Of a stretch of 64,000 nucleotides of DNA, positions 1 to 64,000 are shown in pieces (within the stretch, counting starts at the first letter, position 1; every line of letters begins with the position of its first letter). The stretch is from Thermoproteota archaeon (GTDB lineage: Archaea > Thermoproteota > EX4484-205 > JAAOZP01): assembly GCA_049700215.1 (NCBI GenBank), contig JBNAVT010000002.1, positions 45,507 to 109,506 on the forward strand, given 5' to 3'. The notes beneath the pieces were generated by a model. That model worked only from the letters and a program-made list of their open reading frames with translations. It searched no databases and was not told the DNA's origin. The position numbers and the translations under genes are program-made.

Positions 1-1
1 G

Positions 2-1039
2 CAGGTTAAGTTTGGTGTAGTCGGCGCTGGGGTGGGAGCCAGCTTTGCTCTTCGCGCCATGAAGCTCCTTGAGGAGAAGGAAGGGATCGTAAAAGCTGTG
101 GCTGTGAGCGATGTGGTTGAGGATTTGGCAAGGAAAACGGCGGAGGAGTTTGGAATAAAATATTTTCTCAACTATAGGGATTTATTGACCCAGGAAAAGG
201 TTGACGCGGTTTTCATTTCAACGCCGCACTATCTGCATTTCCCCATGGCAATAGATGCTATAGAGGCTGGTGTAAACGTGCTTGTTGACAAGCCTATGGC
301 CATTAGCCTCAGGGAGGCGGATGAGATGATAAGGAGGGCTAGGAGGACTGGTGTGAAGCTGGGTGTAAACCTTCAGGGCAGGTTCGACCCCAGCGTGTTA
401 AAGGTTAAGGAGGCGGTGGACACAGGCAGGCTCGGCAGGCTTTTCTACGGGGAGGCGACTGTAAAATGGTTCAGGACAAGAGAATACTATGATAAAAGCC
501 AGTGGAGAGGAAGATGGGCCACTGAGGGAGGTGGAGCGCTCATAAACCAGGCTATTCACACTCTAGACCAGCTTGTCTGGATCATGGGTCCGGTTGAATA
601 CCTCTGGGCTCAATGCGACACTGTTTTCCACAATATAGAGGTTGAGGACCTGGCTGTTGCTACCCTAAGGTTTAAGAACGGTGCTCTCGGCCTTGTTCAG
701 GCGGGCACAGCGCTCTACCCCGGTTTCCCAACCGGGCTTGAGCTATATGGGACGAATGGCACAGCAATCATAGAGGGAGAGGTGATTAAACTCTTGGACG
801 TGAAGGGTGAGAAACCATACTCGGAGAAGGAGCCTAAGGGAGGCTTAGAGACATGGGCTAGACCAGAGGCTGCACCCCCTTTGAACCATGCAGCATCCAT
901 AAGAGACTTTGCCCAAGCCATCCTGGAGGACAGGGAGCCGAAGGTTTCCGGCGAGGAGGGAAGGAGGTCTATCGAGATCATAAACGCTATCTATCAGTCC
1001 AGTAAAAATAGCCAGATAGTCAGGCTCCCGCTGAAGTGA
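2..1039 (+). CDS. Gfo/Idh/MocA family oxidoreductase (5'-partial)
   Basis: The frame is open to the window edge (VKFGVVGAG Rossmann motif). It contains VDKP and GGGALINQAIH motifs. Confidence 0.9.
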   Translation, partial: QVKFGVVGAGVGASFALRAMKLLEEKEGIVKAVAVSDVVEDLARKTAEEFGIKYFLNYRDLLTQEKVDAVFISTPHYLHFPMAIDAIEAGVNVLVDKPMAISLREADEMIRRARRTGVKLGVNLQGRFDPSVLKVKEAVDTGRLGRLFYGEATVKWFRTREYYDKSQWRGRWATEGGGALINQAIHTLDQLVWIMGPVEYLWAQCDTVFHNIEVEDLAVATLRFKNGALGLVQAGTALYPGFPTGLELYGTNGTAIIEGEVIKLLDVKGEKPYSEKEPKGGLETWARPEAAPPLNHAASIRDFAQAILEDREPKVSGEEGRRSIEIINAIYQSSKNSQIVRLPLK

Positions 1040-1111
1040 TTTAAAATAGTTTTGCAGACGGGTTGCGAGAGCTTGAAGCAATTTTCTTCGAAAAAGAGCT
1101 TCACGGGCTAT

Positions 1112-2020
1112 TCAGAGTTTCAAAACCTTCTTCGCATTCCCATGCATGATTTTATCATAGGCTTTTCGAGATATTTTTCCCTCCTCTCTCAAGCCGCGGA
1201 GATATTTCAACTGGGGTATGTTCTGATCCGGCATGTCTAAGTCTGTTCCGAACATCAGCCTGTCTTGAAACTCCTCCAGGAACTGGACTCCGAACTCAGG
1301 GTCTCTCGAGACAGCGTTATACCCGCTGCCAGCCGAAAGATCCCCGTAAAGGTTTTGATATTTTTTGAACAAGTCGACAACTCTCCCGCCAGGCGCAACC
1401 CTGCCCGCCGGGTAGCTGTTCCTATCCTCCGGCTTAAGGTCTCCAGATATCTCAGCCCAGAATGGTTGAGAGTGCCCTATGAATATCAGGTTTGGAAACA
1501 TCCGCAGGCATTTCTCAAGCCTAGGCAGGCCCGGCTCATCCGCAAGGCCGTAGCAGCCGCCAAGCTGAGGACCAATATGGAATATTACGGGTAGCTCGAG
1601 TTCCTCGCAAACCCTGAAGAGGCTCAGGGTCCTCGGGTCGTCGAAGTATATGTTGGCAGTTATTTCACCCACGCCTTTACATCCCTCGTTTTTATAATCC
1701 TCCAATATGAATCTCAGGCTCTTTTCTGAGCCTGCGTTCAGCCTTGGATCCGGGTTTCAAAAAGGAATCCGCCTGCCTCTATGCTTTTTACAGAACTCTA
1801 TTACCTCGCGAGTGGTCACCGGCTCTATGGTGCTTTCGGGGCTCGGCAGTGGGAGAACAATCGCTACGTCTATCCCCTCTTCCCCCATTCTTTTAACGAG
1901 TTCAGACACCGTTATCCACCGTATGTACTGGTTTTTAACGGGATCGTAAGAAAGCCAACTTGGCCCGGGAGAGCAATGCGCGTGAATATCGATTATCATG
2001 CTCACCGTCTCGCGGAGCAA
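1112..2020 (-). pseudogene. Amidohydrolase_2 family protein interrupted by one in-frame TGA (1757-1759)
   Basis: ORFs 1757..2020 (DIHAH) and 1112..1705 (GVGE, FHIG, GHS, FGTD) share a frame and read IPF*NPDPR across the stop. Confidence 0.8.
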
Positions 2021-2184
2021 GTTATTTAAGCATTCGGTTTAAACAGGAAGACGCGTACGCCTCTTTTCAAAGCGTGGTTTTGAGAACCCGAGTGCCGTAA
2101 ACCTCTAGGGTTCAAAGTCGGTTGGGAACATGGAGGCGGAAATATTTAATATCCGCTGAAACAGTTTAATAGCGGTTTAAACGG

Positions 2185-3520
2185 TTGAGAAGCAGCCTAG
2201 CTCTCCTGGGGGGTTCGAAGACTGTTAGATCTGAACCCGGAGACATATTCGCCTGGCCGATTATAACGAGGGAGGTTGAGGAGGCTGTTTTAGAAGTACT
2301 CCGCGCTGGGAAAATGTCAGACGTAGATGTGACTCAAAAATTCGAAGAAGAGTTCGCTCAATGGTTGGGCGTGGAATACGCGCTTGCACACAACACTGGA
2401 ACCGCTGCTCTGCACAGCGCGATGTTCGGCATAGGCATAGGGAAGGGAGACGAGGTCATTTGTCCAAGCATCACCTACTGGGCCTCCTGTCTACAAGTCT
2501 ACTCGCTGGGTGGGACCGTTGTCTTCGCTGACATTGATCCTGAAACGCTTTGTATTGATCCCATGGATATTGAACACTGGATTACTCCAAGGACTAAGGC
2601 AATTATGGTTGTCCACTACCTTGGAATGCCGGCGGATATGGACGCGATAATGAAGATAGCTGAGAGAAACGGCTTAATGGTGATCGAGGATTGTTCTCAT
2701 GCTCACGGCGCCCTTTATAAGGGTAGAATGGTTGGGACCTTTGGAGACGTTGCAGGCTTCTCGCTAATGTCAGGCAAATCTCTTGCTTGCGGCGAGGGGG
2801 GGAATGATGACTACGGGCGACAGGCGGATCTATGAGAGGGCAGTGGTCTTCGGCCATTATGAGCGCCACGGGTTTGCCCTAACGCTTGAAGACCTTAAGC
2901 GTGGATCAGGGTTGCCCTGGGGAGGTTACAAGTATAGGATGCACCAGTTAACCTCTGCAGTGGGCCGTGTCCAGTTGAAGCATTACCCGGAGATTATGGC
3001 TGAGATCGATAAAGCGATGAACTACTTCTGGGACCTGCTTGAAGGCGTCCCAGGGATCAGGAGCCATAGGCCTCCAAAAGACTCTGGGTCGACCAAGGGC
3101 GGGTGGTACGCACCCCACGGCATCTATCATCCGGAGGAGTTAGGGGGCCTATCTGTTAACCGGTTCTGCGAAGCAGTAAGGGCGGAGGGGGCTCCGTGCT
3201 ACCCAGGATGCAATCTTCCGCTCCATCTACACCCCTTGTTTAACGAGGTAGACGTCTACAACCAGGGTAGGCCGACGCGCATAGCAAATTCTCCCCCGGG
3301 CGTCGACGTGAGGCAGCCTCCGGGCAGCCTCCCTGTTTCAGAGAGCGTGCAGGAGCGGGTGTTCACTGTCCCATGGTTCAAGCATTACAGACCCGAGATT
3401 ATTGAAGAGTATGCTCAAGCATTCAGGAAGGTTGCTGAAAACTACATGGATCTTCTTCCGGGAGACGCTGAACGTGGCGAGCCTGCTGGTGGATGGAGCA
3501 CTTTCTGGACTTCAAGGTAG
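2185..3520 (+). pseudogene. DegT/DnrJ/EryC1/StrS PLP aminotransferase, +1 frameshift in a G7 tract (2796-2802)
   Basis: GTAALH, IEDCSHAHGA and SGKSLACGEGG motifs are present. G6 would restore GEGGM and join ORF 2783..3520. Confidence 0.85.
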
Positions 3521-3608
3521 CGCTCGGGCTCCATGATACGGGGGAATTCGTGAAACAAGTCGGCATAGTAAACAGTTGGGCAGGCCGCTACGATTCCTTC
3601 CCCCGGAG

Positions 3609-4421
3609 TCAGTACCAGCCTAGTATTCCCATTGCTTCAAGCAGGTCGTCCCCACGGACGATGACAGTCCGGGAATCGAGGCGTTCTACGCCGGGCGTTC
3701 TACACTGAACGTCCGCGTAATTCGGATGGGAGTATTCGACTTTAAGCACTATAGGGGGCTTAACTTTGAAAGGCTTGAAATCGGCGGCGTTTTTAACAGC
3801 CTTCTCAGCTGCCTCTCGAATCAGCTTCCTGCTCAATGCCGGCGGCAGACAAACCGCGAAGTTCCTGCTTAAGCCTTCTTTCACAGCAACGGTCTCAACC
3901 CTGCCCAGTAGAGCCCTAGCCTCCTCAACAGCAATCCTGCACCCGCTCACTAAAGCCACAGGTACTTCAAAATACCCGAGGATTGCAGCATCTATCCCTA
4001 TTTCGCCAACCCGCTTCTCGTTTACGTAAGCGTTGACTATGACCCTACTGGCCATCGTGTGGTCTAAAACCGCACCCCTGCTCCCAGCCATAGCGTGGTA
4101 CCCTATCATGAACGCTAGGCTAAAGCTCCTGTCGAGGCCAGCCATCCTACACGGCCTCGGCCCCCCGGTTACGTACTTCGCCCCCTCATGCAGCTCCTCC
4201 GGGACAAGGTTAAAACCGCCTCGCGCCCCGTGCAGATCGTTTACCAGAACTTCTGAAGCACCCCCCTGCAAAGCTCCTTCTACAGCAGCATTCACATCCC
4301 TAGTTAGAAGAAGGCATGCTTCTTCGTATTCTCTGCTTCCAGGCTCTGTCTGCTGCTCGCGGACAATGTAGCTGGCGCCCTCCATGTCGGCTAGAACGTA
4401 AACCTTCATATCCACCACCAT
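3609..4421 (-). CDS. dppA: M55 family D-aminopeptidase
   Basis: ADMEG, NDLHG, GYHA, LDHT and VGEIG motifs. Confidence 0.9.
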   Translation of the reverse strand: MVVDMKVYVLADMEGASYIVREQQTEPGSREYEEACLLLTRDVNAAVEGALQGGASEVLVNDLHGARGGFNLVPEELHEGAKYVTGGPRPCRMAGLDRSFSLAFMIGYHAMAGSRGAVLDHTMASRVIVNAYVNEKRVGEIGIDAAILGYFEVPVALVSGCRIAVEEARALLGRVETVAVKEGLSRNFAVCLPPALSRKLIREAAEKAVKNAADFKPFKVKPPIVLKVEYSHPNYADVQCRTPGVERLDSRTVIVRGDDLLEAMGILGWY

Positions 4422-4502
4422 TATATGGTTTTTCGAAGCCTTTAAGGATTTACAGGCCTAGCCGGAAGTTTCATTCTAACATGATTAGCGTTCTCTCAAC
4501 TT

Positions 4503-5903
4503 TTAAGGTTCATGCCGATCCACAGGCTCAGAAAGCCTTTTCCAGGCCCTACGCTTCTTATACAGGACTGCCGCCGCGCACGCGGCTACAAGTATTACGG
4601 CTACCGTTAATGGTTTAACATAGTCTATCCTCCAAACAGCTTTTACTACTCTAGACTCGTCAACATAGATTTCAACGGTTCTCTCATCCACCATCCTGTC
4701 GTTTGGGCCTAGCCCCTCGAAATGGTCGAAAACGTAGAAGCCGCAGCTCGTTACATTCATCCGTATTAGAGCGTAGGAGCCTTCGTCATACCAGCCTGCG
4801 CCGTAGGCGTTTCCATACTCCGTTTCCACACTAATATAATGTTTCTCGGAAATCAACGCGTTTAAAAGGCCTGTTCGCCACTCTCCCTTAACCGGGTCGT
4901 AGGCTCCGAAGCCTGCGCAGAACTCCCAGTAGCACCAGGCTATTCCCCTCTTCTCCGCCTCTCTCGCTACGAAACGTGTCCATCTCACCCTTGAATCCAT
5001 ATCTGCTTTACTGTAGGCTCCGAACTCGCCCATTAAAAGAGGGACACCGCCGTGTTGCGCTGCCCATTGGGCAGCCATATCCAATTCTTCAGTGATCTGT
5101 TTCTTCTCCGCCTCAGTCCCGAGCCATCGCTCACCCACGGCGGGAGAGGGACTAACCCACTCCGCCCCCTGATGGGTGAATTCGAACGGGGTGTAGAAGT
5201 GGAAGGTGACGATGATATTCTCATCCTGGGGGATCACTAGACTCTTAAGATTGTAGACACTGTTCCATCCCGTAGGGCCGATGATTATTTTTCTCGTGGG
5301 GTTTGTCTTCCTTATGGTTTCAACCGTCTCCTCAACAAGCTTGTTCCACTTCTCATCAGTCAACTCCCCGTAAGGCTCGTTCAGTAATTCGAAGTAAAGA
5401 GTTTCAGGATAATTCCTGTAGTGCTCGGATATTTGCCTCCATAAGGCTATGAAGCGGTCCCTATGGCTCAAGGGGTCTTGCATTATCTCCTCATAGTGAT
5501 GAATGTTTATTATGATGATAAGATGCTGTTCCAAGGACTTGTTCACAACCCAGTCCACCCTGTTGAAGAAGTCTCCGTCTATCCTATAGGGCGGATTGTT
5601 CTCAGCGTGAGCTGACCATCTTATTGGTATTCGAACAGTGTCGAAGCCCGCTTCCCTTATCACGCTGAAATACTCGTCTCTAATGTAAACCCCCCAGTCG
5701 CCCTCCCTGGGCGCTTCTAAAGCGTTCCCGATGTTTATTCCTCTGCGCATCCCGGATTCCACGACTGCTTCTTCAAACCGGTAATCGTAAGCCAGCTGCG
5801 CCTGCTCACTATCTCCCTTCATGCTTACAAAATAGAACATAATTGTAAAAAGTAAGCCGGACAATAAGATGCATGTTTCAAGCCTCCTCTCAAGCAGAGT
5901 CAT
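4503..5903 (-). CDS. GH5 endoglucanase, membrane-anchored at both ends
   Basis: GINIGNALEAP, catalytic ELLNEP and MGEFG, and WEF motifs. There is an N-terminal hydrophobic helix and a C-terminal TM+KKRR. The likely start is ATG 5903. Confidence 0.9.
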   Translation of the reverse strand: MTLLERRLETCILLSGLLFTIMFYFVSMKGDSEQAQLAYDYRFEEAVVESGMRRGINIGNALEAPREGDWGVYIRDEYFSVIREAGFDTVRIPIRWSAHAENNPPYRIDGDFFNRVDWVVNKSLEQHLIIIINIHHYEEIMQDPLSHRDRFIALWRQISEHYRNYPETLYFELLNEPYGELTDEKWNKLVEETVETIRKTNPTRKIIIGPTGWNSVYNLKSLVIPQDENIIVTFHFYTPFEFTHQGAEWVSPSPAVGERWLGTEAEKKQITEELDMAAQWAAQHGGVPLLMGEFGAYSKADMDSRVRWTRFVAREAEKRGIAWCYWEFCAGFGAYDPVKGEWRTGLLNALISEKHYISVETEYGNAYGAGWYDEGSYALIRMNVTSCGFYVFDHFEGLGPNDRMVDERTVEIYVDESRVVKAVWRIDYVKPLTVAVILVAACAAAVLYKKRRAWKRLSEPVDRHEP

Positions 5904-5937
5904 CTCTAAACTCCTCTGCTGAAAACCTTTAAAAATA

Positions 5938-7125
5938 TTATTCTCGGATGATGAAAGATATTTTCTCAATCCTTCCAGCGTCCGGATTAATCTTCACATT
6001 CAACTCTATCCCTTTTTCTAAATAGTATAAATTCGCGTTAAAGTACAGGCTTGTTTGATCAAAGGGATACTCCGTCATGATCATGTCTACCTCGCACCCG
6101 GATTCTATAAGCCTGCCTGTAAGCCTATTGCTGCTCAATATCTGCATGATTCTCCGCCCCAGCTCGCTCGTCGCATTAATAATCGAAGCCCTTGCGTATA
6201 TGCTTGGTGAGACCCAGATGTTTGCCGAGCTATTCTTTAAACATGCTTCGCCCATACTGTAAGTGTATCCCGGATCATATGGGTCTTTGGATTCCACTAT
6301 CGTACCCACTATAAACCCATCACCATACTTATAAATATATACACAGATTCCATCAGTCTTATTACTCTCCTCAAGGGATATCTGCAATTCTCTGAATGCG
6401 TTAGAATCGGATATAATCCTATAGGTTTTATTAAGGATTAGGCTGCATGATGTTTCAACCCCTTCAACCACCATTTCTATCTCCACGTTTGAAGTGGTGT
6501 CCCATTCTCTTAATATTCCCAATAGTCTAATTCTTTCAATACTGTAAGTGAAACCCTCCTCCTTAAGCCATCTGATGAAAGACTGGTTTTCCAGGATCAT
6601 GGTCACCCTATTCTTAAAGTCTTCAGGCGGGTTCCTCAGCCTTGGGTAGGATAGGTTTAGAACGTTGATCGTTGCCTCTACCAGCGTGTTGTTTACAGGC
6701 AGTTTTACTTGCTCAGGTCTTCTCCTCAACTCCTTTGTGTTAAAAACATGCTCTGTCCCATTAATCATGCTCAAAATAACCACTTCTTCATGCCACTCGA
6801 TTCTGAGGGTTCCCCCTATTATTGCAGTCACAAGATTTCCCCTAGCCTCGCTCCATATCCTGTTCCCCATTCTCCCGGCTATTTCAGAAGGATAATAGAT
6901 TTTAACGATCAATGTTTCAAACGTGCCTTCTCCAACCGTAATCGGTATCGCCCCCTCTTCCTCAACGCCGGGAAGCATGTTGAATAGACTTGTACGGTAT
7001 GTAAGAAGTATTCCTAAGCTTAAGACTATGGGTAGTATTATAATTAAAGCTAGGAGTGCTTGGGTTGACGTTAACACTTTTTTGAGCGAAGGCCTCTCCC
7101 CCACTTTCCCTATGTTCTCTTTCAA
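5938..7125 (-). CDS. Hypothetical membrane-anchored protein
   Basis: 395-aa ORF with one N-terminal TM and many N-x-S/T sequons. No family recognised. Confidence 0.65.
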   Translation of the reverse strand: MKENIGKVGERPSLKKVLTSTQALLALIIILPIVLSLGILLTYRTSLFNMLPGVEEEGAIPITVGEGTFETLIVKIYYPSEIAGRMGNRIWSEARGNLVTAIIGGTLRIEWHEEVVILSMINGTEHVFNTKELRRRPEQVKLPVNNTLVEATINVLNLSYPRLRNPPEDFKNRVTMILENQSFIRWLKEEGFTYSIERIRLLGILREWDTTSNVEIEMVVEGVETSCSLILNKTYRIISDSNAFRELQISLEESNKTDGICVYIYKYGDGFIVGTIVESKDPYDPGYTYSMGEACLKNSSANIWVSPSIYARASIINATSELGRRIMQILSSNRLTGRLIESGCEVDMIMTEYPFDQTSLYFNANLYYLEKGIELNVKINPDAGRIEKISFIIRE

Positions 7126-7225
7126 AAAGATGGAAAAACCTTATAAAGCTTTTTCCTTAAACTATTTTAAGCCGCTGCTTGTCTTTTGAATAAAGCATAA
7201 GTATTTAGAATGTTTCAAGATAACC

Positions 7226-8974
7226 ATGGGGGCTGGAGGAAAACACGGTAATTTTAAGGTTGCGGTCTACTGCACGGTCCGTGACGTGAATGAAATGGCT
7301 GATTCAACCTGGCTGGAAAACAGTTTCAAGGTTTTGAGCAGGAGCATTCCTTTAGACAAGGTTTATCTTGAGACCTTCGGCAGCGGTGCCTTGGCGGATA
7401 GAGGCTTAATGCAGAAGGTTAAGTCTTTTTTCAAAGATAAGGGTGTCGAGGTGTCCGGGGGAATAGCCACCAATGGTCCACGCGGCCAATCTCTCTGCTA
7501 CTCGAAGCCCGGCGACAGAGAAATGCTTGAAAACGTTGTCAAGTATACTGCTGAATTGTTCGATGAGATTATCCTGGATGACTGGCTCTTCACAAGCTGC
7601 AAGTGCGAAGCATGCGCGCGCGCTAAAGCTGGACCGAGTACCGTTTGAAGACTATGGAGGATGTTGCGCAAAACATCATCTTTAAAACAGCCAAGGAGGT
7701 TAACCCCAAGGTTAGGCTGATAATAAAATATCCAAACTGGTATGAGCATTACCAGTTTCTCGGCTACAGTCTCGATTTCGAATCAAGAGTCTTCGACATG
7801 GTTTACACGGGCACTGAGACGAGAGACTCAGAGTATACTCATCAACACCTTCAGGAGTATCAGAGCTACGCTATAATGAGGTTTCTGGAGAACGTTAAGC
7901 CGGGTTTCAACGGCGGCGGCTGGATTGATCCTTTTGCCAAGAGGCGCGCGCGCTCTTGACCGTTACGCGGAGCAGATAAGGCTGACGCTCTTCGCTAAAG
8001 CCAGGGAGGTTACGCTCTTCTGCTACAGCGCCCTGCTCGAGTCCTTTAAGCAAGATGGGGCAAGAATTCCTATAAGCATCCTTGCACCAGTAGTCGGAAC
8101 CATCTTCGAGGAGATGGATTTTCTTGTCGGGAAACTCGGCAACCCTTGTGGTGTTAAAAGCTATAAGCCGTTCAACTCGTCCGGCGAGGATTTTCTTCAA
8201 AACTACATAGGCATGCTAGGAATTCCTGTCGAGATGACTCCGAGTTTCCCCGAGGCCAGTGAAACCGTGTTCCTAACCGAGTGTGCCAAGTTTGACGGCG
8301 GGATAATGGGGAAAATCAAGAAGCATCTTGTTAAAGGCGGGGACGTTATTATTACATCCGGTTTTCTGAGGGCGATGCAGGATGAAGTGGTTAGAGAGCT
8401 GGCTGAGGTCAAATACACCGGTGGAAAAATACTTGTCAAAGACTTCTCACTAGGCTTTTTCCTTTTCGAAGATGTTTACCACTCGGATGTGGAAATACTT
8501 ATCCCCCATATCAAATACCCGACTAACGATGTTTGGGAGGTCATTACGTGTTTAAGCAGGGGCAACGGATACCCGTTGCTGATGCTCATGAACTACGGGA
8601 GGGGAACACTATACCTACTTACAATACCGGATAACTTTAACGACCTATACCATCTCCCACCCACTGTTTTGAACAGTATTAGAAGAATCTTCTCGAAGAA
8701 TTTGAAAATAAGCCTTGAAGGACCAAGCAGGGTCTGCATTTTCCTTTACGACAACGATGCTTTAATCCTTCATTCATTCCTGCCTCATCCCTCTAGAGTC
8801 AGCGTTGTGGTTAAGGGCAAGGGTTTAAAGATGCGTGAACTCTCCTCGGGCGAGATACTTAACGGCTTCGAGAGGAAATGGGGGATGGTTTTGAAAGAAG
8901 TATTGAAACCGTGTTCCCGGTTTACTTGGCGTCGTCTTCCTACAGTGCTTTCAGGGTTGAATAATTATCTTTGA
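7226..8974 (+). pseudogene. Putative glycoside-hydrolase-like protein in three or more frames
   Basis: ORFs 7226..7648, 7645..7959 and 7925..8974 read as one protein (ILDDWLFTSCKC...WTEYRLK...GGWIDPF...LDRYAEQ). Shifts lie beside (GC)5 runs at 7614 and 7944, and probably at ~8878. Confidence 0.6.
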
Positions 8975-9010
8975 AAAGTTTAAACCAGTTTAAAACTGGA
9001 GTGTTTCAGG

Positions 9011-9613
9011 ATGAACGCGTTTAAGCAGAATGAGCGGTTGGGCAGGGGGGTTAACATACTGGGTTACGACCCGGTTTGGAAAAACAGGTCTATGGCAAGA
9101 ATGAGGAGCGAGCATTTTAGGCTGATAGGGAGCGTCGGCTTCAACAGCGTACGCATCGCTCTCCACCCTTTTCGCGACGGGGCTATGGGTTGGGGAAACC
9201 GGCTTTCGGAAGAGTGGCTTGAAACATTGGAATGGGCGGTTGAACAGGCTCTTGGAAACTGGCTTATGCCGATAATCGATTTCCACGAGTTTATAATCAT
9301 GGGGAGGGATCCGTCTGGAAACAGGGATAGGCTTCTCGCCTTCTGGGATCAGATTGGTAGACTCTACAGTAATTATCCTGACGGAGTGGTTTTCGAGCTT
9401 CTAAACGAGCCCAATAGGGAGCTTACGCCTGAGCTTTGGAACCGTCTTCTCGCCGAGATCCTTAAAACAGTGCGCAAGACTAACCCGGATAGGACTGTGA
9501 TAATAGGCCCAGCCGTCTGGAACAGCATAACCGGCCTTGATAAGCTGGTTCTCCCGGAGGAAGACAGGAATATAATTGTAGCGCGCACTCACGTTTTGGT
9601 CAAACGCCTTTAA
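9011..9613 (+). pseudogene. GH5 endoglucanase, C-terminally truncated
   Basis: LGRGVN and ELLNEPN are present. Similarity to the intact GH5 paralog stops at NIIV (GCGCGC 9581), so the nucleophile GEFG half is missing. Confidence 0.85.
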
Positions 9614-9776
9614 AAATTTGGAGTAGCAACCTTGAGGAAATTATTGCTCTAAGCTTGTATGAGCACCCTCTACTTAAGGTTAAGCGCGCGCTATTTGTAT
9701 TGAATGTTAATCATCTCGTCTGTATATCTAGACGAAACTTAAATTCTTGCCTCGGAAAAGGGTTTTGGGCAGGTTG

Positions 9777-11513
9777 TCAACCTAGTGTTCCGAAGGGGAA
9801 AACGCCTGCTGAAACCCAGGCGAAGAGGAGCGCGTTGAAGACTGTGCCCGTGCCTATGGATGAGGTAATCCTGTGAAGCCACCATGAGCACGCGGTTGAG
9901 GTGACGAATTGCACCGTTATGAGCGGAAGGAACTCTATTAGGAAGCCGAGGAAAGAGGTGAGCGGCTTAACTTCGAACAGGAACATCGGGATATACTGCA
10001 CGCCCATTACGAGAATGTAGGGTGCAATCTTGATCCCGATGGTTCTAAGCATTTCCAGGGCTTCCGGGAGAAAACCGTTCTCCCTGCTTCCGCCGCGCAG
10101 AATATGCAGGTAAATCGCTTCAACGTAGAAGAAGACCAGGAAGAACGGTATGAGGGTTAGAAACAGTATGATTCTCTCCGGAACGCGGAGAACTCTGAAA
10201 ATGGGTACGAAAATCCAAAGGTTCATGTCTAGGAATAGATGCACAAGGTAAACAATGGTGTAGAGCATTAGGAACATGCTTACTGCAACCAAGACTCCTC
10301 GCCGCGTGAAGGATTCTGATGCTAATCTTCTCATTCTCAGCCTAACGCCTAAAAATCTAGGCATGGCAAACAGGATGAGAGAACCCCCGGCTAAAGCAAC
10401 CATGAGCAGCCACCAGGCTATTGAGGAGCCGAATAAAACTGGTGGGAAAGGCAGGCTGAAGCCCAGTATGAACGCTGGTAGGAGCAGCGCTATGCTCAGA
10501 GCCCCCCAAATAACCATAATCTTCCAGTCTTTAAGGGAGCCATGCTCCCGCGCCCTCTTATTCTGGGGCTTGCGCGGCGAGATGAACGTGGAGACCGGGA
10601 AGGTTAAACCTACTAGCGAGAAGACGCTCAGGAGCATCATTGTTTCACGGTAGGGGTATGTTAAGCCTTCTTCCAGCAGCCCGATTCGGCTTGCTCCACT
10701 GGGCTTGAGAGCGCTGCCCATCCAGACAACTGTTTCGGAAACAATAGTCGGGTCGAGGGGTTCAAGCAGATGGGTTGTAGCTGGGGCTACTAGTTTCCTT
10801 GCGGTTCCAGAGTTGAAATCACCGTATAGTCTTCCAGGAGAAACCTCATGAACCCCGAAAACCGGGGGTAGCCATTCCCCAGCAACCTGGTTCAGGTTGA
10901 AAAGAACGTCCTGCCTACCTATGGCTACCAGCAGGTTCCTTGGGAAAGTGGTGTTTAGAACCCCGTATTCCAACGGGCTGGAGGCCATTCCGCCTAAGCC
11001 TCCCGCTATGAGCACGGTTGCTTTAACCCCCCGGTGGGCGGCGGCAGCAGCCCTGACCGCTCCAGCACCCAAGCTGTGCCCAACTAGGCCGAGTGAAGAA
11101 GCGTCTACATACGGCAGCTTTTCAACGTATCTTAAGGCTGCAATAGCCCCGAGGCTGGGGTCCTTAGTTGCGCCGAGCCGCCCACCGGAGTCGCCATGGC
11201 CCACAACATCTATCGATAATGCGACGAAGCCCCTTCTAGCGAGCTCTAAGGCTATGCTGCTCATGGATTCTTTAGCACTGCTGATACCGTGCACAAGGAC
11301 TACTGCCGGCATAGGGTTCTCCACGGTGGCCGCATGCGGGCGGTATAGTGCCCCGCTTATGTAGTGTTCGCCATCCGGTATTCTAACAGTTTTTACTTCA
11401 AGCCTTCCGAAGTCGTTGTTTATTAGGAATGCTGCGACTGTCCCTAGTAGGAAGACAGTGGCTAAAACAATCAGTGTCAAACAGCTTGTTCCCGCTGGCC
11501 CCATGCGTGTCAA
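9777..11513 (-). CDS. Alpha/beta hydrolase fused to a multi-TM domain
   Basis: VHG, GHGDS, nucleophile GHSLG and His in TTHL, followed by about 8 hydrophobic segments. Confidence 0.85.
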   Translation of the reverse strand: MTRMGPAGTSCLTLIVLATVFLLGTVAAFLINNDFGRLEVKTVRIPDGEHYISGALYRPHAATVENPMPAVVLVHGISSAKESMSSIALELARRGFVALSIDVVGHGDSGGRLGATKDPSLGAIAALRYVEKLPYVDASSLGLVGHSLGAGAVRAAAAAHRGVKATVLIAGGLGGMASSPLEYGVLNTTFPRNLLVAIGRQDVLFNLNQVAGEWLPPVFGVHEVSPGRLYGDFNSGTARKLVAPATTHLLEPLDPTIVSETVVWMGSALKPSGASRIGLLEEGLTYPYRETMMLLSVFSLVGLTFPVSTFISPRKPQNKRAREHGSLKDWKIMVIWGALSIALLLPAFILGFSLPFPPVLFGSSIAWWLLMVALAGGSLILFAMPRFLGVRLRMRRLASESFTRRGVLVAVSMFLMLYTIVYLVHLFLDMNLWIFVPIFRVLRVPERIILFLTLIPFFLVFFYVEAIYLHILRGGSRENGFLPEALEMLRTIGIKIAPYILVMGVQYIPMFLFEVKPLTSFLGFLIEFLPLITVQFVTSTACSWWLHRITSSIGTGTVFNALLFAWVSAGVFPFGTLG

Positions 11514-11993
11514 CGTTTTTCCTTAAGCCTATATATTTGTTTCCCTATGCTTTCTGCAAGCGTGTTGTTCAACGTTTTCACGCGTGCCCGAACCGTTTCC
11601 ACTTAAGGCTGGTTTCACGTTTTCCCCGCCTATGGTTCTCCGATTTAAATTACTTATATCATTGAGTAGCAGTAATTCGACTTAGCGCGCTGTATTCGAG
11701 CAAAAAAGTATTGGTAGAGCAGGCGAGCCTGATCCAGAACGGACTTTGATCCTTTCTATTTCGTGAAAGAACATTACAGGAAACAGAGGTTGGTTGAGCG
11801 AAGACGCTGAAGCCTCCAGACAAAGAATGTTTACGGGATGGGTTGCACATCTCCATTTTTACTCCTGGCCGCGGGCGGGTTACTTACGTAGAGTATGTGA
11901 AGCCTTAACAATAATGGGAATCAGGAAAAGCGTAGCGCGCACTATAATCTTTGCAGGATTAAAATATTTGTTCTCTAAAGGGGTTTTATGGGG

Positions 11994-12471
11994 TCAGTCC
12001 TCCGGCATCCTTGTTTTTCTTTCAACGGCTGCTTTAGCCAGAGTCTCACCAAGCCTCTTCAACTCAGACAAGTCTTTTTCAAACGGTGATCCTTTCTCCC
12101 TGAGCCCCCAGACAACGCCTCCAGCAGTCTTCTCCATTTTGAAAGCTGGGAAAATCCTTTCTATGCTTAACAGTGCTGAGTCGCTTGAACTGCCGCCGCA
12201 TGTGAATGGCTGCCGGTTTTCCAGCAGCCTTCTCCCTTACGCTCCAGGCTCTGTCGAAGAAATCCTTCAACAATCCCGCCATGTAGCCGAAATAGTTGGG
12301 TGAGCCGAATGCTACGGCGTTGCACGATATAAGGTCTTCAACAGTAGCGTAGTCCACGCGTTTCAGCTCAGCAGTGGCGCCTTCAACCTTCTCCACGCCT
12401 TGAGCAACCACCTTAGCTAAGGCTTCAACGTTTCCCCCTCGAGAATAGTAAAGTATTAGGACTCTAACCAT
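11994..12471 (-). pseudogene. Flavodoxin/WrbA-like protein, frameshifted near 12205
   Basis: YYSRGGNV and FGSPNYFG motifs. The second frame continues to ...LKRLGETLAK...* at 11994. Confidence 0.75.
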
Positions 12472-12603
12472 GTTCCCAAGCCTCCTGCTGTAACCCTGCA
12501 ATCCTAACAAAAATACTTTACTGTGAAAGCTTTATGCTAAACTTTTGATTGCCAGAACTGGTGGAAATAAAGGTTAAAAAGGAGATTGAAGAATTTTTTT
12601 CTC

Positions 12604-13776
12604 ATGGAGGGCTTCCAGTTTCAATGTCCCACTAGAATCGTTTTCGGCAGGGGTGTTGAAAACCTGGTTGGGGAAGAGGTGAAGAAATACAGTGATAAGG
12701 TTCTTTTCCACTATGGTGGTGGAAGCATAAAGAGAATAGGTCTCTACGACAGGGTTGTAGAATCCTTGAAGAGTGCTGGCGTCAGGTTTATCGAGCTTCC
12801 AGGTGTTAAGCCTAATCCTCGTTTAAGCCTTGTTAGAAAGGGAATAGAGGTGTGTAGGAGTAGTGGTGTAGATTTCATACTGGCGGTTGGAGGCGGGAGC
12901 GTCATAGACTCTGCTAAAGCCATAAGCGTAGGCGTTCCCTATAGGGGTGACGTGTGGGATTTCTACGTTGACAGGGCTGAGCCAGCGGAGGCTTTGCCCG
13001 TCGGGGTAGTTTTAACTATACCTGGGGCGGGGAGTGAGGCGAGCAGCAGCTCAGTTATCACGAACGAGGAGGATTGGCGTAAGCTTTCGCTCACAACTGA
13101 GCTCCTACGCCCCAGGTTCGCGTTGATGAATCCTGAGGTTACTTTTTCAGTACCGCCCTACTATACTGCTTGCGGAGCAGCTGATATAATGGCTCACGTC
13201 ATGGAGAGGTATTTCACTAACGTGCGGCACGCGGACCTGACGGACAGGCTTTGCGAAGCAACTTTAAAAACCGTGATCAGGAATGTTCCAATAGTGTTAA
13301 GCGAGCCTGAGAACTATGATGCTCGAGCTGAAATAATGTGGGCTAGCACTGTTGCGCACAACGATCTTCTGGGGACCGGCCGGATAGGAGACTGGGCTAC
13401 GCACATGATAGAGCATGAGCTCAGCGGTCTATACGACGTGCCGCATGGCGCTGGGCTGGCCGTATTGTTTCCAAGCTGGATGAGACACGTGTATAAGCAC
13501 CGCCTAGACATATTCGTGCAGTTCGCCGTTAGAGTCTGGAACGTTGAACCCGACTTCCAGGATCCTGAGAAAACCGCGCTCGAAGGCATGGAGAGGCTGA
13601 AAGCCTTCTTCAGGCGGATAGGGCTTCCGACAACTCTAAGGGAACTCGGTGTTTGCGACGATAGGCTTGAGGAGATGGCGCTTAGATGCACTGATTCAGG
13701 AGCCTCGAGAATAGGGAGCTTCGTGAAGCTGGGGAAGGACGATGTTCTGAGCATTCTGAGAAACGCCAGGGGATAA
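12604..13776 (+). CDS. Iron-containing alcohol (butanol) dehydrogenase
   Basis: GGGSVIDSAK, DIMAHVME, HMIEH and VPHG motifs. Confidence 0.92.
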   Translation: MEGFQFQCPTRIVFGRGVENLVGEEVKKYSDKVLFHYGGGSIKRIGLYDRVVESLKSAGVRFIELPGVKPNPRLSLVRKGIEVCRSSGVDFILAVGGGSVIDSAKAISVGVPYRGDVWDFYVDRAEPAEALPVGVVLTIPGAGSEASSSSVITNEEDWRKLSLTTELLRPRFALMNPEVTFSVPPYYTACGAADIMAHVMERYFTNVRHADLTDRLCEATLKTVIRNVPIVLSEPENYDARAEIMWASTVAHNDLLGTGRIGDWATHMIEHELSGLYDVPHGAGLAVLFPSWMRHVYKHRLDIFVQFAVRVWNVEPDFQDPEKTALEGMERLKAFFRRIGLPTTLRELGVCDDRLEEMALRCTDSGASRIGSFVKLGKDDVLSILRNARG

Positions 13777-13782
13777 CTCCGG

Positions 13783-15018
13783 CTAACGCTTCTTCCTCAG
13801 GAGACCGTTCGCCCTATCGATGGGATCCTGATATTTTGAAACCCTCCCGTTTAGAACATCCCTGTACCTTACGGCTGCACGGAGCTTAGCGGACTCGTAT
13901 ATGGCTTCCGCTATTGCTTTTGCCATCATCCCGTCCTCGCCGTCAACCTCCGGCCTTCTTCTTTTCTGAACAGCCTCAAGAAAATCGTAGCACTCCAGTG
14001 TAATCCCGTCTGTAAAACCATGTGGGAAAAGCCTGTTCTTCCCCTCTTCACCTATGCTTCTGAGGAATTCTTCTCTAAGCTCAAGCATGGTGCGCTGAGT
14101 TCCATCCTTAAGAATGAGCACAGCATTGTCGAAAGGACCGTGGAAGACATCACCCGAGTCGAGAAGACACCCTTCAGACCCATAGTAAACAACCTTCGTA
14201 AAAGAGTGGCCCGGCGCAGCCATAGTCCAGCTCCATGTCCCGACGAGACCGTTTTCAAAGCTTATTAGCGCAACCCAGCTGTCCTCCACCTCGCTGTAAA
14301 AGGTTTCCCCCTGCTTATCGTGGGGCCATTTTTCAAACTGTCCTACGAAAGCGTAAACCCTGTCCACCTCCCCGAAGAAATATCTCATCGAGTCGCAGAA
14401 ATGTGCTCCACTATCCATAGCCAGGCCTCCCCCGCTCAGGTTCCTCTCGACTCTCCAATGCCACTTCTTGGGCTTCAAGGGGTCGTTCCAAGAGGCGTGA
14501 ATCGCGTAGAACATTCTGGGCTTGCCGATCAGCCTGGCCTCGTTAATCAGCCAGTGCATAGTCCTCTGGTTCAATCCGCGGCGAATGTTCTCCGCCGTCG
14601 CGACAATCCTCCCATGCTTTCTCCCAGCAGCTATTATCATCTTGCTCGCCCTCAATGATACTCCAAGGGGTTTCTCAACCATCACATCCGCCCCAGACCT
14701 GATACACTCTATTGCAACCTTATGGTGTTCAGAATGCGGCGTACATATGTCGACGGCCCTCGGCCTAGCCTTCCTCAACATTTCCCTGGTGTCGAGGAAG
14801 ACAGGGGGCCTGTAGCCGAGGAGCTTCTCAGCCTCGTCCGCGAAAGATTCAACAGCCTCCTTTGAAACATCGTTTAAGGCGACAAGCCTGAGTTTCCCAG
14901 GCTCCTTCTCGCTGATCCTTGCATAAGCCATCAAGTGTTCACGGGCTATTCCTCCGCAACCAGCTATCGCGAGTTTAACCGTCCCATCTCCTACCATAGT
15001 GGCTCTCCTGCTTAACAC
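13783..15018 (-). CDS. Gfo/Idh/MocA family oxidoreductase
   Basis: GCGGIA, VEKP and GGGLAMDSGAH motifs. The true start may be the MVGDG Met. Confidence 0.88.
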   Translation of the reverse strand: MLSRRATMVGDGTVKLAIAGCGGIAREHLMAYARISEKEPGKLRLVALNDVSKEAVESFADEAEKLLGYRPPVFLDTREMLRKARPRAVDICTPHSEHHKVAIECIRSGADVMVEKPLGVSLRASKMIIAAGRKHGRIVATAENIRRGLNQRTMHWLINEARLIGKPRMFYAIHASWNDPLKPKKWHWRVERNLSGGGLAMDSGAHFCDSMRYFFGEVDRVYAFVGQFEKWPHDKQGETFYSEVEDSWVALISFENGLVGTWSWTMAAPGHSFTKVVYYGSEGCLLDSGDVFHGPFDNAVLILKDGTQRTMLELREEFLRSIGEEGKNRLFPHGFTDGITLECYDFLEAVQKRRRPEVDGEDGMMAKAIAEAIYESAKLRAAVRYRDVLNGRVSKYQDPIDRANGLLRKKR

Positions 15019-15296
15019 GCCTTAAAAACATATTTTTCAAAATCGCTGGAGACGCTTCTGTAATTGGGACTCTGCCTCCCTGTTAAAGGTTAAGCCTTTT
15101 TAAGACGCGCGTAAGCTTTTTAGCACTCCGTTTCCCTGTGGAACGAGGTTTTCCCCGGCTTCAAACCGGTTTTTGCATGGCGGAGCCCTATTTGGCTTCA
15201 GGCGCCTTTTCCAGAGGGCTTTATAAACAGGCGTAACCTTAATATTCACCCTTTTAGCGAATGAGCATACTGCAGGCAGGGGTCAAGGAATAAGAA

Positions 15297-15698
15297 ATGA
15301 GCACGATAATGTTTAGAGAGGTGGATTCGCTCGGCAGGGAGTATGAGGAGGCTCTTAAGAATGTTGAAACCGGTAAGAACGTTAAGACCGGCGGGGCTCT
15401 CGTCACTTTTCCGGATAAGGAGAGGAAAATCTGCGAGCTTTCAGCAACCTACATGGTGAAGCTGGGAAGGTTCTCCAAGGAGCAGAGAGTAGTAGTTACT
15501 CTCACGTTTAACAAGGATAGTAATGGGGTTTACGTGGCGAACATGGATGACTCTGTGTTCCACGTGGTTCAGGAGGAGAAGGGAGGCCTGAAAGAGGTTT
15601 GGAGTGGAAGGCTTAGAGAAGCGATGGATAAACTGGGGGATGTTGCCAGGATTCACGTAAACGTGATGTCAAGCCTCTCCAGCAAGTCTTCGTCCTGA
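15297..15698 (+). CDS. Hypothetical protein
   Basis: 133-aa ORF with host-like codon usage. No family recognised. Confidence 0.65.
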   Translation: MSTIMFREVDSLGREYEEALKNVETGKNVKTGGALVTFPDKERKICELSATYMVKLGRFSKEQRVVVTLTFNKDSNGVYVANMDDSVFHVVQEEKGGLKEVWSGRLREAMDKLGDVARIHVNVMSSLSSKSSS

Positions 15699-15953
15699 TT
15701 AGCGCGCGAATACTAAATATTTGGCGCATAATAAGCCGCCTCCTACGTTTAGTCTTGAGACGTAGCTCGAGGATTAGATTAGCGCGCGTCTTTTTGGTAC
15801 TCCCCTGTTCTGATAGATATTTCCTAGATTATCAATTCCTAATAAGTGCACGCGCTGTTGTTAAAGCCAAAAACTAGCTTTGTGGCTTAATTCTTGGGCT
15901 TTGCCACAATCATGTTAAGATTTTCCACTAGCGCGCGCGCTAAAGCAAAAAAC

Positions 15954-15962
15954 TTATATATT
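15954..15962 (+). promoter_or_regulatory. Putative BRE/TATA box of the ABC operon
   Basis: AAAAAC-TTATATATT about 40 nt upstream of ATG 15998. Confidence 0.4.
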
Positions 15963-15997
15963 ACTTCCGTAGGGTCTAAAAAAGTGAGCGATATAAA

Positions 15998-18628
15998 ATG
16001 AACATATGCTCCATGGATTTTGGAAAATATGTTGCAGTATTGACCCTTCTAGCAACAGTAGCGCTTACCCAGCTGACGATGCCTGCTTTCGCTCAGCAAG
16101 TGCCAAACGGTGGTTGGCTGGATGAAATCGTTTTCTTCAAAGAAAGCGATGCAAGCAAGATGTTCGACATGATAGAGAAGGGTGAGGCGCATGAATGGCA
16201 GTGGACGGCCCCTGTAACTCTTATTGACAGGATAAAGGCTTCTGATAAGGTTGGATATGTTTCCTCATCAGGAATCTTTTATGTGCTCGATGTGAATCCG
16301 TGTCCGTTTAGAAGCGGCTTTAACCCGTTTGTAAACGCGAAAATGAGAGAAGCGTTAAACTACATCGTGGATAGAGAGTATCTTGCTTACACCATTATGA
16401 AGGGTGCTGGGAGGCCGAAGTATACCATACTTGTCTCCAGTTTTCCGGATTATGGTCAGGTTATAGATGTTGCTAAAATAATTGAAAGCAAGTACAGGTT
16501 TAATCTCGATGCCGCTAAGGAGATAATCTACAAGGAAATGGCTGATATGGGGGCTGTTCTCAAAGATGGGAAATGGTACTATGAAAACAAGGTTGTCACT
16601 ATAAAATTCATCATAAGAATTGAAGATGCGAGGAGAGATATTGGTGATTTCATAGCTTCACAGCTTGAAAAGCTTGGTTTCATCGTAGACAGGCAGTATA
16701 AACCAGCATCGGAGGCCTTCCCCATTAGGTATGCTACTGACGCGCGCGATGGATTATGGCACCTCTACACCGGCGGGTATGAAGCAGGCTTCGACCAATC
16801 CGGAGACTTTTGGGGCTTCTTTGCAGGTGCCTACATAGAAACGGGTGCCGTCCATGACCCAGTCTTTTCAGAAATTGCTAGAAGGCTTTCCACGGCTGAC
16901 TATACTTCTTTAGAGGAGAAAATCAGCCTAATGAAGAAAGCATTGTTAATGTCGGTGGAAGACTCAACCTACGTCGGATTGGCTGACAGGCTTTCAATAT
17001 TCATGGTTTCAAAGGATGTGGTGGCAGCATACCATCTTAGCGCCGGACCTTGGAGAATGCCGTGGAGCAGAACTGTTAGGCTTAAGGACAGAGTTGGCGG
17101 AACGATAAAAGTGGGTGAACAGGATCTTCTCGTAGAGGAGATGAATCCTGTTGCACTCGGCGGATGGGTCTGGGATATGGCTGTCTACATGCCGACTCAA
17201 GACTACGGATTCATCGAGAATCCTTACACGGTTGCATTAATCCCATTGAGAGTTAAGGAGTACAGTGTTGAAGTGACTCAAGGAATCGCGATTAAACAAA
17301 CGCCGGAAGTTAAAACGGTTGACCAAGTAAGAGTTCCTTCTGACGCTATTGCCGCATGGGATGCTGTAAACAAGAAGTATGTCAATGTCGGGGAGAACAA
17401 GTATGCTAAAGCCAAGGTGACTTTAGTGTACGACTCTCCCCTCGGTAAATATCACGATGGTACGGACATAACTTTAGCAGACTTCATGTTCTGGTTCGCC
17501 CTTTCCTTTGAAAGGACAAGTAGTTCCAGCAAGATTTACGACGAGTCTGCTGTACCCGGATTCATAGCCACAATGCGGCAATTCATAGGTTTCAAAGTTA
17601 TTCGTAGCAACCCGGTGACTGTGGAAGTCTATGTTAACATGACTCACGTCGAACCGACTCGTCTCGCTGACTGGGCTGCTCAACGCTTCACGCTATCGGG
17701 ATTTCCGTACTTCCCGTGGCACGACCTTGCTGTTGCAATTCTCGCTAGACAGGATGGAAAGCTTGGTTTCAGCGCTCTTGAAGCTCGGTCTCTTGGATGT
17801 GAAAGAGTCAATTTCATGTATGGTCCAAGCATGGCAATACTAAACGAGTATCTTGATAAAGCGATAAAGGAAAAATACGTGCCTGAATGGATAAAGGATT
17901 ATGTTACTCCAGATGAAGCAGTGGCAAGATACCAGAAGCTTAAAGAGTTCTACAACAAATATAAGCACTTCTGGGTTGGTTGCGGGCCGTACTATTTATA
18001 CTCCACTGATCCTGTGGGGAAGGTTGCGGTGTTAAAGGCTTTCAGAGAATACGTGTATAAGGCTGACAAATTTGATTGGCTGCTAAAGTCATCTACTCCT
18101 GAAGCCTCTTTAAAGGTTCCTGAAAAGATTGTTCCAGGCATTGAGGCAAATATTACCGTAACCATCAGTTCAATGGGAGAACCTTATCCAAGAAGCAATA
18201 TAGAGAAGGTCATGTATCTCATAACAGATCCAGCAGGCAACATGCTTTTAAGCGGTATTGCGAGAGAAACTGCTACCGAAGGACTTTACCAAATAAGGCT
18301 TAACGGGACTGAAACTTCAAAACTGCCTCCTGGCACGCATACGGTAACCGTATATGCGTTCAGCAATATTGTCGCAGTCCCGGGAAGTGGAGAAGCAACT
18401 ATCGCAGTTATACCGCCTGCAAGCTACATAACGCTGGAGCTGAATAGGGTTAGGCAAGAGATGGAGGCCAGGCTGTCCGCAATAGAAGCCTTGAACACTC
18501 AGGTCTCCAATTTATCGTCTGAAGTAAACTCGTTAAAGAGTACTTTAAACATGGCTGTAGGGATAGGGGTTGTTGCGATAATAATTGCCGTAGTGGCAGT
18601 AGTCCTTAGTATTAGAAAGAAGCGATGA
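15998..18628 (+). CDS. Family-5 (oligopeptide/oligosaccharide) ABC substrate-binding protein, archaeal type
   Basis: Signal peptide, NPF..MREALNYIVDR, YHDGTDITLAD and GPY motifs. The C-terminus has a beta domain, a coiled coil and a TM anchor. Confidence 0.88.
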   Translation: MNICSMDFGKYVAVLTLLATVALTQLTMPAFAQQVPNGGWLDEIVFFKESDASKMFDMIEKGEAHEWQWTAPVTLIDRIKASDKVGYVSSSGIFYVLDVNPCPFRSGFNPFVNAKMREALNYIVDREYLAYTIMKGAGRPKYTILVSSFPDYGQVIDVAKIIESKYRFNLDAAKEIIYKEMADMGAVLKDGKWYYENKVVTIKFIIRIEDARRDIGDFIASQLEKLGFIVDRQYKPASEAFPIRYATDARDGLWHLYTGGYEAGFDQSGDFWGFFAGAYIETGAVHDPVFSEIARRLSTADYTSLEEKISLMKKALLMSVEDSTYVGLADRLSIFMVSKDVVAAYHLSAGPWRMPWSRTVRLKDRVGGTIKVGEQDLLVEEMNPVALGGWVWDMAVYMPTQDYGFIENPYTVALIPLRVKEYSVEVTQGIAIKQTPEVKTVDQVRVPSDAIAAWDAVNKKYVNVGENKYAKAKVTLVYDSPLGKYHDGTDITLADFMFWFALSFERTSSSSKIYDESAVPGFIATMRQFIGFKVIRSNPVTVEVYVNMTHVEPTRLADWAAQRFTLSGFPYFPWHDLAVAILARQDGKLGFSALEARSLGCERVNFMYGPSMAILNEYLDKAIKEKYVPEWIKDYVTPDEAVARYQKLKEFYNKYKHFWVGCGPYYLYSTDPVGKVAVLKAFREYVYKADKFDWLLKSSTPEASLKVPEKIVPGIEANITVTISSMGEPYPRSNIEKVMYLITDPAGNMLLSGIARETATEGLYQIRLNGTETSKLPPGTHTVTVYAFSNIVAVPGSGEATIAVIPPASYITLELNRVRQEMEARLSAIEALNTQVSNLSSEVNSLKSTLNMAVGIGVVAIIIAVVAVVLSIRKKR

Positions 18629-18637
18629 AAAAGCAAG

Positions 18638-19744
18638 ATGAGTCCCTCCTCTTTTTCTGGCTTTTCTAGAAGTGAATTCGAAAGGTCTTTAATCTACTTT
18701 GTAAAAAGGCTTATTGCAATACTTATATCAGTAACGATAACGTGTTATCTGACCATACTCATAGCTGAAATGGGTGGGTTTGTAGATACTGTAGTAATAT
18801 CCCAGCTGAAGGATGAGATTCGAAACATGGTTAGAACCAGCCTAGAATATGCTTCACTATCTCCACAGCAGCAGGAGGAGATAATGGCAATAAAGTTGAA
18901 TCTAACCATAAAGGAACGGGGTCTGGACACACCTTTCTACGTAAGGTCACTCATATACCTTAAGAATGCTCTAACATTAGATCTTGGCAGGGCGAACATA
19001 CTTGTCAGCGACAGTGGTTCCAGAAGGGTGCAGGCAATAATATTTGAAAGGCTTCCTTACACTATTCTACTCTTCACAACAGCCACTGTTTTAGGCTTCT
19101 TCATAAACATATTATTCGGATTATACTTAGCTCGCCACAGAGGTTCCCTCATAGATAGGATCATGGTTGGGTTTACATTCCTCTCATCCATACCCGGATG
19201 GTTTTACGGAATAATCTTCATAATGGTTTTTGCAATGTATCTCGGGGTTCTTCCTTACGGAGGTCTCGTCAGCATCCCTCCTCCCAGTGACCCGCTGCTC
19301 TATGCACTGGACATTTTGAAACACGCTATTCTCCCGATTTTTTCATGGCTTTTCTCAGGACTTTGGCTCGGGGTCTATGCGAACCGGAACTTTTTTCTTA
19401 TATTCTCAACACACGGGTATGTGACTGTTGCTGATGCGAAGGGGCTTCCGGAGAGAAGAATTCTTAGTAAATACATTATAAAGCCTGCTCTACCGACAAT
19501 CGTCACGAACCTATCTCTAGGAATAATCGGTTCATGGATGGGTGCAATGGTTACTGAAAGCGTGTTCAACTGGCCCGGTATAGGAAGCCTAACTTACAGG
19601 GCTATAAACCTCAAGGACACGCCAATAATAGTCGGTACAACAGTTATCTATGCGTATCTTCTAGGTTTAACTATGCTGATTCTTGATATAGTCTACAGTA
19701 TTCTTGATCCGAGAATAAGAGCTAGCTTGTCAGGAGGGTATTGA
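18638..19744 (+). CDS. ABC permease, OppB/DppB-like
   Basis: ERLPYT, ADAKGL EAA-like loop and ESVFNWPGIG motifs. Confidence 0.9.
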   Translation: MSPSSFSGFSRSEFERSLIYFVKRLIAILISVTITCYLTILIAEMGGFVDTVVISQLKDEIRNMVRTSLEYASLSPQQQEEIMAIKLNLTIKERGLDTPFYVRSLIYLKNALTLDLGRANILVSDSGSRRVQAIIFERLPYTILLFTTATVLGFFINILFGLYLARHRGSLIDRIMVGFTFLSSIPGWFYGIIFIMVFAMYLGVLPYGGLVSIPPPSDPLLYALDILKHAILPIFSWLFSGLWLGVYANRNFFLIFSTHGYVTVADAKGLPERRILSKYIIKPALPTIVTNLSLGIIGSWMGAMVTESVFNWPGIGSLTYRAINLKDTPIIVGTTVIYAYLLGLTMLILDIVYSILDPRIRASLSGGY

Positions 19745-19745
19745 A

Positions 19746-21167
19746 TTGTCTAAAATCAAATCTGCATCAAGGCGTTACATGGTGTTAAGTGAACTATTTC
19801 GCTCCAAGAGTGCGATAATCGGGTTTTCTATAATAATTCTAGTTTCAATATTATCCGTTTATGCGGTGATCGTTTATCCTCCTTCTGTCGTCACTAGAAT
19901 ATGGAGTGATCCAGAGTATTGGAGAGATAAACCAGTATTAGCACTACCGGAATGGTATAGCTCCCTCTTAGGTCTCAACCTCCCTCCTAACATAGTTTTA
20001 GATACTAGGGAGCAAGATAGTAGGATCTTGAAATACACGGTTTCTTTGAACGAGCATACGGAGCATGAAATCACGTTTACGTTTAACTATGATTATGACG
20101 CTTTTCCGAGTGAAATGAATGCTTATGTTCATGCTAAATTCAAAACGAATCCTTTAATTGTCATGACTTTTATTCGACCTGACGGGAGAGAAATAAACCT
20201 GTGGTCCGGCACTTTAACTCAGAATGAGAGTTTCATAATTTTGTCAAACTCTCCAATCGCTAAGAAAAATGTTCAAGAGTATTTTTTCAGTACTTTTGGG
20301 GAATACGTCTCTGATCCAACTACGGAAGTAATTTTATTCGCTGTGGAAAAACGAGGTATGGATAAACCGAACACGGCTGAAATTCTTAAGAGTGCAGGTA
20401 AAAGTTACAAGATTAAGATATGTGGAACGTTCTTTGAAAAAGACTCTAACCTTGACGTCAAGCTTATAATCTATGGTAAAATATGGGGAATGCTTGGAAC
20501 AGACGATAGAAGAAGAGACCTACTAATACCTATAATATGGGGTGCCCCGATTGCCTTAAGCTTCGGGATATCTCTTTCAATTATAACGTCTTTGCTACAC
20601 ATGTCCTTAGGCTCGATCAGCGCTTGGTTCGGGGGGAAAGTGGACTTCATAATCCAGAAGATAACTGAAATCTACATGACGGTGCCATTTCTATCAGTAC
20701 TCGTGATGATCTCAATGTTCTACAAGGTCAGTATAGTTGCCATATTTATTTCTGTAATAATTCTCAGCCTATTTGGCGGCGGTGTGAAGAGTTCGAGAGC
20801 TCTTGCTTTGCAGCTTAAGCAGCAACCCTTCGTAGAGGCTGCAAAAGTCTACGGGGCTAGCGGGCTTCGAATAGTCTTAAGATACATAATTTTCGCTATG
20901 GCTCCAACACTTGTACCCGGAATTATATCCTCCATACCAGGGTTTGTATTCTTAGAGGCTGCCCTAGCCTTCCTCGGATTAGGAGACCCGGTTCTTCCGA
21001 CATGGGGTAAAACTATTAACGAAGCGAATTCAGCAGGTGCTTTGTACAACTTTTACTGGTGGTGGATATTGCCTCCTGTCATAATGCTTGTCTCAATATC
21101 CTTGGCTTTTTCTTTAATAGGTTATTCCCTTGATAAAATTGTAAATCCCAAGCTGAGAGAAATATAG
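19746..21167 (+). CDS. ABC permease, OppC/DppC-like
   Basis: LGTDDRRRDL, FVEAAKVYGAS and LAFLGLG...PTWG motifs. Confidence 0.9.
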   Translation: MSKIKSASRRYMVLSELFRSKSAIIGFSIIILVSILSVYAVIVYPPSVVTRIWSDPEYWRDKPVLALPEWYSSLLGLNLPPNIVLDTREQDSRILKYTVSLNEHTEHEITFTFNYDYDAFPSEMNAYVHAKFKTNPLIVMTFIRPDGREINLWSGTLTQNESFIILSNSPIAKKNVQEYFFSTFGEYVSDPTTEVILFAVEKRGMDKPNTAEILKSAGKSYKIKICGTFFEKDSNLDVKLIIYGKIWGMLGTDDRRRDLLIPIIWGAPIALSFGISLSIITSLLHMSLGSISAWFGGKVDFIIQKITEIYMTVPFLSVLVMISMFYKVSIVAIFISVIILSLFGGGVKSSRALALQLKQQPFVEAAKVYGASGLRIVLRYIIFAMAPTLVPGIISSIPGFVFLEAALAFLGLGDPVLPTWGKTINEANSAGALYNFYWWWILPPVIMLVSISLAFSLIGYSLDKIVNPKLREI

Positions 21168-21169
21168 CT

Positions 21170-22171
21170 TTAGACTACTCCTTTAGAGTTTTTCTGGCTG
21201 TAGAGCCAGCATTTGACTTTATGGAGTTCAGACACCTCTACTTCAGGAGGCTCCTCTCTCCTGCAAACATTCATGGCGTGTGGGCACCTCGGGTGAAACC
21301 TGCAACCAGGTGGGGGATCAAGAAGACTCGGAGGCTCTCCTGGAGGTGTTTTCCTACGTCTTTTCACGTTTAAAGGATCCAAGTCTGGAATGGCTTCGAA
21401 CAAGGCTTTTGTGTAAGGATGTAACGGTTCTCTTAAAATCGTCTGTGTATCTGCTTTTTCAACAATATGGCCTCCATACATTATGAATATTTTATCTGAA
21501 AAATATCTGGTGGTGGACAAGTCATGAGTAATATATATAAAGCTTATTTTCTTGTTCTCCTGAAGCTCTCTCAGTAAAGTCAATATCTCAATCCTTACAG
21601 ATGCGTCCAGCATAGAAACAGGTTCATCTGCGACGATTAATTCGGGCTGGAGTATGAGAGCTCTTGCAATAGCTACTCTCTGCGCTTGGCCTCCGCTTAT
21701 CATATGGGGATACTTTGGCAAGAAATCTTCAGCAGGTAAAAGCCTGACGTTTTCAAGCGCTTTATAAACCATCTCACCCCTACTTCTTTCATCACTGATC
21801 TTATGGATTTTCAAGGGTTCTTCAAGTATTTCTCGTATCGTTAAGAAGTATGGGAGGCTTCCGAATGGGTCTTGCTGAATCAACTGTGCCGCCCTCCTGT
21901 ACCACATAAGGTTTTTTGCATCCAAGTGAGTTATGTCTTTACCGTTAAATACTAAAGTCCCCTGTGTCGGCTTGTAAAGTCTGAGTATAGTTTTGCCTAA
22001 AGTAGTTTTTCCGCTTCCAGATTCGCCTACAAGCGATACTGCCTCCCCCCTACTGAGTTTGAAGTTGACCCCGTCAACAGCCTTCACTGCCAGGGATTTG
22101 GAGAATAAGCCACGTTTGATTTCAAAGTATTTCCGTAGATCTATCACTTTTAACAGGGCATCGTCCATCAA
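21170..22171 (-). CDS. Oligopeptide ABC ATPase, OppF/DppF-like
   Basis: GESGSGKT, ISGGQ, ADEPVSMLD and C-terminal CRFHPRC motifs. Confidence 0.93.
   Translation of the reverse strand: MMDDALLKVIDLRKYFEIKRGLFSKSLAVKAVDGVNFKLSRGEAVSLVGESGSGKTTLGKTILRLYKPTQGTLVFNGKDITHLDAKNLMWYRRAAQLIQQDPFGSLPYFLTIREILEEPLKIHKISDERSRGEMVYKALENVRLLPAEDFLPKYPHMISGGQAQRVAIARALILQPELIVADEPVSMLDASVRIEILTLLRELQENKKISFIYITHDLSTTRYFSDKIFIMYGGHIVEKADTQTILREPLHPYTKALFEAIPDLDPLNVKRRRKTPPGEPPSLLDPPPGCRFHPRCPHAMNVCRREEPPEVEVSELHKVKCWLYSQKNSKGVV
21177..21344. repeat. 168-bp exact direct repeat, copy 1
   Basis: Identical by eye to 22181-22348 (offset 1004). It encodes the ATPase C-terminus. Confidence 0.92.
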
Positions 22172-23157
22172 CTATCAGCCACTCCTTTAGAGTTTTTCTG
22201 GCTGTAGAGCCAGCATTTGACTTTATGGAGTTCAGACACCTCTACTTCAGGAGGCTCCTCTCTCCTGCAAACATTCATGGCGTGTGGGCACCTCGGGTGA
22301 AACCTGCAACCAGGTGGGGGATCAAGAAGACTCGGAGGCTCTCCTGGAATATGACCGAGCTTCTTGGTGGAGCGTAATGTAGGTACACTTGCCAAGAGTA
22401 ATTTAGCATATGGGTGTAGAGGCTCGCTTAGAAAAGCTTCAAGGCTCGTTAACTCTACTATTTTTCCTGCATACATTATGGCGATCCTGTCAGAAAGCTC
22501 CGTGCTCAGCGCAATATCGTGCGTAATAAATATGTAGCTGATTTTAAGCTCAGACTTTATATCCTTCAATATGTTCATTATGTTCGCCTGAGTTATAACA
22601 TCTAAGGCTGAAGTCGGTTCGTCGAGAATAACTATTTCTGGATGCGTTATCAAAGCCATTGCTATTAAAACCCTTTGCTGCATGCCTCCACTAAGCTCGA
22701 AAGGATACCTGTCTATAAAAGAACTGCTTATTCCGACAAGCGATAGAAGTTCCGATGCTTTTTCAATTGCGTCTTTTTCAGGAATACCTTTATGGATCAT
22801 AAGTGGTTCTGCTACCTGTTCCCCTACTTTAAGCAAAGGATTTAAGGAGTCCATCGCTCCCTGAAAAACGATCGACACTTTCTTCCATCTGATTTTTTTC
22901 TTAAAATCATCATCTCTCAGACTCATAATATCCATACCATCGATAAATATGCTTCCCTCATACTTTGCTATATTCTTTGGGAGCAACCTCATTAGGGCTC
23001 TAGCCAGAGAGCTTTTACCACATCCGGATTCTCCAACTAAAGAAACTGTTTCTCCTTTCCTAAGGTTAAAACTTATATCATCTACAGCTTTCACTGTTCC
23101 TTTTCTAGTACTATAATATAGATAAAGCCTTTTTACCTCCATTAATGAGTCCAACAT
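22168..23157 (-). CDS. Oligopeptide ABC ATPase, OppD/DppD-like
   Basis: GESGCGKS, LSGGM and LDEPTSALD motifs. Confidence 0.93.
   Translation of the reverse strand: MLDSLMEVKRLYLYYSTRKGTVKAVDDISFNLRKGETVSLVGESGCGKSSLARALMRLLPKNIAKYEGSIFIDGMDIMSLRDDDFKKKIRWKKVSIVFQGAMDSLNPLLKVGEQVAEPLMIHKGIPEKDAIEKASELLSLVGISSSFIDRYPFELSGGMQQRVLIAMALITHPEIVILDEPTSALDVITQANIMNILKDIKSELKISYIFITHDIALSTELSDRIAIMYAGKIVELTSLEAFLSEPLHPYAKLLLASVPTLRSTKKLGHIPGEPPSLLDPPPGCRFHPRCPHAMNVCRREEPPEVEVSELHKVKCWLYSQKNSKGVADS
22181..22348. repeat. 168-bp exact direct repeat, copy 2
   Basis: Identical to 21177-21344. Confidence 0.92.
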
Positions 23158-23324
23158 TCTTCCTACCTTGTATGAAAACTACTGTTTTCCAGCTTTTTAT
23201 AAATTTTTAGAAGAGATGTATAAATGCTAAGCTTAATCTGCAATACCGTTTATACGGTTTTGCGATAGACTTAGTAGTCATGAATGTCGAGAATCCTTGT
23301 TTATTTTCTAGACGAGCTAACTTA

Positions 23325-24159
23325 GAGCATGTTTCAAAACCCCTTCTTCCTCCCATTCGCCCGCTTGTAGCATATCAGCGCGCACGCCAAGTTCAGGAAC
23401 GCCTGGTATGTACACTGCAACCTCTCGTACCTGACCTTGAGCCTCCGGTACTGGTTGATCCACGCCTGCGCCCTCTCCACAGGCCAGAGCTTCCTATACC
23501 TCCTCGGCCTCCGCCTCCTGTTCAGCAGGGGGATTATGCCCCTCTTCCTTAGTTCCCTCCTCAGCGGCTCCGAGTCGTACGCCTTGTCTCCCTTGAGCTT
23601 TAGCGGCCTTCCCACTCCATGCCTTATCGGAGGTATCGCGTCGACCAGCCTCAGGGCTACTGTAGAGTCGTGCGCGTTCGCTCCTGTAACTATTGCAGCG
23701 AGAGGGAGCCCCCTCGAGTTGGCTATGACGTGCCTCTTCGTGCCGTTCTTGGCCCTGTCCGTCGGATTGGGGCCTGTCGAGCGCCCCCTTTTAGAGCCTG
23801 CACAGGAGAGCTGTCTATCATCGCAAGCCTCATGCTTGGCTCGGCCCTATCGAGCATCTCCTTCCAGACCCTCTTCCATATGCCCTTTCGCTGCCATTCT
23901 CTAAGCCTCCTCCAGCAGCTAGGTCCGGAACTGTACTCCTTTGGGAGGGCATTCCAGGGGCAGCCGTTTAAGAGCACGTAGAGTATTCCGAGCATCGCTG
24001 TCCTGTTCGGCACAGGTGGCCTGCCGGGTGTTCCAGGGGGCTTCTGCTTCGGAAGCATGGGTTCTATTATCTCCCAAAGATCGTCCGTCAGAACCTTCTC
24101 GGGTCTAGCCATGGGGAGAGGAGGTCAGAAGGCTTGGATAAGGGTTTTGAAACACGCTC
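23325..24159 (-). mobile_element. IS5-family insertion sequence (IS427/IS1031-like, 835 bp)
   Basis: TIRs GAGCATGTTTCAAAACCC / GGGTTTTGAAACACGCTC (1 mismatch), with a TTA duplication at 23322-23324 and 24160-24162. It has a two-ORF DDE transposase. Confidence 0.92.
23334..24112 (-). CDS. IS5 transposase, orfA/orfB joined by a -1 frameshift at AAAAGGGGG (23784-23792)
   Basis: orfA has LTDDLW, GCPW and IDSS. The -1 frame reads GRSTGPNPTDRAKNGTKRH...GDKAYD...VERAQAW..YRRL. Confidence 0.88.
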
Positions 24160-24164
24160 TTAGT

Positions 24165-24596
24165 TTAAGTCTGCATATAAAACTGCTCTTTAAAAAGCCT
24201 TATTTTCTTGAAACACTCTTCCTCCTCGCCGCAGTCTGCAACAAGCTTTTCAAACGGGCAGACATCGTTCTTCATCCTGTTTAGGATTTCGGGAACAAGT
24301 TTATCATACTCGACGCTTATACTCTTCTCCTTCAAAGCGGCTAAGCCCTTCCTACTTACTACTTCCGCGTACACTTCAGCAATATTAGCACGCCGGCAGA
24401 GCATTGCTGCTGCTCTGCCAACAACCCTGTCGGCAACAGCAGCCCCTGATAACTCTACACCATGGTTTTCAATAGCTTCAACAAGCCCCACGACGCCGTA
24501 TTTCCTAGTCGCATGGATGAAAGCTCCTTGCTTAACTATAACTAGGCTGAAACCACCGTTTTTCAAAATCCTCTTAGCCGTCTCCAAGCCATTCAT
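24165..24596 (-). CDS. DUF1893 (TM1506-like) protein
   Basis: ADRVVGRAAA and ILNR..D.CPFE motifs. Confidence 0.8.
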   Translation of the reverse strand: MNGLETAKRILKNGGFSLVIVKQGAFIHATRKYGVVGLVEAIENHGVELSGAAVADRVVGRAAAMLCRRANIAEVYAEVVSRKGLAALKEKSISVEYDKLVPEILNRMKNDVCPFEKLVADCGEEEECFKKIRLFKEQFYMQT

Positions 24597-24725
24597 TTCC
24601 TCGCAGCCGTATTGTGTCTGCCAAGAGTTATATAAGCCTGTTGTTCTATTTTGGTCTCGTGTTTTGGGAACTATTTCTGCAGCGCCTTAGTAAAATTTTT
24701 AAGTCTACCATCCTACGCACGGCTT

Positions 24726-25871
24726 ATGAAGTATAGGCGATTCGGGAAACTGGACTGGCAGGTGTCCGCCCTAGGCTTCGGATGCATGAGGCTCCCTATA
24801 ATAGGCAACGATCATTCTAAGGTTGATGAGCCTGAGGCCATCAGGATGATAAGGTACGCTATAGACCATGGTGTCAACTATGTTGACACCGCGTACCCGT
24901 ATCACGGGGGGAATGGTGAGATCGTCGTCGGCAAGGCTTTAAAGGATGGCTACAGGGAGAGGATTAGGCTCGCAACCAAGATGCCTATCTGGAATATTAA
25001 TTCTAGGGAGGATATGGACAGGATCTTCGAGGAGCAGCTTAAGAAGCTTCAGACGGAATACGTGGATTTTTACCTTCTCCACGCCCTGAATAAAGACACT
25101 TGGCTTAAGATTAAAAACCTGAATGTTTTCGACTGGGCTGAAAGGGTTGTTTCCGAGGACAGGATAAAGTATCTTGGCTTCAGCTTCCACGACGACTACG
25201 AGGTTTTCAAGGAGATTATAGACGCGTATGACAAATGGACCCTTTGCCAAATACAGTATAACTATGAGAATGAGGATGTTCAAGCCGGGACAAGGGGGTT
25301 GAAATACGCTGCTGGGAAAGGGCTTGCCGTGGTTATAATGGAGCCTCTTTTAGGAGGGGCTTTAGCCAATCCGCCCCCTGCTGTTAAGCAGATCTGGGAT
25401 GAGGCTGGTAAGGATCCTGTGGAGATGGCGCTGCAGTGGCTTTGGAACAAGCCTGAGGTCTCAGTGGTCCTAAGCGGCATGAGCACGATGGAGCAGGTTA
25501 AGCGAAACATTGAGTTTGCCTCAAGATCAGGTGTCGGGCTGCTTACTGACGAGGATCTTAAGCTTATAGCTAGAGTACACGTGAAGTACAGGGAGCTCCG
25601 CCCGATTCCTTGCACGAGATGCGGCTACTGCATGCCGTGTCCGAACGGCGTTGATATCCCTGAGAACTTTGAGGTTTACAATCATGGTGTAGCGTATAGC
25701 ACGATTGGCGCAGCCCGATGGATTTACAACAATAATATTCCTGCTGAGAGGCGGGCGAGCGCATGCGTGGGATGCAGGACCTGCGAGGAGAAGTGTCCCC
25801 AGAAGATTAAGATCAGCGAATGGATGCAGAGGATCGATAAGGAATTAAGATTCCAGCCGCCTGGAACGTGA
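24726..25871 (+). CDS. Aldo/keto reductase with C-terminal Fe-S domain
   Basis: LGFGCMRLP, DTAYPY, CxxCxxCxxC and CxxCxxCxxxCP motifs. Confidence 0.92.
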   Translation: MKYRRFGKLDWQVSALGFGCMRLPIIGNDHSKVDEPEAIRMIRYAIDHGVNYVDTAYPYHGGNGEIVVGKALKDGYRERIRLATKMPIWNINSREDMDRIFEEQLKKLQTEYVDFYLLHALNKDTWLKIKNLNVFDWAERVVSEDRIKYLGFSFHDDYEVFKEIIDAYDKWTLCQIQYNYENEDVQAGTRGLKYAAGKGLAVVIMEPLLGGALANPPPAVKQIWDEAGKDPVEMALQWLWNKPEVSVVLSGMSTMEQVKRNIEFASRSGVGLLTDEDLKLIARVHVKYRELRPIPCTRCGYCMPCPNGVDIPENFEVYNHGVAYSTIGAARWIYNNNIPAERRASACVGCRTCEEKCPQKIKISEWMQRIDKELRFQPPGT

Positions 25872-25938
25872 CGCTTTAAAACCTGAAACCGGCATCCGGT
25901 GCAGTTTATATATTGCCCAGGGTTTTCAATACTGCGAC

Positions 25939-28814
25939 ATGTATAGGGATGAGGCGGTGGTTTGGAGTCCCGGGGATTCTGAGAAAATTGCTGGTTTTCT
26001 GAGGCGCGTATCCCCAGGTTTCACCGAGAACGCTCAGGCCAGGGCCTGGGTTGAACCTGACGGCAGGATCCTTCTTCAAATAGTGTTCATGAAAGAGGGT
26101 GTTGCAACCAGGATGCTTGAAACATTTGTCGTTAAGGATGATGGTGGGAACATCGTCAGGGTTGAGCCTCCTGAGGCGACTGGTGAAGCGGGGGAGAGCC
26201 AGCTGGAAGGCGGTTCCCAGAATCCCTGTTTAAAAACCCTTGGGGATCGCCTCAGGGTTCTCAACTGGCATCATAGTAATTCTCTGGCTGCTGTTGCTAA
26301 GAGGCTGGTGGGCCTCGAGGTTTTTTCCACACTTCCTTCTAAAGAGGTTGACTGGGCGAGCAGTGTTTTCAACCAGGTTTTCCCCGAGTCCCCTTTAACC
26401 CTCAGGCCCTACGGGTATTTTGATAAGGAGACGAGAGAGTACGTTATAACTCGGCCAGACACGCCTACGCCCTGGATAAACTATCTCGGCCAAGGAGGCT
26501 ACGGCGGAATAATATCTAACACTGCTGGAGGTTTCTCGTTCGACCGTGACCCCCGTAACCGTCGGGTTACAAGGTACCGGTACAACGCTATTCCACTGGA
26601 TCAGCCTGGGCACTATATTTATCTTAGGGATGATGAAACCGGGGAGTTCTGGAGTCCAACTTGGCAGCCTGTTAAGAACAGCCTTGAATGGTATGAGTGT
26701 AGGCATGGCGCAGGCTATACTCGTATAAGCAGCAGGCGTAACGGGGTTGAGGCCTCAATACTCTTCTTCATCCCACCTAATCCCCCCTACGGGGAGTGTC
26801 CTGTCGAGCTTCATGTGCTACGCTTAAAAAACACTAGCGCCAGCGTTAAGAGCCTGAGCATATGGTCCTACGAGGAGCTGTCATACTGGGATGCTATCGT
26901 TGACACGACTAACCTGGATTGAGGTCAGCAAATAGTTTCAAGCTCCTACAGGAATGGTGTTATTGTCACGGGGGTTCAGTTTAAACCTACTAGAACGTTC
27001 CTCGCAAGCAGCCTCGCCCCAGATGGTTACGACACTAGCCGCGAGGTTTTCGTGGGGAGCTACGGCGACCTCTCCAGGCCGCAGGCGGTTGTCAGCGGCA
27101 AGCCGGGTTACAGTATTGCTTCACGCGGCAACAGTATTGCTTCCCTCAGACATTTTCTGGAGCTGAAGCCCCGGGAGGAGGAGACAATAGTCTACGTGCT
27201 TGGCGTGACTGATAAGCCGAGTCTAATACCTGAAACCGTTGAACACTATAGTGTCGTAGAAAACGTTGAGAAGGCTTTTAAAGAGCTTGGAGAAAACTGG
27301 GGCGAATACCTTGGGAAGCTAACTGTTGAAACACCGGATGAGGAGATGAACGCTATGATAAACTTCTGGAACGCTGTTCAGTGCTGTGCCAACCTCTACT
27401 GGTCTAGATTCGTCTCCCTGTACGATACTGGTTTAGGAAGAGGCATGGGGACGCGTGACTCTGCTCAAGACACTTTGGGCACTGTGCATAATGATCCTCA
27501 GCATGCACGCAGGGTTCTGAAAATGCTCTGGAAACTACAGTTTAAAGATGGGCACACCTGGCACCAGGTTTTCCCGCTTACTGGCGAGGGGGGGCCTGGG
27601 CATGCTGCAGAATCTCCTGAGAAACCCCAGTGGTTTAGCGACGACCACCTTTGGCTCATCTTAGCGACCTGCAGCTATCTCCGTGAAACGGGTGACTTCA
27701 CACTCCTGGATGAGAAGCTGCCATACCAGGATAGTGACGCGGAGGAGACTGTTTGGGAACACGTAGAGAGGGCGGTAGGCTTCACCTGCAGGAAAAGAGG
27801 ATTACACGGCCTGCCGCTGATCGGCTTCGCAGACTGGGATGACACTATGAATCTTGACCATGGTTCTGAGAAGGCTGAAAGCGTCTGGACGGGGATGCTT
27901 TTCTGCAGGGTTATGCTTGACCTTGCGGAGCTTTGCAAGAAGCTTGGGCGCGTGGAGAAGATGATGGAGTTTGAAAAGCTTCACAGGGAGATGGCTGAAA
28001 CAATAAACCGGGTTTCATGGGATGGTGAATGGTATGCTAGGGCTTACGACGACGAGGGCAGGCCTGTCGGCATTAAGGGTAAGAAGTATCACTGGATAAG
28101 TCTTATTCCGCAGGCTTGGTCGGCTATTGCTGAGCTCGGCGAAGAAGAGAGGTCGAGGAAAGCCTTGGAGAGTGCACGCCGGTTTTTAAACAGCCTTTAG
28201 GATTAAGGCTGATGAGAGACCCGTTTAACAGCAGTAAGACGGATGAGGATTCAGTGGATGTTGAGAGCCTGAGGCGTTTCGGCGGAACAGCAACATACCC
28301 GCCTGGGCTCAAGGAGAATGGTGGAATATTCAACCATGCTAACACTTGGGTTATTGTTGCAGCCGCCAAGCTCGGGCTTGGAGACCTCGCCTACCAGTTT
28401 TACAGCCAGATAATGCCGCTTAGACGTAGAGATACGGATGCTCTTAAGACTGAGCCCTACGTGTATTCTCAGAATCTGGCTGCCCCGGAGCATCCTGAGT
28501 ATGGGCGTGCAAGAAACTCGTGGCTCACCGGCACAGCCTCATGGGTTTACGTGGCTGCGACACAATGGATTCTCGGCATACGCCCCACCTTCGAAGGGTT
28601 GAAAATATCTCCATGCATACCGGAATCCTGGAGCGGCTTCAAGGCTCGAAGGGTCTTCAGAGGAGTGACGTACAATATTCTCGTTAAACGTGTTGGAAAG
28701 GGTAACAAGGTTTCGCTCAAGGTGAATAGTAAGCATGTTCCCGGAGAAGTTGTTCCGCTTCCAATCGAGGATGTGGCGAGCGTGGAAGTAGAGGTCGCGC
28801 TCGGAGGGCAATAG
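25939..28814 (+). pseudogene. GH94 cellobiose/cellodextrin/chitobiose phosphorylase with a nonsense TGA (26920) and a frameshift (~28195)
   Basis: TPTPWINYLG, RDSAQD, catalytic ADWDD, ENGGIFNH and NSWLTGTASW motifs. ORFs 25939 and 27052 share a frame. Confidence 0.87.
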
Positions 28815-28888
28815 TCCTGGTGTACTCGGAGCCCAGCTTGTCTCAGCAAAGTTTAAATTAAAATTTAAATGGTTCAAACCGGGAAAAG

Positions 28889-29977
28889 ATGAGGAGGTTT
28901 CTTAAACTCCCCACGGATCCAATTGACGTTAGCCCGGATAAAAAGATTAGTCAGCTGACTGATGAAATGCTGTTCACAGGCTTTCAGGGTAGGAAGGTTG
29001 CTGAGGTTGTTCAAGTATGGTCGAGAATGCTTAATAAAAGGAATATCGTAATATGGTTCGGCTTAGCCGGCGCCATGGTTCCAGCCGGGATGAGGAGACT
29101 AATCTCGTACCTGATTGAAAGGAGAATGATCGACGCGGTTGTCTCGACTGGCGCAAATCTTTACCACGATCTCTTTGAAGCCCTAGGCGGGAAGCACTAT
29201 GTCGGAACCCACATGATAGATGATGTTAAGCTGAGGAGGGAGAGGGTTGACAGGATTTACGACGTTTTCGCAGACGAGAACAAGTTCTACGAGACCGATC
29301 TCTGGATAGAAAAGTTTTTCGCCAGGACGCTTAGGGACGATTACCCCTATTCCTCTCGTGAATTACTCTATCTTCTCGGGAAGCTTTTAAGCAAGAATGC
29401 TAAGGATAAAGACTCCATTCTTGTAAGCGCCTACAGGAGCGGCGTCCCAATATTCTGCCCCGCGTTCGGAGACAGCTCCCTGGGTTTCTCGATAATGTTC
29501 TCCAACAGGAGGGAGAGGGTTGCAAGCATGAACGGGAAGAAGGTTGTCCTTAAGAGGAAGAGGATAATTGTCGACTATCTTAAGGATGTTGACGAGAGCT
29601 CCAGAATAACTGAGAAGGCGAAGCAGACTGGGGTGATATACATAGGTGGAGGCGTGCCCAAGAATTTTATTCAGCAAACCGCTGTGATAGCGAGCTACCA
29701 GACCAGGCACGATAGAAGCCATAGTTTTGCGATACAGATCTCCACGGACATGCCGCAGTGGGGAGGCCTATCGGGATGCACATTCGAGGAGGGTCAAAGC
29801 TGGGGGAAAATCGGGTTCCGAGCCCAGAGAGTGCAGTGCTACGCTGACGCCACCATAGTGCTTCCGCTCATAGTTCATTCTTTAAGCGAAAAGTTCAAGA
29901 GGCTTAGAAGGGATGTTCCAATCTTCGAATGGAAGGGTAGTGATTTGAAGATAACTTATGAGAGGATGAAGCTTTAG
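28889..29977 (+). CDS. Deoxyhypusine synthase family protein
   Basis: STGANL.HD, GGGVPKNF and GGLSGC.FEEGQSWGK (Lys retained) motifs. Confidence 0.9.
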   Translation: MRRFLKLPTDPIDVSPDKKISQLTDEMLFTGFQGRKVAEVVQVWSRMLNKRNIVIWFGLAGAMVPAGMRRLISYLIERRMIDAVVSTGANLYHDLFEALGGKHYVGTHMIDDVKLRRERVDRIYDVFADENKFYETDLWIEKFFARTLRDDYPYSSRELLYLLGKLLSKNAKDKDSILVSAYRSGVPIFCPAFGDSSLGFSIMFSNRRERVASMNGKKVVLKRKRIIVDYLKDVDESSRITEKAKQTGVIYIGGGVPKNFIQQTAVIASYQTRHDRSHSFAIQISTDMPQWGGLSGCTFEEGQSWGKIGFRAQRVQCYADATIVLPLIVHSLSEKFKRLRRDVPIFEWKGSDLKITYERMKL

Positions 29978-29980
29978 CCG

Positions 29981-31381
29981 TTAGACGATAGCCTCCCCCC
30001 TCTCGGTTAGGGAATAATACTCCCTCTTCCTACCCATGACCCTCCTAGACTCCCCCCTCTTAACATACCCTTTTTCAACAAGGTCGGAAAGATGCTGGTA
30101 GACAGTTGGAATCCTGACCTTCATACCGTATTTCTCCCTTAGCCCCCTCCAAACCTCGTACCCATACATGTTTTTCTCAGACAGTAGCCTAAGGATAGCT
30201 GTCTTAGTCGGGCCCAGTCTAATACCTCCGCTCAACTCCTCTATCAACACGCCTAGGCTGGACTTTCTGAAGGCTATTTCCTTCATAACCCTCGGATCCT
30301 TGAGGCCGCTTCCCGTGACGACGCAAACCACCCTGGCGTCCCTGCTTAAGCCTCCGCTTCTAACCAGCTTAATCAAGCCGGCTAGGGAAAGGCTTCCAGC
30401 CGGCTCTGCAAGTATGCCTTCCTTCTCAGCCAGTAGACTCAGGGCTTCGAAGATCTCTTTCTCGCTGACGGATACTGCGAGCCCGCCTGTCTGTCTTATT
30501 GCGCTCAGGGCAGCGTTTCCAAACCTGGGGTTGGCCACGTTTAAGTCGAATATCCTGCTTCTCGGCTCGGCTTCAGCCTCAACGGTTTCTAAGCCTCTTT
30601 CGAAAGCCTTTACTATGGGCTTACAGTCCTCCGGCTGGACTCCGACTATTCCTATACTGCGCTTAGCGACGCCGAGCTCCCTCAGCTCCTTCAGCATCTT
30701 GAAGGTTGCGTAGACTAGGCCTCCTTCTCCCATCGGGAGAATAACATAGTCTGGTTGCCTCCCGCTGAGCTGAAGCAGTATTTCAAGCATGATTGTTTTC
30801 TTAGCCTCGTTTATCAAGGGGTCGTGCTCCACGGCTACGATAGCCCCCCTAGTGCTACGCTTCCCAAAGGAGTTGACTACGCTGACTTCTGCACCATATA
30901 TTATCATCTGGTAGAGCTTTCCAAGGTCTATTGTGGGCTTTACCTGAACGTGCGTCTTTAAACCTGCTTTAGAGGAGTATGCGGCCAGCGAGGCGCCAAG
31001 GTTCCCGGTTGAATAGGTGGAAATCCTCCCGTAGCCGAGACTCAGGGCGACGGATACGAATAAGGCTGAACTCCTGTCCAAGTAGGAGCCCGTTGGCTCA
31101 ACCGTCTCATCCTTAATCCAAAGCTCTTCAACCCCGATGCTTTTCTCAATCCTCACCCCGTGCTGGAGCATTGTGGTCCCCTCTCCGAGAGAGACTCTGA
31201 ACTTTCTCTCGACAGCCGGCAGTATCCCGCCATACCTCCATATTCCATGCTCCCCGGGCTCCTCTAAGAAGGATGGTTTAACCTCCAGTGTTAATCCTTG
31301 TCCACACTTATCACACAGCTTCCTCTCCACGTTGAAACTGTAGGCTGCTCCGCAGCCCGTGCATCTTAGAACATGGTTCAA
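29981..31381 (-). CDS. Threonine-synthase-like fold fused to a C-terminal PadR wHTH
   Basis: N-terminal CxxC..CxxC, SLGEG, PTGSYLDR, STGN and TGSGLKD motifs. The C-terminus reads YGYEVW...TVYQHL..L..KGYV...YYSLTERG. Confidence 0.85.
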   Translation of the reverse strand: MNHVLRCTGCGAAYSFNVERKLCDKCGQGLTLEVKPSFLEEPGEHGIWRYGGILPAVERKFRVSLGEGTTMLQHGVRIEKSIGVEELWIKDETVEPTGSYLDRSSALFVSVALSLGYGRISTYSTGNLGASLAAYSSKAGLKTHVQVKPTIDLGKLYQMIIYGAEVSVVNSFGKRSTRGAIVAVEHDPLINEAKKTIMLEILLQLSGRQPDYVILPMGEGGLVYATFKMLKELRELGVAKRSIGIVGVQPEDCKPIVKAFERGLETVEAEAEPRSRIFDLNVANPRFGNAALSAIRQTGGLAVSVSEKEIFEALSLLAEKEGILAEPAGSLSLAGLIKLVRSGGLSRDARVVCVVTGSGLKDPRVMKEIAFRKSSLGVLIEELSGGIRLGPTKTAILRLLSEKNMYGYEVWRGLREKYGMKVRIPTVYQHLSDLVEKGYVKRGESRRVMGRKREYYSLTERGEAIV

Positions 31382-31549
31382 AGCTATGCCCCATCCTAAT
31401 ATATAGGGGGATACTTATACATTTCCTCTCTGCTTGCAGCAATCGTTTCCCGCCAATAAGGATCCGGCTCAGCGAAACCCCTCTCGCCGCTTAAAAAGCC
31501 CCTTATGCAAGGCTGATTAAGCGGTCGTAGCAATCGTTTTATAGTTCCT

Positions 31550-32635
31550 GTGGCATTAAACCTATGGATGCAAAAACCGGATTCAAGGATGGCTCTAACG
31601 CTAGCAATACTTATTATAATTCTCTACGTAAGCCTGCTTATGGTGCAACGGACTGGGAGAAGAGTGTCACAGGGAAACTCAAGCAGCATCGAGGAGTATT
31701 TCAAAACAGTTCCCCTTGAGAAACTGGAGGTTAAGTTCTTCGGATGGGTTACGCCGGACGGTGAAAGCATCAACAGTTTTCTGGCTAACGCTGAAAAGTT
31801 CACCTGGGTTTCTCCAACAGGCTCGATAGTCAATGAACACGGGGTTTTCACCCCTAGAGTGGACAGTAGGGTTGTCGAGGCTGCTAGAAGGAGTAACGTA
31901 AGTATTGTTCCGCTTGTAGCAAACTCAGGCTTCGACAGGAGCTTGGCTCACAGAATCCTTGCGGATCCTGAGGTTAGAAGACGCACGATAGAAGACATAG
32001 TCAGCTTCGTTGTTGAGAACAATTTTTCAGGGATCAACATTGATTACGAGAACATTCCTCCTGAGGATAGGAGTGCGTTAAACTCGTACATGAGGGAGCT
32101 GGCTTCAATCCTACACTCCCACGGGAAGATTGTTACTATAGATGTCTCGGGCAAAACTTGGGACGATGCCTCCGGTTGGGGTGGCGCATGGGACTACAGG
32201 GCTCTAGGCGAGGCCTGTGACTACGTCTGCATAATGTGTTATGATTATCATTGGTCTGGGAGCGAAGCGGGCCCCATAGGACCCTTAGGCTGGCTCAGGG
32301 AAGTCGTTGAATATGCTCTTTCAACAATACCGAGGGAGAAGATAGTAATCGGTATTCCCTTCTACGGTTACAGGTGGCTCGGGAGAAACGGTGTTGGCCT
32401 AACTTTTAAACAGGCGTTGGAGACGGCCAGGAGCGTTGATACGGAGGTTTTTTTCAGCGAGGAGGATGCTGAATACCACTATTCTTACGGCTCATACGAA
32501 GTATGGTTCCAGGGTGCGAAGTCGGTGGAGCTAAAGGCTTCCGCAGTGCTTTCACACGGGATAGATAAGATAGCTGCCTGGAGAGTTGGGCAAGAGGATC
32601 CGAGGGTCTGGGAGGTTATAAGCAGGAAGCCTTAA
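31550..32635 (+). CDS. GH18 hydrolase (YaaH/SleL-like), membrane-anchored
   Basis: GINIDYE, MCYDYH and GIPFYGY motifs, with an N-terminal TM. Confidence 0.88.
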   Translation: MALNLWMQKPDSRMALTLAILIIILYVSLLMVQRTGRRVSQGNSSSIEEYFKTVPLEKLEVKFFGWVTPDGESINSFLANAEKFTWVSPTGSIVNEHGVFTPRVDSRVVEAARRSNVSIVPLVANSGFDRSLAHRILADPEVRRRTIEDIVSFVVENNFSGINIDYENIPPEDRSALNSYMRELASILHSHGKIVTIDVSGKTWDDASGWGGAWDYRALGEACDYVCIMCYDYHWSGSEAGPIGPLGWLREVVEYALSTIPREKIVIGIPFYGYRWLGRNGVGLTFKQALETARSVDTEVFFSEEDAEYHYSYGSYEVWFQGAKSVELKASAVLSHGIDKIAAWRVGQEDPRVWEVISRKP

Positions 32636-33197
32636 CGGGTTCGGGAGGATCCTGTTTCAACCCGCCGGAACCCTTGTTCTCCCTGATTATTCTGATGAGC
32701 TCAGTGAGAAGCAGTATTACGAGAAGGGTGATCAGCACTATCCTGCCGAGACCAGTATTTGCAAGCAGCAGGATGAAGCCGACTAAGTGTATCTTTATCC
32801 CGACCCATTTTCCAACAATATCCTCGTCTCTCGGATTATAACTGTCTGGGTAAGCATTATAATCCCCTTTCGTAACGTATCGCTTACTGCCATACTGGTC
32901 TACTTTAACCCCGATTATCCTGTGAACAATATTCCTGCCTGAATAAGGGTTTCTATAGATGATTACATCACCTACTTGAAGATTCTCCCCCCCGCTTAAG
33001 AGCAGCAGGTCCCCCGGGAAAAGGGTCGGGTACATGCTGCTAACGTACCAGGGGCTCATATCTATCTCCACAACCGCCAGCGGGCTACTGGTTCCCATCA
33101 GGCTGTTTAAAAGAGATATTGACACTGCTATTATTAACACAGGTATTACGATTGTTGTTAAAAACATGTTTAGAGATTCTTTAACCCTGTTATCCAT
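32616..33197 (-). CDS. Archaeal signal peptidase I (S26B)
   Basis: SSMYPTL..GD, IVHRI and TKGDYN..PD motifs. Confidence 0.9.
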   Translation of the reverse strand: MDNRVKESLNMFLTTIVIPVLIIAVSISLLNSLMGTSSPLAVVEIDMSPWYVSSMYPTLFPGDLLLLSGGENLQVGDVIIYRNPYSGRNIVHRIIGVKVDQYGSKRYVTKGDYNAYPDSYNPRDEDIVGKWVGIKIHLVGFILLLANTGLGRIVLITLLVILLLTELIRIIRENKGSGGLKQDPPEPVKASCL

Positions 33198-33210
33198 TTC
33201 CTAAACCCGT

Positions 33211-33843
33211 CTAGTCTTCTTCAACTTCCACGTATCTTGTTCCGAAAGTCTCCTCAGCCGCGCTGGGGTGAGCTGCTTCCGCCTCTCTTCTGAGCCTGAC
33301 TAGGGAGTACACGAGTATGACGAGCCCAGCTACGAACCCTAGGGATGGTCCCACTGTTCTCAGAAGGTCAACCTGCTCCTCCCATTGTATGTCTTTATGG
33401 AGCCATGACTCCGTTATTTTGAATGTTGCTTTAACAACACTATTACCCGTGGTGGTTGCGTTTAACACGTAAACGTCTTCACCTGTTATCATAAGATCCT
33501 CTATAGTGTGGTTTCCAGTGTTGAAACTGTTTTGAATAATGCTCGTGCTGTTTTTCCCAAATACCAGCACGTTGAGTGTACCGTTGGTTTCAACGTTAAG
33601 ACTAACCTTATACTGTTCCCCCTTCGCCGGGTTTAAGCGAACCTCCATTATCTTCTCCATGCCAGTTATAGTCTTTGAGATCGGCCCATACTCCTGCGGT
33701 GGGAACGGTATTAAAACCTCCTTGGAAGTAACCATAGTAATGGGCTTTCCAGTAAAAACCATGTTAGCCACAAATGGTGATGAAACCGAGGCAAGTATCA
33801 CGCCTGCGATAGCCATGATCAAACATTTCTTCCCAACATCCAT
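33211..33843 (-). CDS. Hypothetical membrane protein (2 TM)
   Basis: N- and C-terminal TMs around a beta-rich domain. Operonic with the signal peptidase. Confidence 0.7.
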   Translation of the reverse strand: MDVGKKCLIMAIAGVILASVSSPFVANMVFTGKPITMVTSKEVLIPFPPQEYGPISKTITGMEKIMEVRLNPAKGEQYKVSLNVETNGTLNVLVFGKNSTSIIQNSFNTGNHTIEDLMITGEDVYVLNATTTGNSVVKATFKITESWLHKDIQWEEQVDLLRTVGPSLGFVAGLVILVYSLVRLRREAEAAHPSAAEETFGTRYVEVEED

Positions 33844-33849
33844 TTCCTC

Positions 33850-34170
33850 TCACCCTGATACTTTCTCCAGCCTGCCGCTTCTTTCAATTAGCAGGAATAC
33901 GTGTTTACCGTCAACTTGACTGTATTTTTCTGAGACGACGCGTTTAATTTCCTCCATATGCCTCCGCGCATGCTCCTCACTCTTAAAAATTATCTTCACT
34001 GAGTAAGGATCGCCTTCCTTCACCTTCTTCTTAAGCTTCTGCCTGAATATTTTTGCCTCCTGCTCGTCAGCCAGATAAACCTTGCCGCTTGCAATCTCCT
34101 CATTACCATAGATTATGCTAATAGCCTTAGTATACTTGTCGGGTTGCTCCGTTTCAACTATTTTCAGCAA
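33850..34170 (-). CDS. Hypothetical protein
   Basis: 106-aa ORF, co-oriented with and tightly spaced to downstream genes. Confidence 0.6.
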   Translation of the reverse strand: MLKIVETEQPDKYTKAISIIYGNEEIASGKVYLADEQEAKIFRQKLKKKVKEGDPYSVKIIFKSEEHARRHMEEIKRVVSEKYSQVDGKHVFLLIERSGRLEKVSG

Positions 34171-34342
34171 AGGAGTTCCTCCCGATTGTTAAGGCGGTGA
34201 AGATTTAAGGTTTACGGTTTAAACTAAAACTGTTTTACAGAATTAAAAAACTCTTTCTAAGTCAAGCGCTGCTCTAAATTAGAAGCATGTCTGCCGATGC
34301 TCTTCGACACTCGGTTAACACCGCATTGGCTTAAGCATCAGG

Positions 34343-34350
34343 TTTATATA
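34343..34350 (+). promoter_or_regulatory. TATA box of the luxE-like operon
   Basis: TTTATATA ending 28 nt before ATG 34379, which is leaderless-type spacing. Confidence 0.5.
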
Positions 34351-34378
34351 TCGTGTTATCGGATTCTAACCCTAACCT

Positions 34379-35635
34379 ATGAATTCCTCAGAAATATTTG
34401 AAGCCGCGTCTAAAAGTAGGCTTTTAAAAGATCCTTACGTGGAAAAAATATGGGCCTTGATGAGTGATAAAAACCTTTTCTCAAAGTCTCCAGACTATCT
34501 CAGTAAACTCAGGAAGAGTCTTCTCAGAGATGCTTTAGACTATTTTTCGAGACATAGTGATTATTACCGTGAACTTTTCGAGAGGCTTGGAATAAGACCC
34601 CGGGATGCTGAGCTGGAGGATCTAGCGAAGCTCGCAGTCCCATCGGATGTTCTAAGGGGAGAGGGGCATAAGCAGTTTCTAATCAAAGACGTGGAGGAGA
34701 ATGGGGAGTATTTCATGTCAAGCGGCACGACTAATCCTAATCCTGTAAAGGTTTACAGGAGTCCTCTCGACCTTGCGATCATGATACTGGGCAATACCTA
34801 TCTTTTCGAATACGTTTACGGGAAGGAGGTTGAAAGAGAGAGGGGAATCGCGCTTTTCATGGCTGCCCCAGAGCTTAGGCACAGGCTTAACTTTGTGGCT
34901 TTCGTGCATCTCACTCTAGAGTCAAAGAAGATTCCTCTTCTCTACGGCATGAACCTGGTTGAGGGGACTACGGAGGGGAAGCCTTGGCAGAAGCTTGTCC
35001 CCAACCAGGAGAATGTCCTTCGTTTCCTGAGAAGCAGGGAGGAGCCTAAACTCCTTTTCACCGCGCCCGCCGGCGTCTATTTGCTGTCTAAAAAGTTTAA
35101 GGATATGAACATTGTTCATAGGCTCGCATACAGGCTGCTGAAAATCATGCCGATAAACCTTGGAAGAGGAGGCGTCATCGTAACAGGCGGTGGCACAAAG
35201 GGCTTTGACCTGCCGCCTTACGATAAGACCGTTGAATTCTCCAGAAAATATTTTGTTTCACGCGACCAGGATGGAGGTGCTCAGGAGGTTCCCTTCATGG
35301 ATGTTTACGGGATGACTGAGACATTAACCGCTATGCTGGATAGGTTTGGTGAAATGGATAAGATACCGCACCCGCTTTCCGAAGTTTTCATACTAAACCC
35401 TAAAACCTTCGAGTTAGCCAAGGAGGAGGATGCGGAGGGTATTGTTGGAGTATTTAATCCTTTCACAACATCTTGGCTTGAAATATTTTATCCCGGGGAC
35501 ATTATGCGTAGCCATCCCTCAAACAGGTATTATGGGAAGGAGTACGTGTTCGTCAGGAGGCTGAGTGTCGACGAGGGCTGGAGTCTTCAGCGAGCGTGCG
35601 GCGGAACCCTGGAGGAGCTAATGGGCAGAGGCTAG
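34379..35635 (+). CDS. LuxE-like acyl-protein synthetase (ANL superfamily)
   Basis: MSSGTT loop, YGMTE, PGD, and C-terminal RACGG resembling the LuxE acyl-accepting RGC. Confidence 0.72.
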   Translation: MNSSEIFEAASKSRLLKDPYVEKIWALMSDKNLFSKSPDYLSKLRKSLLRDALDYFSRHSDYYRELFERLGIRPRDAELEDLAKLAVPSDVLRGEGHKQFLIKDVEENGEYFMSSGTTNPNPVKVYRSPLDLAIMILGNTYLFEYVYGKEVERERGIALFMAAPELRHRLNFVAFVHLTLESKKIPLLYGMNLVEGTTEGKPWQKLVPNQENVLRFLRSREEPKLLFTAPAGVYLLSKKFKDMNIVHRLAYRLLKIMPINLGRGGVIVTGGGTKGFDLPPYDKTVEFSRKYFVSRDQDGGAQEVPFMDVYGMTETLTAMLDRFGEMDKIPHPLSEVFILNPKTFELAKEEDAEGIVGVFNPFTTSWLEIFYPGDIMRSHPSNRYYGKEYVFVRRLSVDEGWSLQRACGGTLEELMGRG

Positions 35636-37099
35636 TTGGACACTATGCTTGAGCTTAAACCGTTCTGCAGCCACAGGCATACTGCCGTGGAAAAAACACA
35701 GAGCCATTACAGGATCCTAGAGGTTAGCAGAGAAAGCCTGCGGGAGATCATCAATAGGTCTTCAGAGGTTCAGGGAAGGCTTTCAAGCCTAGGGGTTCGG
35801 GAACGGCTTGGAGTAATAGAGGAGATGGGTAAAATATGGAGGGAGAAGCTTAGCGATGGCAGGCTTGAAAACCTGAAGAAGATTCTTGCTAGAACAACAG
35901 GGTATGGTGAAAAGCTGATAGAAATGGAGTTTTCACTGATCCCGATGGTTTTAAGCGGCGAAAACATCCGTGAAAATTTGGAATACTCCCCTGCCAGGGA
36001 CATCCGGGTGTTTGAAAGATTCGTCGAGATGAAGAATGGTGAGAGCTTTAGAATCGCCCCCGCAGGGCCTGTACTCATCATAAGCTCAGGCAACTCGCTC
36101 CTTCCAGCGATTATTCCTTCAACCATATCCCTTGCAACTGGAAACCTCACTATTGTAAAACCCTCTCTTTCAAACTACCTAGGGGTTGTTGAAGTATTTG
36201 GTACACTCTGGGAAATAGCCTTAAACTCCGAGGCGGCGAGGACCATGATGGACACGCTTGTCATAAGCTACTTTACGCATGACAGTCCTTCGCTGAGATA
36301 CCTCCTTGGTGAAGCAGAACTCGGCGTGGTAAACTTTTGGGGTGGTGAGCCTGCTAGAACCAGTGTTCTGAGAATGGTTTCGGAAAACCCGAATCACCCT
36401 AAGATCCTTGTAAACGGGCCCTTGACGGGGTGTGCTATCGTAGATGAAAAGTCTGCTGACGAGAAAACGGCTGAAGGCTTAGCGAGAAACATGGTACTTT
36501 ACGATCAACAGTTGTGCAGCTCCCCAACTTCTGGGGTTTTCATCGGCTCCTGGCAGAACGCCCTCTCCTTCACCCGTATGGTTGAAAGATTCTTGGACGA
36601 GATTGGATCGGAATTCGAGTCTGATTTCGACGATACAAGCATTTTTCTCACACAGTCCGCTAGAAGGATCTTCCAGTTGAAGGGATCTCACGTTCTTTCC
36701 TCAAAAAACCCTAAGAATTTTTGGACGCTAGTGGTCTCAAGGGGGAAAAGCCTTCTGGACGAGGTGGTCAACTCACTCCCCGCCTTTAACATCTATACTC
36801 GTAGAAGATTCTTGGAGATGGTTGTTGTAGAATCTATAGACGAGGCGCTGGAACACGTCAGTAAGGTTCCTGGTTCACCTGCTTTCAAAGGAGTAGACGG
36901 TGTCCAAACCATAGGGTATTCTGTAAACTGGGATGAAAAGATTTTTGAAAAACTGGTTTCCCTCGGGGTATTCAGGATCGTGCCTTTAAGCGACATGTTT
37001 ATGAGAAGCCCCATCGAGCCCTACGATGGCGTCGCATTGTTCTCCGCCTTCACCAAAATAGTTTACCGTAGGGATTTAGCGCTATCCTTAAAACCATGA
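35636..37099 (+). CDS. LuxC-like acyl-CoA/acyl-protein reductase (ALDH fold)
   Basis: SSGN, GN..IVKPS, FWGG, GP and YDQQLCSS motifs (compare LuxC YDQxAC, catalytic Cys). Confidence 0.8.
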   Translation: MDTMLELKPFCSHRHTAVEKTQSHYRILEVSRESLREIINRSSEVQGRLSSLGVRERLGVIEEMGKIWREKLSDGRLENLKKILARTTGYGEKLIEMEFSLIPMVLSGENIRENLEYSPARDIRVFERFVEMKNGESFRIAPAGPVLIISSGNSLLPAIIPSTISLATGNLTIVKPSLSNYLGVVEVFGTLWEIALNSEAARTMMDTLVISYFTHDSPSLRYLLGEAELGVVNFWGGEPARTSVLRMVSENPNHPKILVNGPLTGCAIVDEKSADEKTAEGLARNMVLYDQQLCSSPTSGVFIGSWQNALSFTRMVERFLDEIGSEFESDFDDTSIFLTQSARRIFQLKGSHVLSSKNPKNFWTLVVSRGKSLLDEVVNSLPAFNIYTRRRFLEMVVVESIDEALEHVSKVPGSPAFKGVDGVQTIGYSVNWDEKIFEKLVSLGVFRIVPLSDMFMRSPIEPYDGVALFSAFTKIVYRRDLALSLKP

Positions 37100-38094
37100 A
37101 GATACTTGTAACCGGGGCCTCCGGCTTCCTCGGCGGGCATTTAATCGAGGAAATGGTTTCTAAAGGGTATGATGTCGTAGGCATGGTTAGGAAAAGCAGC
37201 GATACGAGTTTCCTGAGAAGCCTCGGCGTGAAGCTTAGGGTTGGGGATCTCACTGTTCCTGAAAGCCTCGAGAAGGCTACGCGGGACATAGACATCGTCA
37301 TACATCTTGCTGCATACTACACTTTCTTCGGGGAAAAAGAGACGTATAGGAGGGTTAACGTGGAAGGCACAAGGCTTCTTCTAGAGGCTTCTTTAAGAAA
37401 CAATGTTAAAAGATTCGTCTACTGTAGCTCCACTGAGGCAATAGGTCCTGTTAAGAACCCTCCGGCGGAGGAGGATTCCCCGCCGAATCCTTCCTACGAG
37501 TACGGGAGGTCTAAACTCGAGGCTGAAAAAATAGTTAGGAATTATGGTGAAAGGGGTGTTGAGTACACGATTCTGAGACCATCCGGAATATATGGTCCAA
37601 GGAATATTGACGATATCTCCTACTGGTTTATCACCGCCTACGCTAAAAACACTCTCCCGACAAGAATTATCGTTGGGGATGGGAGGAACCTTATACAGTT
37701 CGCGTACGTGAAGGACGTGGTTCAGGGTTTTCTCCTGGTTCTGGAAAAGCCTGAGGCCTCTGAAAACCAGACTTATTTCATAAGCGAGGACAGGGCTTAT
37801 ACTTACCTGGAGGTTTACGAAATATTGTCTGAACTCTGCAATAGGGCTCCCCCCAGGATTCATATTCCCCCGATGCTTGCAAAAGCGGTTGTGGCTCCTG
37901 TGGATTTGTTCAACAGGCTGAGGGGGAGAGTTGTTTTCACTTGGAGGATCAGTACTGTGAACGATCTTACTTGTGACAGGGCATACAGCGTCAGGAAAGC
38001 AATGAGGGAGCTGGGTTTCAAGCCTAAGTATGATCTTAAGACGGGCTTAAGAGAGACCGTGGAATGGTATAGGGAGAACGGCTATATCCGGTGA
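37096..38094 (+). CDS. Extended SDR (NAD-dependent epimerase/3beta-HSD-like)
   Basis: TGASGFLG, HLAA, YGRSK and RPSGIYGP motifs. It overlaps the luxC-like gene by 4 nt. Confidence 0.9.
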   Translation: MKILVTGASGFLGGHLIEEMVSKGYDVVGMVRKSSDTSFLRSLGVKLRVGDLTVPESLEKATRDIDIVIHLAAYYTFFGEKETYRRVNVEGTRLLLEASLRNNVKRFVYCSSTEAIGPVKNPPAEEDSPPNPSYEYGRSKLEAEKIVRNYGERGVEYTILRPSGIYGPRNIDDISYWFITAYAKNTLPTRIIVGDGRNLIQFAYVKDVVQGFLLVLEKPEASENQTYFISEDRAYTYLEVYEILSELCNRAPPRIHIPPMLAKAVVAPVDLFNRLRGRVVFTWRISTVNDLTCDRAYSVRKAMRELGFKPKYDLKTGLRETVEWYRENGYIR

Positions 38095-38115
38095 CGAGTC
38101 GACCGGCTTAGCCTG

Positions 38116-38862
38116 ATGGTTAGAGCAATAAAATTTATCTTAAGCCGGGCTGAACCCCTTGCAAACACGATGAAGATCAGGGTGCTCCTTGGAACTATCG
38201 ACAGCTCACTCGTTTATTCGGATGCGGTTGTTGCCATAGATGTTTTACGCTCATCTACAACCATATTGACAGCCTTGGCGAATGGCGCTAAGAGTGTTAT
38301 ACCGGCTGCGTCTGTGGACGAGGCTCTAACTGTTGGAGGCAGGCTTCAAGCAGTTGTTGGCGGGGAGGTAAACAGTGTTAAGCCCCCTATGTTTCACCTA
38401 GGAAACTCTCCACTGGAATATGTTCGAAGGAGAATAGGTGGGAAAACAGTTGTACTCTACACCTCCAGCGGAACAAGGCTCCTAAGGTTTCTAATGGCTG
38501 TTTCGGAAAAAGTCTTCGTTGGGGCGGTTGTCAACGTTTCTAAACTTGTGGAGCACATTGTGGAAGAAGGTTTCGGCAACGTGGCGATCGTCACGGCGGG
38601 TAAAACCGGCTCACCCGCTCTTGAAGACTCTTATTGCGCAGGCCTCCTCGTTAAAAGTCTTCCTTGGAACGAGTGCGATAGGAATGCTGAGGTCGTGATG
38701 AAGATCGCTGAGCTCAAAATAGATGTTGTGAAGAGGTCGATTCACGCTTTGGAGCTTGTTAAACTCGGCTTGGAGAAAGACGTGGAGTATTCCCTAACTC
38801 CTGACCGCGTCAGTATAGTGGCTGCCGCTGATCCTTTCAAGGGATGTATCCAGCTCCCTTGA
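38116..38862 (+). CDS. comB: 2-phosphosulfolactate phosphatase family protein
   Basis: IDVLRSSTT, GNSPLE, TSSGTR and ED.YCAG motifs. Confidence 0.85.
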   Translation: MVRAIKFILSRAEPLANTMKIRVLLGTIDSSLVYSDAVVAIDVLRSSTTILTALANGAKSVIPAASVDEALTVGGRLQAVVGGEVNSVKPPMFHLGNSPLEYVRRRIGGKTVVLYTSSGTRLLRFLMAVSEKVFVGAVVNVSKLVEHIVEEGFGNVAIVTAGKTGSPALEDSYCAGLLVKSLPWNECDRNAEVVMKIAELKIDVVKRSIHALELVKLGLEKDVEYSLTPDRVSIVAAADPFKGCIQLP

Positions 38863-39160
38863 CAACCCCCTTCTTCAACATTTTCCTCTGCTCCTTGCTC
38901 TGCTCATACATCCTGACGGCAAGCGAGTGTGAACACATCCTTCTCTTCAAATAGCCTAGGCAGCTACAGTTATAGTTGCCGTAAGCGTCTCTCGAAACTA
39001 TGTAAACCCCGTGGTCTCCCTTAACCTCGTAGCTGGATTTATCAAGCTGGCTGATCCTTTTCTCTTTAAGAATCGTCTTCGCCTTAAGCACCAGCTTCTC
39101 GACTCCTGTCGCATCCCTCTTCTCGCCTTCTTCACCCATCTCTTCAAGACCCCTGCCCAA
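38837..39160 (-). CDS. SWIM zinc-finger protein
   Basis: CSC...CSH motif. Confidence 0.75.
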   Translation of the reverse strand: MGRGLEEMGEEGEKRDATGVEKLVLKAKTILKEKRISQLDKSSYEVKGDHGVYIVSRDAYGNYNCSCLGYLKRRMCSHSLAVRMYEQSKEQRKMLKKGVVKGAGYIP

Positions 39161-39260
39161 AGAGTCTTACCCAGTGTTTTTAAGATTTCCATGCCTGTTG
39201 ATATGCTGGTAACAGGGTTTTGGAAGCCTAAATCGCCATCGGGGGGCAAGCATAGCGTTT

Positions 39261-40538
39261 TCAAGACAGGCTGGTGAGGCCCTCTGGAAACTCCAGCCCG
39301 AAGTCTGAAATCCTCTTCTTAACCATGCTCATTATCTTCTTGCTGCTTAGCCTCCTAATGCTCGTGGGCTGCAGTATCCCTATGTCTGTCACAATGGCCG
39401 TTATGAACCTTGGCGGGGTCACGTCGAAAGCAGGGTTGAAAATCCTAACCTGCTTCCTACCGGGCTCACGTGTCACAATGCTTTCCGAAGGAGGCCACTC
39501 CTCCAAGGCTTTCTCGGAAACCAGTCCCCTGCTCTTCATATCCTTCGCGATCAAACTATAGGGGTATGTTACTTCATCTATGCTCCTCTCCTCGATCTCT
39601 ATATCCCTCCCCTTTTTAACGTCCAGCGATATTGTAGAGTAGGAGGTAGCGTAGTAGAAGGGTGCCTTAAAATACTTGAAAAGCCGGGCGATGTCGGCTG
39701 AGCCAACCTTGTTGGCTACTGAACCGTCTCTAGCGACTCTGTCAGCCCCGAGAATAGCCTTGTTCACACCCAGCCTTTCGAACGATATTGAAACCATGTT
39801 GTCTGTAACTATTGTCGTAGGAACCCCCACCCTGTTCAGCTCCCAGACGGTTAGCCTATATCCCTGGCTCCTCGGCCTAGTCTCCTTCGAGACAACCTTA
39901 ACATCCACGCCGTTCGAGTATGCTTCCTCTATTATGCCTAGAGCATGCCCCATGAGCGTTGAGGAGAGGCTTCCACCATTGCAGTGCGTCATTATCACGT
40001 CGCCGTTTCCAACAATCTTCAAGCCGTAGCTCCGCATATAGTAGTTTAAAGCCATGTCTTGAGCAAGTATGAAGTCTGAGATTTTGCGCAGAGCATCTGT
40101 TGATTTCTCCAGGCTTCCAGTCTCCTCGTAAACCCTCTTACAGTAGTTGTAGGCCAGGAGCGTGGCCCAGGCCAACGGGGCTGCAGTTGGTCTTGCGTAA
40201 GCTATTTCGCGAGCCATCTGGCTCAACTGTCCAAGCGGGTCTGAGCTTCGCTTAGCCTGGGTTGCTCCGGTCAGCAAAGTGTAGGCGCCGGCTACACCTA
40301 TGGCTTGAGACCCTCTTACAACCATGTTTTTAATAGCCTGAACCCCGTCCTTCCAGTCGCCTATTTCCCGTGCCGCGACTTCAAAGGGAAGCTTATTCTG
40401 ATCTAGGAGAATGAGCCTTTCCTTCTCATGGTTATACCAGAGGGTTACTGGCAGAGTCGTCTTCTTATGCAAAGGGAGGCCTAGCGCAGGATCCTCCTCG
40501 AGCCCAAGCTTTTGCGAAACATGCTTCAAATATTCCAA
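39261..40538 (-). CDS. mtnA: Methylthioribose-1-phosphate isomerase (eIF-2B family)
   Basis: LDQ..LP, MVVRG, ARPTA, THCN, ETRP..QG..LT.WEL, GADR, NKVG and NPAFDVTP motifs. Confidence 0.88.
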   Translation of the reverse strand: MEYLKHVSQKLGLEEDPALGLPLHKKTTLPVTLWYNHEKERLILLDQNKLPFEVAAREIGDWKDGVQAIKNMVVRGSQAIGVAGAYTLLTGATQAKRSSDPLGQLSQMAREIAYARPTAAPLAWATLLAYNYCKRVYEETGSLEKSTDALRKISDFILAQDMALNYYMRSYGLKIVGNGDVIMTHCNGGSLSSTLMGHALGIIEEAYSNGVDVKVVSKETRPRSQGYRLTVWELNRVGVPTTIVTDNMVSISFERLGVNKAILGADRVARDGSVANKVGSADIARLFKYFKAPFYYATSYSTISLDVKKGRDIEIEERSIDEVTYPYSLIAKDMKSRGLVSEKALEEWPPSESIVTREPGRKQVRIFNPAFDVTPPRFITAIVTDIGILQPTSIRRLSSKKIMSMVKKRISDFGLEFPEGLTSLS

Positions 40539-40604
40539 TTCTAAGGTTTTTCAAACATTCTGGAAGTTTTTATCTTTATCTCCCGCTCCTCCTATTGGGT
40601 ATGG

Positions 40605-41312
40605 ATGAAGCGTGACGCTGGAAGGCGGGTAGCCGGGGTCTTCAGGCCTGCTGAAGTAATAGTTGCCTCCGGAGTAAGACCTGGTGTTAAGCCGAGTGAT
40701 GTCTACGAGGTTTGCAGCGAGGCTTTGAAACAGGGTATTAGGGATGTTTGCATACCGAGCGTATACGTCGGGGAGGCTGGGGCCCTCTTCGAGAATACTG
40801 GTTTAAAGTTGTCGACAATGATATCTTTCCCAACAGGACTGATGCCCCTCGAGCTAAAGATGATGGAGATTAGGCTCGCCTCTGAGCAGGGTGTTGAGGA
40901 AGTATACTTCTACCCTAATCTGGGAAACTATCTTGACAGTAGGATTGTCGAGTTCGAGTCCGAGCTTTCGAGGATAACGGAGGCTTCTCAGCTAATCGGC
41001 TTGAGAAACGTTAAGCCGGTTGTCGAGATGGGCTTGGTTTCGGAAAAACAGTTAAGGGAGATCATTAGTATTTTCGAATCATCAGGTTTCGACACGGTGG
41101 TCGTCTCATCCGGCTTCGGCTTGAAGAGAATGAGTCTTGAGGAGCTGTCGATTTTGAAAAACATTGAGCAGGATGTGACGATCGAGGCCCACTGCAGGCT
41201 GGGCTCGCTGCAGGACTTGCGGAGCCTGGTTGAAAACAGGGTGTACAAAGTATGTACGGTAGACTACAAGGTTGCTCGGGAAGAAGGCTCCGTCAAGCGG
41301 CTTGAAGAATAG
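40605..41312 (+). CDS. DeoC-like TIM barrel lacking catalytic lysines
   Basis: VCIP, ISFPTG and KPVVE motifs. VVVSSGFG replaces FVKTSTGF. Confidence 0.7.
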   Translation: MKRDAGRRVAGVFRPAEVIVASGVRPGVKPSDVYEVCSEALKQGIRDVCIPSVYVGEAGALFENTGLKLSTMISFPTGLMPLELKMMEIRLASEQGVEEVYFYPNLGNYLDSRIVEFESELSRITEASQLIGLRNVKPVVEMGLVSEKQLREIISIFESSGFDTVVVSSGFGLKRMSLEELSILKNIEQDVTIEAHCRLGSLQDLRSLVENRVYKVCTVDYKVAREEGSVKRLEE

Positions 41313-42531
41313 TTCGTGGGAAAAACATATATTCGGACCCAGACAGGTCAACACGGCTTTGTCGCCGTACAGGATTGCTTTAATGCCCGGCGATGGGATT
41401 GGGCCTGAGGTGGTGAGGGAGGCGGTTAAAGTTGGATGGGGCCTACTTGAAGCCATGGGTGTCCCAATGGTTTTCGAAGAGTTTCCTAACGGTGCTGAAC
41501 ACTACCTTAAAACCGGTGAAACGCTTTCAGAATATACTTTGGGAAGGCTGAAGGGTTTTGACGCGATTTTCTTCGGGGCTGTTGGAGACCCGAGGGTTAA
41601 GCCAGGTGTTCTCGAGAAAGGTGTTCTCCTGAGGATGCGCTCCTCACTGGATCTTTACGTGAACCTGCGGCCAGTCAGGCTCCTCAAGGGTGTTGAAACA
41701 CCTTTGAAAACATCTGGGGATAAGAGTATTGACTTCGTAGTCATACGTGAGAACACTGAGGATTTCTACGTAGACATGGGTGGCAGAGTGTGTGAAGGAT
41801 GCTCAAGGCTCTTCGAGTATACTGTTGAAGCCGGCGGGGCTAAGGGGAGCAGATACAGGGTTGAGGTTGAAAGTAGGAATGGCGAGGCCTTTCAAATAGG
41901 AATAATATCGGTTAAGGGTGCTGAAAGAATAGTAAGGTATGGTTTCGAATACGCCCTTAGAAGAGGCTTGAACCTTATAACTTTCGTTGATAAGGCTAAC
42001 GTGCTCACTGAAACATACGGTCTCTGGAGGGAGGTCGTTGAAAAAGTGTGGGGAGAGTACGGCGGCAGGGTTGGTAGAGAATTCATGTATGTTGATGCTG
42101 CAGCGCTACACATGGTTTTAAACCCTGGCCGCTTCAAGATAATTGTTGCTCCAAACATGTTCGGAGACATTTTAACGGACTTGGGGGCAGCGATCCAAGG
42201 CGGTCTGGGTTTCGCGCCGAGTGGAAACATTAATCCTGAGGGTGTTTCGATGTTTGAGCCTGTTCACGGGAGTGCTCCGGACAAGGCTGGCCTAAACATA
42301 GCTAACCCTGTTGCGGCGATACTTACCTTCTCCCTCATGCTGGAACACTTGTGGAGCAGAAGCGGTGATAAGCGTCTGCTCGAAGCCTCGAAAATAATTG
42401 AGACGGCTGTTGAGAATGTTTTAGCAAGTGGCAGGTGCAGGACGCTGGACATGGGCGGGGTCTCTAAGACGAGTGAGATGGGGGACGCTGTTCTGGATGA
42501 GTCTAAACGCTTATTGACGGATGGAAGATGA
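41272..42531 (+). CDS. Isocitrate/isopropylmalate dehydrogenase family protein
   Basis: PGDGIGPEV, RENTE, DKAN, NMFGDILTD and EPVHGSAPD motifs. The start is probably later than annotated. Confidence 0.9.
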   Translation: MLGKKAPSSGLKNSSWEKHIFGPRQVNTALSPYRIALMPGDGIGPEVVREAVKVGWGLLEAMGVPMVFEEFPNGAEHYLKTGETLSEYTLGRLKGFDAIFFGAVGDPRVKPGVLEKGVLLRMRSSLDLYVNLRPVRLLKGVETPLKTSGDKSIDFVVIRENTEDFYVDMGGRVCEGCSRLFEYTVEAGGAKGSRYRVEVESRNGEAFQIGIISVKGAERIVRYGFEYALRRGLNLITFVDKANVLTETYGLWREVVEKVWGEYGGRVGREFMYVDAAALHMVLNPGRFKIIVAPNMFGDILTDLGAAIQGGLGFAPSGNINPEGVSMFEPVHGSAPDKAGLNIANPVAAILTFSLMLEHLWSRSGDKRLLEASKIIETAVENVLASGRCRTLDMGGVSKTSEMGDAVLDESKRLLTDGR

Positions 42532-43643
42532 AGAGCCTAATCTTTAAGAAGGATGGTCTCCAGAGGCTGAGTGCAAGCTATATTCCTGAAAGGCTTCCAA
42601 GTAGGGAGGAGCACCAGCTTGAAATATTCAATACTGTAATAGGTTTCCTGGAGGGCAGGCTCCCTTTGAAAGCTATTGTTTTAAACGGTCCAAGCGGCTC
42701 CGGTAAGACCGTTACTGTAAAGAAGGCTTCTGAACAGGTTTTGAAATACTGTAGCCAGAGGGGCATCAGGCTTGAATACCGTCATTTAAACACGAGGTTT
42801 GCTTCCTCAGACTTCACTCTTGCACAGATGATTGCGCTGAGCCTAATGCCTAACATTCCTGGCAGGGGCTACAGCAGCAGGGAGCTCCTGTTCACTGTCT
42901 TCGACTATCTTGAAAAATCAGGCAGGAGCTTCCTGCTCGTGCTGGATGATTTCGACAGCTTCCTAAGCGGAGTTAGAAGCAGGTTTTTCACGGATCTTTT
43001 AAAGATTTCAGAGGAGTATGAGGACAGGGTTAAGGTGATCCTGGTACTCATCGGAATAGAGGATGTTTCCCGCAAGGTTAAAGATTCTTGGGCGACCTCC
43101 TTCTTCTGGAGGATAGGCAGAAGCTTTAAACCATACACTGCTGAAGAAATCTCAGTGATACTTAAGGACAGGGTGGAGCTCTCTTTTAACGAGGATAGTG
43201 TTGACGATTCCCTAGTATACTTGATGGGTAGGCTGACTGAAAGATTCGGATACGGTTCAGCAAGATATGGCATCGAGCTCCTGCTTGCAAGCGGGCTTAA
43301 CGCGAGCTACGAGGGGTCTGCCAGGGTTTCCTGCGAGCATGTGAGGGAGGCCCAGTACAGGATTGAAAGCGTAATCACGCCTGGAGACTTGAAAACAGTT
43401 TTCTCCCAGGATCCTGAAATGCGCAGGCTTGTAGAGAGGCTTCTACGCGTCTTCGAGTCTTGCAACGAGCCTTTCGTAGGCTTTAAGACGCTTGAGGAGC
43501 ATGGTGTTAGAATAAGGGATGGCAGCGTGGCTGAGAAGCTTAAGAGGCTGCATTTCGAGGGGCTGCTGGACTATAACCCGTCTCGGAGAGAGGTTGCTTT
43601 AATAGGGATGCCCCTCCGGCTTCTTCAACAGGCTTTCGACTAG
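42528..43643 (+). CDS. Cdc6/Orc1-like AAA+ ATPase, divergent
   Basis: YIPERLPSRE, GPSGSGKT, LVLDDFD, FKPYTAEE...IL.DRV and GSARYGIELL motifs. Confidence 0.8.
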   Translation: MKSLIFKKDGLQRLSASYIPERLPSREEHQLEIFNTVIGFLEGRLPLKAIVLNGPSGSGKTVTVKKASEQVLKYCSQRGIRLEYRHLNTRFASSDFTLAQMIALSLMPNIPGRGYSSRELLFTVFDYLEKSGRSFLLVLDDFDSFLSGVRSRFFTDLLKISEEYEDRVKVILVLIGIEDVSRKVKDSWATSFFWRIGRSFKPYTAEEISVILKDRVELSFNEDSVDDSLVYLMGRLTERFGYGSARYGIELLLASGLNASYEGSARVSCEHVREAQYRIESVITPGDLKTVFSQDPEMRRLVERLLRVFESCNEPFVGFKTLEEHGVRIRDGSVAEKLKRLHFEGLLDYNPSRREVALIGMPLRLLQQAFD

Positions 43644-44304
43644 TCTTCTCCCTGCGGGAAACTAGTATGAGTAAAACTATTGCTAGAAAGGTTGCTAGAA
43701 GCAGATAGTTTAACAGGGTAACGTCTCCCTCGCTGATGCCTGCTCCAAGCTTCTCACCCATATAGCTGTAGAAAAAGGCTCTTGGAACCGTCCCCAGGAG
43801 GGTTGCGACGGTGAACGATACTAAGGCTATTCCCGTCGCCCCGGCGAAATAGGAAACGGCGTCGAAGGAAATCCAAGGTATGAATCTGGCTGCGAAAATT
43901 ATTTTAGACCCGTGTTTCACGAAAAGCTTCTCCACCTTCTCAAGCTGTTGCCTGCTTACTAGTCTCTCAACCAGCGGCCTGCCGAACTTCAGGCCTATTA
44001 CGTAGTTTATCAGGGCGCCGCTCATCAAGCCGAGTGTTCCAACTGCGGTGGAGGCTTCGAAGCCGAAGGCTGAGCCGCTCATAATCAGCACTGCCTCAGC
44101 AGGTATGACTGCTATTATCGATTGGACTATCATAAGCAGGTAGAAGCCGGGTAGTCCTCCTTTCAACATTGCCTTCTGAAGCTGGTTGAAATATTCGGAT
44201 AAAACTCTGGGAATAATGTTGACTATAATAATGGCTGTGACCACGATTATTGAAAACAGTAGCTTGGCATCCAGCTTCATTGCAACCTCCCTAACCTCTC
44301 GCAT
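43540..44304 (-). CDS. TVP38/TMEM64 (VTT/DedA-like) membrane protein
   Basis: IPAE..L..SG.AFG and ARFIP.ISFD.VSY motifs. Confidence 0.85.
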   Translation of the reverse strand: MREVREVAMKLDAKLLFSIIVVTAIIIVNIIPRVLSEYFNQLQKAMLKGGLPGFYLLMIVQSIIAVIPAEAVLIMSGSAFGFEASTAVGTLGLMSGALINYVIGLKFGRPLVERLVSRQQLEKVEKLFVKHGSKIIFAARFIPWISFDAVSYFAGATGIALVSFTVATLLGTVPRAFFYSYMGEKLGAGISEGDVTLLNYLLLATFLAIVLLILVSRREKTSRKPVEEAGGASLLKQPLSETGYSPAAPRNAAS

Positions 44305-44396
44305 AAGGCCCTTATTAATCCTTAAGCCGCCTTAGAAAACCTTTAAAGAAACCTGTTTAGAGAGACGCTATTCAAAACGGTGAGGAGGGTAACTGG

Positions 44397-45539
44397 TTGG
44401 AGCCCGAATGCTCAAGCAGTATTCCGGTGCTTGACGATGTTGAGGCAGTCAGGATGATCGATAAGGGAAACATGCGGCTCATGATATCCTCGTTTCCAGC
44501 TTTACTGAAAGAGGCGGTGGAGCTGTCCAGGGGCCTGCGTCTTCCTGAAGGCTACAGGAACGCCAGGGAGATTATTGTGTGCGGGATGGGTGGCTCAGCC
44601 ATAGGTGGAGACCTTTTCAAAGACCTCTCTCAAGCGATGAGCCCGCTACGAGTCTCCGTAATCAGGGACTACGACCTGCCTAGGCACGTTGACGAGAGTA
44701 GCCTGGTGGTGGCGGTAAGCTATTCCGGGAACACTGAGGAAACGCTTGAGTCCTTCAAGCAGGCTTACGAGAGGGGTTCCCGGATAATTGGTATTGCTTC
44801 CAACGGTCTGCTGGGGAAGGCTTGCTCCAAGCTTAAAATCCCGTTCATAGGGGTTCCATCCGGGTACACGCCTAGGTCAGCGCTTCCACTGCTATTCATA
44901 CCATTGTTGAAAGTGGCTGAGGAAATAGGTTTCCCAATGGTGGGAGAGGGTGAGCTGGCTGAAGCCCACGGGCTGATTGAAGAGTATAATTCTAAACTCA
45001 CCCCGGAAGTGCCTTTAAGCCGGAACCCGGCTAAGCAGCTGGCTGCTAGGCTGCATCAGAAGCTTCCAATCATATACTCCATGGGACACTTGAAATCCGT
45101 CGCCCTAAGGTATAAGGATCAGATTAATGAGAACGCTAAGATGAGGGCTATGTGCGACCAGCTTCCAGAGGCAAACCATAATGAGGTTGAAGCATGGGAG
45201 AAGGTTGATTTCAAAGAGCTCCTCCACGTTGTTTTCATCGACAGCCGTTTCAAGAACCCCTATATCGCTGAAAGCGTCAACAACCTTGTTTCAAAGATTG
45301 AGAAAGAGGGTGTTGGATTAAGCATGGTTAAACCGCTTGGCGGAACAATGCTTGAAGAGATGCTTTCAGCCATAATACTGGGGGACTGGGCTAGCTACTA
45401 CCTTGCTATACTTAGGGGGGTTGACCCAGCTCCCGTCAGCCTAATAAGTGAGCTGAAGAAGAAGCATGATGAGAAAACGAGATACTCTGAAAAGTTTGAA
45501 GAATGGCTGTGTAAGCTCGGTGAAAATGGTGAAGACTAG
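44397..45539 (+). CDS. Bifunctional phosphoglucose/phosphomannose isomerase
   Basis: GMGGS, SYSGNTEET, QINENAK and PE.NHNEVE motifs. Confidence 0.92.
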   Translation: MEPECSSSIPVLDDVEAVRMIDKGNMRLMISSFPALLKEAVELSRGLRLPEGYRNAREIIVCGMGGSAIGGDLFKDLSQAMSPLRVSVIRDYDLPRHVDESSLVVAVSYSGNTEETLESFKQAYERGSRIIGIASNGLLGKACSKLKIPFIGVPSGYTPRSALPLLFIPLLKVAEEIGFPMVGEGELAEAHGLIEEYNSKLTPEVPLSRNPAKQLAARLHQKLPIIYSMGHLKSVALRYKDQINENAKMRAMCDQLPEANHNEVEAWEKVDFKELLHVVFIDSRFKNPYIAESVNNLVSKIEKEGVGLSMVKPLGGTMLEEMLSAIILGDWASYYLAILRGVDPAPVSLISELKKKHDEKTRYSEKFEEWLCKLGENGED

Positions 45540-46327
45540 AGATACCTTGTTATGCCACGCTTCTCAACGCTTCTTTCCCGCATAAGGGTCTTGGTTAATT
45601 CGAGCATACTGATCCTTTTGAACTCCATCCTGTTTCTTCTCAGGATTCTTTCAGCCTCTCCCGTCACACTCGGGGCTAGGAGCACAATCCTGACGCCTGC
45701 ACCAAGCCCCCCGGCATACCTCAACAACTGTCTAACAGCCTCTAAACCCGCCCTATCCTTTTTTATTTCAACTATTGTCCTACGATTGTTCGCGTCAACT
45801 CCAACAATGTCAACCACTCCGGTTTTCTCCCTTGCTTCCGCCGACGTTACTCTAAATCCTTCCTCCACGAGCTCAGGATGCCTACGGAGGATTTCAGAAA
45901 TCTCCCTCTCGCTCAGATACATTTGGAACTCCCCCTTGTCCTCAAGCCTTCCCGAGAAGATGCTTTTCACCCCGTATATTTTTACGATGATTTTCTCAGG
46001 CCTCCTGACTCTTTTAACAGTAAGGACAATATGATCCCGGTCGACGGCAATCCCGACGTAGTTCGGAGGAGGCTGCCAGTTAACCGGCTCGAGCCCGGAG
46101 GGCCTGTGAATCAGGAAGGAAGTGTCCTCCTTAACAATTAGGAGTCTCTCACCCTTCTCCAAGAATGATCTTGCCCTTCCAACGTAATCAGCCTCGCAAA
46201 GGCATGTTAACGCGATGAACTCTTTAGCGCTAACAGCCTTTTTAAGCTGCTCCGCCGCCTCCTCCAAGTCGGGTTTAACCATCAGCATCCCACGTGGCTG
46301 GCGGGATTTATTTCTTTTTTTCAACAT
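45536..46327 (-). CDS. nucS: Mismatch endonuclease NucS/EndoMS
   Basis: YVGRA, PVNWQP, D...EIK and QLLRY motifs, with a PIP-like C-terminus. Confidence 0.92.
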   Translation of the reverse strand: MLKKRNKSRQPRGMLMVKPDLEEAAEQLKKAVSAKEFIALTCLCEADYVGRARSFLEKGERLLIVKEDTSFLIHRPSGLEPVNWQPPPNYVGIAVDRDHIVLTVKRVRRPEKIIVKIYGVKSIFSGRLEDKGEFQMYLSEREISEILRRHPELVEEGFRVTSAEAREKTGVVDIVGVDANNRRTIVEIKKDRAGLEAVRQLLRYAGGLGAGVRIVLLAPSVTGEAERILRRNRMEFKRISMLELTKTLMRERSVEKRGITRYL

Positions 46328-46490
46328 TCTGTCGCTGTTCGAATCAAGATTTTTAAACAGTTTTGCAAGGTTTTGGCATGAACGTTTTTTAACTGTTTCG
46401 TTCTACGAGCGTGCACGATGAAACTTAATAAACCCCTCCTGTGAAATCTTTCCAGTTGAAAAGTGTTGACGGGAGGGGAGATGCCGGGCG

Positions 46491-48758
46491 TTGAGCGATA
46501 AGAGGGAGGGTTTTCAAAACGATGCGGGAAGAAAGAAGGATCCGCCTGACTATGTTTACCTGCGTGTCGCTGAGGCCCAGCCTACTGACGTGGGACGGGG
46601 GTACGCTAGGATAGATCCTGAGGTTGCGAAGCTTCTGAATCTTTCACCTGGGGACGCTATAGAGATCGTTGGCAGAAGGAAGACTTATGCCCTCGTGTGG
46701 CCTGCGTCAGCCAAGGACAGGGGCCTAGGCCTGATCAGGATAGACGGATACACGAGGGAGAATGTCGGCGTCAGCCTAGACGACAAGGTTAGGATCAGAA
46801 AGGTAACGGCTAGGTATGCTACTACTGTTGTTCTGGCGCACACCGAGCAGCCTAGGATGGTTAACGGCGAGGAGTTTGTGAAAAGCATAATGATAGGCCG
46901 GATAATAAACAGGGGTGACATTATTCCGGTGAGGATAATGGGCAAGATTGTTCAGCTAGTTGTCGTCTCCTACCAGCCTGCTGCTGAAGCAGTTATCGTT
47001 ACCGAGGACACTGTTGTTAAGATCAGCGAGAAAATATACCAGATTAAGAAGCTTCTCCCAAGGGTTACCTACGAGGATATAGGCGGCTTGGAGGAGGCTA
47101 TACAGAAGATCAGGGAGATGGTTGAGCTCCCCCTGAGGCACCCGGAGCTTTTCGACAGGCTGGGGATAGAGGCTCCGAAGGGTATTCTCCTCTACGGTCC
47201 GCCCGGTACTGGCAAGACCCTGCTGGCGAAAGCCGTGGCGAACGAGACCAATGCGCACTTCATAAGCATAAGCGGGCCTGAGATAATGAGCAAGTACTAT
47301 GGTGAAAGCGAGCAGAGGCTGAGGGAGATATTCAAGGAGGCTGAGGAGAATTCTCCAAGCATAGTCTTCATAGATGAGCTTGACTCCATAGCTCCAAAGA
47401 GGGAGGATGTTACTGGAGAGGTTGAGAAGAGGGTTGTCGCGCAGCTTCTCTCCCTGATGGACGGTTTGCAGACTCGTGGAAAGGTTGTGGTAATAGGCTG
47501 TACGAACAGGGTTAACGCGATAGACCCTGCTCTCCGCAGGCCGGGCAGGTTCGACAGGGAGATAGAGATAGGCGTGCCCGATAAGAAGGCGAGGCTGGAG
47601 ATACTTCAGATCCATATAAGGGGTATGCCGCTCTCCGACGACGTTGACCTTAAAAGGCTGGCTGAGCTAACTCCCGGTTTCGTCGGCGCTGACCTAGCGG
47701 CCCTAGCTAAGGAGGCAGCATTAAGATGCTTAAGGGAAGTGCTTCCCGAGATAGACCTTGAAACCGAGGTCATTCCGATAGAGGTTCTCAGCAAGCTCGT
47801 GGTCAGGATGAAGCATTTCATGGATGCTTTGAAAGAGATAGAGCCATCCGCGTTAAGAGAAATAATGGTTGAAAGCCCTAATGTGCACTGGGATGATATC
47901 GGTGGCCTTGAAGACGTTAAGAGGGAGCTGATAACCTCGATAGAGTGGCCCCTAAGGTTCCCGGAGCTTTTCAAGAAGCTTAACATTAGGCAGCCGAAGG
48001 GTATTCTCCTCTACGGTCCGCCCGGTACTGGCAAGACCCTGCTGGCGAAAGCCTTGGCGACTGAGAGCGAGGCCAACTTCATAAGCATCAAGGGTCCAGA
48101 GCTGCTTTCAAAATGGGTCGGCGAGTCTGAGAGGGGCATTAGAGAAGTCTTTAGGAAGGCTAGGCAGGTTGCCCCCTGCATAATCTTCTTCGACGAGATT
48201 GATTCAATCGCGCCCGTCAGGGGTAGGGATGTTAGCAGCGACGTTACCGAGAGGGTTGTCAGCCAGCTTCTCACAGAGATGGATGGGTTGCAGGATCTCA
48301 GGGGAGTCATAGTCATAGGTGCGACTAACAGGCCTGACATAATTGACCCTGCTCTGCTGAGGGCTGGAAGGTTCGATAAGCTTATAGGCTTAAGCTGGCC
48401 TGATAGAGAGACCCGCAAGAAAATATTCCAGATACATTTAAGGGGGAAGCCTATAGCGCCTGACGTGAACATCGATGAGCTGGCCTCGATGACTGAAGGC
48501 TTCTCCGGGGCTGACATAGCCCAATCGTGCAACGACGCCGGCCTTATAGCGATAAAAGAGTTGCTGGAGATGTCTAGCGACGAGGAGAAGGTTATGAGGA
48601 TGACTGAGAAGCTAGTTATTCAAAAGAGGCACCTGATGGAGGCAATAACCAAGATAAACATCCCGTCTCCAGAGGAGCGCAGGGCCTACGAGCTCATGAT
48701 GTCGAAGTTCGCTGGCACAGCAAAGTCGACAATAATGGCTTCGCCAACACTGGTTTAA
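46491..48758 (+). CDS. cdc48: CDC48/VCP AAA ATPase
   Basis: N-domain plus two AAA modules (GPPGTGKT x2). Confidence 0.96.
47175..47234. repeat. 60-bp exact repeat of the Walker A region (second copy 47994-48053)
   Basis: CCGAAGGGTATTCTCC...GCGAAAGCC is identical in D1 and D2, including silent sites. Confidence 0.9.
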
Positions 48759-48817
48759 ACAGGCTTAGAGGAGAAAACATTTATTTATTTCAGTCGTGGA
48801 GACTAGTTGAGCAAGCC

Positions 48818-49672
48818 ATGTGTGCAAGCGTAAGGTACAGGCCTCCTGAGACAGCTGAAATAGGTATTTTCGGGGGAACCGGCAACTATGATCCTTCATA
48901 CCTTCAGGACGCTAAACAGTTTAAAGTATACACGCCCTACGGGCCGCCCTCAGACCTTGTAACAGTAGGGTGGGTTAAAGACAGGAAGGTTGCCTTCCTG
49001 CCGAGGCACGGCAGGCACCACACAATACCGCCTTACAGGGTCAACTACAGGGCCAACGTCTGGGCCTTTAAAACGCTGGGTGTAACCAGGATAATAAGCC
49101 CCGCCGCCGTCGGGAGTCTTCAACCGGAGTTCATAAAGCCCTATGAGTTCGTCGTGGTAGACCAGTTTTTCGACAGGACGACGAACAGGAGGAGCCTCTC
49201 CTTCTACGAGGGCGGTGTCGTTGGGCACGTCCCCTTCAGCGACCCAGTCTGCCCGGAGCTGAGGAGAATATTCTTGGACTCAGGTAGGAGGGTGCTTCCC
49301 AACGTGAAGATCCACCCAACCCCGGAGGAGGAGGCGGGGGGAAAATCGTTCACATACGTAACCATCGAGGGCCCGAGGTTCTCAACGAGAGCTGAATCGC
49401 TCTTCTACAAGAGCCTAGGGTTCTCAGTCGTAGGTATGACGGCAGTGTCTGAAGCATACTTGGCGAGGGAGGCTGAGATATGTTTCCTCAGCATCGCGCT
49501 CATCACGGACACGGACGTGTACGGTTTAATGCCGGTTACGGCTGAAAGGGTTGCTAAAAGCATGAGGGAGAACGTTGCGAACGTCAATAGGCTTATCTAC
49601 GAGACAATCCCCACGATACCGAGGGAGAGGAAGTGTGGCTGTGACACTGTGCTGGATGTTTCACTCTACTGA
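48818..49672 (+). CDS. mtnP: 5'-methylthioadenosine phosphorylase
   Basis: GGTG, RHGR.H, EGPRFSTRAES and VGMT motifs. Confidence 0.9.
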   Translation: MCASVRYRPPETAEIGIFGGTGNYDPSYLQDAKQFKVYTPYGPPSDLVTVGWVKDRKVAFLPRHGRHHTIPPYRVNYRANVWAFKTLGVTRIISPAAVGSLQPEFIKPYEFVVVDQFFDRTTNRRSLSFYEGGVVGHVPFSDPVCPELRRIFLDSGRRVLPNVKIHPTPEEEAGGKSFTYVTIEGPRFSTRAESLFYKSLGFSVVGMTAVSEAYLAREAEICFLSIALITDTDVYGLMPVTAERVAKSMRENVANVNRLIYETIPTIPRERKCGCDTVLDVSLY

Positions 49673-49729
49673 GGAGGCTGGGGGTAAAAATCCCGACGAG
49701 GGCTCAGCAGACGGGGGAGAAGGATACGG

Positions 49730-50839
49730 GTGTCTAAACGCCTGCCGAAGACCATAGTCGGCTTCGACCCGGGGACAACGGCTGGCCTAGCTATACTGAA
49801 CCTAAACGGGGAGCTGCTTCTCCTGAAGAGCCTTAGACACTGGAGCAGGAGCAGTATTATTCTTGAAGCGCTGAGCGTCGGCGACCCTGTTCTGATAGCG
49901 ACTGACAGGGCTGAGGCTCCTAGAGCAGTTAGGGAGCTCGCCCAGTCGCTCAACCTAGCTGTGTTCGAAACAGGGAAGGAGGAGGCTCTGGAGGATAAGA
50001 CCAGCATTATCGACGAATATGCTTCTAAAAAGGGTGTCAGCATTGGGGACGAGCATCAGGCTTCAGCTCTCTACGCTGCGCTTAAAGCCTACAACAGTTT
50101 CAAAAACGATTTCAGGAACATTGAGCTGAACGTTGAGAGAAGGATTGGCGAGTTCAAGGAGGCTCTGGTAGACGAGGTTAAAAGCGACCTTATCAGGGGG
50201 GTTCCGCCTGAGCGCTCGATTAGGGAGCGGCTCTCTCAAACGACTGTTCAAAGCTTCGACGCTAACCTTGTGGAGCAGCTTAGGAAGCAGCTTCTCGAAG
50301 AGAGGAGGAAGGTTGAGGTGCTTGCGCTTAAGCTTGAAAACCTTAGGAGCGAGCTTAGGAAGGCTGAGTCGAAGAAGCCGGGTAAAGACGCAGGGTTGAA
50401 AAGCGTTATAGCCTTCATGCCGGAGAGCAGTAGGCTGACGAGCTTAAGCCAGGTTCTCGGGAAGCAGGAGAAGGATTCCGGAGAACAACTTCGAGTGGAT
50501 GTTTTCTCGGAGCTGACTTCGAAGAAGGCTAGGAGCGAGGTTGGCAGCATGGTTGTAGCTGCTGAAACCCTTAAAGGCGATTTGAGCAAGATCTTTAAAG
50601 CCCTGTCTTCAAAAGGCGTAAGGATCCTTATTCTGGATTCTGAAACTATTGATGACGAGGCGGTGAGGGAGGCTGCATACCATGGTCTCCTACTCTGCGA
50701 CATTAGGAGCCTGCCGTTAGAGAAGCGGAATGAGGGTCTCTACGTGAGGAGGAGCGACATCAGGGAGCTTCTAAACAGGAAGAGGAGCCTGCTAACAACA
50801 GCCCTGATCGAGAGGCTGACTGATCTGAGCCTAAGGTAG
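49730..50839 (+). CDS. DUF460-like RNase H-fold/coiled-coil protein
   Basis: IVGFDPGTTAGLAIL and IATD motifs, followed by a coiled coil. Confidence 0.75.
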   Translation: MSKRLPKTIVGFDPGTTAGLAILNLNGELLLLKSLRHWSRSSIILEALSVGDPVLIATDRAEAPRAVRELAQSLNLAVFETGKEEALEDKTSIIDEYASKKGVSIGDEHQASALYAALKAYNSFKNDFRNIELNVERRIGEFKEALVDEVKSDLIRGVPPERSIRERLSQTTVQSFDANLVEQLRKQLLEERRKVEVLALKLENLRSELRKAESKKPGKDAGLKSVIAFMPESSRLTSLSQVLGKQEKDSGEQLRVDVFSELTSKKARSEVGSMVVAAETLKGDLSKIFKALSSKGVRILILDSETIDDEAVREAAYHGLLLCDIRSLPLEKRNEGLYVRRSDIRELLNRKRSLLTTALIERLTDLSLR

Positions 50840-50841
50840 CG

Positions 50842-51117
50842 CTATATCCCTTCAGACCTGCCGACGAAAAGTATGTTGCTCCCTCTGACCAGTACAAGGT
50901 TAAAGTTGACGGCTTCCCTATCCCCCTCGTACTCCATCGTGCCGCTCATAATCAGGTTCATCTGAGTATCCACGTTAAGCAGCATCCCCCTGTATACTGA
51001 GTGATCGTTTTTAAGCCTGAGGAAAACCTTCTTGCCAACCATGCTTCTAAGAACGTTCAGCGGCCTCTTGTTAACAGTCTCGTCGACACTCCGGTTGCTC
51101 AACTTCGGAAAAAGCAA
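50842..51117 (-). CDS. Sm-like (LSm) protein
   Basis: RPL..L, YRG.L...D..MNL and VRGSNI motifs. The start is uncertain. Confidence 0.85.
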   Translation of the reverse strand: MLFPKLSNRSVDETVNKRPLNVLRSMVGKKVFLRLKNDHSVYRGMLLNVDTQMNLIMSGTMEYEGDREAVNFNLVLVRGSNILFVGRSEGI

Positions 51118-51238
51118 CTTACTGCTCCCTATATAAAAATTGCTGGCTGAAGAGGGATTAACAGCTTTCCACCGGAAATCAGCGTCCAGTCTCTCACCAG
51201 CCGGGTGCTTATATACAAGCGTGCGCTAGCTGTAAACA

Positions 51239-51999
51239 CTAGTAGGGAAAGCCTTCAGCCATCTCAGCGTCGGAAAGCTCCTTAAGGAGGATGGCAATTC
51301 TCTCCACAGCAGCCTCCAATATCTTCTCCCCCTTCTCACTAGATGATTTCAACGGGTTTCCGAAGCCGGAGTTCCTGGTTAAAACATGCCAGGGCCTCGT
51401 AAACCTGGCCCAAGAATAGGAAGACTCAACCTTGGGTGTATTCACAGTCCCCTCCTCCGCCTCCCACATGTGCACGAGACACGGGAACAGGGCAAGCCCA
51501 ACGCTTGTCTCAAACTCGTCGCCATGCTCCCCGGGCTCCTCTATAATCCTGCTCCTCACATCGTCGACTGTTCTCCACCAGTCTACTGTGACGATGAAAA
51601 CCCTGGTCCTGCCGTAGAGGTCTCGCATCAAGGGTGTGAAATCGTTACCGCCATGCCTGTTTAGAATAACTAGTTTCATCACACAATGGTGCTCGAGCGA
51701 TTCAACGATATCTCTAACCACCATGTTCAGTGTCGACTGGTCGAGGTTTATCGTCATCGGGAAGCCGAGCGAGTTCTTGTTGAACCGTAGGGTATGGCGG
51801 GGAGCATAACCACTTTAGCACCCATCTCTACAGCCTTTCCGCAAGCCATCTCGGCAACAGCCTTAGCCTGGTAGAAATCCATTCCATAGGGCAAGTGTAG
51901 GCCATGGGGCTCGGTTGAGCCGACAGGTAGAACAGCAACCTCAAACCTAGACTCCTTAACATCCTTAAGCGTAGACTCCTGAAGGTTTCACGCAACCAT
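51239..51999 (-). pseudogene. Creatininase/creatinine amidohydrolase family, disrupted
   Basis: Upstream it reads MVA*NLQE...LPVGSTEPHGLHLPYG (TGA 51988-51990). After a frameshift at ~51783 it continues HGGN and HGDEFETS. Confidence 0.82.
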
Positions 52000-52324
52000 G
52001 AGGCTAAGCTTGCTTGTCAAGCATATAAATTTTCATAGGCTAGCTTTGGGGGAAACTTGCTGAAAGCTACATGGACTCGCTTAAAAATTATTTTTCTTTA
52101 GAAACTATGCCTTGAACAGCACCGCATTGTTTGCAGAAAACAATCGTCAGAAGCTTGTCGCTCAAAGGGTATTCGATGAAGGTGAATGAAGCTATGTCGG
52201 CTCCACACTTGAAGCAAACAGGCTTATTCTTAACAGTCCTGTCTTCCATACTCATCCTGCGCCATCACCTCCGTCTATTTTTATTATGAACAGTTCGCTT
52301 TTAGACTGCTGATACTGTTCATCC

Positions 52325-52495
52325 CCGTTGAACTTCGGATTCAGGCTGATTGCCCTGGCTATCGCCACCCTTTGTCTCTGTCCGCCTGACAATTGGTGCG
52401 CATACTTATTCATAAAGTACTCTGGGGGAGTTAATGCAACCAGGTGCAGAAGCTCAACCACCTTACTCCTTATTTCGCTCTCATTCGCACGCGCG
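52325..52495 (-). pseudogene. Internal fragment of an oligopeptide ABC ATPase
   Basis: [26 protein letters not shown] with no Walker A. It starts at a CG-repeat cluster. Confidence 0.8.
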
Positions 52496-52587
52496 TCAAT
52501 CCGCGTGTAGCGCGTGCACGCTGTATCCATCCTGCTATAGCGGTCTATTTATTTGGCCATAGCCCATCATTAAAAGGAAAGACGGCT

Positions 52588-54063
52588 TTACCCAGATAAA
52601 TTCTTAACCGCCTTTCTTTCTATCTCTGAAAGCTGTTCAATAACCTGCTTGTCAATAACTGGCTCCGGAGGATAATTCTCCCTAATAATCCTGTTTAAGG
52701 CATCCTGGGCTTTCTTAAGCAGGTCTCTGCAACCTTTCTTCTCCCAGCCTATCCAATCATCCCTGTTGAAGAGGTTCGGATACCAGAGTTCCCCACGCAT
52801 TTTCCTCAAGGTGTGTTGCTCCCCTAGGAAGCTTCCGCCTACTCCGACTCTTTTAATCACTTCAAGCGCTAAAGTCTCCTTGTTTACTTCAAACCCTTTA
52901 AGAATACGGTTGACATAGCTGAGCCACTCGTTGTCGATTATAAGCTGCTCGAGGCTCGCTCCCTGGTCTGCTCCAACTATCCCCTGTTGACCTATGCCCT
53001 CCGCCCCCGCCGCCAAAACCAGAGCAGTGCTCACCGCCTTCTCAAAGCCTGCTTGAAAGTCTGGAATGTTTGAATCAGTCAGAGCCACGTTTGCGAAGCA
53101 GCTTAACCCGAGTTCTCTAGCCACTTGTATCCCTGCCAGGGATGCTAGCGTGTTTTCAGGCGCTCCGAAGGAGCATAGGGCAGTCCTCTGGTCTAACACG
53201 TGTATCGACGTTGAGAAGCCGATGGGAGAATCAGGGTTGAGAAGATTGACCAGCACTATGCCCGCCAGGACCTCGGCTGCATGCAGGCTCAACGCGCCAG
53301 CCAGTGTTACTGGGGCAGTGCCTCCCAGGAGGCTCATAGAGCCTGACGCGCTTATGGGAAGCCCATACTTAGCCATCTCCATAAGAATCTCTATAGCGTG
53401 GTGTGAAAGCTGAAGCGGGCTCGTAGGCTCCGCCCCATAGCCGATAATCTTCTTCCTTAGCTCATCCTCTCCCCCGGCAACAGCCTTAGCCATATCCAGA
53501 ATATGCCTGCAGGATTCGATGGAGTATATCCAGGCGTAAAACGGTTTACGCGAATACGTGAAGAGAAGCCTATGCTCCCTCACGTCCGCTATCCTCACAG
53601 GCACGTCGCTGGGCACGACGAAGGGGGATACAACACTCACGTTTTCAAGCTCGTTGCCGACTGTTATCGATTTTACACAATCCTCAGTCCTCCCTGGTCG
53701 GCGTTCCATCCTACTGTAATCCACGAGTTGAATCTCCAATCCCATGGTGGCCTTTATGCTTCCGTCTCCGAAGTAGACAGCGTCACCCTGGGGAGGCTCA
53801 ACAATATACTGCTTAGGAGCTTTTTTAAGACAGTCTAGAATAAGCTCTCTGGGAAGCTTAGCCACCTCGCTCCTGTAATCGATAATCGCCCCATGCTCCT
53901 TAAGCATCTCTAGAGCGCCCCTATGCCTGTATGCAAAACCAACTTCTTCCAGTATTTCCAGCGCGCCCTCCTTTACTGCTTCAACCCCTTCTCTGGGAAG
54001 CAGCTCAAGCCTCTTGTTGAAAACCGGCCTCATTCTCAACCACCCGGATACATAACCATCCAT
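52588..54063 (-). CDS. Trimethylamine methyltransferase (MttB) family, non-pyrrolysine
   Basis: ILEEVG, SPL, GGTAPVTLAG, GAPE, D.QAGFEK and SLEQL.IDNE motifs. There is no in-frame TAG. Confidence 0.9.
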   Translation of the reverse strand: MDGYVSGWLRMRPVFNKRLELLPREGVEAVKEGALEILEEVGFAYRHRGALEMLKEHGAIIDYRSEVAKLPRELILDCLKKAPKQYIVEPPQGDAVYFGDGSIKATMGLEIQLVDYSRMERRPGRTEDCVKSITVGNELENVSVVSPFVVPSDVPVRIADVREHRLLFTYSRKPFYAWIYSIESCRHILDMAKAVAGGEDELRKKIIGYGAEPTSPLQLSHHAIEILMEMAKYGLPISASGSMSLLGGTAPVTLAGALSLHAAEVLAGIVLVNLLNPDSPIGFSTSIHVLDQRTALCSFGAPENTLASLAGIQVARELGLSCFANVALTDSNIPDFQAGFEKAVSTALVLAAGAEGIGQQGIVGADQGASLEQLIIDNEWLSYVNRILKGFEVNKETLALEVIKRVGVGGSFLGEQHTLRKMRGELWYPNLFNRDDWIGWEKKGCRDLLKKAQDALNRIIRENYPPEPVIDKQVIEQLSEIERKAVKNLSG

Positions 54064-54113
54064 ACTTATATGCTTTCTTCATCCCTTTAAACTCGGCATC
54101 AAAAGTCAGCGTG

Positions 54114-55276
54114 CTAAACATATTTTTCAGCAGCAGAGGAGGCTATCCTCGCCCACTCCCATAGGCGTTGAGGCTGGTACCTAACGGTGCTAATGTCCTT
54201 CATATGGATCTCCATCACGCAGTTAAACCTCCTCGCCTTCCCAAGCTTCTCCTCCATGTCTCTGCGCACTTCCTCCGGGTTCCAACTCGACTCAGCCAGC
54301 ACAGCGGGATTAGGCTTCCAAGCGAATATGAACTCGTCACCCACGTTTTCAACAGCCTTGTCGAATCTATGAAGGGGCTCATAGAGATCCTGCGCAGCCT
54401 GGGTATGTTCCTCCTCAAAACGTCAACCTTATGGTGGAGAGGCTCGCAGCACCCATAGTAGTTCAACCCCCATTTCTCATACCAATGTTTCTCATGCTTC
54501 AACGCAAACTCCTCATGCATAGCAGGAGATACTGCTGAAAAAGCCTGTGCCGCTCCAACCCCCCAAAGCCTCGTGGGAGAGTCGCGCAGCAATCCGAGTT
54601 TCTCATACTGGTCCAGCCGGTGGAGCCAAGCGTCAACCATCCTCTCGGCAAGCCTATGCACATACCCTGGCCTACGATGCATATCTATAAGGATCTCCCT
54701 AACCCCGGTCAGCATAACGATCTCATCCCAGGGGGCGAACCAGAAGGCGCTGACCCCACGCTTCTCAACAGGCAGAACCCCGTCGAAAACCTCGCAAAGC
54801 ATCTCGAAATCCTCCTCAGCCCTTTCTTCGTCGAAAAACACTCTCGGCATCCGGATCTTCTCAACGTCTTCTTCAGACTTGATTTGAGCATGGTAACGGT
54901 GGGAAACTACAGGATTCTTCTCATCAGTCTTAACAATATCCTCCTTAACACGGATGCCTATGTCAGTGTCAGCAACATAGTCCTGAAGCGGCTGCTCCAC
55001 CACAGGCTCCAAACCTAGGCTGCTGCTGAAACGGGGATCATCCACCAGCACCCCCAGTCCATGCCTCCACTTATAGATCAAGCGTCTAAGCCTCTCCTCG
55101 TATCTCCTGCATAACGGATGCCTAGTCCTCAGCGTTAGCTCATTGTTAACATTCATCTCGTGCCACGGGATCTCGTAAACATAGACCGGAGGCTTCACCA
55201 TCTCCAGGTTGATCACCCTTTTTTGCAGCTCAAAATACTCCTCGTTAACGGGTGAGGCTGCGATTTCAGCGCGCGC
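54114..55276 (-). pseudogene. UroD/MtaA-like barrel protein, 5'-truncated and frameshifted (~54363)
   Basis: EIPWHE, VSPAMHEEF, YYGCCEPL, ISMSPF and WKPNP motifs. The two ORFs are joined by a 1-nt shift. Confidence 0.7.
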
Positions 55277-55839
55277 TATTCCGCTGCAAACCATCTATCG
55301 TCTACAGCCTCCTCTTCTAAGCCCACACCTCCGCTGGAAAAGACTTTAAAAAACATTACTGGGAAAGTCATACAATGAGACCCGGTTTTTCAAGCACCGT
55401 ATGTTCTGGAAACGGACAGGTGTGTTTCTTAATATATTTCACTTCGTAGATGGCGCGGGGGAGGTGGTAGTACGCGCGCTAATGCATAGTATCCGTGCTA
55501 ATAGCTATGGCTTTCTCGCCACCTGAGGAAACGTAGAGGCTTCTAGCATATAAAGGGTCATGCACACCTTTAAAAAAGGTGTGGCGCGCTAAAACGACCA
55601 ACTATTTCTACAATCATCTCGAGCATCAACCAGTCTCAGGCTGGAGATACGACGTGACTGATCAAGGCATCGGAAGTTAAAAAAAGGAAAATGATTTGAA
55701 ACTCAATGAAAGAAACCGAATGATAAGCATTCGTGCCTACAGCATTCTTCACTAAACAAGCTTGATTTATGCAGATAGCGAGTCTAGAAGTGACACGGTT
55801 AGAATTAGAGTTCAGCCAGCATAGAGGTGAGAATAAGAG

Positions 55840-56361
55840 CTACCTTATTCTTCTAACAGCCTCCTTGATTATCGGGTCCTCAATCCAGTAGTAGCCCTCC
55901 TTCTCCTCCACTATCATCGCGGAGGAAAGAGTTTCCAAGACTATTTAGCGCGCGCGAGGGGTGAAGCAGGGCTCGGCTCTAAGAACCTGCGCAGGATTCC
56001 AACGTATGATCCTGAGAAAACTATCCTTATACCTCTGTATTCATCCCAAACACTTTTCAAAACTTTTAAAAAATAATGTGAATACACTTCTTGCATCTCG
56101 TCTAAAGCAATAACCCTATCCTTGACGCGTGAAAAAAACGTCTTCCAAGACTCTAGTCCACTTCCTGTACAAACTTCAAGTCTAGGCCGATCTCTCCGAG
56201 CTTAAACCCGGATTCAGCCGCCAACTTCCTAACCACGTCCTCAATACTCCTAGCACCCATCAGATTTACGTAAAACCCATTGTTCTCATTGGAGAAAGTT
56301 TTAAGCGGGCTCGTCTTACCCGTCATCCTCTTCCCGACGACAGCAACCCATAAGCGCGCGC
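55840..56361 (-). pseudogene. Archaeal ATPase (AAA+wHTH) remnant with an internal deletion
   Basis: Manual translation gives Walker A VVGKRMTGKTS, Walker B IALDEMQ, FSGSYVG..SPL and then directly VLETLSSAMIVEEKEGYYWIEDPII. Confidence 0.8.
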
Positions 56362-56522
56362 TCTAAAAATAAGACGCTTACCAAAGTCACACCTGCTCCT
56401 GGAAACATTAGGTGTATTCACTCCAACCAGCCACATAACCAGATAGTGAACTCATACGCAAAGGGTCTTTCTGCTGGTTAACCGCACCAGTACCAAAAAA
56501 GTTTACGCGGGCTAGATGCAAG

Positions 56523-57929
56523 CTATTTTTTCTCCAAAATGTCTTTAAGTTCAAGGATGATGTAGCCTTTCTTAGAAAGCTCTTCCTTACCCTCGATTTT
56601 TCTGGCAACTAAGCCGAAGTACTCTCTCCGCCTCGATTTCCTCCACTTAAAGTTTTGAGCCTTCTGTTTTAATGCTTGAATTATTCCTTCAGCCTTAACC
56701 CCCTTCAGGCTGCTCCACTTTACTTCAAAGAAGGCTGATGAAGACTGGGCCTCGTCCAAAGCTACAGCATCTATTTCCTGATCTTTAAACCACCACTTCC
56801 CCACGATCTTCGGACGGAATGGAATCTTCTTGAGGCTGTAGAGGCTTTCTCTAAAAATCTGTTCGTAAACCATCCCGAGATAAGCATCATAGTCCCGCTT
56901 AACCTTCTCCAAAACCGGGTCAACATTTCCAAGCTCGAGCTCCGATTTATTCGGGAAAACGTAGCGGAACCAGAAAGCCATATAGGGGTCAGCTATACGG
57001 TAGAGGGCTTTCCGCGGCTTAATTCTCTCTCCAACAGGGTAGAGGCGTTCAACCCATCCTAATTCCTCCAGCACGTCAAGATACTTCGAAAGAAGAGTTT
57101 TTTCAAGGCCGGTGAAGCCAGCTATCTCGCCGAAGGAGGAAGCTCCGAATGCTACAGCCTTAAGTATTGCCGAGTATAGCCTTGGCTCACGAAGCTCCTC
57201 CCTAAGCAAGAACTCTGCCTCACCGTAAAGGAACTCGCCTTTTCTGAATATTCGGGTAGCCACATTATCCCAGAACGGGATATTCGGGTCAAACTTAAGG
57301 AGGTATGCTGGAACCCCGCCCAGACACCCGTAAACCCTGACAAGATCCTCCTCAGAATATTCTTTGAAGAACTCTCGGAGACAATTAAAGCGTAGGGGCT
57401 GAAGCTTCCATTGCCCAGTCCTCCTACCGTAAAGCGGGCTCCTGTAGCTTAAGACCTCAGTCTCCATCATGCTGACGGAGGAGCCGAGGAGGATTAGCAC
57501 GACATGACTGTTTTTAAGCTCGAGATCCCATATTTTCTGGAAAACAGAAGGTATCGCCTTATTATCCTCTATCAGCATCGGAAACTCATCTATCACGATA
57601 ATAACCTTCCCACCCTTCCACCATTTCAGAAACTCTTTGAAGAGCTCCAGCCAGTTTCTAACTTCAAGCTTCGAGAAGGATTCGTCGCGAAGAGCCTGCG
57701 ACATCTTCTCCTTAAACTCCTCAAGCAGGTCTCTCTCCGGCCTCCTGTCCGCCAGGAAGTATACAGCGGGCTTCCCCCTGATGAACCTCGCAACAAGCTC
57801 CGTCTTCCCGATTCTCCTACGCCCGTAAATAACCAGGAGCTCAGGATTCGTGCTTCTAAACTTCTCCTCCAAGTATTGTAGCTCATCCTCCCTATCGACA
57901 AATAGTTGAATCACGAGTATTATACTCAT
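56523..57929 (-). CDS. Archaeal ATPase with DUF234 and a PD-(D/E)XK-like C-terminus
   Basis: FVDREDEL, YGRRRIGKT, IDEFP, SPLYGRR, GGVPAYL, FWFRY and EID...EVKW motifs. Confidence 0.9.
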   Translation of the reverse strand: MSIILVIQLFVDREDELQYLEEKFRSTNPELLVIYGRRRIGKTELVARFIRGKPAVYFLADRRPERDLLEEFKEKMSQALRDESFSKLEVRNWLELFKEFLKWWKGGKVIIVIDEFPMLIEDNKAIPSVFQKIWDLELKNSHVVLILLGSSVSMMETEVLSYRSPLYGRRTGQWKLQPLRFNCLREFFKEYSEEDLVRVYGCLGGVPAYLLKFDPNIPFWDNVATRIFRKGEFLYGEAEFLLREELREPRLYSAILKAVAFGASSFGEIAGFTGLEKTLLSKYLDVLEELGWVERLYPVGERIKPRKALYRIADPYMAFWFRYVFPNKSELELGNVDPVLEKVKRDYDAYLGMVYEQIFRESLYSLKKIPFRPKIVGKWWFKDQEIDAVALDEAQSSSAFFEVKWSSLKGVKAEGIIQALKQKAQNFKWRKSRRREYFGLVARKIEGKEELSKKGYIILELKDILEKK

Positions 57930-58037
57930 GGTTCAACAACTATTTAAATCTGCCTCCTCCCTTATTAAGCGGCGTATGCCAGCCGAGAAAATTAAAGCTC
58001 CTCCACCATCGTCACAAGGAAAGGCTTCAATAAGAGT

Positions 58038-58243
58038 TTAGCGGACTGTATCCTGCGGGCTTAATAAAGCAGCATACGGTATAGCCGATTTAGCCAATTC
58101 TATGCAAACCCTGACCCTCCTACCGTTGTTTCTCACCTGCTTGCCGAGCCAGTTGACTATCGAGCTGAGCGGCAGGTATTTGGCTTCCCAGCAGCCTTTT
58201 CTAAGCAGCTTGCTCACCACGTCAGCCTTGATCTCGCGCGCGC
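58038..58243 (-). pseudogene. Fragment of a small basic hypothetical protein
   Basis: REIKADVVSKLLRKGCWEAKYLP... begins at the (CG)n run at 58235. Confidence 0.4.
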
Positions 58244-58266
58244 CTACCGTCTCTATTCACCCATAG

Positions 58267-58616
58267 ATGCCCGAGGAACTCTACATAGAAAGGAATACGA
58301 GTCGATCCTGCTCAAATGCTTCGGAAGCTCCCCCAAGCTCAGAATAATAGACTTCCTATTCGACAACCCGTTGTTTGACTTCACTAAGAAGGAGATTATA
58401 GAAGCACTAGGCATGAGCAAGCAAACATTCTACAAGCATTTTACAGGCATAGAGAAAAACGGTCTAGTCAAAGTCTCAAGAAGAATAGGCAGGGCTAAAC
58501 TCTGCAGGATAAACCTGGAGAACCTAATGGTCAAAATGCTAAGAGAAAGCGAAACACAGCTCTCCCTGCAAACAGCAGAGCAGGAAGCTGAAAAGAAACA
58601 AATAGAGGTAAAATAG
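58267..58616 (+). pseudogene. Winged-helix protein, frameshifted near 58290
   Basis: FGSSPKLRIIDFLFDNPLFDFTKKEI...SKQTFYKHF...SRRIGRAKL. The upstream ATG 58267 is out of frame. Confidence 0.7.
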
Positions 58617-58663
58617 TTTTCGCGCGCGAGAGGAATCTATGCATATTCAAGACCCTATGAGAA

Positions 58664-58999
58664 TCATATTTCTACAAGCCCGTCGATAAACCTCAAATAC
58701 CATCCTACAAACTCCCTCTGAGTCGCCACGTGTATTTCAACTGGTACGGACGGCCCCATCCTTTGCAGGATCCTCGCCTTTAAACTTGCTGCTCCCTCCT
58801 TTACTGCTTCATTAGACACTATGAGAACATCTATATCGCTTGAAGCCGTGTACCTTCCACTCACCACTGATCCGAAAACGTAGACCTTCGCATCCTTATA
58901 ATCCTCCTTTACGATATCCTTAACGGAAGCAGCAACCTCCCTATATTTCTCGAGGTACTCTAACGTTTCCCTCCCCAGCTTCACATATTGCTCAAACAT
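58664..58999 (-). CDS. Minimal nucleotidyltransferase (MNT antitoxin)
   Basis: VFGSV.SG....SDIDVL motif. Confidence 0.9.
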   Translation of the reverse strand: MFEQYVKLGRETLEYLEKYREVAASVKDIVKEDYKDAKVYVFGSVVSGRYTASSDIDVLIVSNEAVKEGAASLKARILQRMGPSVPVEIHVATQREFVGWYLRFIDGLVEI

Positions 59000-59375
59000 T
59001 CCTAATAACCTTCTCGAACTTGTCAGCGAACTCAATTAGCTGTTTAACCTCCTTCTCCTCATACCTCCTCGGGAAGTATCTGGAAATTACATAAGCATCC
59101 TCAACCTTAGTGAGAATCATTATCTCCGAATCGATTAGCGACGCTAGACCCCTCCCAGACGCAGCATCATCAAGCACCCTTAACAATCTCACTATCGAGT
59201 GTGTCCGGGGATACGTTCCAGTTTTTACGAGAAGCTTGTATTTCAGAATAAGTTGAAAGAATTGCTCGACACTGAACGCTGCAAGGTCAAATTCTCTCTC
59301 CTCAAAAAGCCTCTTAGCATTCCTCAGGAAGGCATACGCTCTTTCCCTGAGAACCTCAGCCTCTTCGAATGACAA
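58992..59375 (-). CDS. HEPN domain toxin
   Basis: AAF.VEQ, PRTHSI and Y.ISRY motifs. It overlaps the MNT gene. Confidence 0.9.
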   Translation of the reverse strand: MSFEEAEVLRERAYAFLRNAKRLFEEREFDLAAFSVEQFFQLILKYKLLVKTGTYPRTHSIVRLLRVLDDAASGRGLASLIDSEIMILTKVEDAYVISRYFPRRYEEKEVKQLIEFADKFEKVIRNV

Positions 59376-59459
59376 TACGTACGCTTTTCAAGAAGCTTAA
59401 TATTTAAGTCTTAATAGAGGCTTAGAGCCTTTGCAGCGACTATTTCAATATCATTCCCA

Positions 59460-59700
59460 GTCAACTCGTTACCGCGAGAATACCACAGCGAAACACCCAC
59501 TTGAAACCACGAATCATCCCGCTTGCAGAAGCCTTAACATCCCCGGTCAGACGTACACGTCCCTTCCCTCCTCACGTGAGCATCACTGGGCTCAACCGTG
59601 CCGTCAACCCAATCCGTATGGCTCCACCCCAACCAGCCTGGACACCGAAAACAGGCGTGCCACGCTTATAGCGAGAATAACAAGATGCCTCCCGGGATTT
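59460..59700 (-). pseudogene. Degraded N-terminus of a NosD/beta-helix surface protein
   Basis: Frame-hopping translation AIRIG-DGTVEPSDAHVRREG-DVYV-TGDV resembles the IxxDGxVEPS...DVYxLTG start of such proteins. Confidence 0.35.
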
Positions 59701-60070
59701 TTCTCAATTCTGCTTTATAACCCTTGTCAACATTCAGGTTTTTACAAGGAAACACAGGCTAAGGTGCTAGGGCCTCAATTTTCTACATGCTTCCCTGCAT
59801 ATGGGATCAAGGAATTCGTAATCCTTCACGATGCTCATCATTTCAAGCGCGCGCTACAAGTCGTTTCGAGACGACTTCCCAATGTCGAAAAGCAAGTTCC
59901 GGTTCGGAACTATTAAGCTTACGGCAACCATCACCAAGCAACTTATCCCCACCCGTCCTCATCCATCACCACCCGCCCAATTTGAAACACCAAGACCCAT
60001 CCCGGAAAACCCCTGAAGAACACTGGCTCCAAAACCTTAAATACACCATCAGCCTAACGCCCAGCGAAAG

Positions 60071-62470
60071 ATGACGGCGGAAAAATCAAAGAAATACGTG
60101 CTCTGGTTCAACGAAATAGGCATCGAAGACGTTCCCCTAGTAGGAGGAAAATCAGCAAGCCTAGGAGAAATGCTGCGTAAAACAGGCGCCCCGGTGCCAA
60201 ACGGCTTCGCAACAACCGCCGAGGCCTACAGGTACTTCATAAAATACAACAATCTAGAGCAGAAAATAGCGGACATACTCAGCGAGCTGAAAGACCCCAA
60301 CGACACCAAAACACTCCAAAACATAGGGGCAAGAATACGGAGAACAATCGTCGAGGCCAAAATGCCGCCTGAAATAGAAAGCGAAATCAAAAAATACTAC
60401 ACTCAGCTCGAACAGGAAGTCAAACAGAAAAACCCGTTCGTAGCAGTAAGATCATCAGCAACAGCCGAAGACCTTCCCGACGCAAGCTTCGCAGGCCAGC
60501 AGGAAACATACCTAAACGTCTCAACACCAGAGCAAGTCGTGGAGAAGGTTAAAGAATGCTACTCAAGCCTCTTCACAGACCGAGCAATATTCTACCGCGT
60601 CCAGAAAGGATTCGACCACATGAAAGTAGCGTTATCCGCCGCAGTCCAGCTAATGGTGTACTCAAAAGCCTCAGGAGTAATGTTCACACTCGACGTTTCA
60701 AACGGGGACAGAAGCGTAGTAATGATAGAAGCAGGATACGGGCTAGGAGAATACGTAGTCCAAGGAAAAATCACACCAGACGACTACTACGTCAGAAAAA
60801 CCGACCTGCAAATCGTAAAGAAAAACATCTCAACAAAGAAAATCATGCTCACAAGAAAACCAAACGGGGGAACAGAGGAGAAAGAAGTCCCCAAAGAACT
60901 CCAAGACAAACCCGTGCTAACAGACGAGCAAATAAAAGAACTAGCCGCCTATGCGATAGAAATCGAAAACCACTACGGAAAACCAATGGACATAGAATGG
61001 GCACTCGATGAGAGAGACAACAGACTGTACATCCTACAAGCAAGACCAGAAACAGTATGGGCACTCAAAAAACCCGAAGAAGAAAAAACCGAAACAATCA
61101 CAGTCACAAAAGAGAAAGAAGTAATATGCCAAGGACTACCCGCGTCACCAGGACTAGCAGTAGGAAAAGCACATATAATTATGAGTGTCGATAAATTAGA
61201 CACATTCCAACCAGGAGAAATACTCGTCACAGAAATGACCGCACCCGAATGGGTCCCAGCAATGCGAAAAGCCGCAGCAATAGTGACAAACAGCGGGGGG
61301 CTAACTAGTCATGCTAGTATTGTATCTCGTGAACTCGGAATCCCATGCATCGTCGGAACAGCAAGCAAAGGAAAGCCCGCGACCGAAGCGATCAAAGACG
61401 GCGAGATAATAACGGTTGACTCGAAGCTCGGAGTAGTATATAGAGGTGCGTTGGCAGAAGTCGTTGAGAAAAAGGAGGAGAAAGTCGCAGTCGCGGCAGT
61501 AGCGGAATCCTACCCAGTGACAGGAACAAAGATTTACGTTAATCTAGGTGAGCCGGAGCTGGCGGAGAAGGTCGCAGCCCTGCCGGTAGACGGAGTGGGA
61601 CTAATGAGGCTCGAATTCACCTACGCCGCTGAAATCGGCGAACACCCGCTACACCTAATCGAAACAGGACACCCCGAGAAACTCGTCGACAAGCTAGCCG
61701 AAGGAATGAGAAAAGTCTGCGCCGCATTCTACCCGAGGCCAGTCGTCGTGAGACTAGTCGACTTTAAGTCAAGCGAGTACAGAGACCTCAAGGGCGGGGA
61801 AAAGTATGAGCCGGTTGAGCCGTCAGCGTTACTAGGATGGAGGGGAGCGTCAAGATACTACGATCCTAAATATTTGCCTGCTTTCAGACTAGAGCTGAGG
61901 GCAATAAAAAAGGTCCGCGAGGAATACGGGTTAAAGAATCTGTGGGTTATGATACCGTTCTGCAGAACCGAGGAGGAAATCCAGAAGGTCATGGCAATCA
62001 TGAAGGAGGAGGGGTTAGAAAGGGGGCCGGACTTCAAGCTCTGGCTCATGGCTGAGATACCTTCAAATATTTTAATAGCTGACAAGTTCAATAGATATAT
62101 AGATGGCTATTCGATCGGGAGTAACGACCTCACTATGCTTATTCTTGGAGCGGACAGGGACAACGAGACCGTTGCGAAAATCTTCGATGAGAGAAATCTC
62201 GCCGTGAAAAGAGCAATTAAATATTTAATTAAAATAGCACACTGCGATGGAAAAACAGTTTCCGTGTGTGGACAGGCACCTTCGCAGTATAGTGAGTTCA
62301 CAGAGTTTCTAGTGCGTTGTGGAATAGACTCCATTTCAATCAATCCAGATGTAGCAGTGTTCACCCGTAAACTCGTCGCATCCATTGAACAACGAATAAT
62401 GCTTGAGAAAGCGCTTGGCCAGGTTAAGGTTGACCCCGACTGGGATCTTCCTGACCCAGACGAGGAGTAA
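60071..62470 (+). CDS. ppsA: Phosphoenolpyruvate synthase
   Basis: VGGK.ASLGEM, VRSSATAED...SFAGQQET, GG.TSHA.IVSRELG and SIGSNDLT motifs. Confidence 0.96.
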   Translation: MTAEKSKKYVLWFNEIGIEDVPLVGGKSASLGEMLRKTGAPVPNGFATTAEAYRYFIKYNNLEQKIADILSELKDPNDTKTLQNIGARIRRTIVEAKMPPEIESEIKKYYTQLEQEVKQKNPFVAVRSSATAEDLPDASFAGQQETYLNVSTPEQVVEKVKECYSSLFTDRAIFYRVQKGFDHMKVALSAAVQLMVYSKASGVMFTLDVSNGDRSVVMIEAGYGLGEYVVQGKITPDDYYVRKTDLQIVKKNISTKKIMLTRKPNGGTEEKEVPKELQDKPVLTDEQIKELAAYAIEIENHYGKPMDIEWALDERDNRLYILQARPETVWALKKPEEEKTETITVTKEKEVICQGLPASPGLAVGKAHIIMSVDKLDTFQPGEILVTEMTAPEWVPAMRKAAAIVTNSGGLTSHASIVSRELGIPCIVGTASKGKPATEAIKDGEIITVDSKLGVVYRGALAEVVEKKEEKVAVAAVAESYPVTGTKIYVNLGEPELAEKVAALPVDGVGLMRLEFTYAAEIGEHPLHLIETGHPEKLVDKLAEGMRKVCAAFYPRPVVVRLVDFKSSEYRDLKGGEKYEPVEPSALLGWRGASRYYDPKYLPAFRLELRAIKKVREEYGLKNLWVMIPFCRTEEEIQKVMAIMKEEGLERGPDFKLWLMAEIPSNILIADKFNRYIDGYSIGSNDLTMLILGADRDNETVAKIFDERNLAVKRAIKYLIKIAHCDGKTVSVCGQAPSQYSEFTEFLVRCGIDSISINPDVAVFTRKLVASIEQRIMLEKALGQVKVDPDWDLPDPDEE

Positions 62471-62710
62471 TCTATCTTCTAAATATAATTACTTCCCCTT
62501 TTTGGCGCGCGCTTTGGAAGCTGCTTTTATTTTTTCAATTACCAGGTTACTTCAAATCCGAAGACCTGATATTATGGCCTTGTTTTTTCTATTAAACCAA
62601 TTCGTACCGTCAATAATTCTTCCTTCTCCTCCTCTTTCCTTCACTTTTTCCATTATTTCTTCACAGATTTTTCTAGGCCTCTTAGCATAGTCAACTCCAA
62701 GCATGAGGAA

Positions 62711-63157
62711 ATGTATCGGTGCATCCCAATAGCGCGCGCGGTTAGGGGGTTCTTTGGAACTGGAGAAGTTATGTTTGTCTCTCTAAGACCTTCGACAAGG
62801 GGAGGAGAGCTGCCCTCTCCCAAGTTAGAGAGTTTTTACAAACTGCTGGAGAAAGAAGGGTTTGAAAACGCTCACATGACTGATTTAGTTAAATGCAGAG
62901 GCCCCGTCGGGAATATTCCGGACTACCATTTTCAGAACTGCATTCCTCATCTTCTGGAAGAGATAGAGATTTTAGAGCCGAAGATGATAGTAGCAGTGGG
63001 TAAAGAGGCTCAGAAGAAACTGAAGGAAAATGAGATTCAGTGCCGATTTATTCCACACTATGCATATAGGTTTAAGAAAAGGAGGATAAGCCTAAGAAAA
63101 GCTTTGAAAGACATTAAGGAAAAACTTGAAGAAATGAAGCAATTCAAAGTCTTGTAA
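62711..63157 (+). CDS. Uracil-DNA glycosylase superfamily protein (possibly N-truncated)
   Basis: VMFVSLRPS, TDLVKC, C.PHL.EEI.IL.PK.IVAVG and IPHY motifs. Confidence 0.65.
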   Translation: MYRCIPIARAVRGFFGTGEVMFVSLRPSTRGGELPSPKLESFYKLLEKEGFENAHMTDLVKCRGPVGNIPDYHFQNCIPHLLEEIEILEPKMIVAVGKEAQKKLKENEIQCRFIPHYAYRFKKRRISLRKALKDIKEKLEEMKQFKVL

Positions 63158-63620
63158 AGAATCCGATAAAATTGAGCGCGCGCTCCATGAAAGGCCAATC
63201 TCCTCCCATGCATCACATACGATGTTTCCGTAGTTAAAAAATCTGCATTTCCTCATAAATTTTTCAGATCTAGAGGGTAGCACTAGGCTGAGTTAGACAA
63301 GACATTTTAAATAGCGCGCTAGTCACTCTATATAGAATTCCTTTAGAGAATTGGATAGTGTTGAGCTCTATTTAGCGACTGAACAAGTGAAACCTGAAAT
63401 ACTCAACATATTAGAGAGAAAGGAATCGGAATTCTAAGACTTCAGATTATTGATGATCAGCAGTGATATGTAAAAGGGATAGAATATTTCAGCAATGATT
63501 AAACTACGCTTTTTCCAGGCCTTAATTTCCTTTCGTAGCTTTTCTATTTCGGCTCTTGCTATCGAATCATGATACCCTTGAGGTGGGTGAACCATCTCGA
63601 TACTAGCGTGCTGGAGTCGC

Positions 63621-63881
63621 TTAACGATAAGTTCTTTTTCTAACATCTATTTTTGCAACAACTATTATTTTTTCCTTTTCATAGACTTTGAATAATACTC
63701 TATGGTTTCCTACACGTAATCTGAAAGTGTTTTCCTCGCCAGCAACTTTAACTATGTCTAGCTCGGTCTCCGGGAAGTCCTCAAGTCTTCTAAGCTTCTC
63801 AACTATCCTCTGTTTATTCTCAGACGTTAGTTCATCTAAGTACTTGCTTGCCCTTCTATGCAGGAAGACCCTAAACTTCAT
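63621..63881 (-). CDS. RelE/ParE family toxin
   Basis: FRLRVGNHRVLF and IDVRK..Y motifs. Confidence 0.88.
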   Translation of the reverse strand: MKFRVFLHRRASKYLDELTSENKQRIVEKLRRLEDFPETELDIVKVAGEENTFRLRVGNHRVLFKVYEKEKIIVVAKIDVRKRTYR

Positions 63882-63999
63882 CGAGAGGTTTCAACTCGTT
63901 GAAACGCTTATTCGCCACGATCTCGTCAACCTCTTTCAGCAGCATGTACTCCTCCGTAGTTAAGAAAACGTCTTCAAGAAAATCCTTTAACTCATCGAG
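63871..63999 (-). CDS. Putative antitoxin (5'-partial)
   Basis: Acidic LDELKDFLEDVFLTTEEY...KPLDEV* overlaps the relE start by 11 nt. Confidence 0.7.
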   Translation of the reverse strand, partial: LDELKDFLEDVFLTTEEYMLLKEVDEIVANKRFNELKPLDEV

Positions 64000-64000
64000 C

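Follow-up and report, generated by a model that had tools for sequence, protein, structure and literature searches.

The cyanobacterial palindrome HIP1 (GCGATCGC) is reported to accompany GATC and CGATCG methyltransferases. Known filler sequences at rejoined DNA ends are random (the N nucleotides of terminal transferase), copied from nearby (polymerase-theta) or RNA-templated (telomere addition). Ogata and Miura reportedly described, in 2000, how thermophilic polymerases elongate palindromic repeats in vitro, and we know of no genome scarred by this activity. In one account, such polymerases elongate short palindromic repeats in vitro independently of primer and template (PMC13061963). The mobile GC clusters of yeast mitochondria are described as optional palindromes with AG target nucleotides, linked to indels (PMC4478555), and the (A)n-TA-(T)n palindromic microsatellites of Fusarium mitochondria are likewise described as optional and indel-linked (PMC7218506). 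Here, these systems are compared with the short alternating G-C runs in the genome of a hot-spring Thermoproteota archaeon (G000; 2,089,643 bases in 85 contigs), starting from one 64-kb stretch of it, referred to as the window.

Shape and abundance of the runs

The window contains 26 maximal alternating G/C runs of 6-10 bases between 7614 and 63319, 14 of them at least 8 bases long. This exact recount agrees in number and position with the initial annotation, and also with the gap that it placed at 23.4-52.4 kb, since no run is found from 23383 to 52490. TA directly abuts at least one end in 16 of the 26 runs, so that this feature is indeed common, with a count of 16 in place of the 15 given before. 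At a window G+C content of 48.6%, GCGCGCGC occurs 15 times, compared to a mean of 0.53 in 100 dinucleotide-preserving shuffles, none of which reaches 15 (maximum 4). The genome as a whole holds 608 alternating runs of at least 6 bases. The genome-wide k-mer count, which had been suggested as a check, reveals 678 occurrences of GCGCGCGC on both strands (339 per strand) against 23.9 (~12 per strand) expected from an order-2 Markov model. This ratio (28.4) is the highest among octamers with at least 60 occurrences, and GCGCGCGC is the most over-represented palindromic octamer of the genome.

The motif had been described as polar, a view that the genome-wide counts do not support. Maximal 8-base runs are of the form G..C in 166 cases and C..G in 10, with A...T flanks around 118 of 165 G..C 8-mers and TA...TA flanks around 35 of 165, and AGCGCGCGCT is found 118 times versus once for its reversed control. 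The flank bias is confined to positions -1 (A, 0.70) and -2 (T, 0.44), and no conservation or complementarity is seen past position 2 on either side of the runs. The unit is a symmetric, non-polar palindrome, (T)A(GC)3-5T(A). Repeat numbers of 3, 4 and 5 account for 156, 166 and 51 runs, with only 4 runs at n of at least 6, and this length distribution is not geometric. Lengths change in steps of two, and the few longest runs reach 19 bases. A few unrelated families within the phylum also show a strong asymmetry between the motif and its reversed control (35:1, 30:0 and 22:0).

The runs are also found in independently assembled DNA. A Logan contig of sequencing run X1, probably the source sample, spans 52001-62448 with no difference to the window. 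Contigs of X2, which comes from another sample and study, are identical over the runs at 55269, 55473, 55584, 55948, 59847 and 62505 (6 of the 14 examined), and an X2 contig that has 2 other letters over 63236-63653 covers the run at 63314. As the runs recur without change in independent contigs of two samples, the assembly artefact against which the initial annotation had cautioned is excluded.

The run-bearing sites in related genomes

The sites between 7 and 24 kb of the window compare as follows with the loci of related genomes (G-numbers).

7226..8974, forward strand: single gene, followed by three-frame translation, split by two runs into ORFs 7226-7648, 7645-7959 and 7925-8974
7614..7623: (GC)5; 20 ortholog bases replaced by GCGCGCGCTA (net -10), a frameshift in the split gene
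7944..7953: (GC)5; a single A replaced by CGCGCGCG (net +7), the second frameshift of the split gene
9581..9586: GCGCGC; homology to relatives stops here
9684..9691: (GC)4 within ~180 counterpart-less bases that occupy the place of ~845 bases in G009
11685..11690: TAGCGCGCT, intergenic; G010 crosses the site run-free, G006/G007 homology begins 7-9 bases later
11935..11940: GCGCGC; a 6-base gap in G010, no run in G006
15106..15111: CGCGCG; G013 crosses the site run-free (68% identity)
15702..15708: TTAGCGCGCG, 4 bases past the stop of ORF 15297-15698; the homology of 5 relatives stops 8 bases earlier
15782..15788: TTAGCGCGCG within 240 bases without counterpart in the relatives fetched
15931..15940: TA(GC)5TA upstream of an ABC-transporter operon; G007 homology begins 11 bases later
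16741..16748: CGCGCGCG within an intact gene; in-frame, same-length swap (CCTTAGG in G007, TCTTCGA in G006)
23378..23383: GCGCGC within 23245-24179, a segment without counterpart in G007 or G009

The three pieces of the split gene match no Pfam family. BLAST matches cross the site at 7614 in the loci of 9 relatives, and the run is absent from all four genomes aligned there (G009, G007, G013 and G016); neither indel of the gene is present in the aligned relatives. The flanks of the 7944 run now form a perfect palindrome of 22 bases. Further downstream, a GH5 cellulase gene (9011-9613) is truncated at profile position 190 of 272, at the run at 9581.

The second group of sites lies between 52 and 64 kb.

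52490..52495: CGCGCG; G010 homology stops 8 bases earlier
53961..53966: GCGCGC within an MttB-like gene; GCGCGT in relatives, a single substitution
55269..55276: (GC)4 in place of 47 G007/G013 bases (in frame, net -39), close to where ORF 54215-55294 starts
55473..55479: TACGCGCGCTA; G013, G007 and G009 homology stops 7-15 bases earlier
55584..55589: GCGCGCTA; G009 homology stops 2 bases short of the run end
55835..56358, reverse strand: remnant of a PF01637 ATPase gene; intact copy at G007:C23:4940-5914
55948..55956: AGCGCGCGC in place of ~377 G007 bases within the intact 324-aa PF01637 ATPase gene
56354..56361: (GC)4; AAGCCCGAG of G009/G007 changed to AAGCGCGCGC; G007 homology stops here
58235..58243: CGCGCGCGC; surrounding DNA without counterpart in the relatives' loci fetched
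58621..58628: CGCGCGCG, 5 bases past the stop of ORF 58371-58616; DNA without counterpart
59847..59854: (GC)4, filler GCGCGCT, in place of ~900 G007 bases
62505..62512: (GC)4 right after a PEP synthase gene; G006 homology stops 8 bases earlier
62732..62740: TAGCGCGCGCG, codons 8-10 of a UDG-family ORF (62711-63157); without counterpart among the fetched loci
63176..63183: (GC)4, 19 bases past the UDG-family stop codon; without counterpart among the fetched loci
63314..63319: TAGCGCGCTA; likewise without counterpart among the fetched loci; covered by a contig of the second sample, X2

The hexamer at 53961 is probably an ordinary chance occurrence. No ORF of at least 80 aa is found in 55295-56522 of the window, and the ~900 bases lost at 59847 correspond to nearly all of a second intact PF01637 ATPase gene of 341 aa (G007:C23:3220-4245). 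The ortholog alignments thus confirm the coincidence of runs with gene ends, gene starts and frameshifts, with some runs breaking genes and others forming in-frame patches. They also bear out the proposal that the runs are new sequence at DNA joints, neither microsatellite nor derived from the flanks: the orthologous sites are run-free, no window run that aligns is present whole in any relative, and between 1 and ~900 bases have been replaced (20 by 10, 1 by 8, 47 by 8, ~377 by 9 and ~900 by 7).

The same picture is obtained genome-wide from the comparison with one sister genome, G009, at an identity of 70-88% that blurs the exact positions of the joints. Among the 39 runs of at least 8 bases crossed by a G009 alignment, 36 are absent from G009 and the other 3 are one substitution off; reciprocally, none of 9 G009 runs is present in G000. 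Alignments to sister species at 81-88% identity show the runs to be the derived state, and no run of at least 8 bases is found whole in both of the two species compared. Net length changes range from -52 to +11 (excluding one alignment cut at a contig end) and include some same-length multi-base patches; a few events only insert bases (+9, +11) or lie 2-3 point changes from a near-match. At eight larger joints in G000, 261-639 G009 bases are replaced by 7-57 bases; in the reverse direction, 120-3067 bases correspond to 18-45 bases in the run-bearing genome at 11 joints in G009. The shorter allele is always in the run-bearing genome (8/8 and 11/11 cases), so that the polarity of the change can be read without an outgroup. 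At the deletion joints (8 versus G009, 2 versus G007 and 11 in reverse), the runs consist of bases absent from both flanks. One- or two-sided homology breakpoints coincide with 46 of the 274 runs of at least 8 bases, compared to 17 of 1500 positions drawn at random and 102 of 1500 drawn at random outside ORFs, in keeping with the breakpoint enrichment anticipated from the window. Origins are read here from the runs other than the 122 of 274 that have no G009 counterpart within 250 bases and a further 67 that lie away from any alignment edge.

Two earlier suggestions on how the joints arise are not supported by these alignments. Recombination between existing runs, as in a HIP-like system, is not the cause, since 7 of the 8 deleted G009 segments hold no run, ends included. 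The TA end had been taken as a fixed part of the added sequence; the sister genome already has the flanking A/T in 12 of 14 and 10 of 15 cases, and it is new in some clean joints. As it mostly pre-exists, the TA end reflects where a joint forms. Shared pre-existing bases amount to ~1 per run end, a count inflated by the gap placement of the aligner, and no target-site duplication is seen in the alignments read.

Taken together, chromosomal stretches of 1 base to ~3 kb have been lost, and alternating G-C fills the joint. On both strands this filler starts with G; it reads (GC)n on the top strand and usually has A to its left and T to its right. The events are independent and recent in several species of the genus, and occur in genes as well as between them. 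The net length change is a multiple of 3 for 22 of 30 events inside G009 ORFs, versus 9 of 31 outside ORFs, an excess indicating that selection acts on the events. Frameshifting events survive only in dispensable genes, and scars therefore accumulate in decaying accessory islands.

Possible origins of the runs

The runs are best explained as scars of a putative lineage-specific process of DNA break or gap repair, a reading to which we give roughly even chances. A break would be followed by variable resection, and a polymerase that slips or templates itself would then add G-C repeats to each retained 3' end. The ends would preferentially finish in A or TA, either pre-existing or with one extra A added. 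Because (GC)n is self-complementary, the two tails could pair in any register, and a duplex stable at hot-spring temperature (n = 3-5) would be trimmed, filled and ligated. Two G-first tails fit the G..C excess (166 versus 10) and the non-geometric distribution of n. The tailing, slippage and annealing steps are proposed by analogy with in-vitro palindrome elongation and with non-templated A addition, which could supply the extra A. Pure insertions and events of 2-3 point changes are explained equally well by other models and count against the repair-scar reading. More tentatively, and as a proposal that may well prove wrong, some hot-spring Thermoproteota would heal breaks by tailing both ends with a self-complementary G-C repeat, through which any two ends could adhere and be ligated at high temperature, a Ku-free end joining that writes A(GC)3-5T at every repair. 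We found no description in the literature of such sequence-specific mending or rearranging.

The repair reading bears on how hyperthermophilic archaea rejoin broken chromosomes without Ku, and the several hundred events recorded naturally in a single genome point to a joint whose filler is fixed and self-complementary. If true, it would imply an activity that biochemistry can test, in which 3' ends receive G-C tails and then anneal, and would provide a sequence marker to date and count breaks, deletions and gene loss in uncultured archaea. The scars would both record past breaks and drive gene loss, and mutation could suffice to produce a highly iterated palindrome, with no need for selection. 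In annotation, an ORF that stops or shifts frame at a run would have to be treated as a broken gene.

A minimal mobile palindrome, although rather unlikely, is the alternative that survives best. A ready-made (T)A(GC)nT(A) unit of ~10-12 bases would be inserted by an enzyme acting in trans or taken up at nicks or breaks, and would provoke neighbouring deletions in a second step, being fragile through Z-DNA or cruciform formation; to our knowledge, such a unit would be smaller than any mobile element described. Pure insertions are indeed seen (+9, +11, +7), and the clustering of the runs, over-dispersed with a mean of 0.87 and a variance of 1.70 per 5 kb, is expected if scars breed scars. The asymmetry in a few unrelated families (35:1, 30:0, 22:0) suits a transferable agent, and indel-linked optional palindromes have organellar precedents, as described for yeast and Fusarium (PMC4478555, PMC7218506). 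However, target bases are removed in most aligned events and not merely added to, same-length replacements occur, target-site duplications are missing from the alignments read, and 7 of the 8 deleted segments show no run at either end in the sister genome. Y1 transposase (PF01797) and reverse transcriptase were not found in any of the 17 genus genomes, the former search giving matches in control genomes. Nor do the 415 inter-run segments form a run-bounded family, with only partial, low-identity matches all-against-all, and no family is common to the run-flanked ORFs (20 of 24 scanned).

It is very improbable that the runs form a HIP-like iterated palindrome, made and kept by selection or by biased mismatch repair tied to a methyltransferase, as proposed for cyanobacterial GCGATCGC. 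The motif is the top over-represented palindromic octamer of its genome, and some sites are only 2-3 substitutions away from a near-match in the sister genome. Most events, however, are multi-base replacements or indels, and there is essentially no positional conservation between species. Long ORFs hold just 33% of the runs of at least 8 bases, compared to 87% of random positions. C5 methyltransferase (PF00145) gives no match in the motif-rich G000, G008 and G002 and matches only in the motif-free G001 and G004, while N4/N6 methylases (PF01555) match in all 17 genomes whatever the motif count. A correlation of the motif with primase-polymerase, PolX or methyltransferase genes had been suggested as a check; none of these was found to track it, and the searches for transposase, reverse transcriptase, C5 methylase, Ku, PolX and PrimPol yielded no enzyme that follows it.

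Equally little weight is given to the runs being functional, for instance as protein-binding sites, terminators or insulators selected between genes. Two thirds of the runs of at least 8 bases do lie outside long ORFs, with a density that peaks between convergent genes (2.02 per kb, versus 0.95 between divergent genes). But the runs also sit within broken genes and at deletion joints, their distance to gene starts and stops shows no peak, positional conservation is zero between species at 85% identity, and they are most frequent in islands where coding density is low (ORF coverage 0.756 versus 0.909). Finally, dinucleotide slippage, base composition or a sequencing or assembly artefact has a negligible probability: length steps of two and the few runs of up to 19 bases would fit it, but not the 15 window occurrences versus 0.53 expected, the non-geometric lengths, the 166 to 10 orientation, the mostly seedless orthologous sites with loss of flanking bases, or the identity of two samples' Logan contigs over 6 of 14 runs, with a seventh in a contig with 2 other letters.

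Comparison with known systems

The mitochondrial palindromes of yeast and Fusarium resemble the archaeal runs, in the accounts given of them, in being short, mostly intergenic and variably present between close relatives, with nearby indels or substitutions (PMC4478555, PMC7218506). Both differ in being organellar, and the yeast GC clusters are ~42 bases long, with conserved hairpin stems as described (PMC4478555). The archaeal unit has 8-12 bases, is chromosomal, replaces target bases and is found at deletion joints of up to kilobases.

Like bacterial REP/BIME sequences with their RAYT proteins, the runs are G+C-rich palindromes, present by the hundreds outside genes and commonest downstream of them, but they also occur within broken genes. 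The shortest REPs are twice as long as the archaeal unit. A REP/RAYT system was rejected, as Y1 is found in 0 of 17 genomes, the unit has 8-12 and not at least 20 bases, and there is no conserved 5' tetranucleotide beyond TA. A MITE or insertion sequence was rejected as well, with no motif-bounded repeated elements, no transposase and no target-site duplication in the alignments read, and so was a dinucleotide microsatellite, given the seed mostly missing at orthologous sites, the lost flanking bases, the 156/166/51 lengths and the 166:10 orientation.

HIP1 shares with the archaeal motif its nature as a G+C-rich palindromic octamer, by far the top over-represented word, with an abundance that varies between lineages. 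In contrast to HIP1, the motif-rich archaeal genomes yielded no C5 methylase, and the sites are multi-base fillers at indels, mostly outside ORFs, with n varying from 3 to 5. Assignment to a HIP1-like class thus agrees in abundance, whereas the searches with PF00145 and PF01555 gave no cognate methyltransferase and neither the single-base origin nor the in-gene frequency of that class was found.

The joints themselves resemble those with end-joining filler, in that a deletion joint holds extra bases foreign to both flanks and shows microhomology of 0-2 bases. The archaeal filler differs in being one fixed self-complementary repeat. The known end-joining apparatus (Ku with LigD, PolX or PrimPol) was not recovered, with Ku in 0 of 5 genomes, no PolX palm domain above the cut-off in 5 genomes and Prim-Pol only in G002 among the genomes searched, and a literature search on filler DNA in archaea returned nothing relevant. 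The in-vitro elongation of palindromes offers the parallel for the repeat itself: self-complementary repeats grow there by hairpin or slippage priming near the melting temperature, and under hot conditions (GC)n would be the stable repeat.

Abundance and anatomy of the alternating G/C runs

The window contains 26 maximal alternating G/C runs of 6-10 bases, at exactly the coordinates listed in the initial annotation, and 14 of them are at least 8 bases long. Between 23383 and 52490 no run of at least 6 bases occurs. The octamer GCGCGCGC has 15 copies, whereas dinucleotide-preserving shuffles average 0.53 and none of 100 reaches 15. A strong excess is also seen across G000, the archaeal assembly that holds the window at 45507-109506 of contig 2 (2.09 Mb, 85 contigs, 49% G+C, 94.6% complete, 16S rRNA gene absent), which bears out on a Markov background the enrichment first noticed in the window. 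The assembly carries 608 runs of at least 6 bases, and GCGCGCGC totals 678 copies over both strands where an order-2 Markov model predicts 23.9, the top observed/expected ratio among G000 octamers with at least 60 occurrences. The gene content of the window is archaeal in look (CDC48, PEP synthase, MttB-like methyltransferase), no RNA families or tRNAs were found in it, and the sequencing runs containing its sequence are labelled hot-springs metagenome.

Among maximal 8-base runs in G000, those reading G..C outnumber those reading C..G by 166 to 10. With n as the number of GC units, the G..C runs have n=3 in 156 cases, n=4 in 166 and n=5 in 51, while only 4 runs have n of at least 6. Outside a run end that starts with G, position -1 is A in 70% and position -2 is T in 44%, and the flanks further out have background composition. 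The G..C 8-mers are flanked by A...T in 118/165 cases and by TA...TA in 35/165, and flank complementarity ends at position 2. The unit is therefore a symmetric palindrome, (T)A(GC)3-5T(A), and not the polar motif originally described. Membership of the unit in a MITE, an IS or another longer repeat is ruled out by the flat flank logos outside position -2, by the end of palindromy at position 2 and by inter-run segments that form no family. No master template locus was seen at the 9 G000 runs of at least 11 bases.

The runs are present in independent contigs of two samples, which rules out an assembly artefact, a doubt raised when they were first reported. A Logan contig of sequencing run X1, possibly the source sample, matches 52001-62448 with 0 differences. 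Six runs (55269, 55473, 55584, 55948, 59847 and 62505) are matched without differences by contigs of X2, which come from another sample and study, and an X2 contig with 2 other letters over 63236-63653 includes the run at 63314. Two X2 contigs depart from the window, one by an unmatched 15-base extension behind 55643, the other by an unmatched 15-base stretch before 58260. Each of these 15-mers is the reverse complement of the other, which suggests that the intervening 2.6 kb is arranged differently in the X2 population.

G000 has a second over-represented palindrome, GTCGAC (1274 vs 387 expected on both strands, ratio 3.3), and longer forms of it, among them TCGTCGAC, are 7-fold over-represented. 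It differs from the G-C runs in placement, with 93% of copies inside long ORFs. The 8-mers TGTTGAAA, GTTGAAAA and TTGAAAAC are 5-6x over-represented, with about 600 counts each on both strands, and no longer consensus was found around TGTTGAAA.

Comparison of run-bearing sites with relatives

The genus comprises 17 species genomes, several of which are 81-88% identical to the window in DNA. The window was compared with syntenic contigs of two of them, G007 and G009, and then with 1.92 Mb of G009. All runs that can be aligned are absent whole from the orthologous sites, and none was observed unchanged in an intact ortholog. In syntenic DNA, runs of at least 8 bases number 1 in 77 kb of G007 and 0 in 58 kb of G009.

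Runs of the window in comparison with relatives
7614: GCGCGCGCTA in place of 20 bases of an intact gene, net -10 (ortholog alignment)
7944: same gene as 7614, one A replaced by CGCGCGCG, net +7 (ortholog alignment)
9581: GH5 cellulase gene truncated; homology to relatives ends
11935, 56354: small insertions or replacements
15702, 15931, 52490, 55473, 55584, 62505: homology to relatives ends 2-15 bases away
16741: in-frame replacement of six to seven bases in an intact gene
53961 (hexamer): plain point substitution
55269: (GC)4 in place of 47 bases, net -39, in frame
55948: about 377 bases replaced by AGCGCGCGC, within a PF01637-family ATPase gene intact in G007
59847: about 900 bases, nearly the whole second PF01637 ATPase gene, replaced by GCGCGCT
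Remaining runs: DNA without counterpart in the relatives' sequence compared

For sites 7614 and 7944, nine relatives give BLAST matches across both, and neither change is seen in the four or five that were aligned. The two frameshifts account for the succession of ORFs 7226-7648, 7645-7959 and 7925-8974.

The peptide ABC-transporter operon (15998-23157) is present in G007 and missing as a whole from G009, which has about 100 bases instead, and the left edge in G000 of an 8.4-kb presence/absence difference (15700-24179) lies at the run at 15702. At the end of the PEP synthase ORF 60071-62470, a stretch of ~175 bases (62293-62470) matches many separate loci per relative at 73-87% identity, with several copies in G006, G007, G009, G010 and G013; G000 contig 47 carries three partial copies. 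The stretch resembles a dispersed repeat, or a mobile piece, that has become attached to the gene's 3' end.

We classified the 608 G000 runs against G009, using 1500 random and 1500 random non-ORF positions as controls.

Positions in G000 classified against G009 (runs of at least 8 bases; random; random non-ORF)
Spanned by alignment: 39/274; 1088/1500; 691/1500
One-sided homology breakpoint: 40/274; 17/1500; 100/1500
Both sides align, G009 stretch longer: 6/274; 0/1500; 2/1500
Away from alignment edge: 67/274; 98/1500; 350/1500
No homology within 250 bases: 122/274; 297/1500; 357/1500

The association with breakpoints proposed in the initial annotation thus holds genome-wide, with 46/274 runs of at least 8 bases against 17/1500 random and 102/1500 random non-ORF positions. 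G009 lacks 36 of the 39 spanned runs, and at the remaining 3 its sequence differs by one substitution. If one alignment truncated by a contig end is set aside, the net length change ranges from -52 to +11; at several sites up to 10 bases are replaced with no change in length. Eight two-sided cases (6 runs of at least 8 bases, 2 of 7) are clean joints, where 261-639 G009 bases correspond to 7-57 G000 bases containing the run; 7/8 of the G009 segments missing from G000 are without any run. Conversely, of the 68 runs of at least 8 bases in G009, 9 are spanned by G000, and 0/9 are present there. In 11 two-sided reverse cases of all run lengths (8 with runs of at least 8 bases), G000 has 120-3067 bases where G009 has 18-45. 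The shorter allele is always in the run-bearing genome, in both directions. The events thus fall after the G000/G009 split, and both lineages have undergone the process.

Of 61 derived events with runs of at least 7 bases, 30 lie inside G009 ORFs and 31 outside. The length change is a multiple of three in 22/30 of the former against 9/31 of the latter. The events are therefore genuine mutations on which selection has acted; in-frame patches persist in live genes, frameshifts only in genes being lost. Flanks align well in 24 events; among these, G009 already has the A that precedes the run in 12/14 cases and the T that follows it in 10/15. Pre-existing run-end bases amount to about 1 on average, a figure inflated by gap placement, and at several clean joints the A is newly added (AGCGCGCG...). 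Since the flanking A/T mostly pre-exist, the joint tends to form at (T)A-ended retained strands, which overlap the filler by 0-2 bases.

Placement, distribution and enzyme candidates

Only 33% of runs of at least 8 bases (n=274) lie within long ORFs, compared to 87% of 20,000 random positions and 84-93% of other G+C-only hexamers. Run density per kb is 2.02 between convergent gene pairs, 1.24 between tandem and 0.95 between divergent ones, with no peak in the distance to gene starts or stops. Counts per 5-kb bin show clustering of the runs (mean 0.87, variance 1.70), and ORF coverage is 0.756 in the 24 bins with at least 4 runs versus 0.909 in the 235 run-free bins. Upstream of the window, positions 1-22046 of contig 2 hold 23 runs in 22 kb without synteny to the G007/G009 contigs, and a 1.8-kb non-homologous gap (27640-29455) holds 4 more; the adjoining conserved syntenic core has no run of at least 7 bases.

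Runs flank 24 ORFs in G000. The 20 that were scanned (the 4 omitted include two in the window) share no family, and belong to unrelated families or none; those represented are TPR/DUF5107, polysaccharide deacetylase, 2-hydroxyacid dehydrogenase, a Cas1 fragment, NUDIX, peptidase S49 and nucleotidyltransferase. The Cas1 fragment, a 183-aa ORF on contig 9 (51-602), corresponds to the C-terminal third only (profile 174-276 of 283) and has a G-C run at each end, making it another motif-bounded gene fragment.

Across the genus, counts of AGCGCGCGCT against the same word reversed are 118:1 in G000, 88:2 in G008, 70:1 in G002, 33:1 in G009, 32:1 in G007, 18:3 in G006 and 16:0 in G010, and seven members have 0 sites. 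The asymmetry recurs outside the genus in a few of 384 other genomes of the phylum, from two other families (35:1, 30:0, 22:0, 14:1, 10:1); both words are present in G+C-rich genomes. Each of 36 viral contig stretches has a single copy of TAGCGCGCGCGCTA per strand; none of the stretches examined has more than 3 motif sites, and enrichment is not clear. Three low-G+C viral stretches from IMG/VR (L282, L302 and L284; 37-44%, 5.5-6.6 kb) each carry 2-3 A(GC)nT sites and might belong to viruses of hosts with the process that leaves them.

No enzyme tracking the motif was found among the handful of families tried, in MAGs that are incomplete, so that absence is not proof, and whose kinship limits any correlation. 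Y1 transposase and reverse transcriptase are each found in 0/17 genus genomes. C5 methylase occurs solely in 2 motif-free genomes, N4/N6 methylase in every genus genome regardless of the motif, and Y-family polymerase in 11/17, unrelated to it. In the five genomes searched, PolX gave no match over the cut-off, Ku none, and Prim-Pol matched in G002 only. A second B-family polymerase first looked promising, with two copies in motif-rich genomes. A direct protein search places it in 7/8 genomes with at least 6 sites (missing in G007, 89% complete) and also in 4/9 genomes with at most 3, at best a phylogenetic pattern.

Origin of the runs and comparison with known systems

The genome comparisons show a mutational signature in which sequence is lost and a fixed self-complementary filler, starting with G on both strands, is put in. 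The runs initially observed are confirmed as a whole, and their reading as a scar added at DNA joints is largely supported. Polarity did not hold, nor did HIP-like recombination, given that 7/8 deleted segments are run-free. A break or gap repair route with G-C tailing, pairing and sealing has, in our judgment, an even chance of being the cause. DNA ends would be resected to a variable extent, and the retained 3' ends, often ending in A, would receive G-C repeats from a slipping or self-templating polymerase. Two such tails would then pair together and be sealed once the joint is long enough for stability at high temperature. Such a route would explain why the runs read G..C, have even lengths and span few values of n, why the loss varies, and why no element or template is seen. 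Thermophilic polymerases are reported to elongate palindromic repeats in vitro (PMC13061963), and short-tract marker acquisition from single-stranded DNA is described in Sulfolobus (PMC4471258), showing that short-patch events are not foreign to this phylum.

The main alternative is that a ready-made 10-12-base unit is inserted or captured and later provokes deletions. Pure insertions do exist, the runs are clustered and their spread over families is patchy, and organellar genomes are reported to offer precedents in optional palindromes linked to indels (PMC4478555, PMC7218506). Yet replacement predominates over insertion, the deleted segments have run-free ends, and no duplications, transposases or bounded elements were found, which makes this origin rather unlikely. 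Readings of the runs as a HIP/methylase product, a functional motif, a microsatellite or an artefact are each contradicted by one or more direct tests.

In the searches made, supplements aside, the archaeal literature describes neither a G-C repeat filler nor the GCGCGCGC palindrome. Papers retrieved for highly iterated palindromes with archaea are, by title and abstract, cyanobacterial or methodological only, the matches listed for filler DNA or deletion junctions in archaea hold nothing relevant, and the Brockarchaeota description makes no mention of palindrom-, repeat, pseudogene, GCGC or frameshift.

Compared with known systems, the run works like filler DNA at an end-joining joint, sharing only this descriptive feature; among known end-joining machinery, none of Ku, PolX and Prim-Pol tracks the motif in the genomes searched. 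It resembles the highly iterated palindrome HIP1 in looks, but differs from HIP1-like motifs in methylase, point-mutation origin and genic location, and it lacks the features tested for REP/RAYT, MITE/IS and microsatellites. Taken together, the phenomenon sits with iterated short palindromes tied to indels, the nearest described being the optional organellar palindromes as reported in PMC4478555 and PMC7218506, and the probability that a new kind of process lies behind it is substantial.
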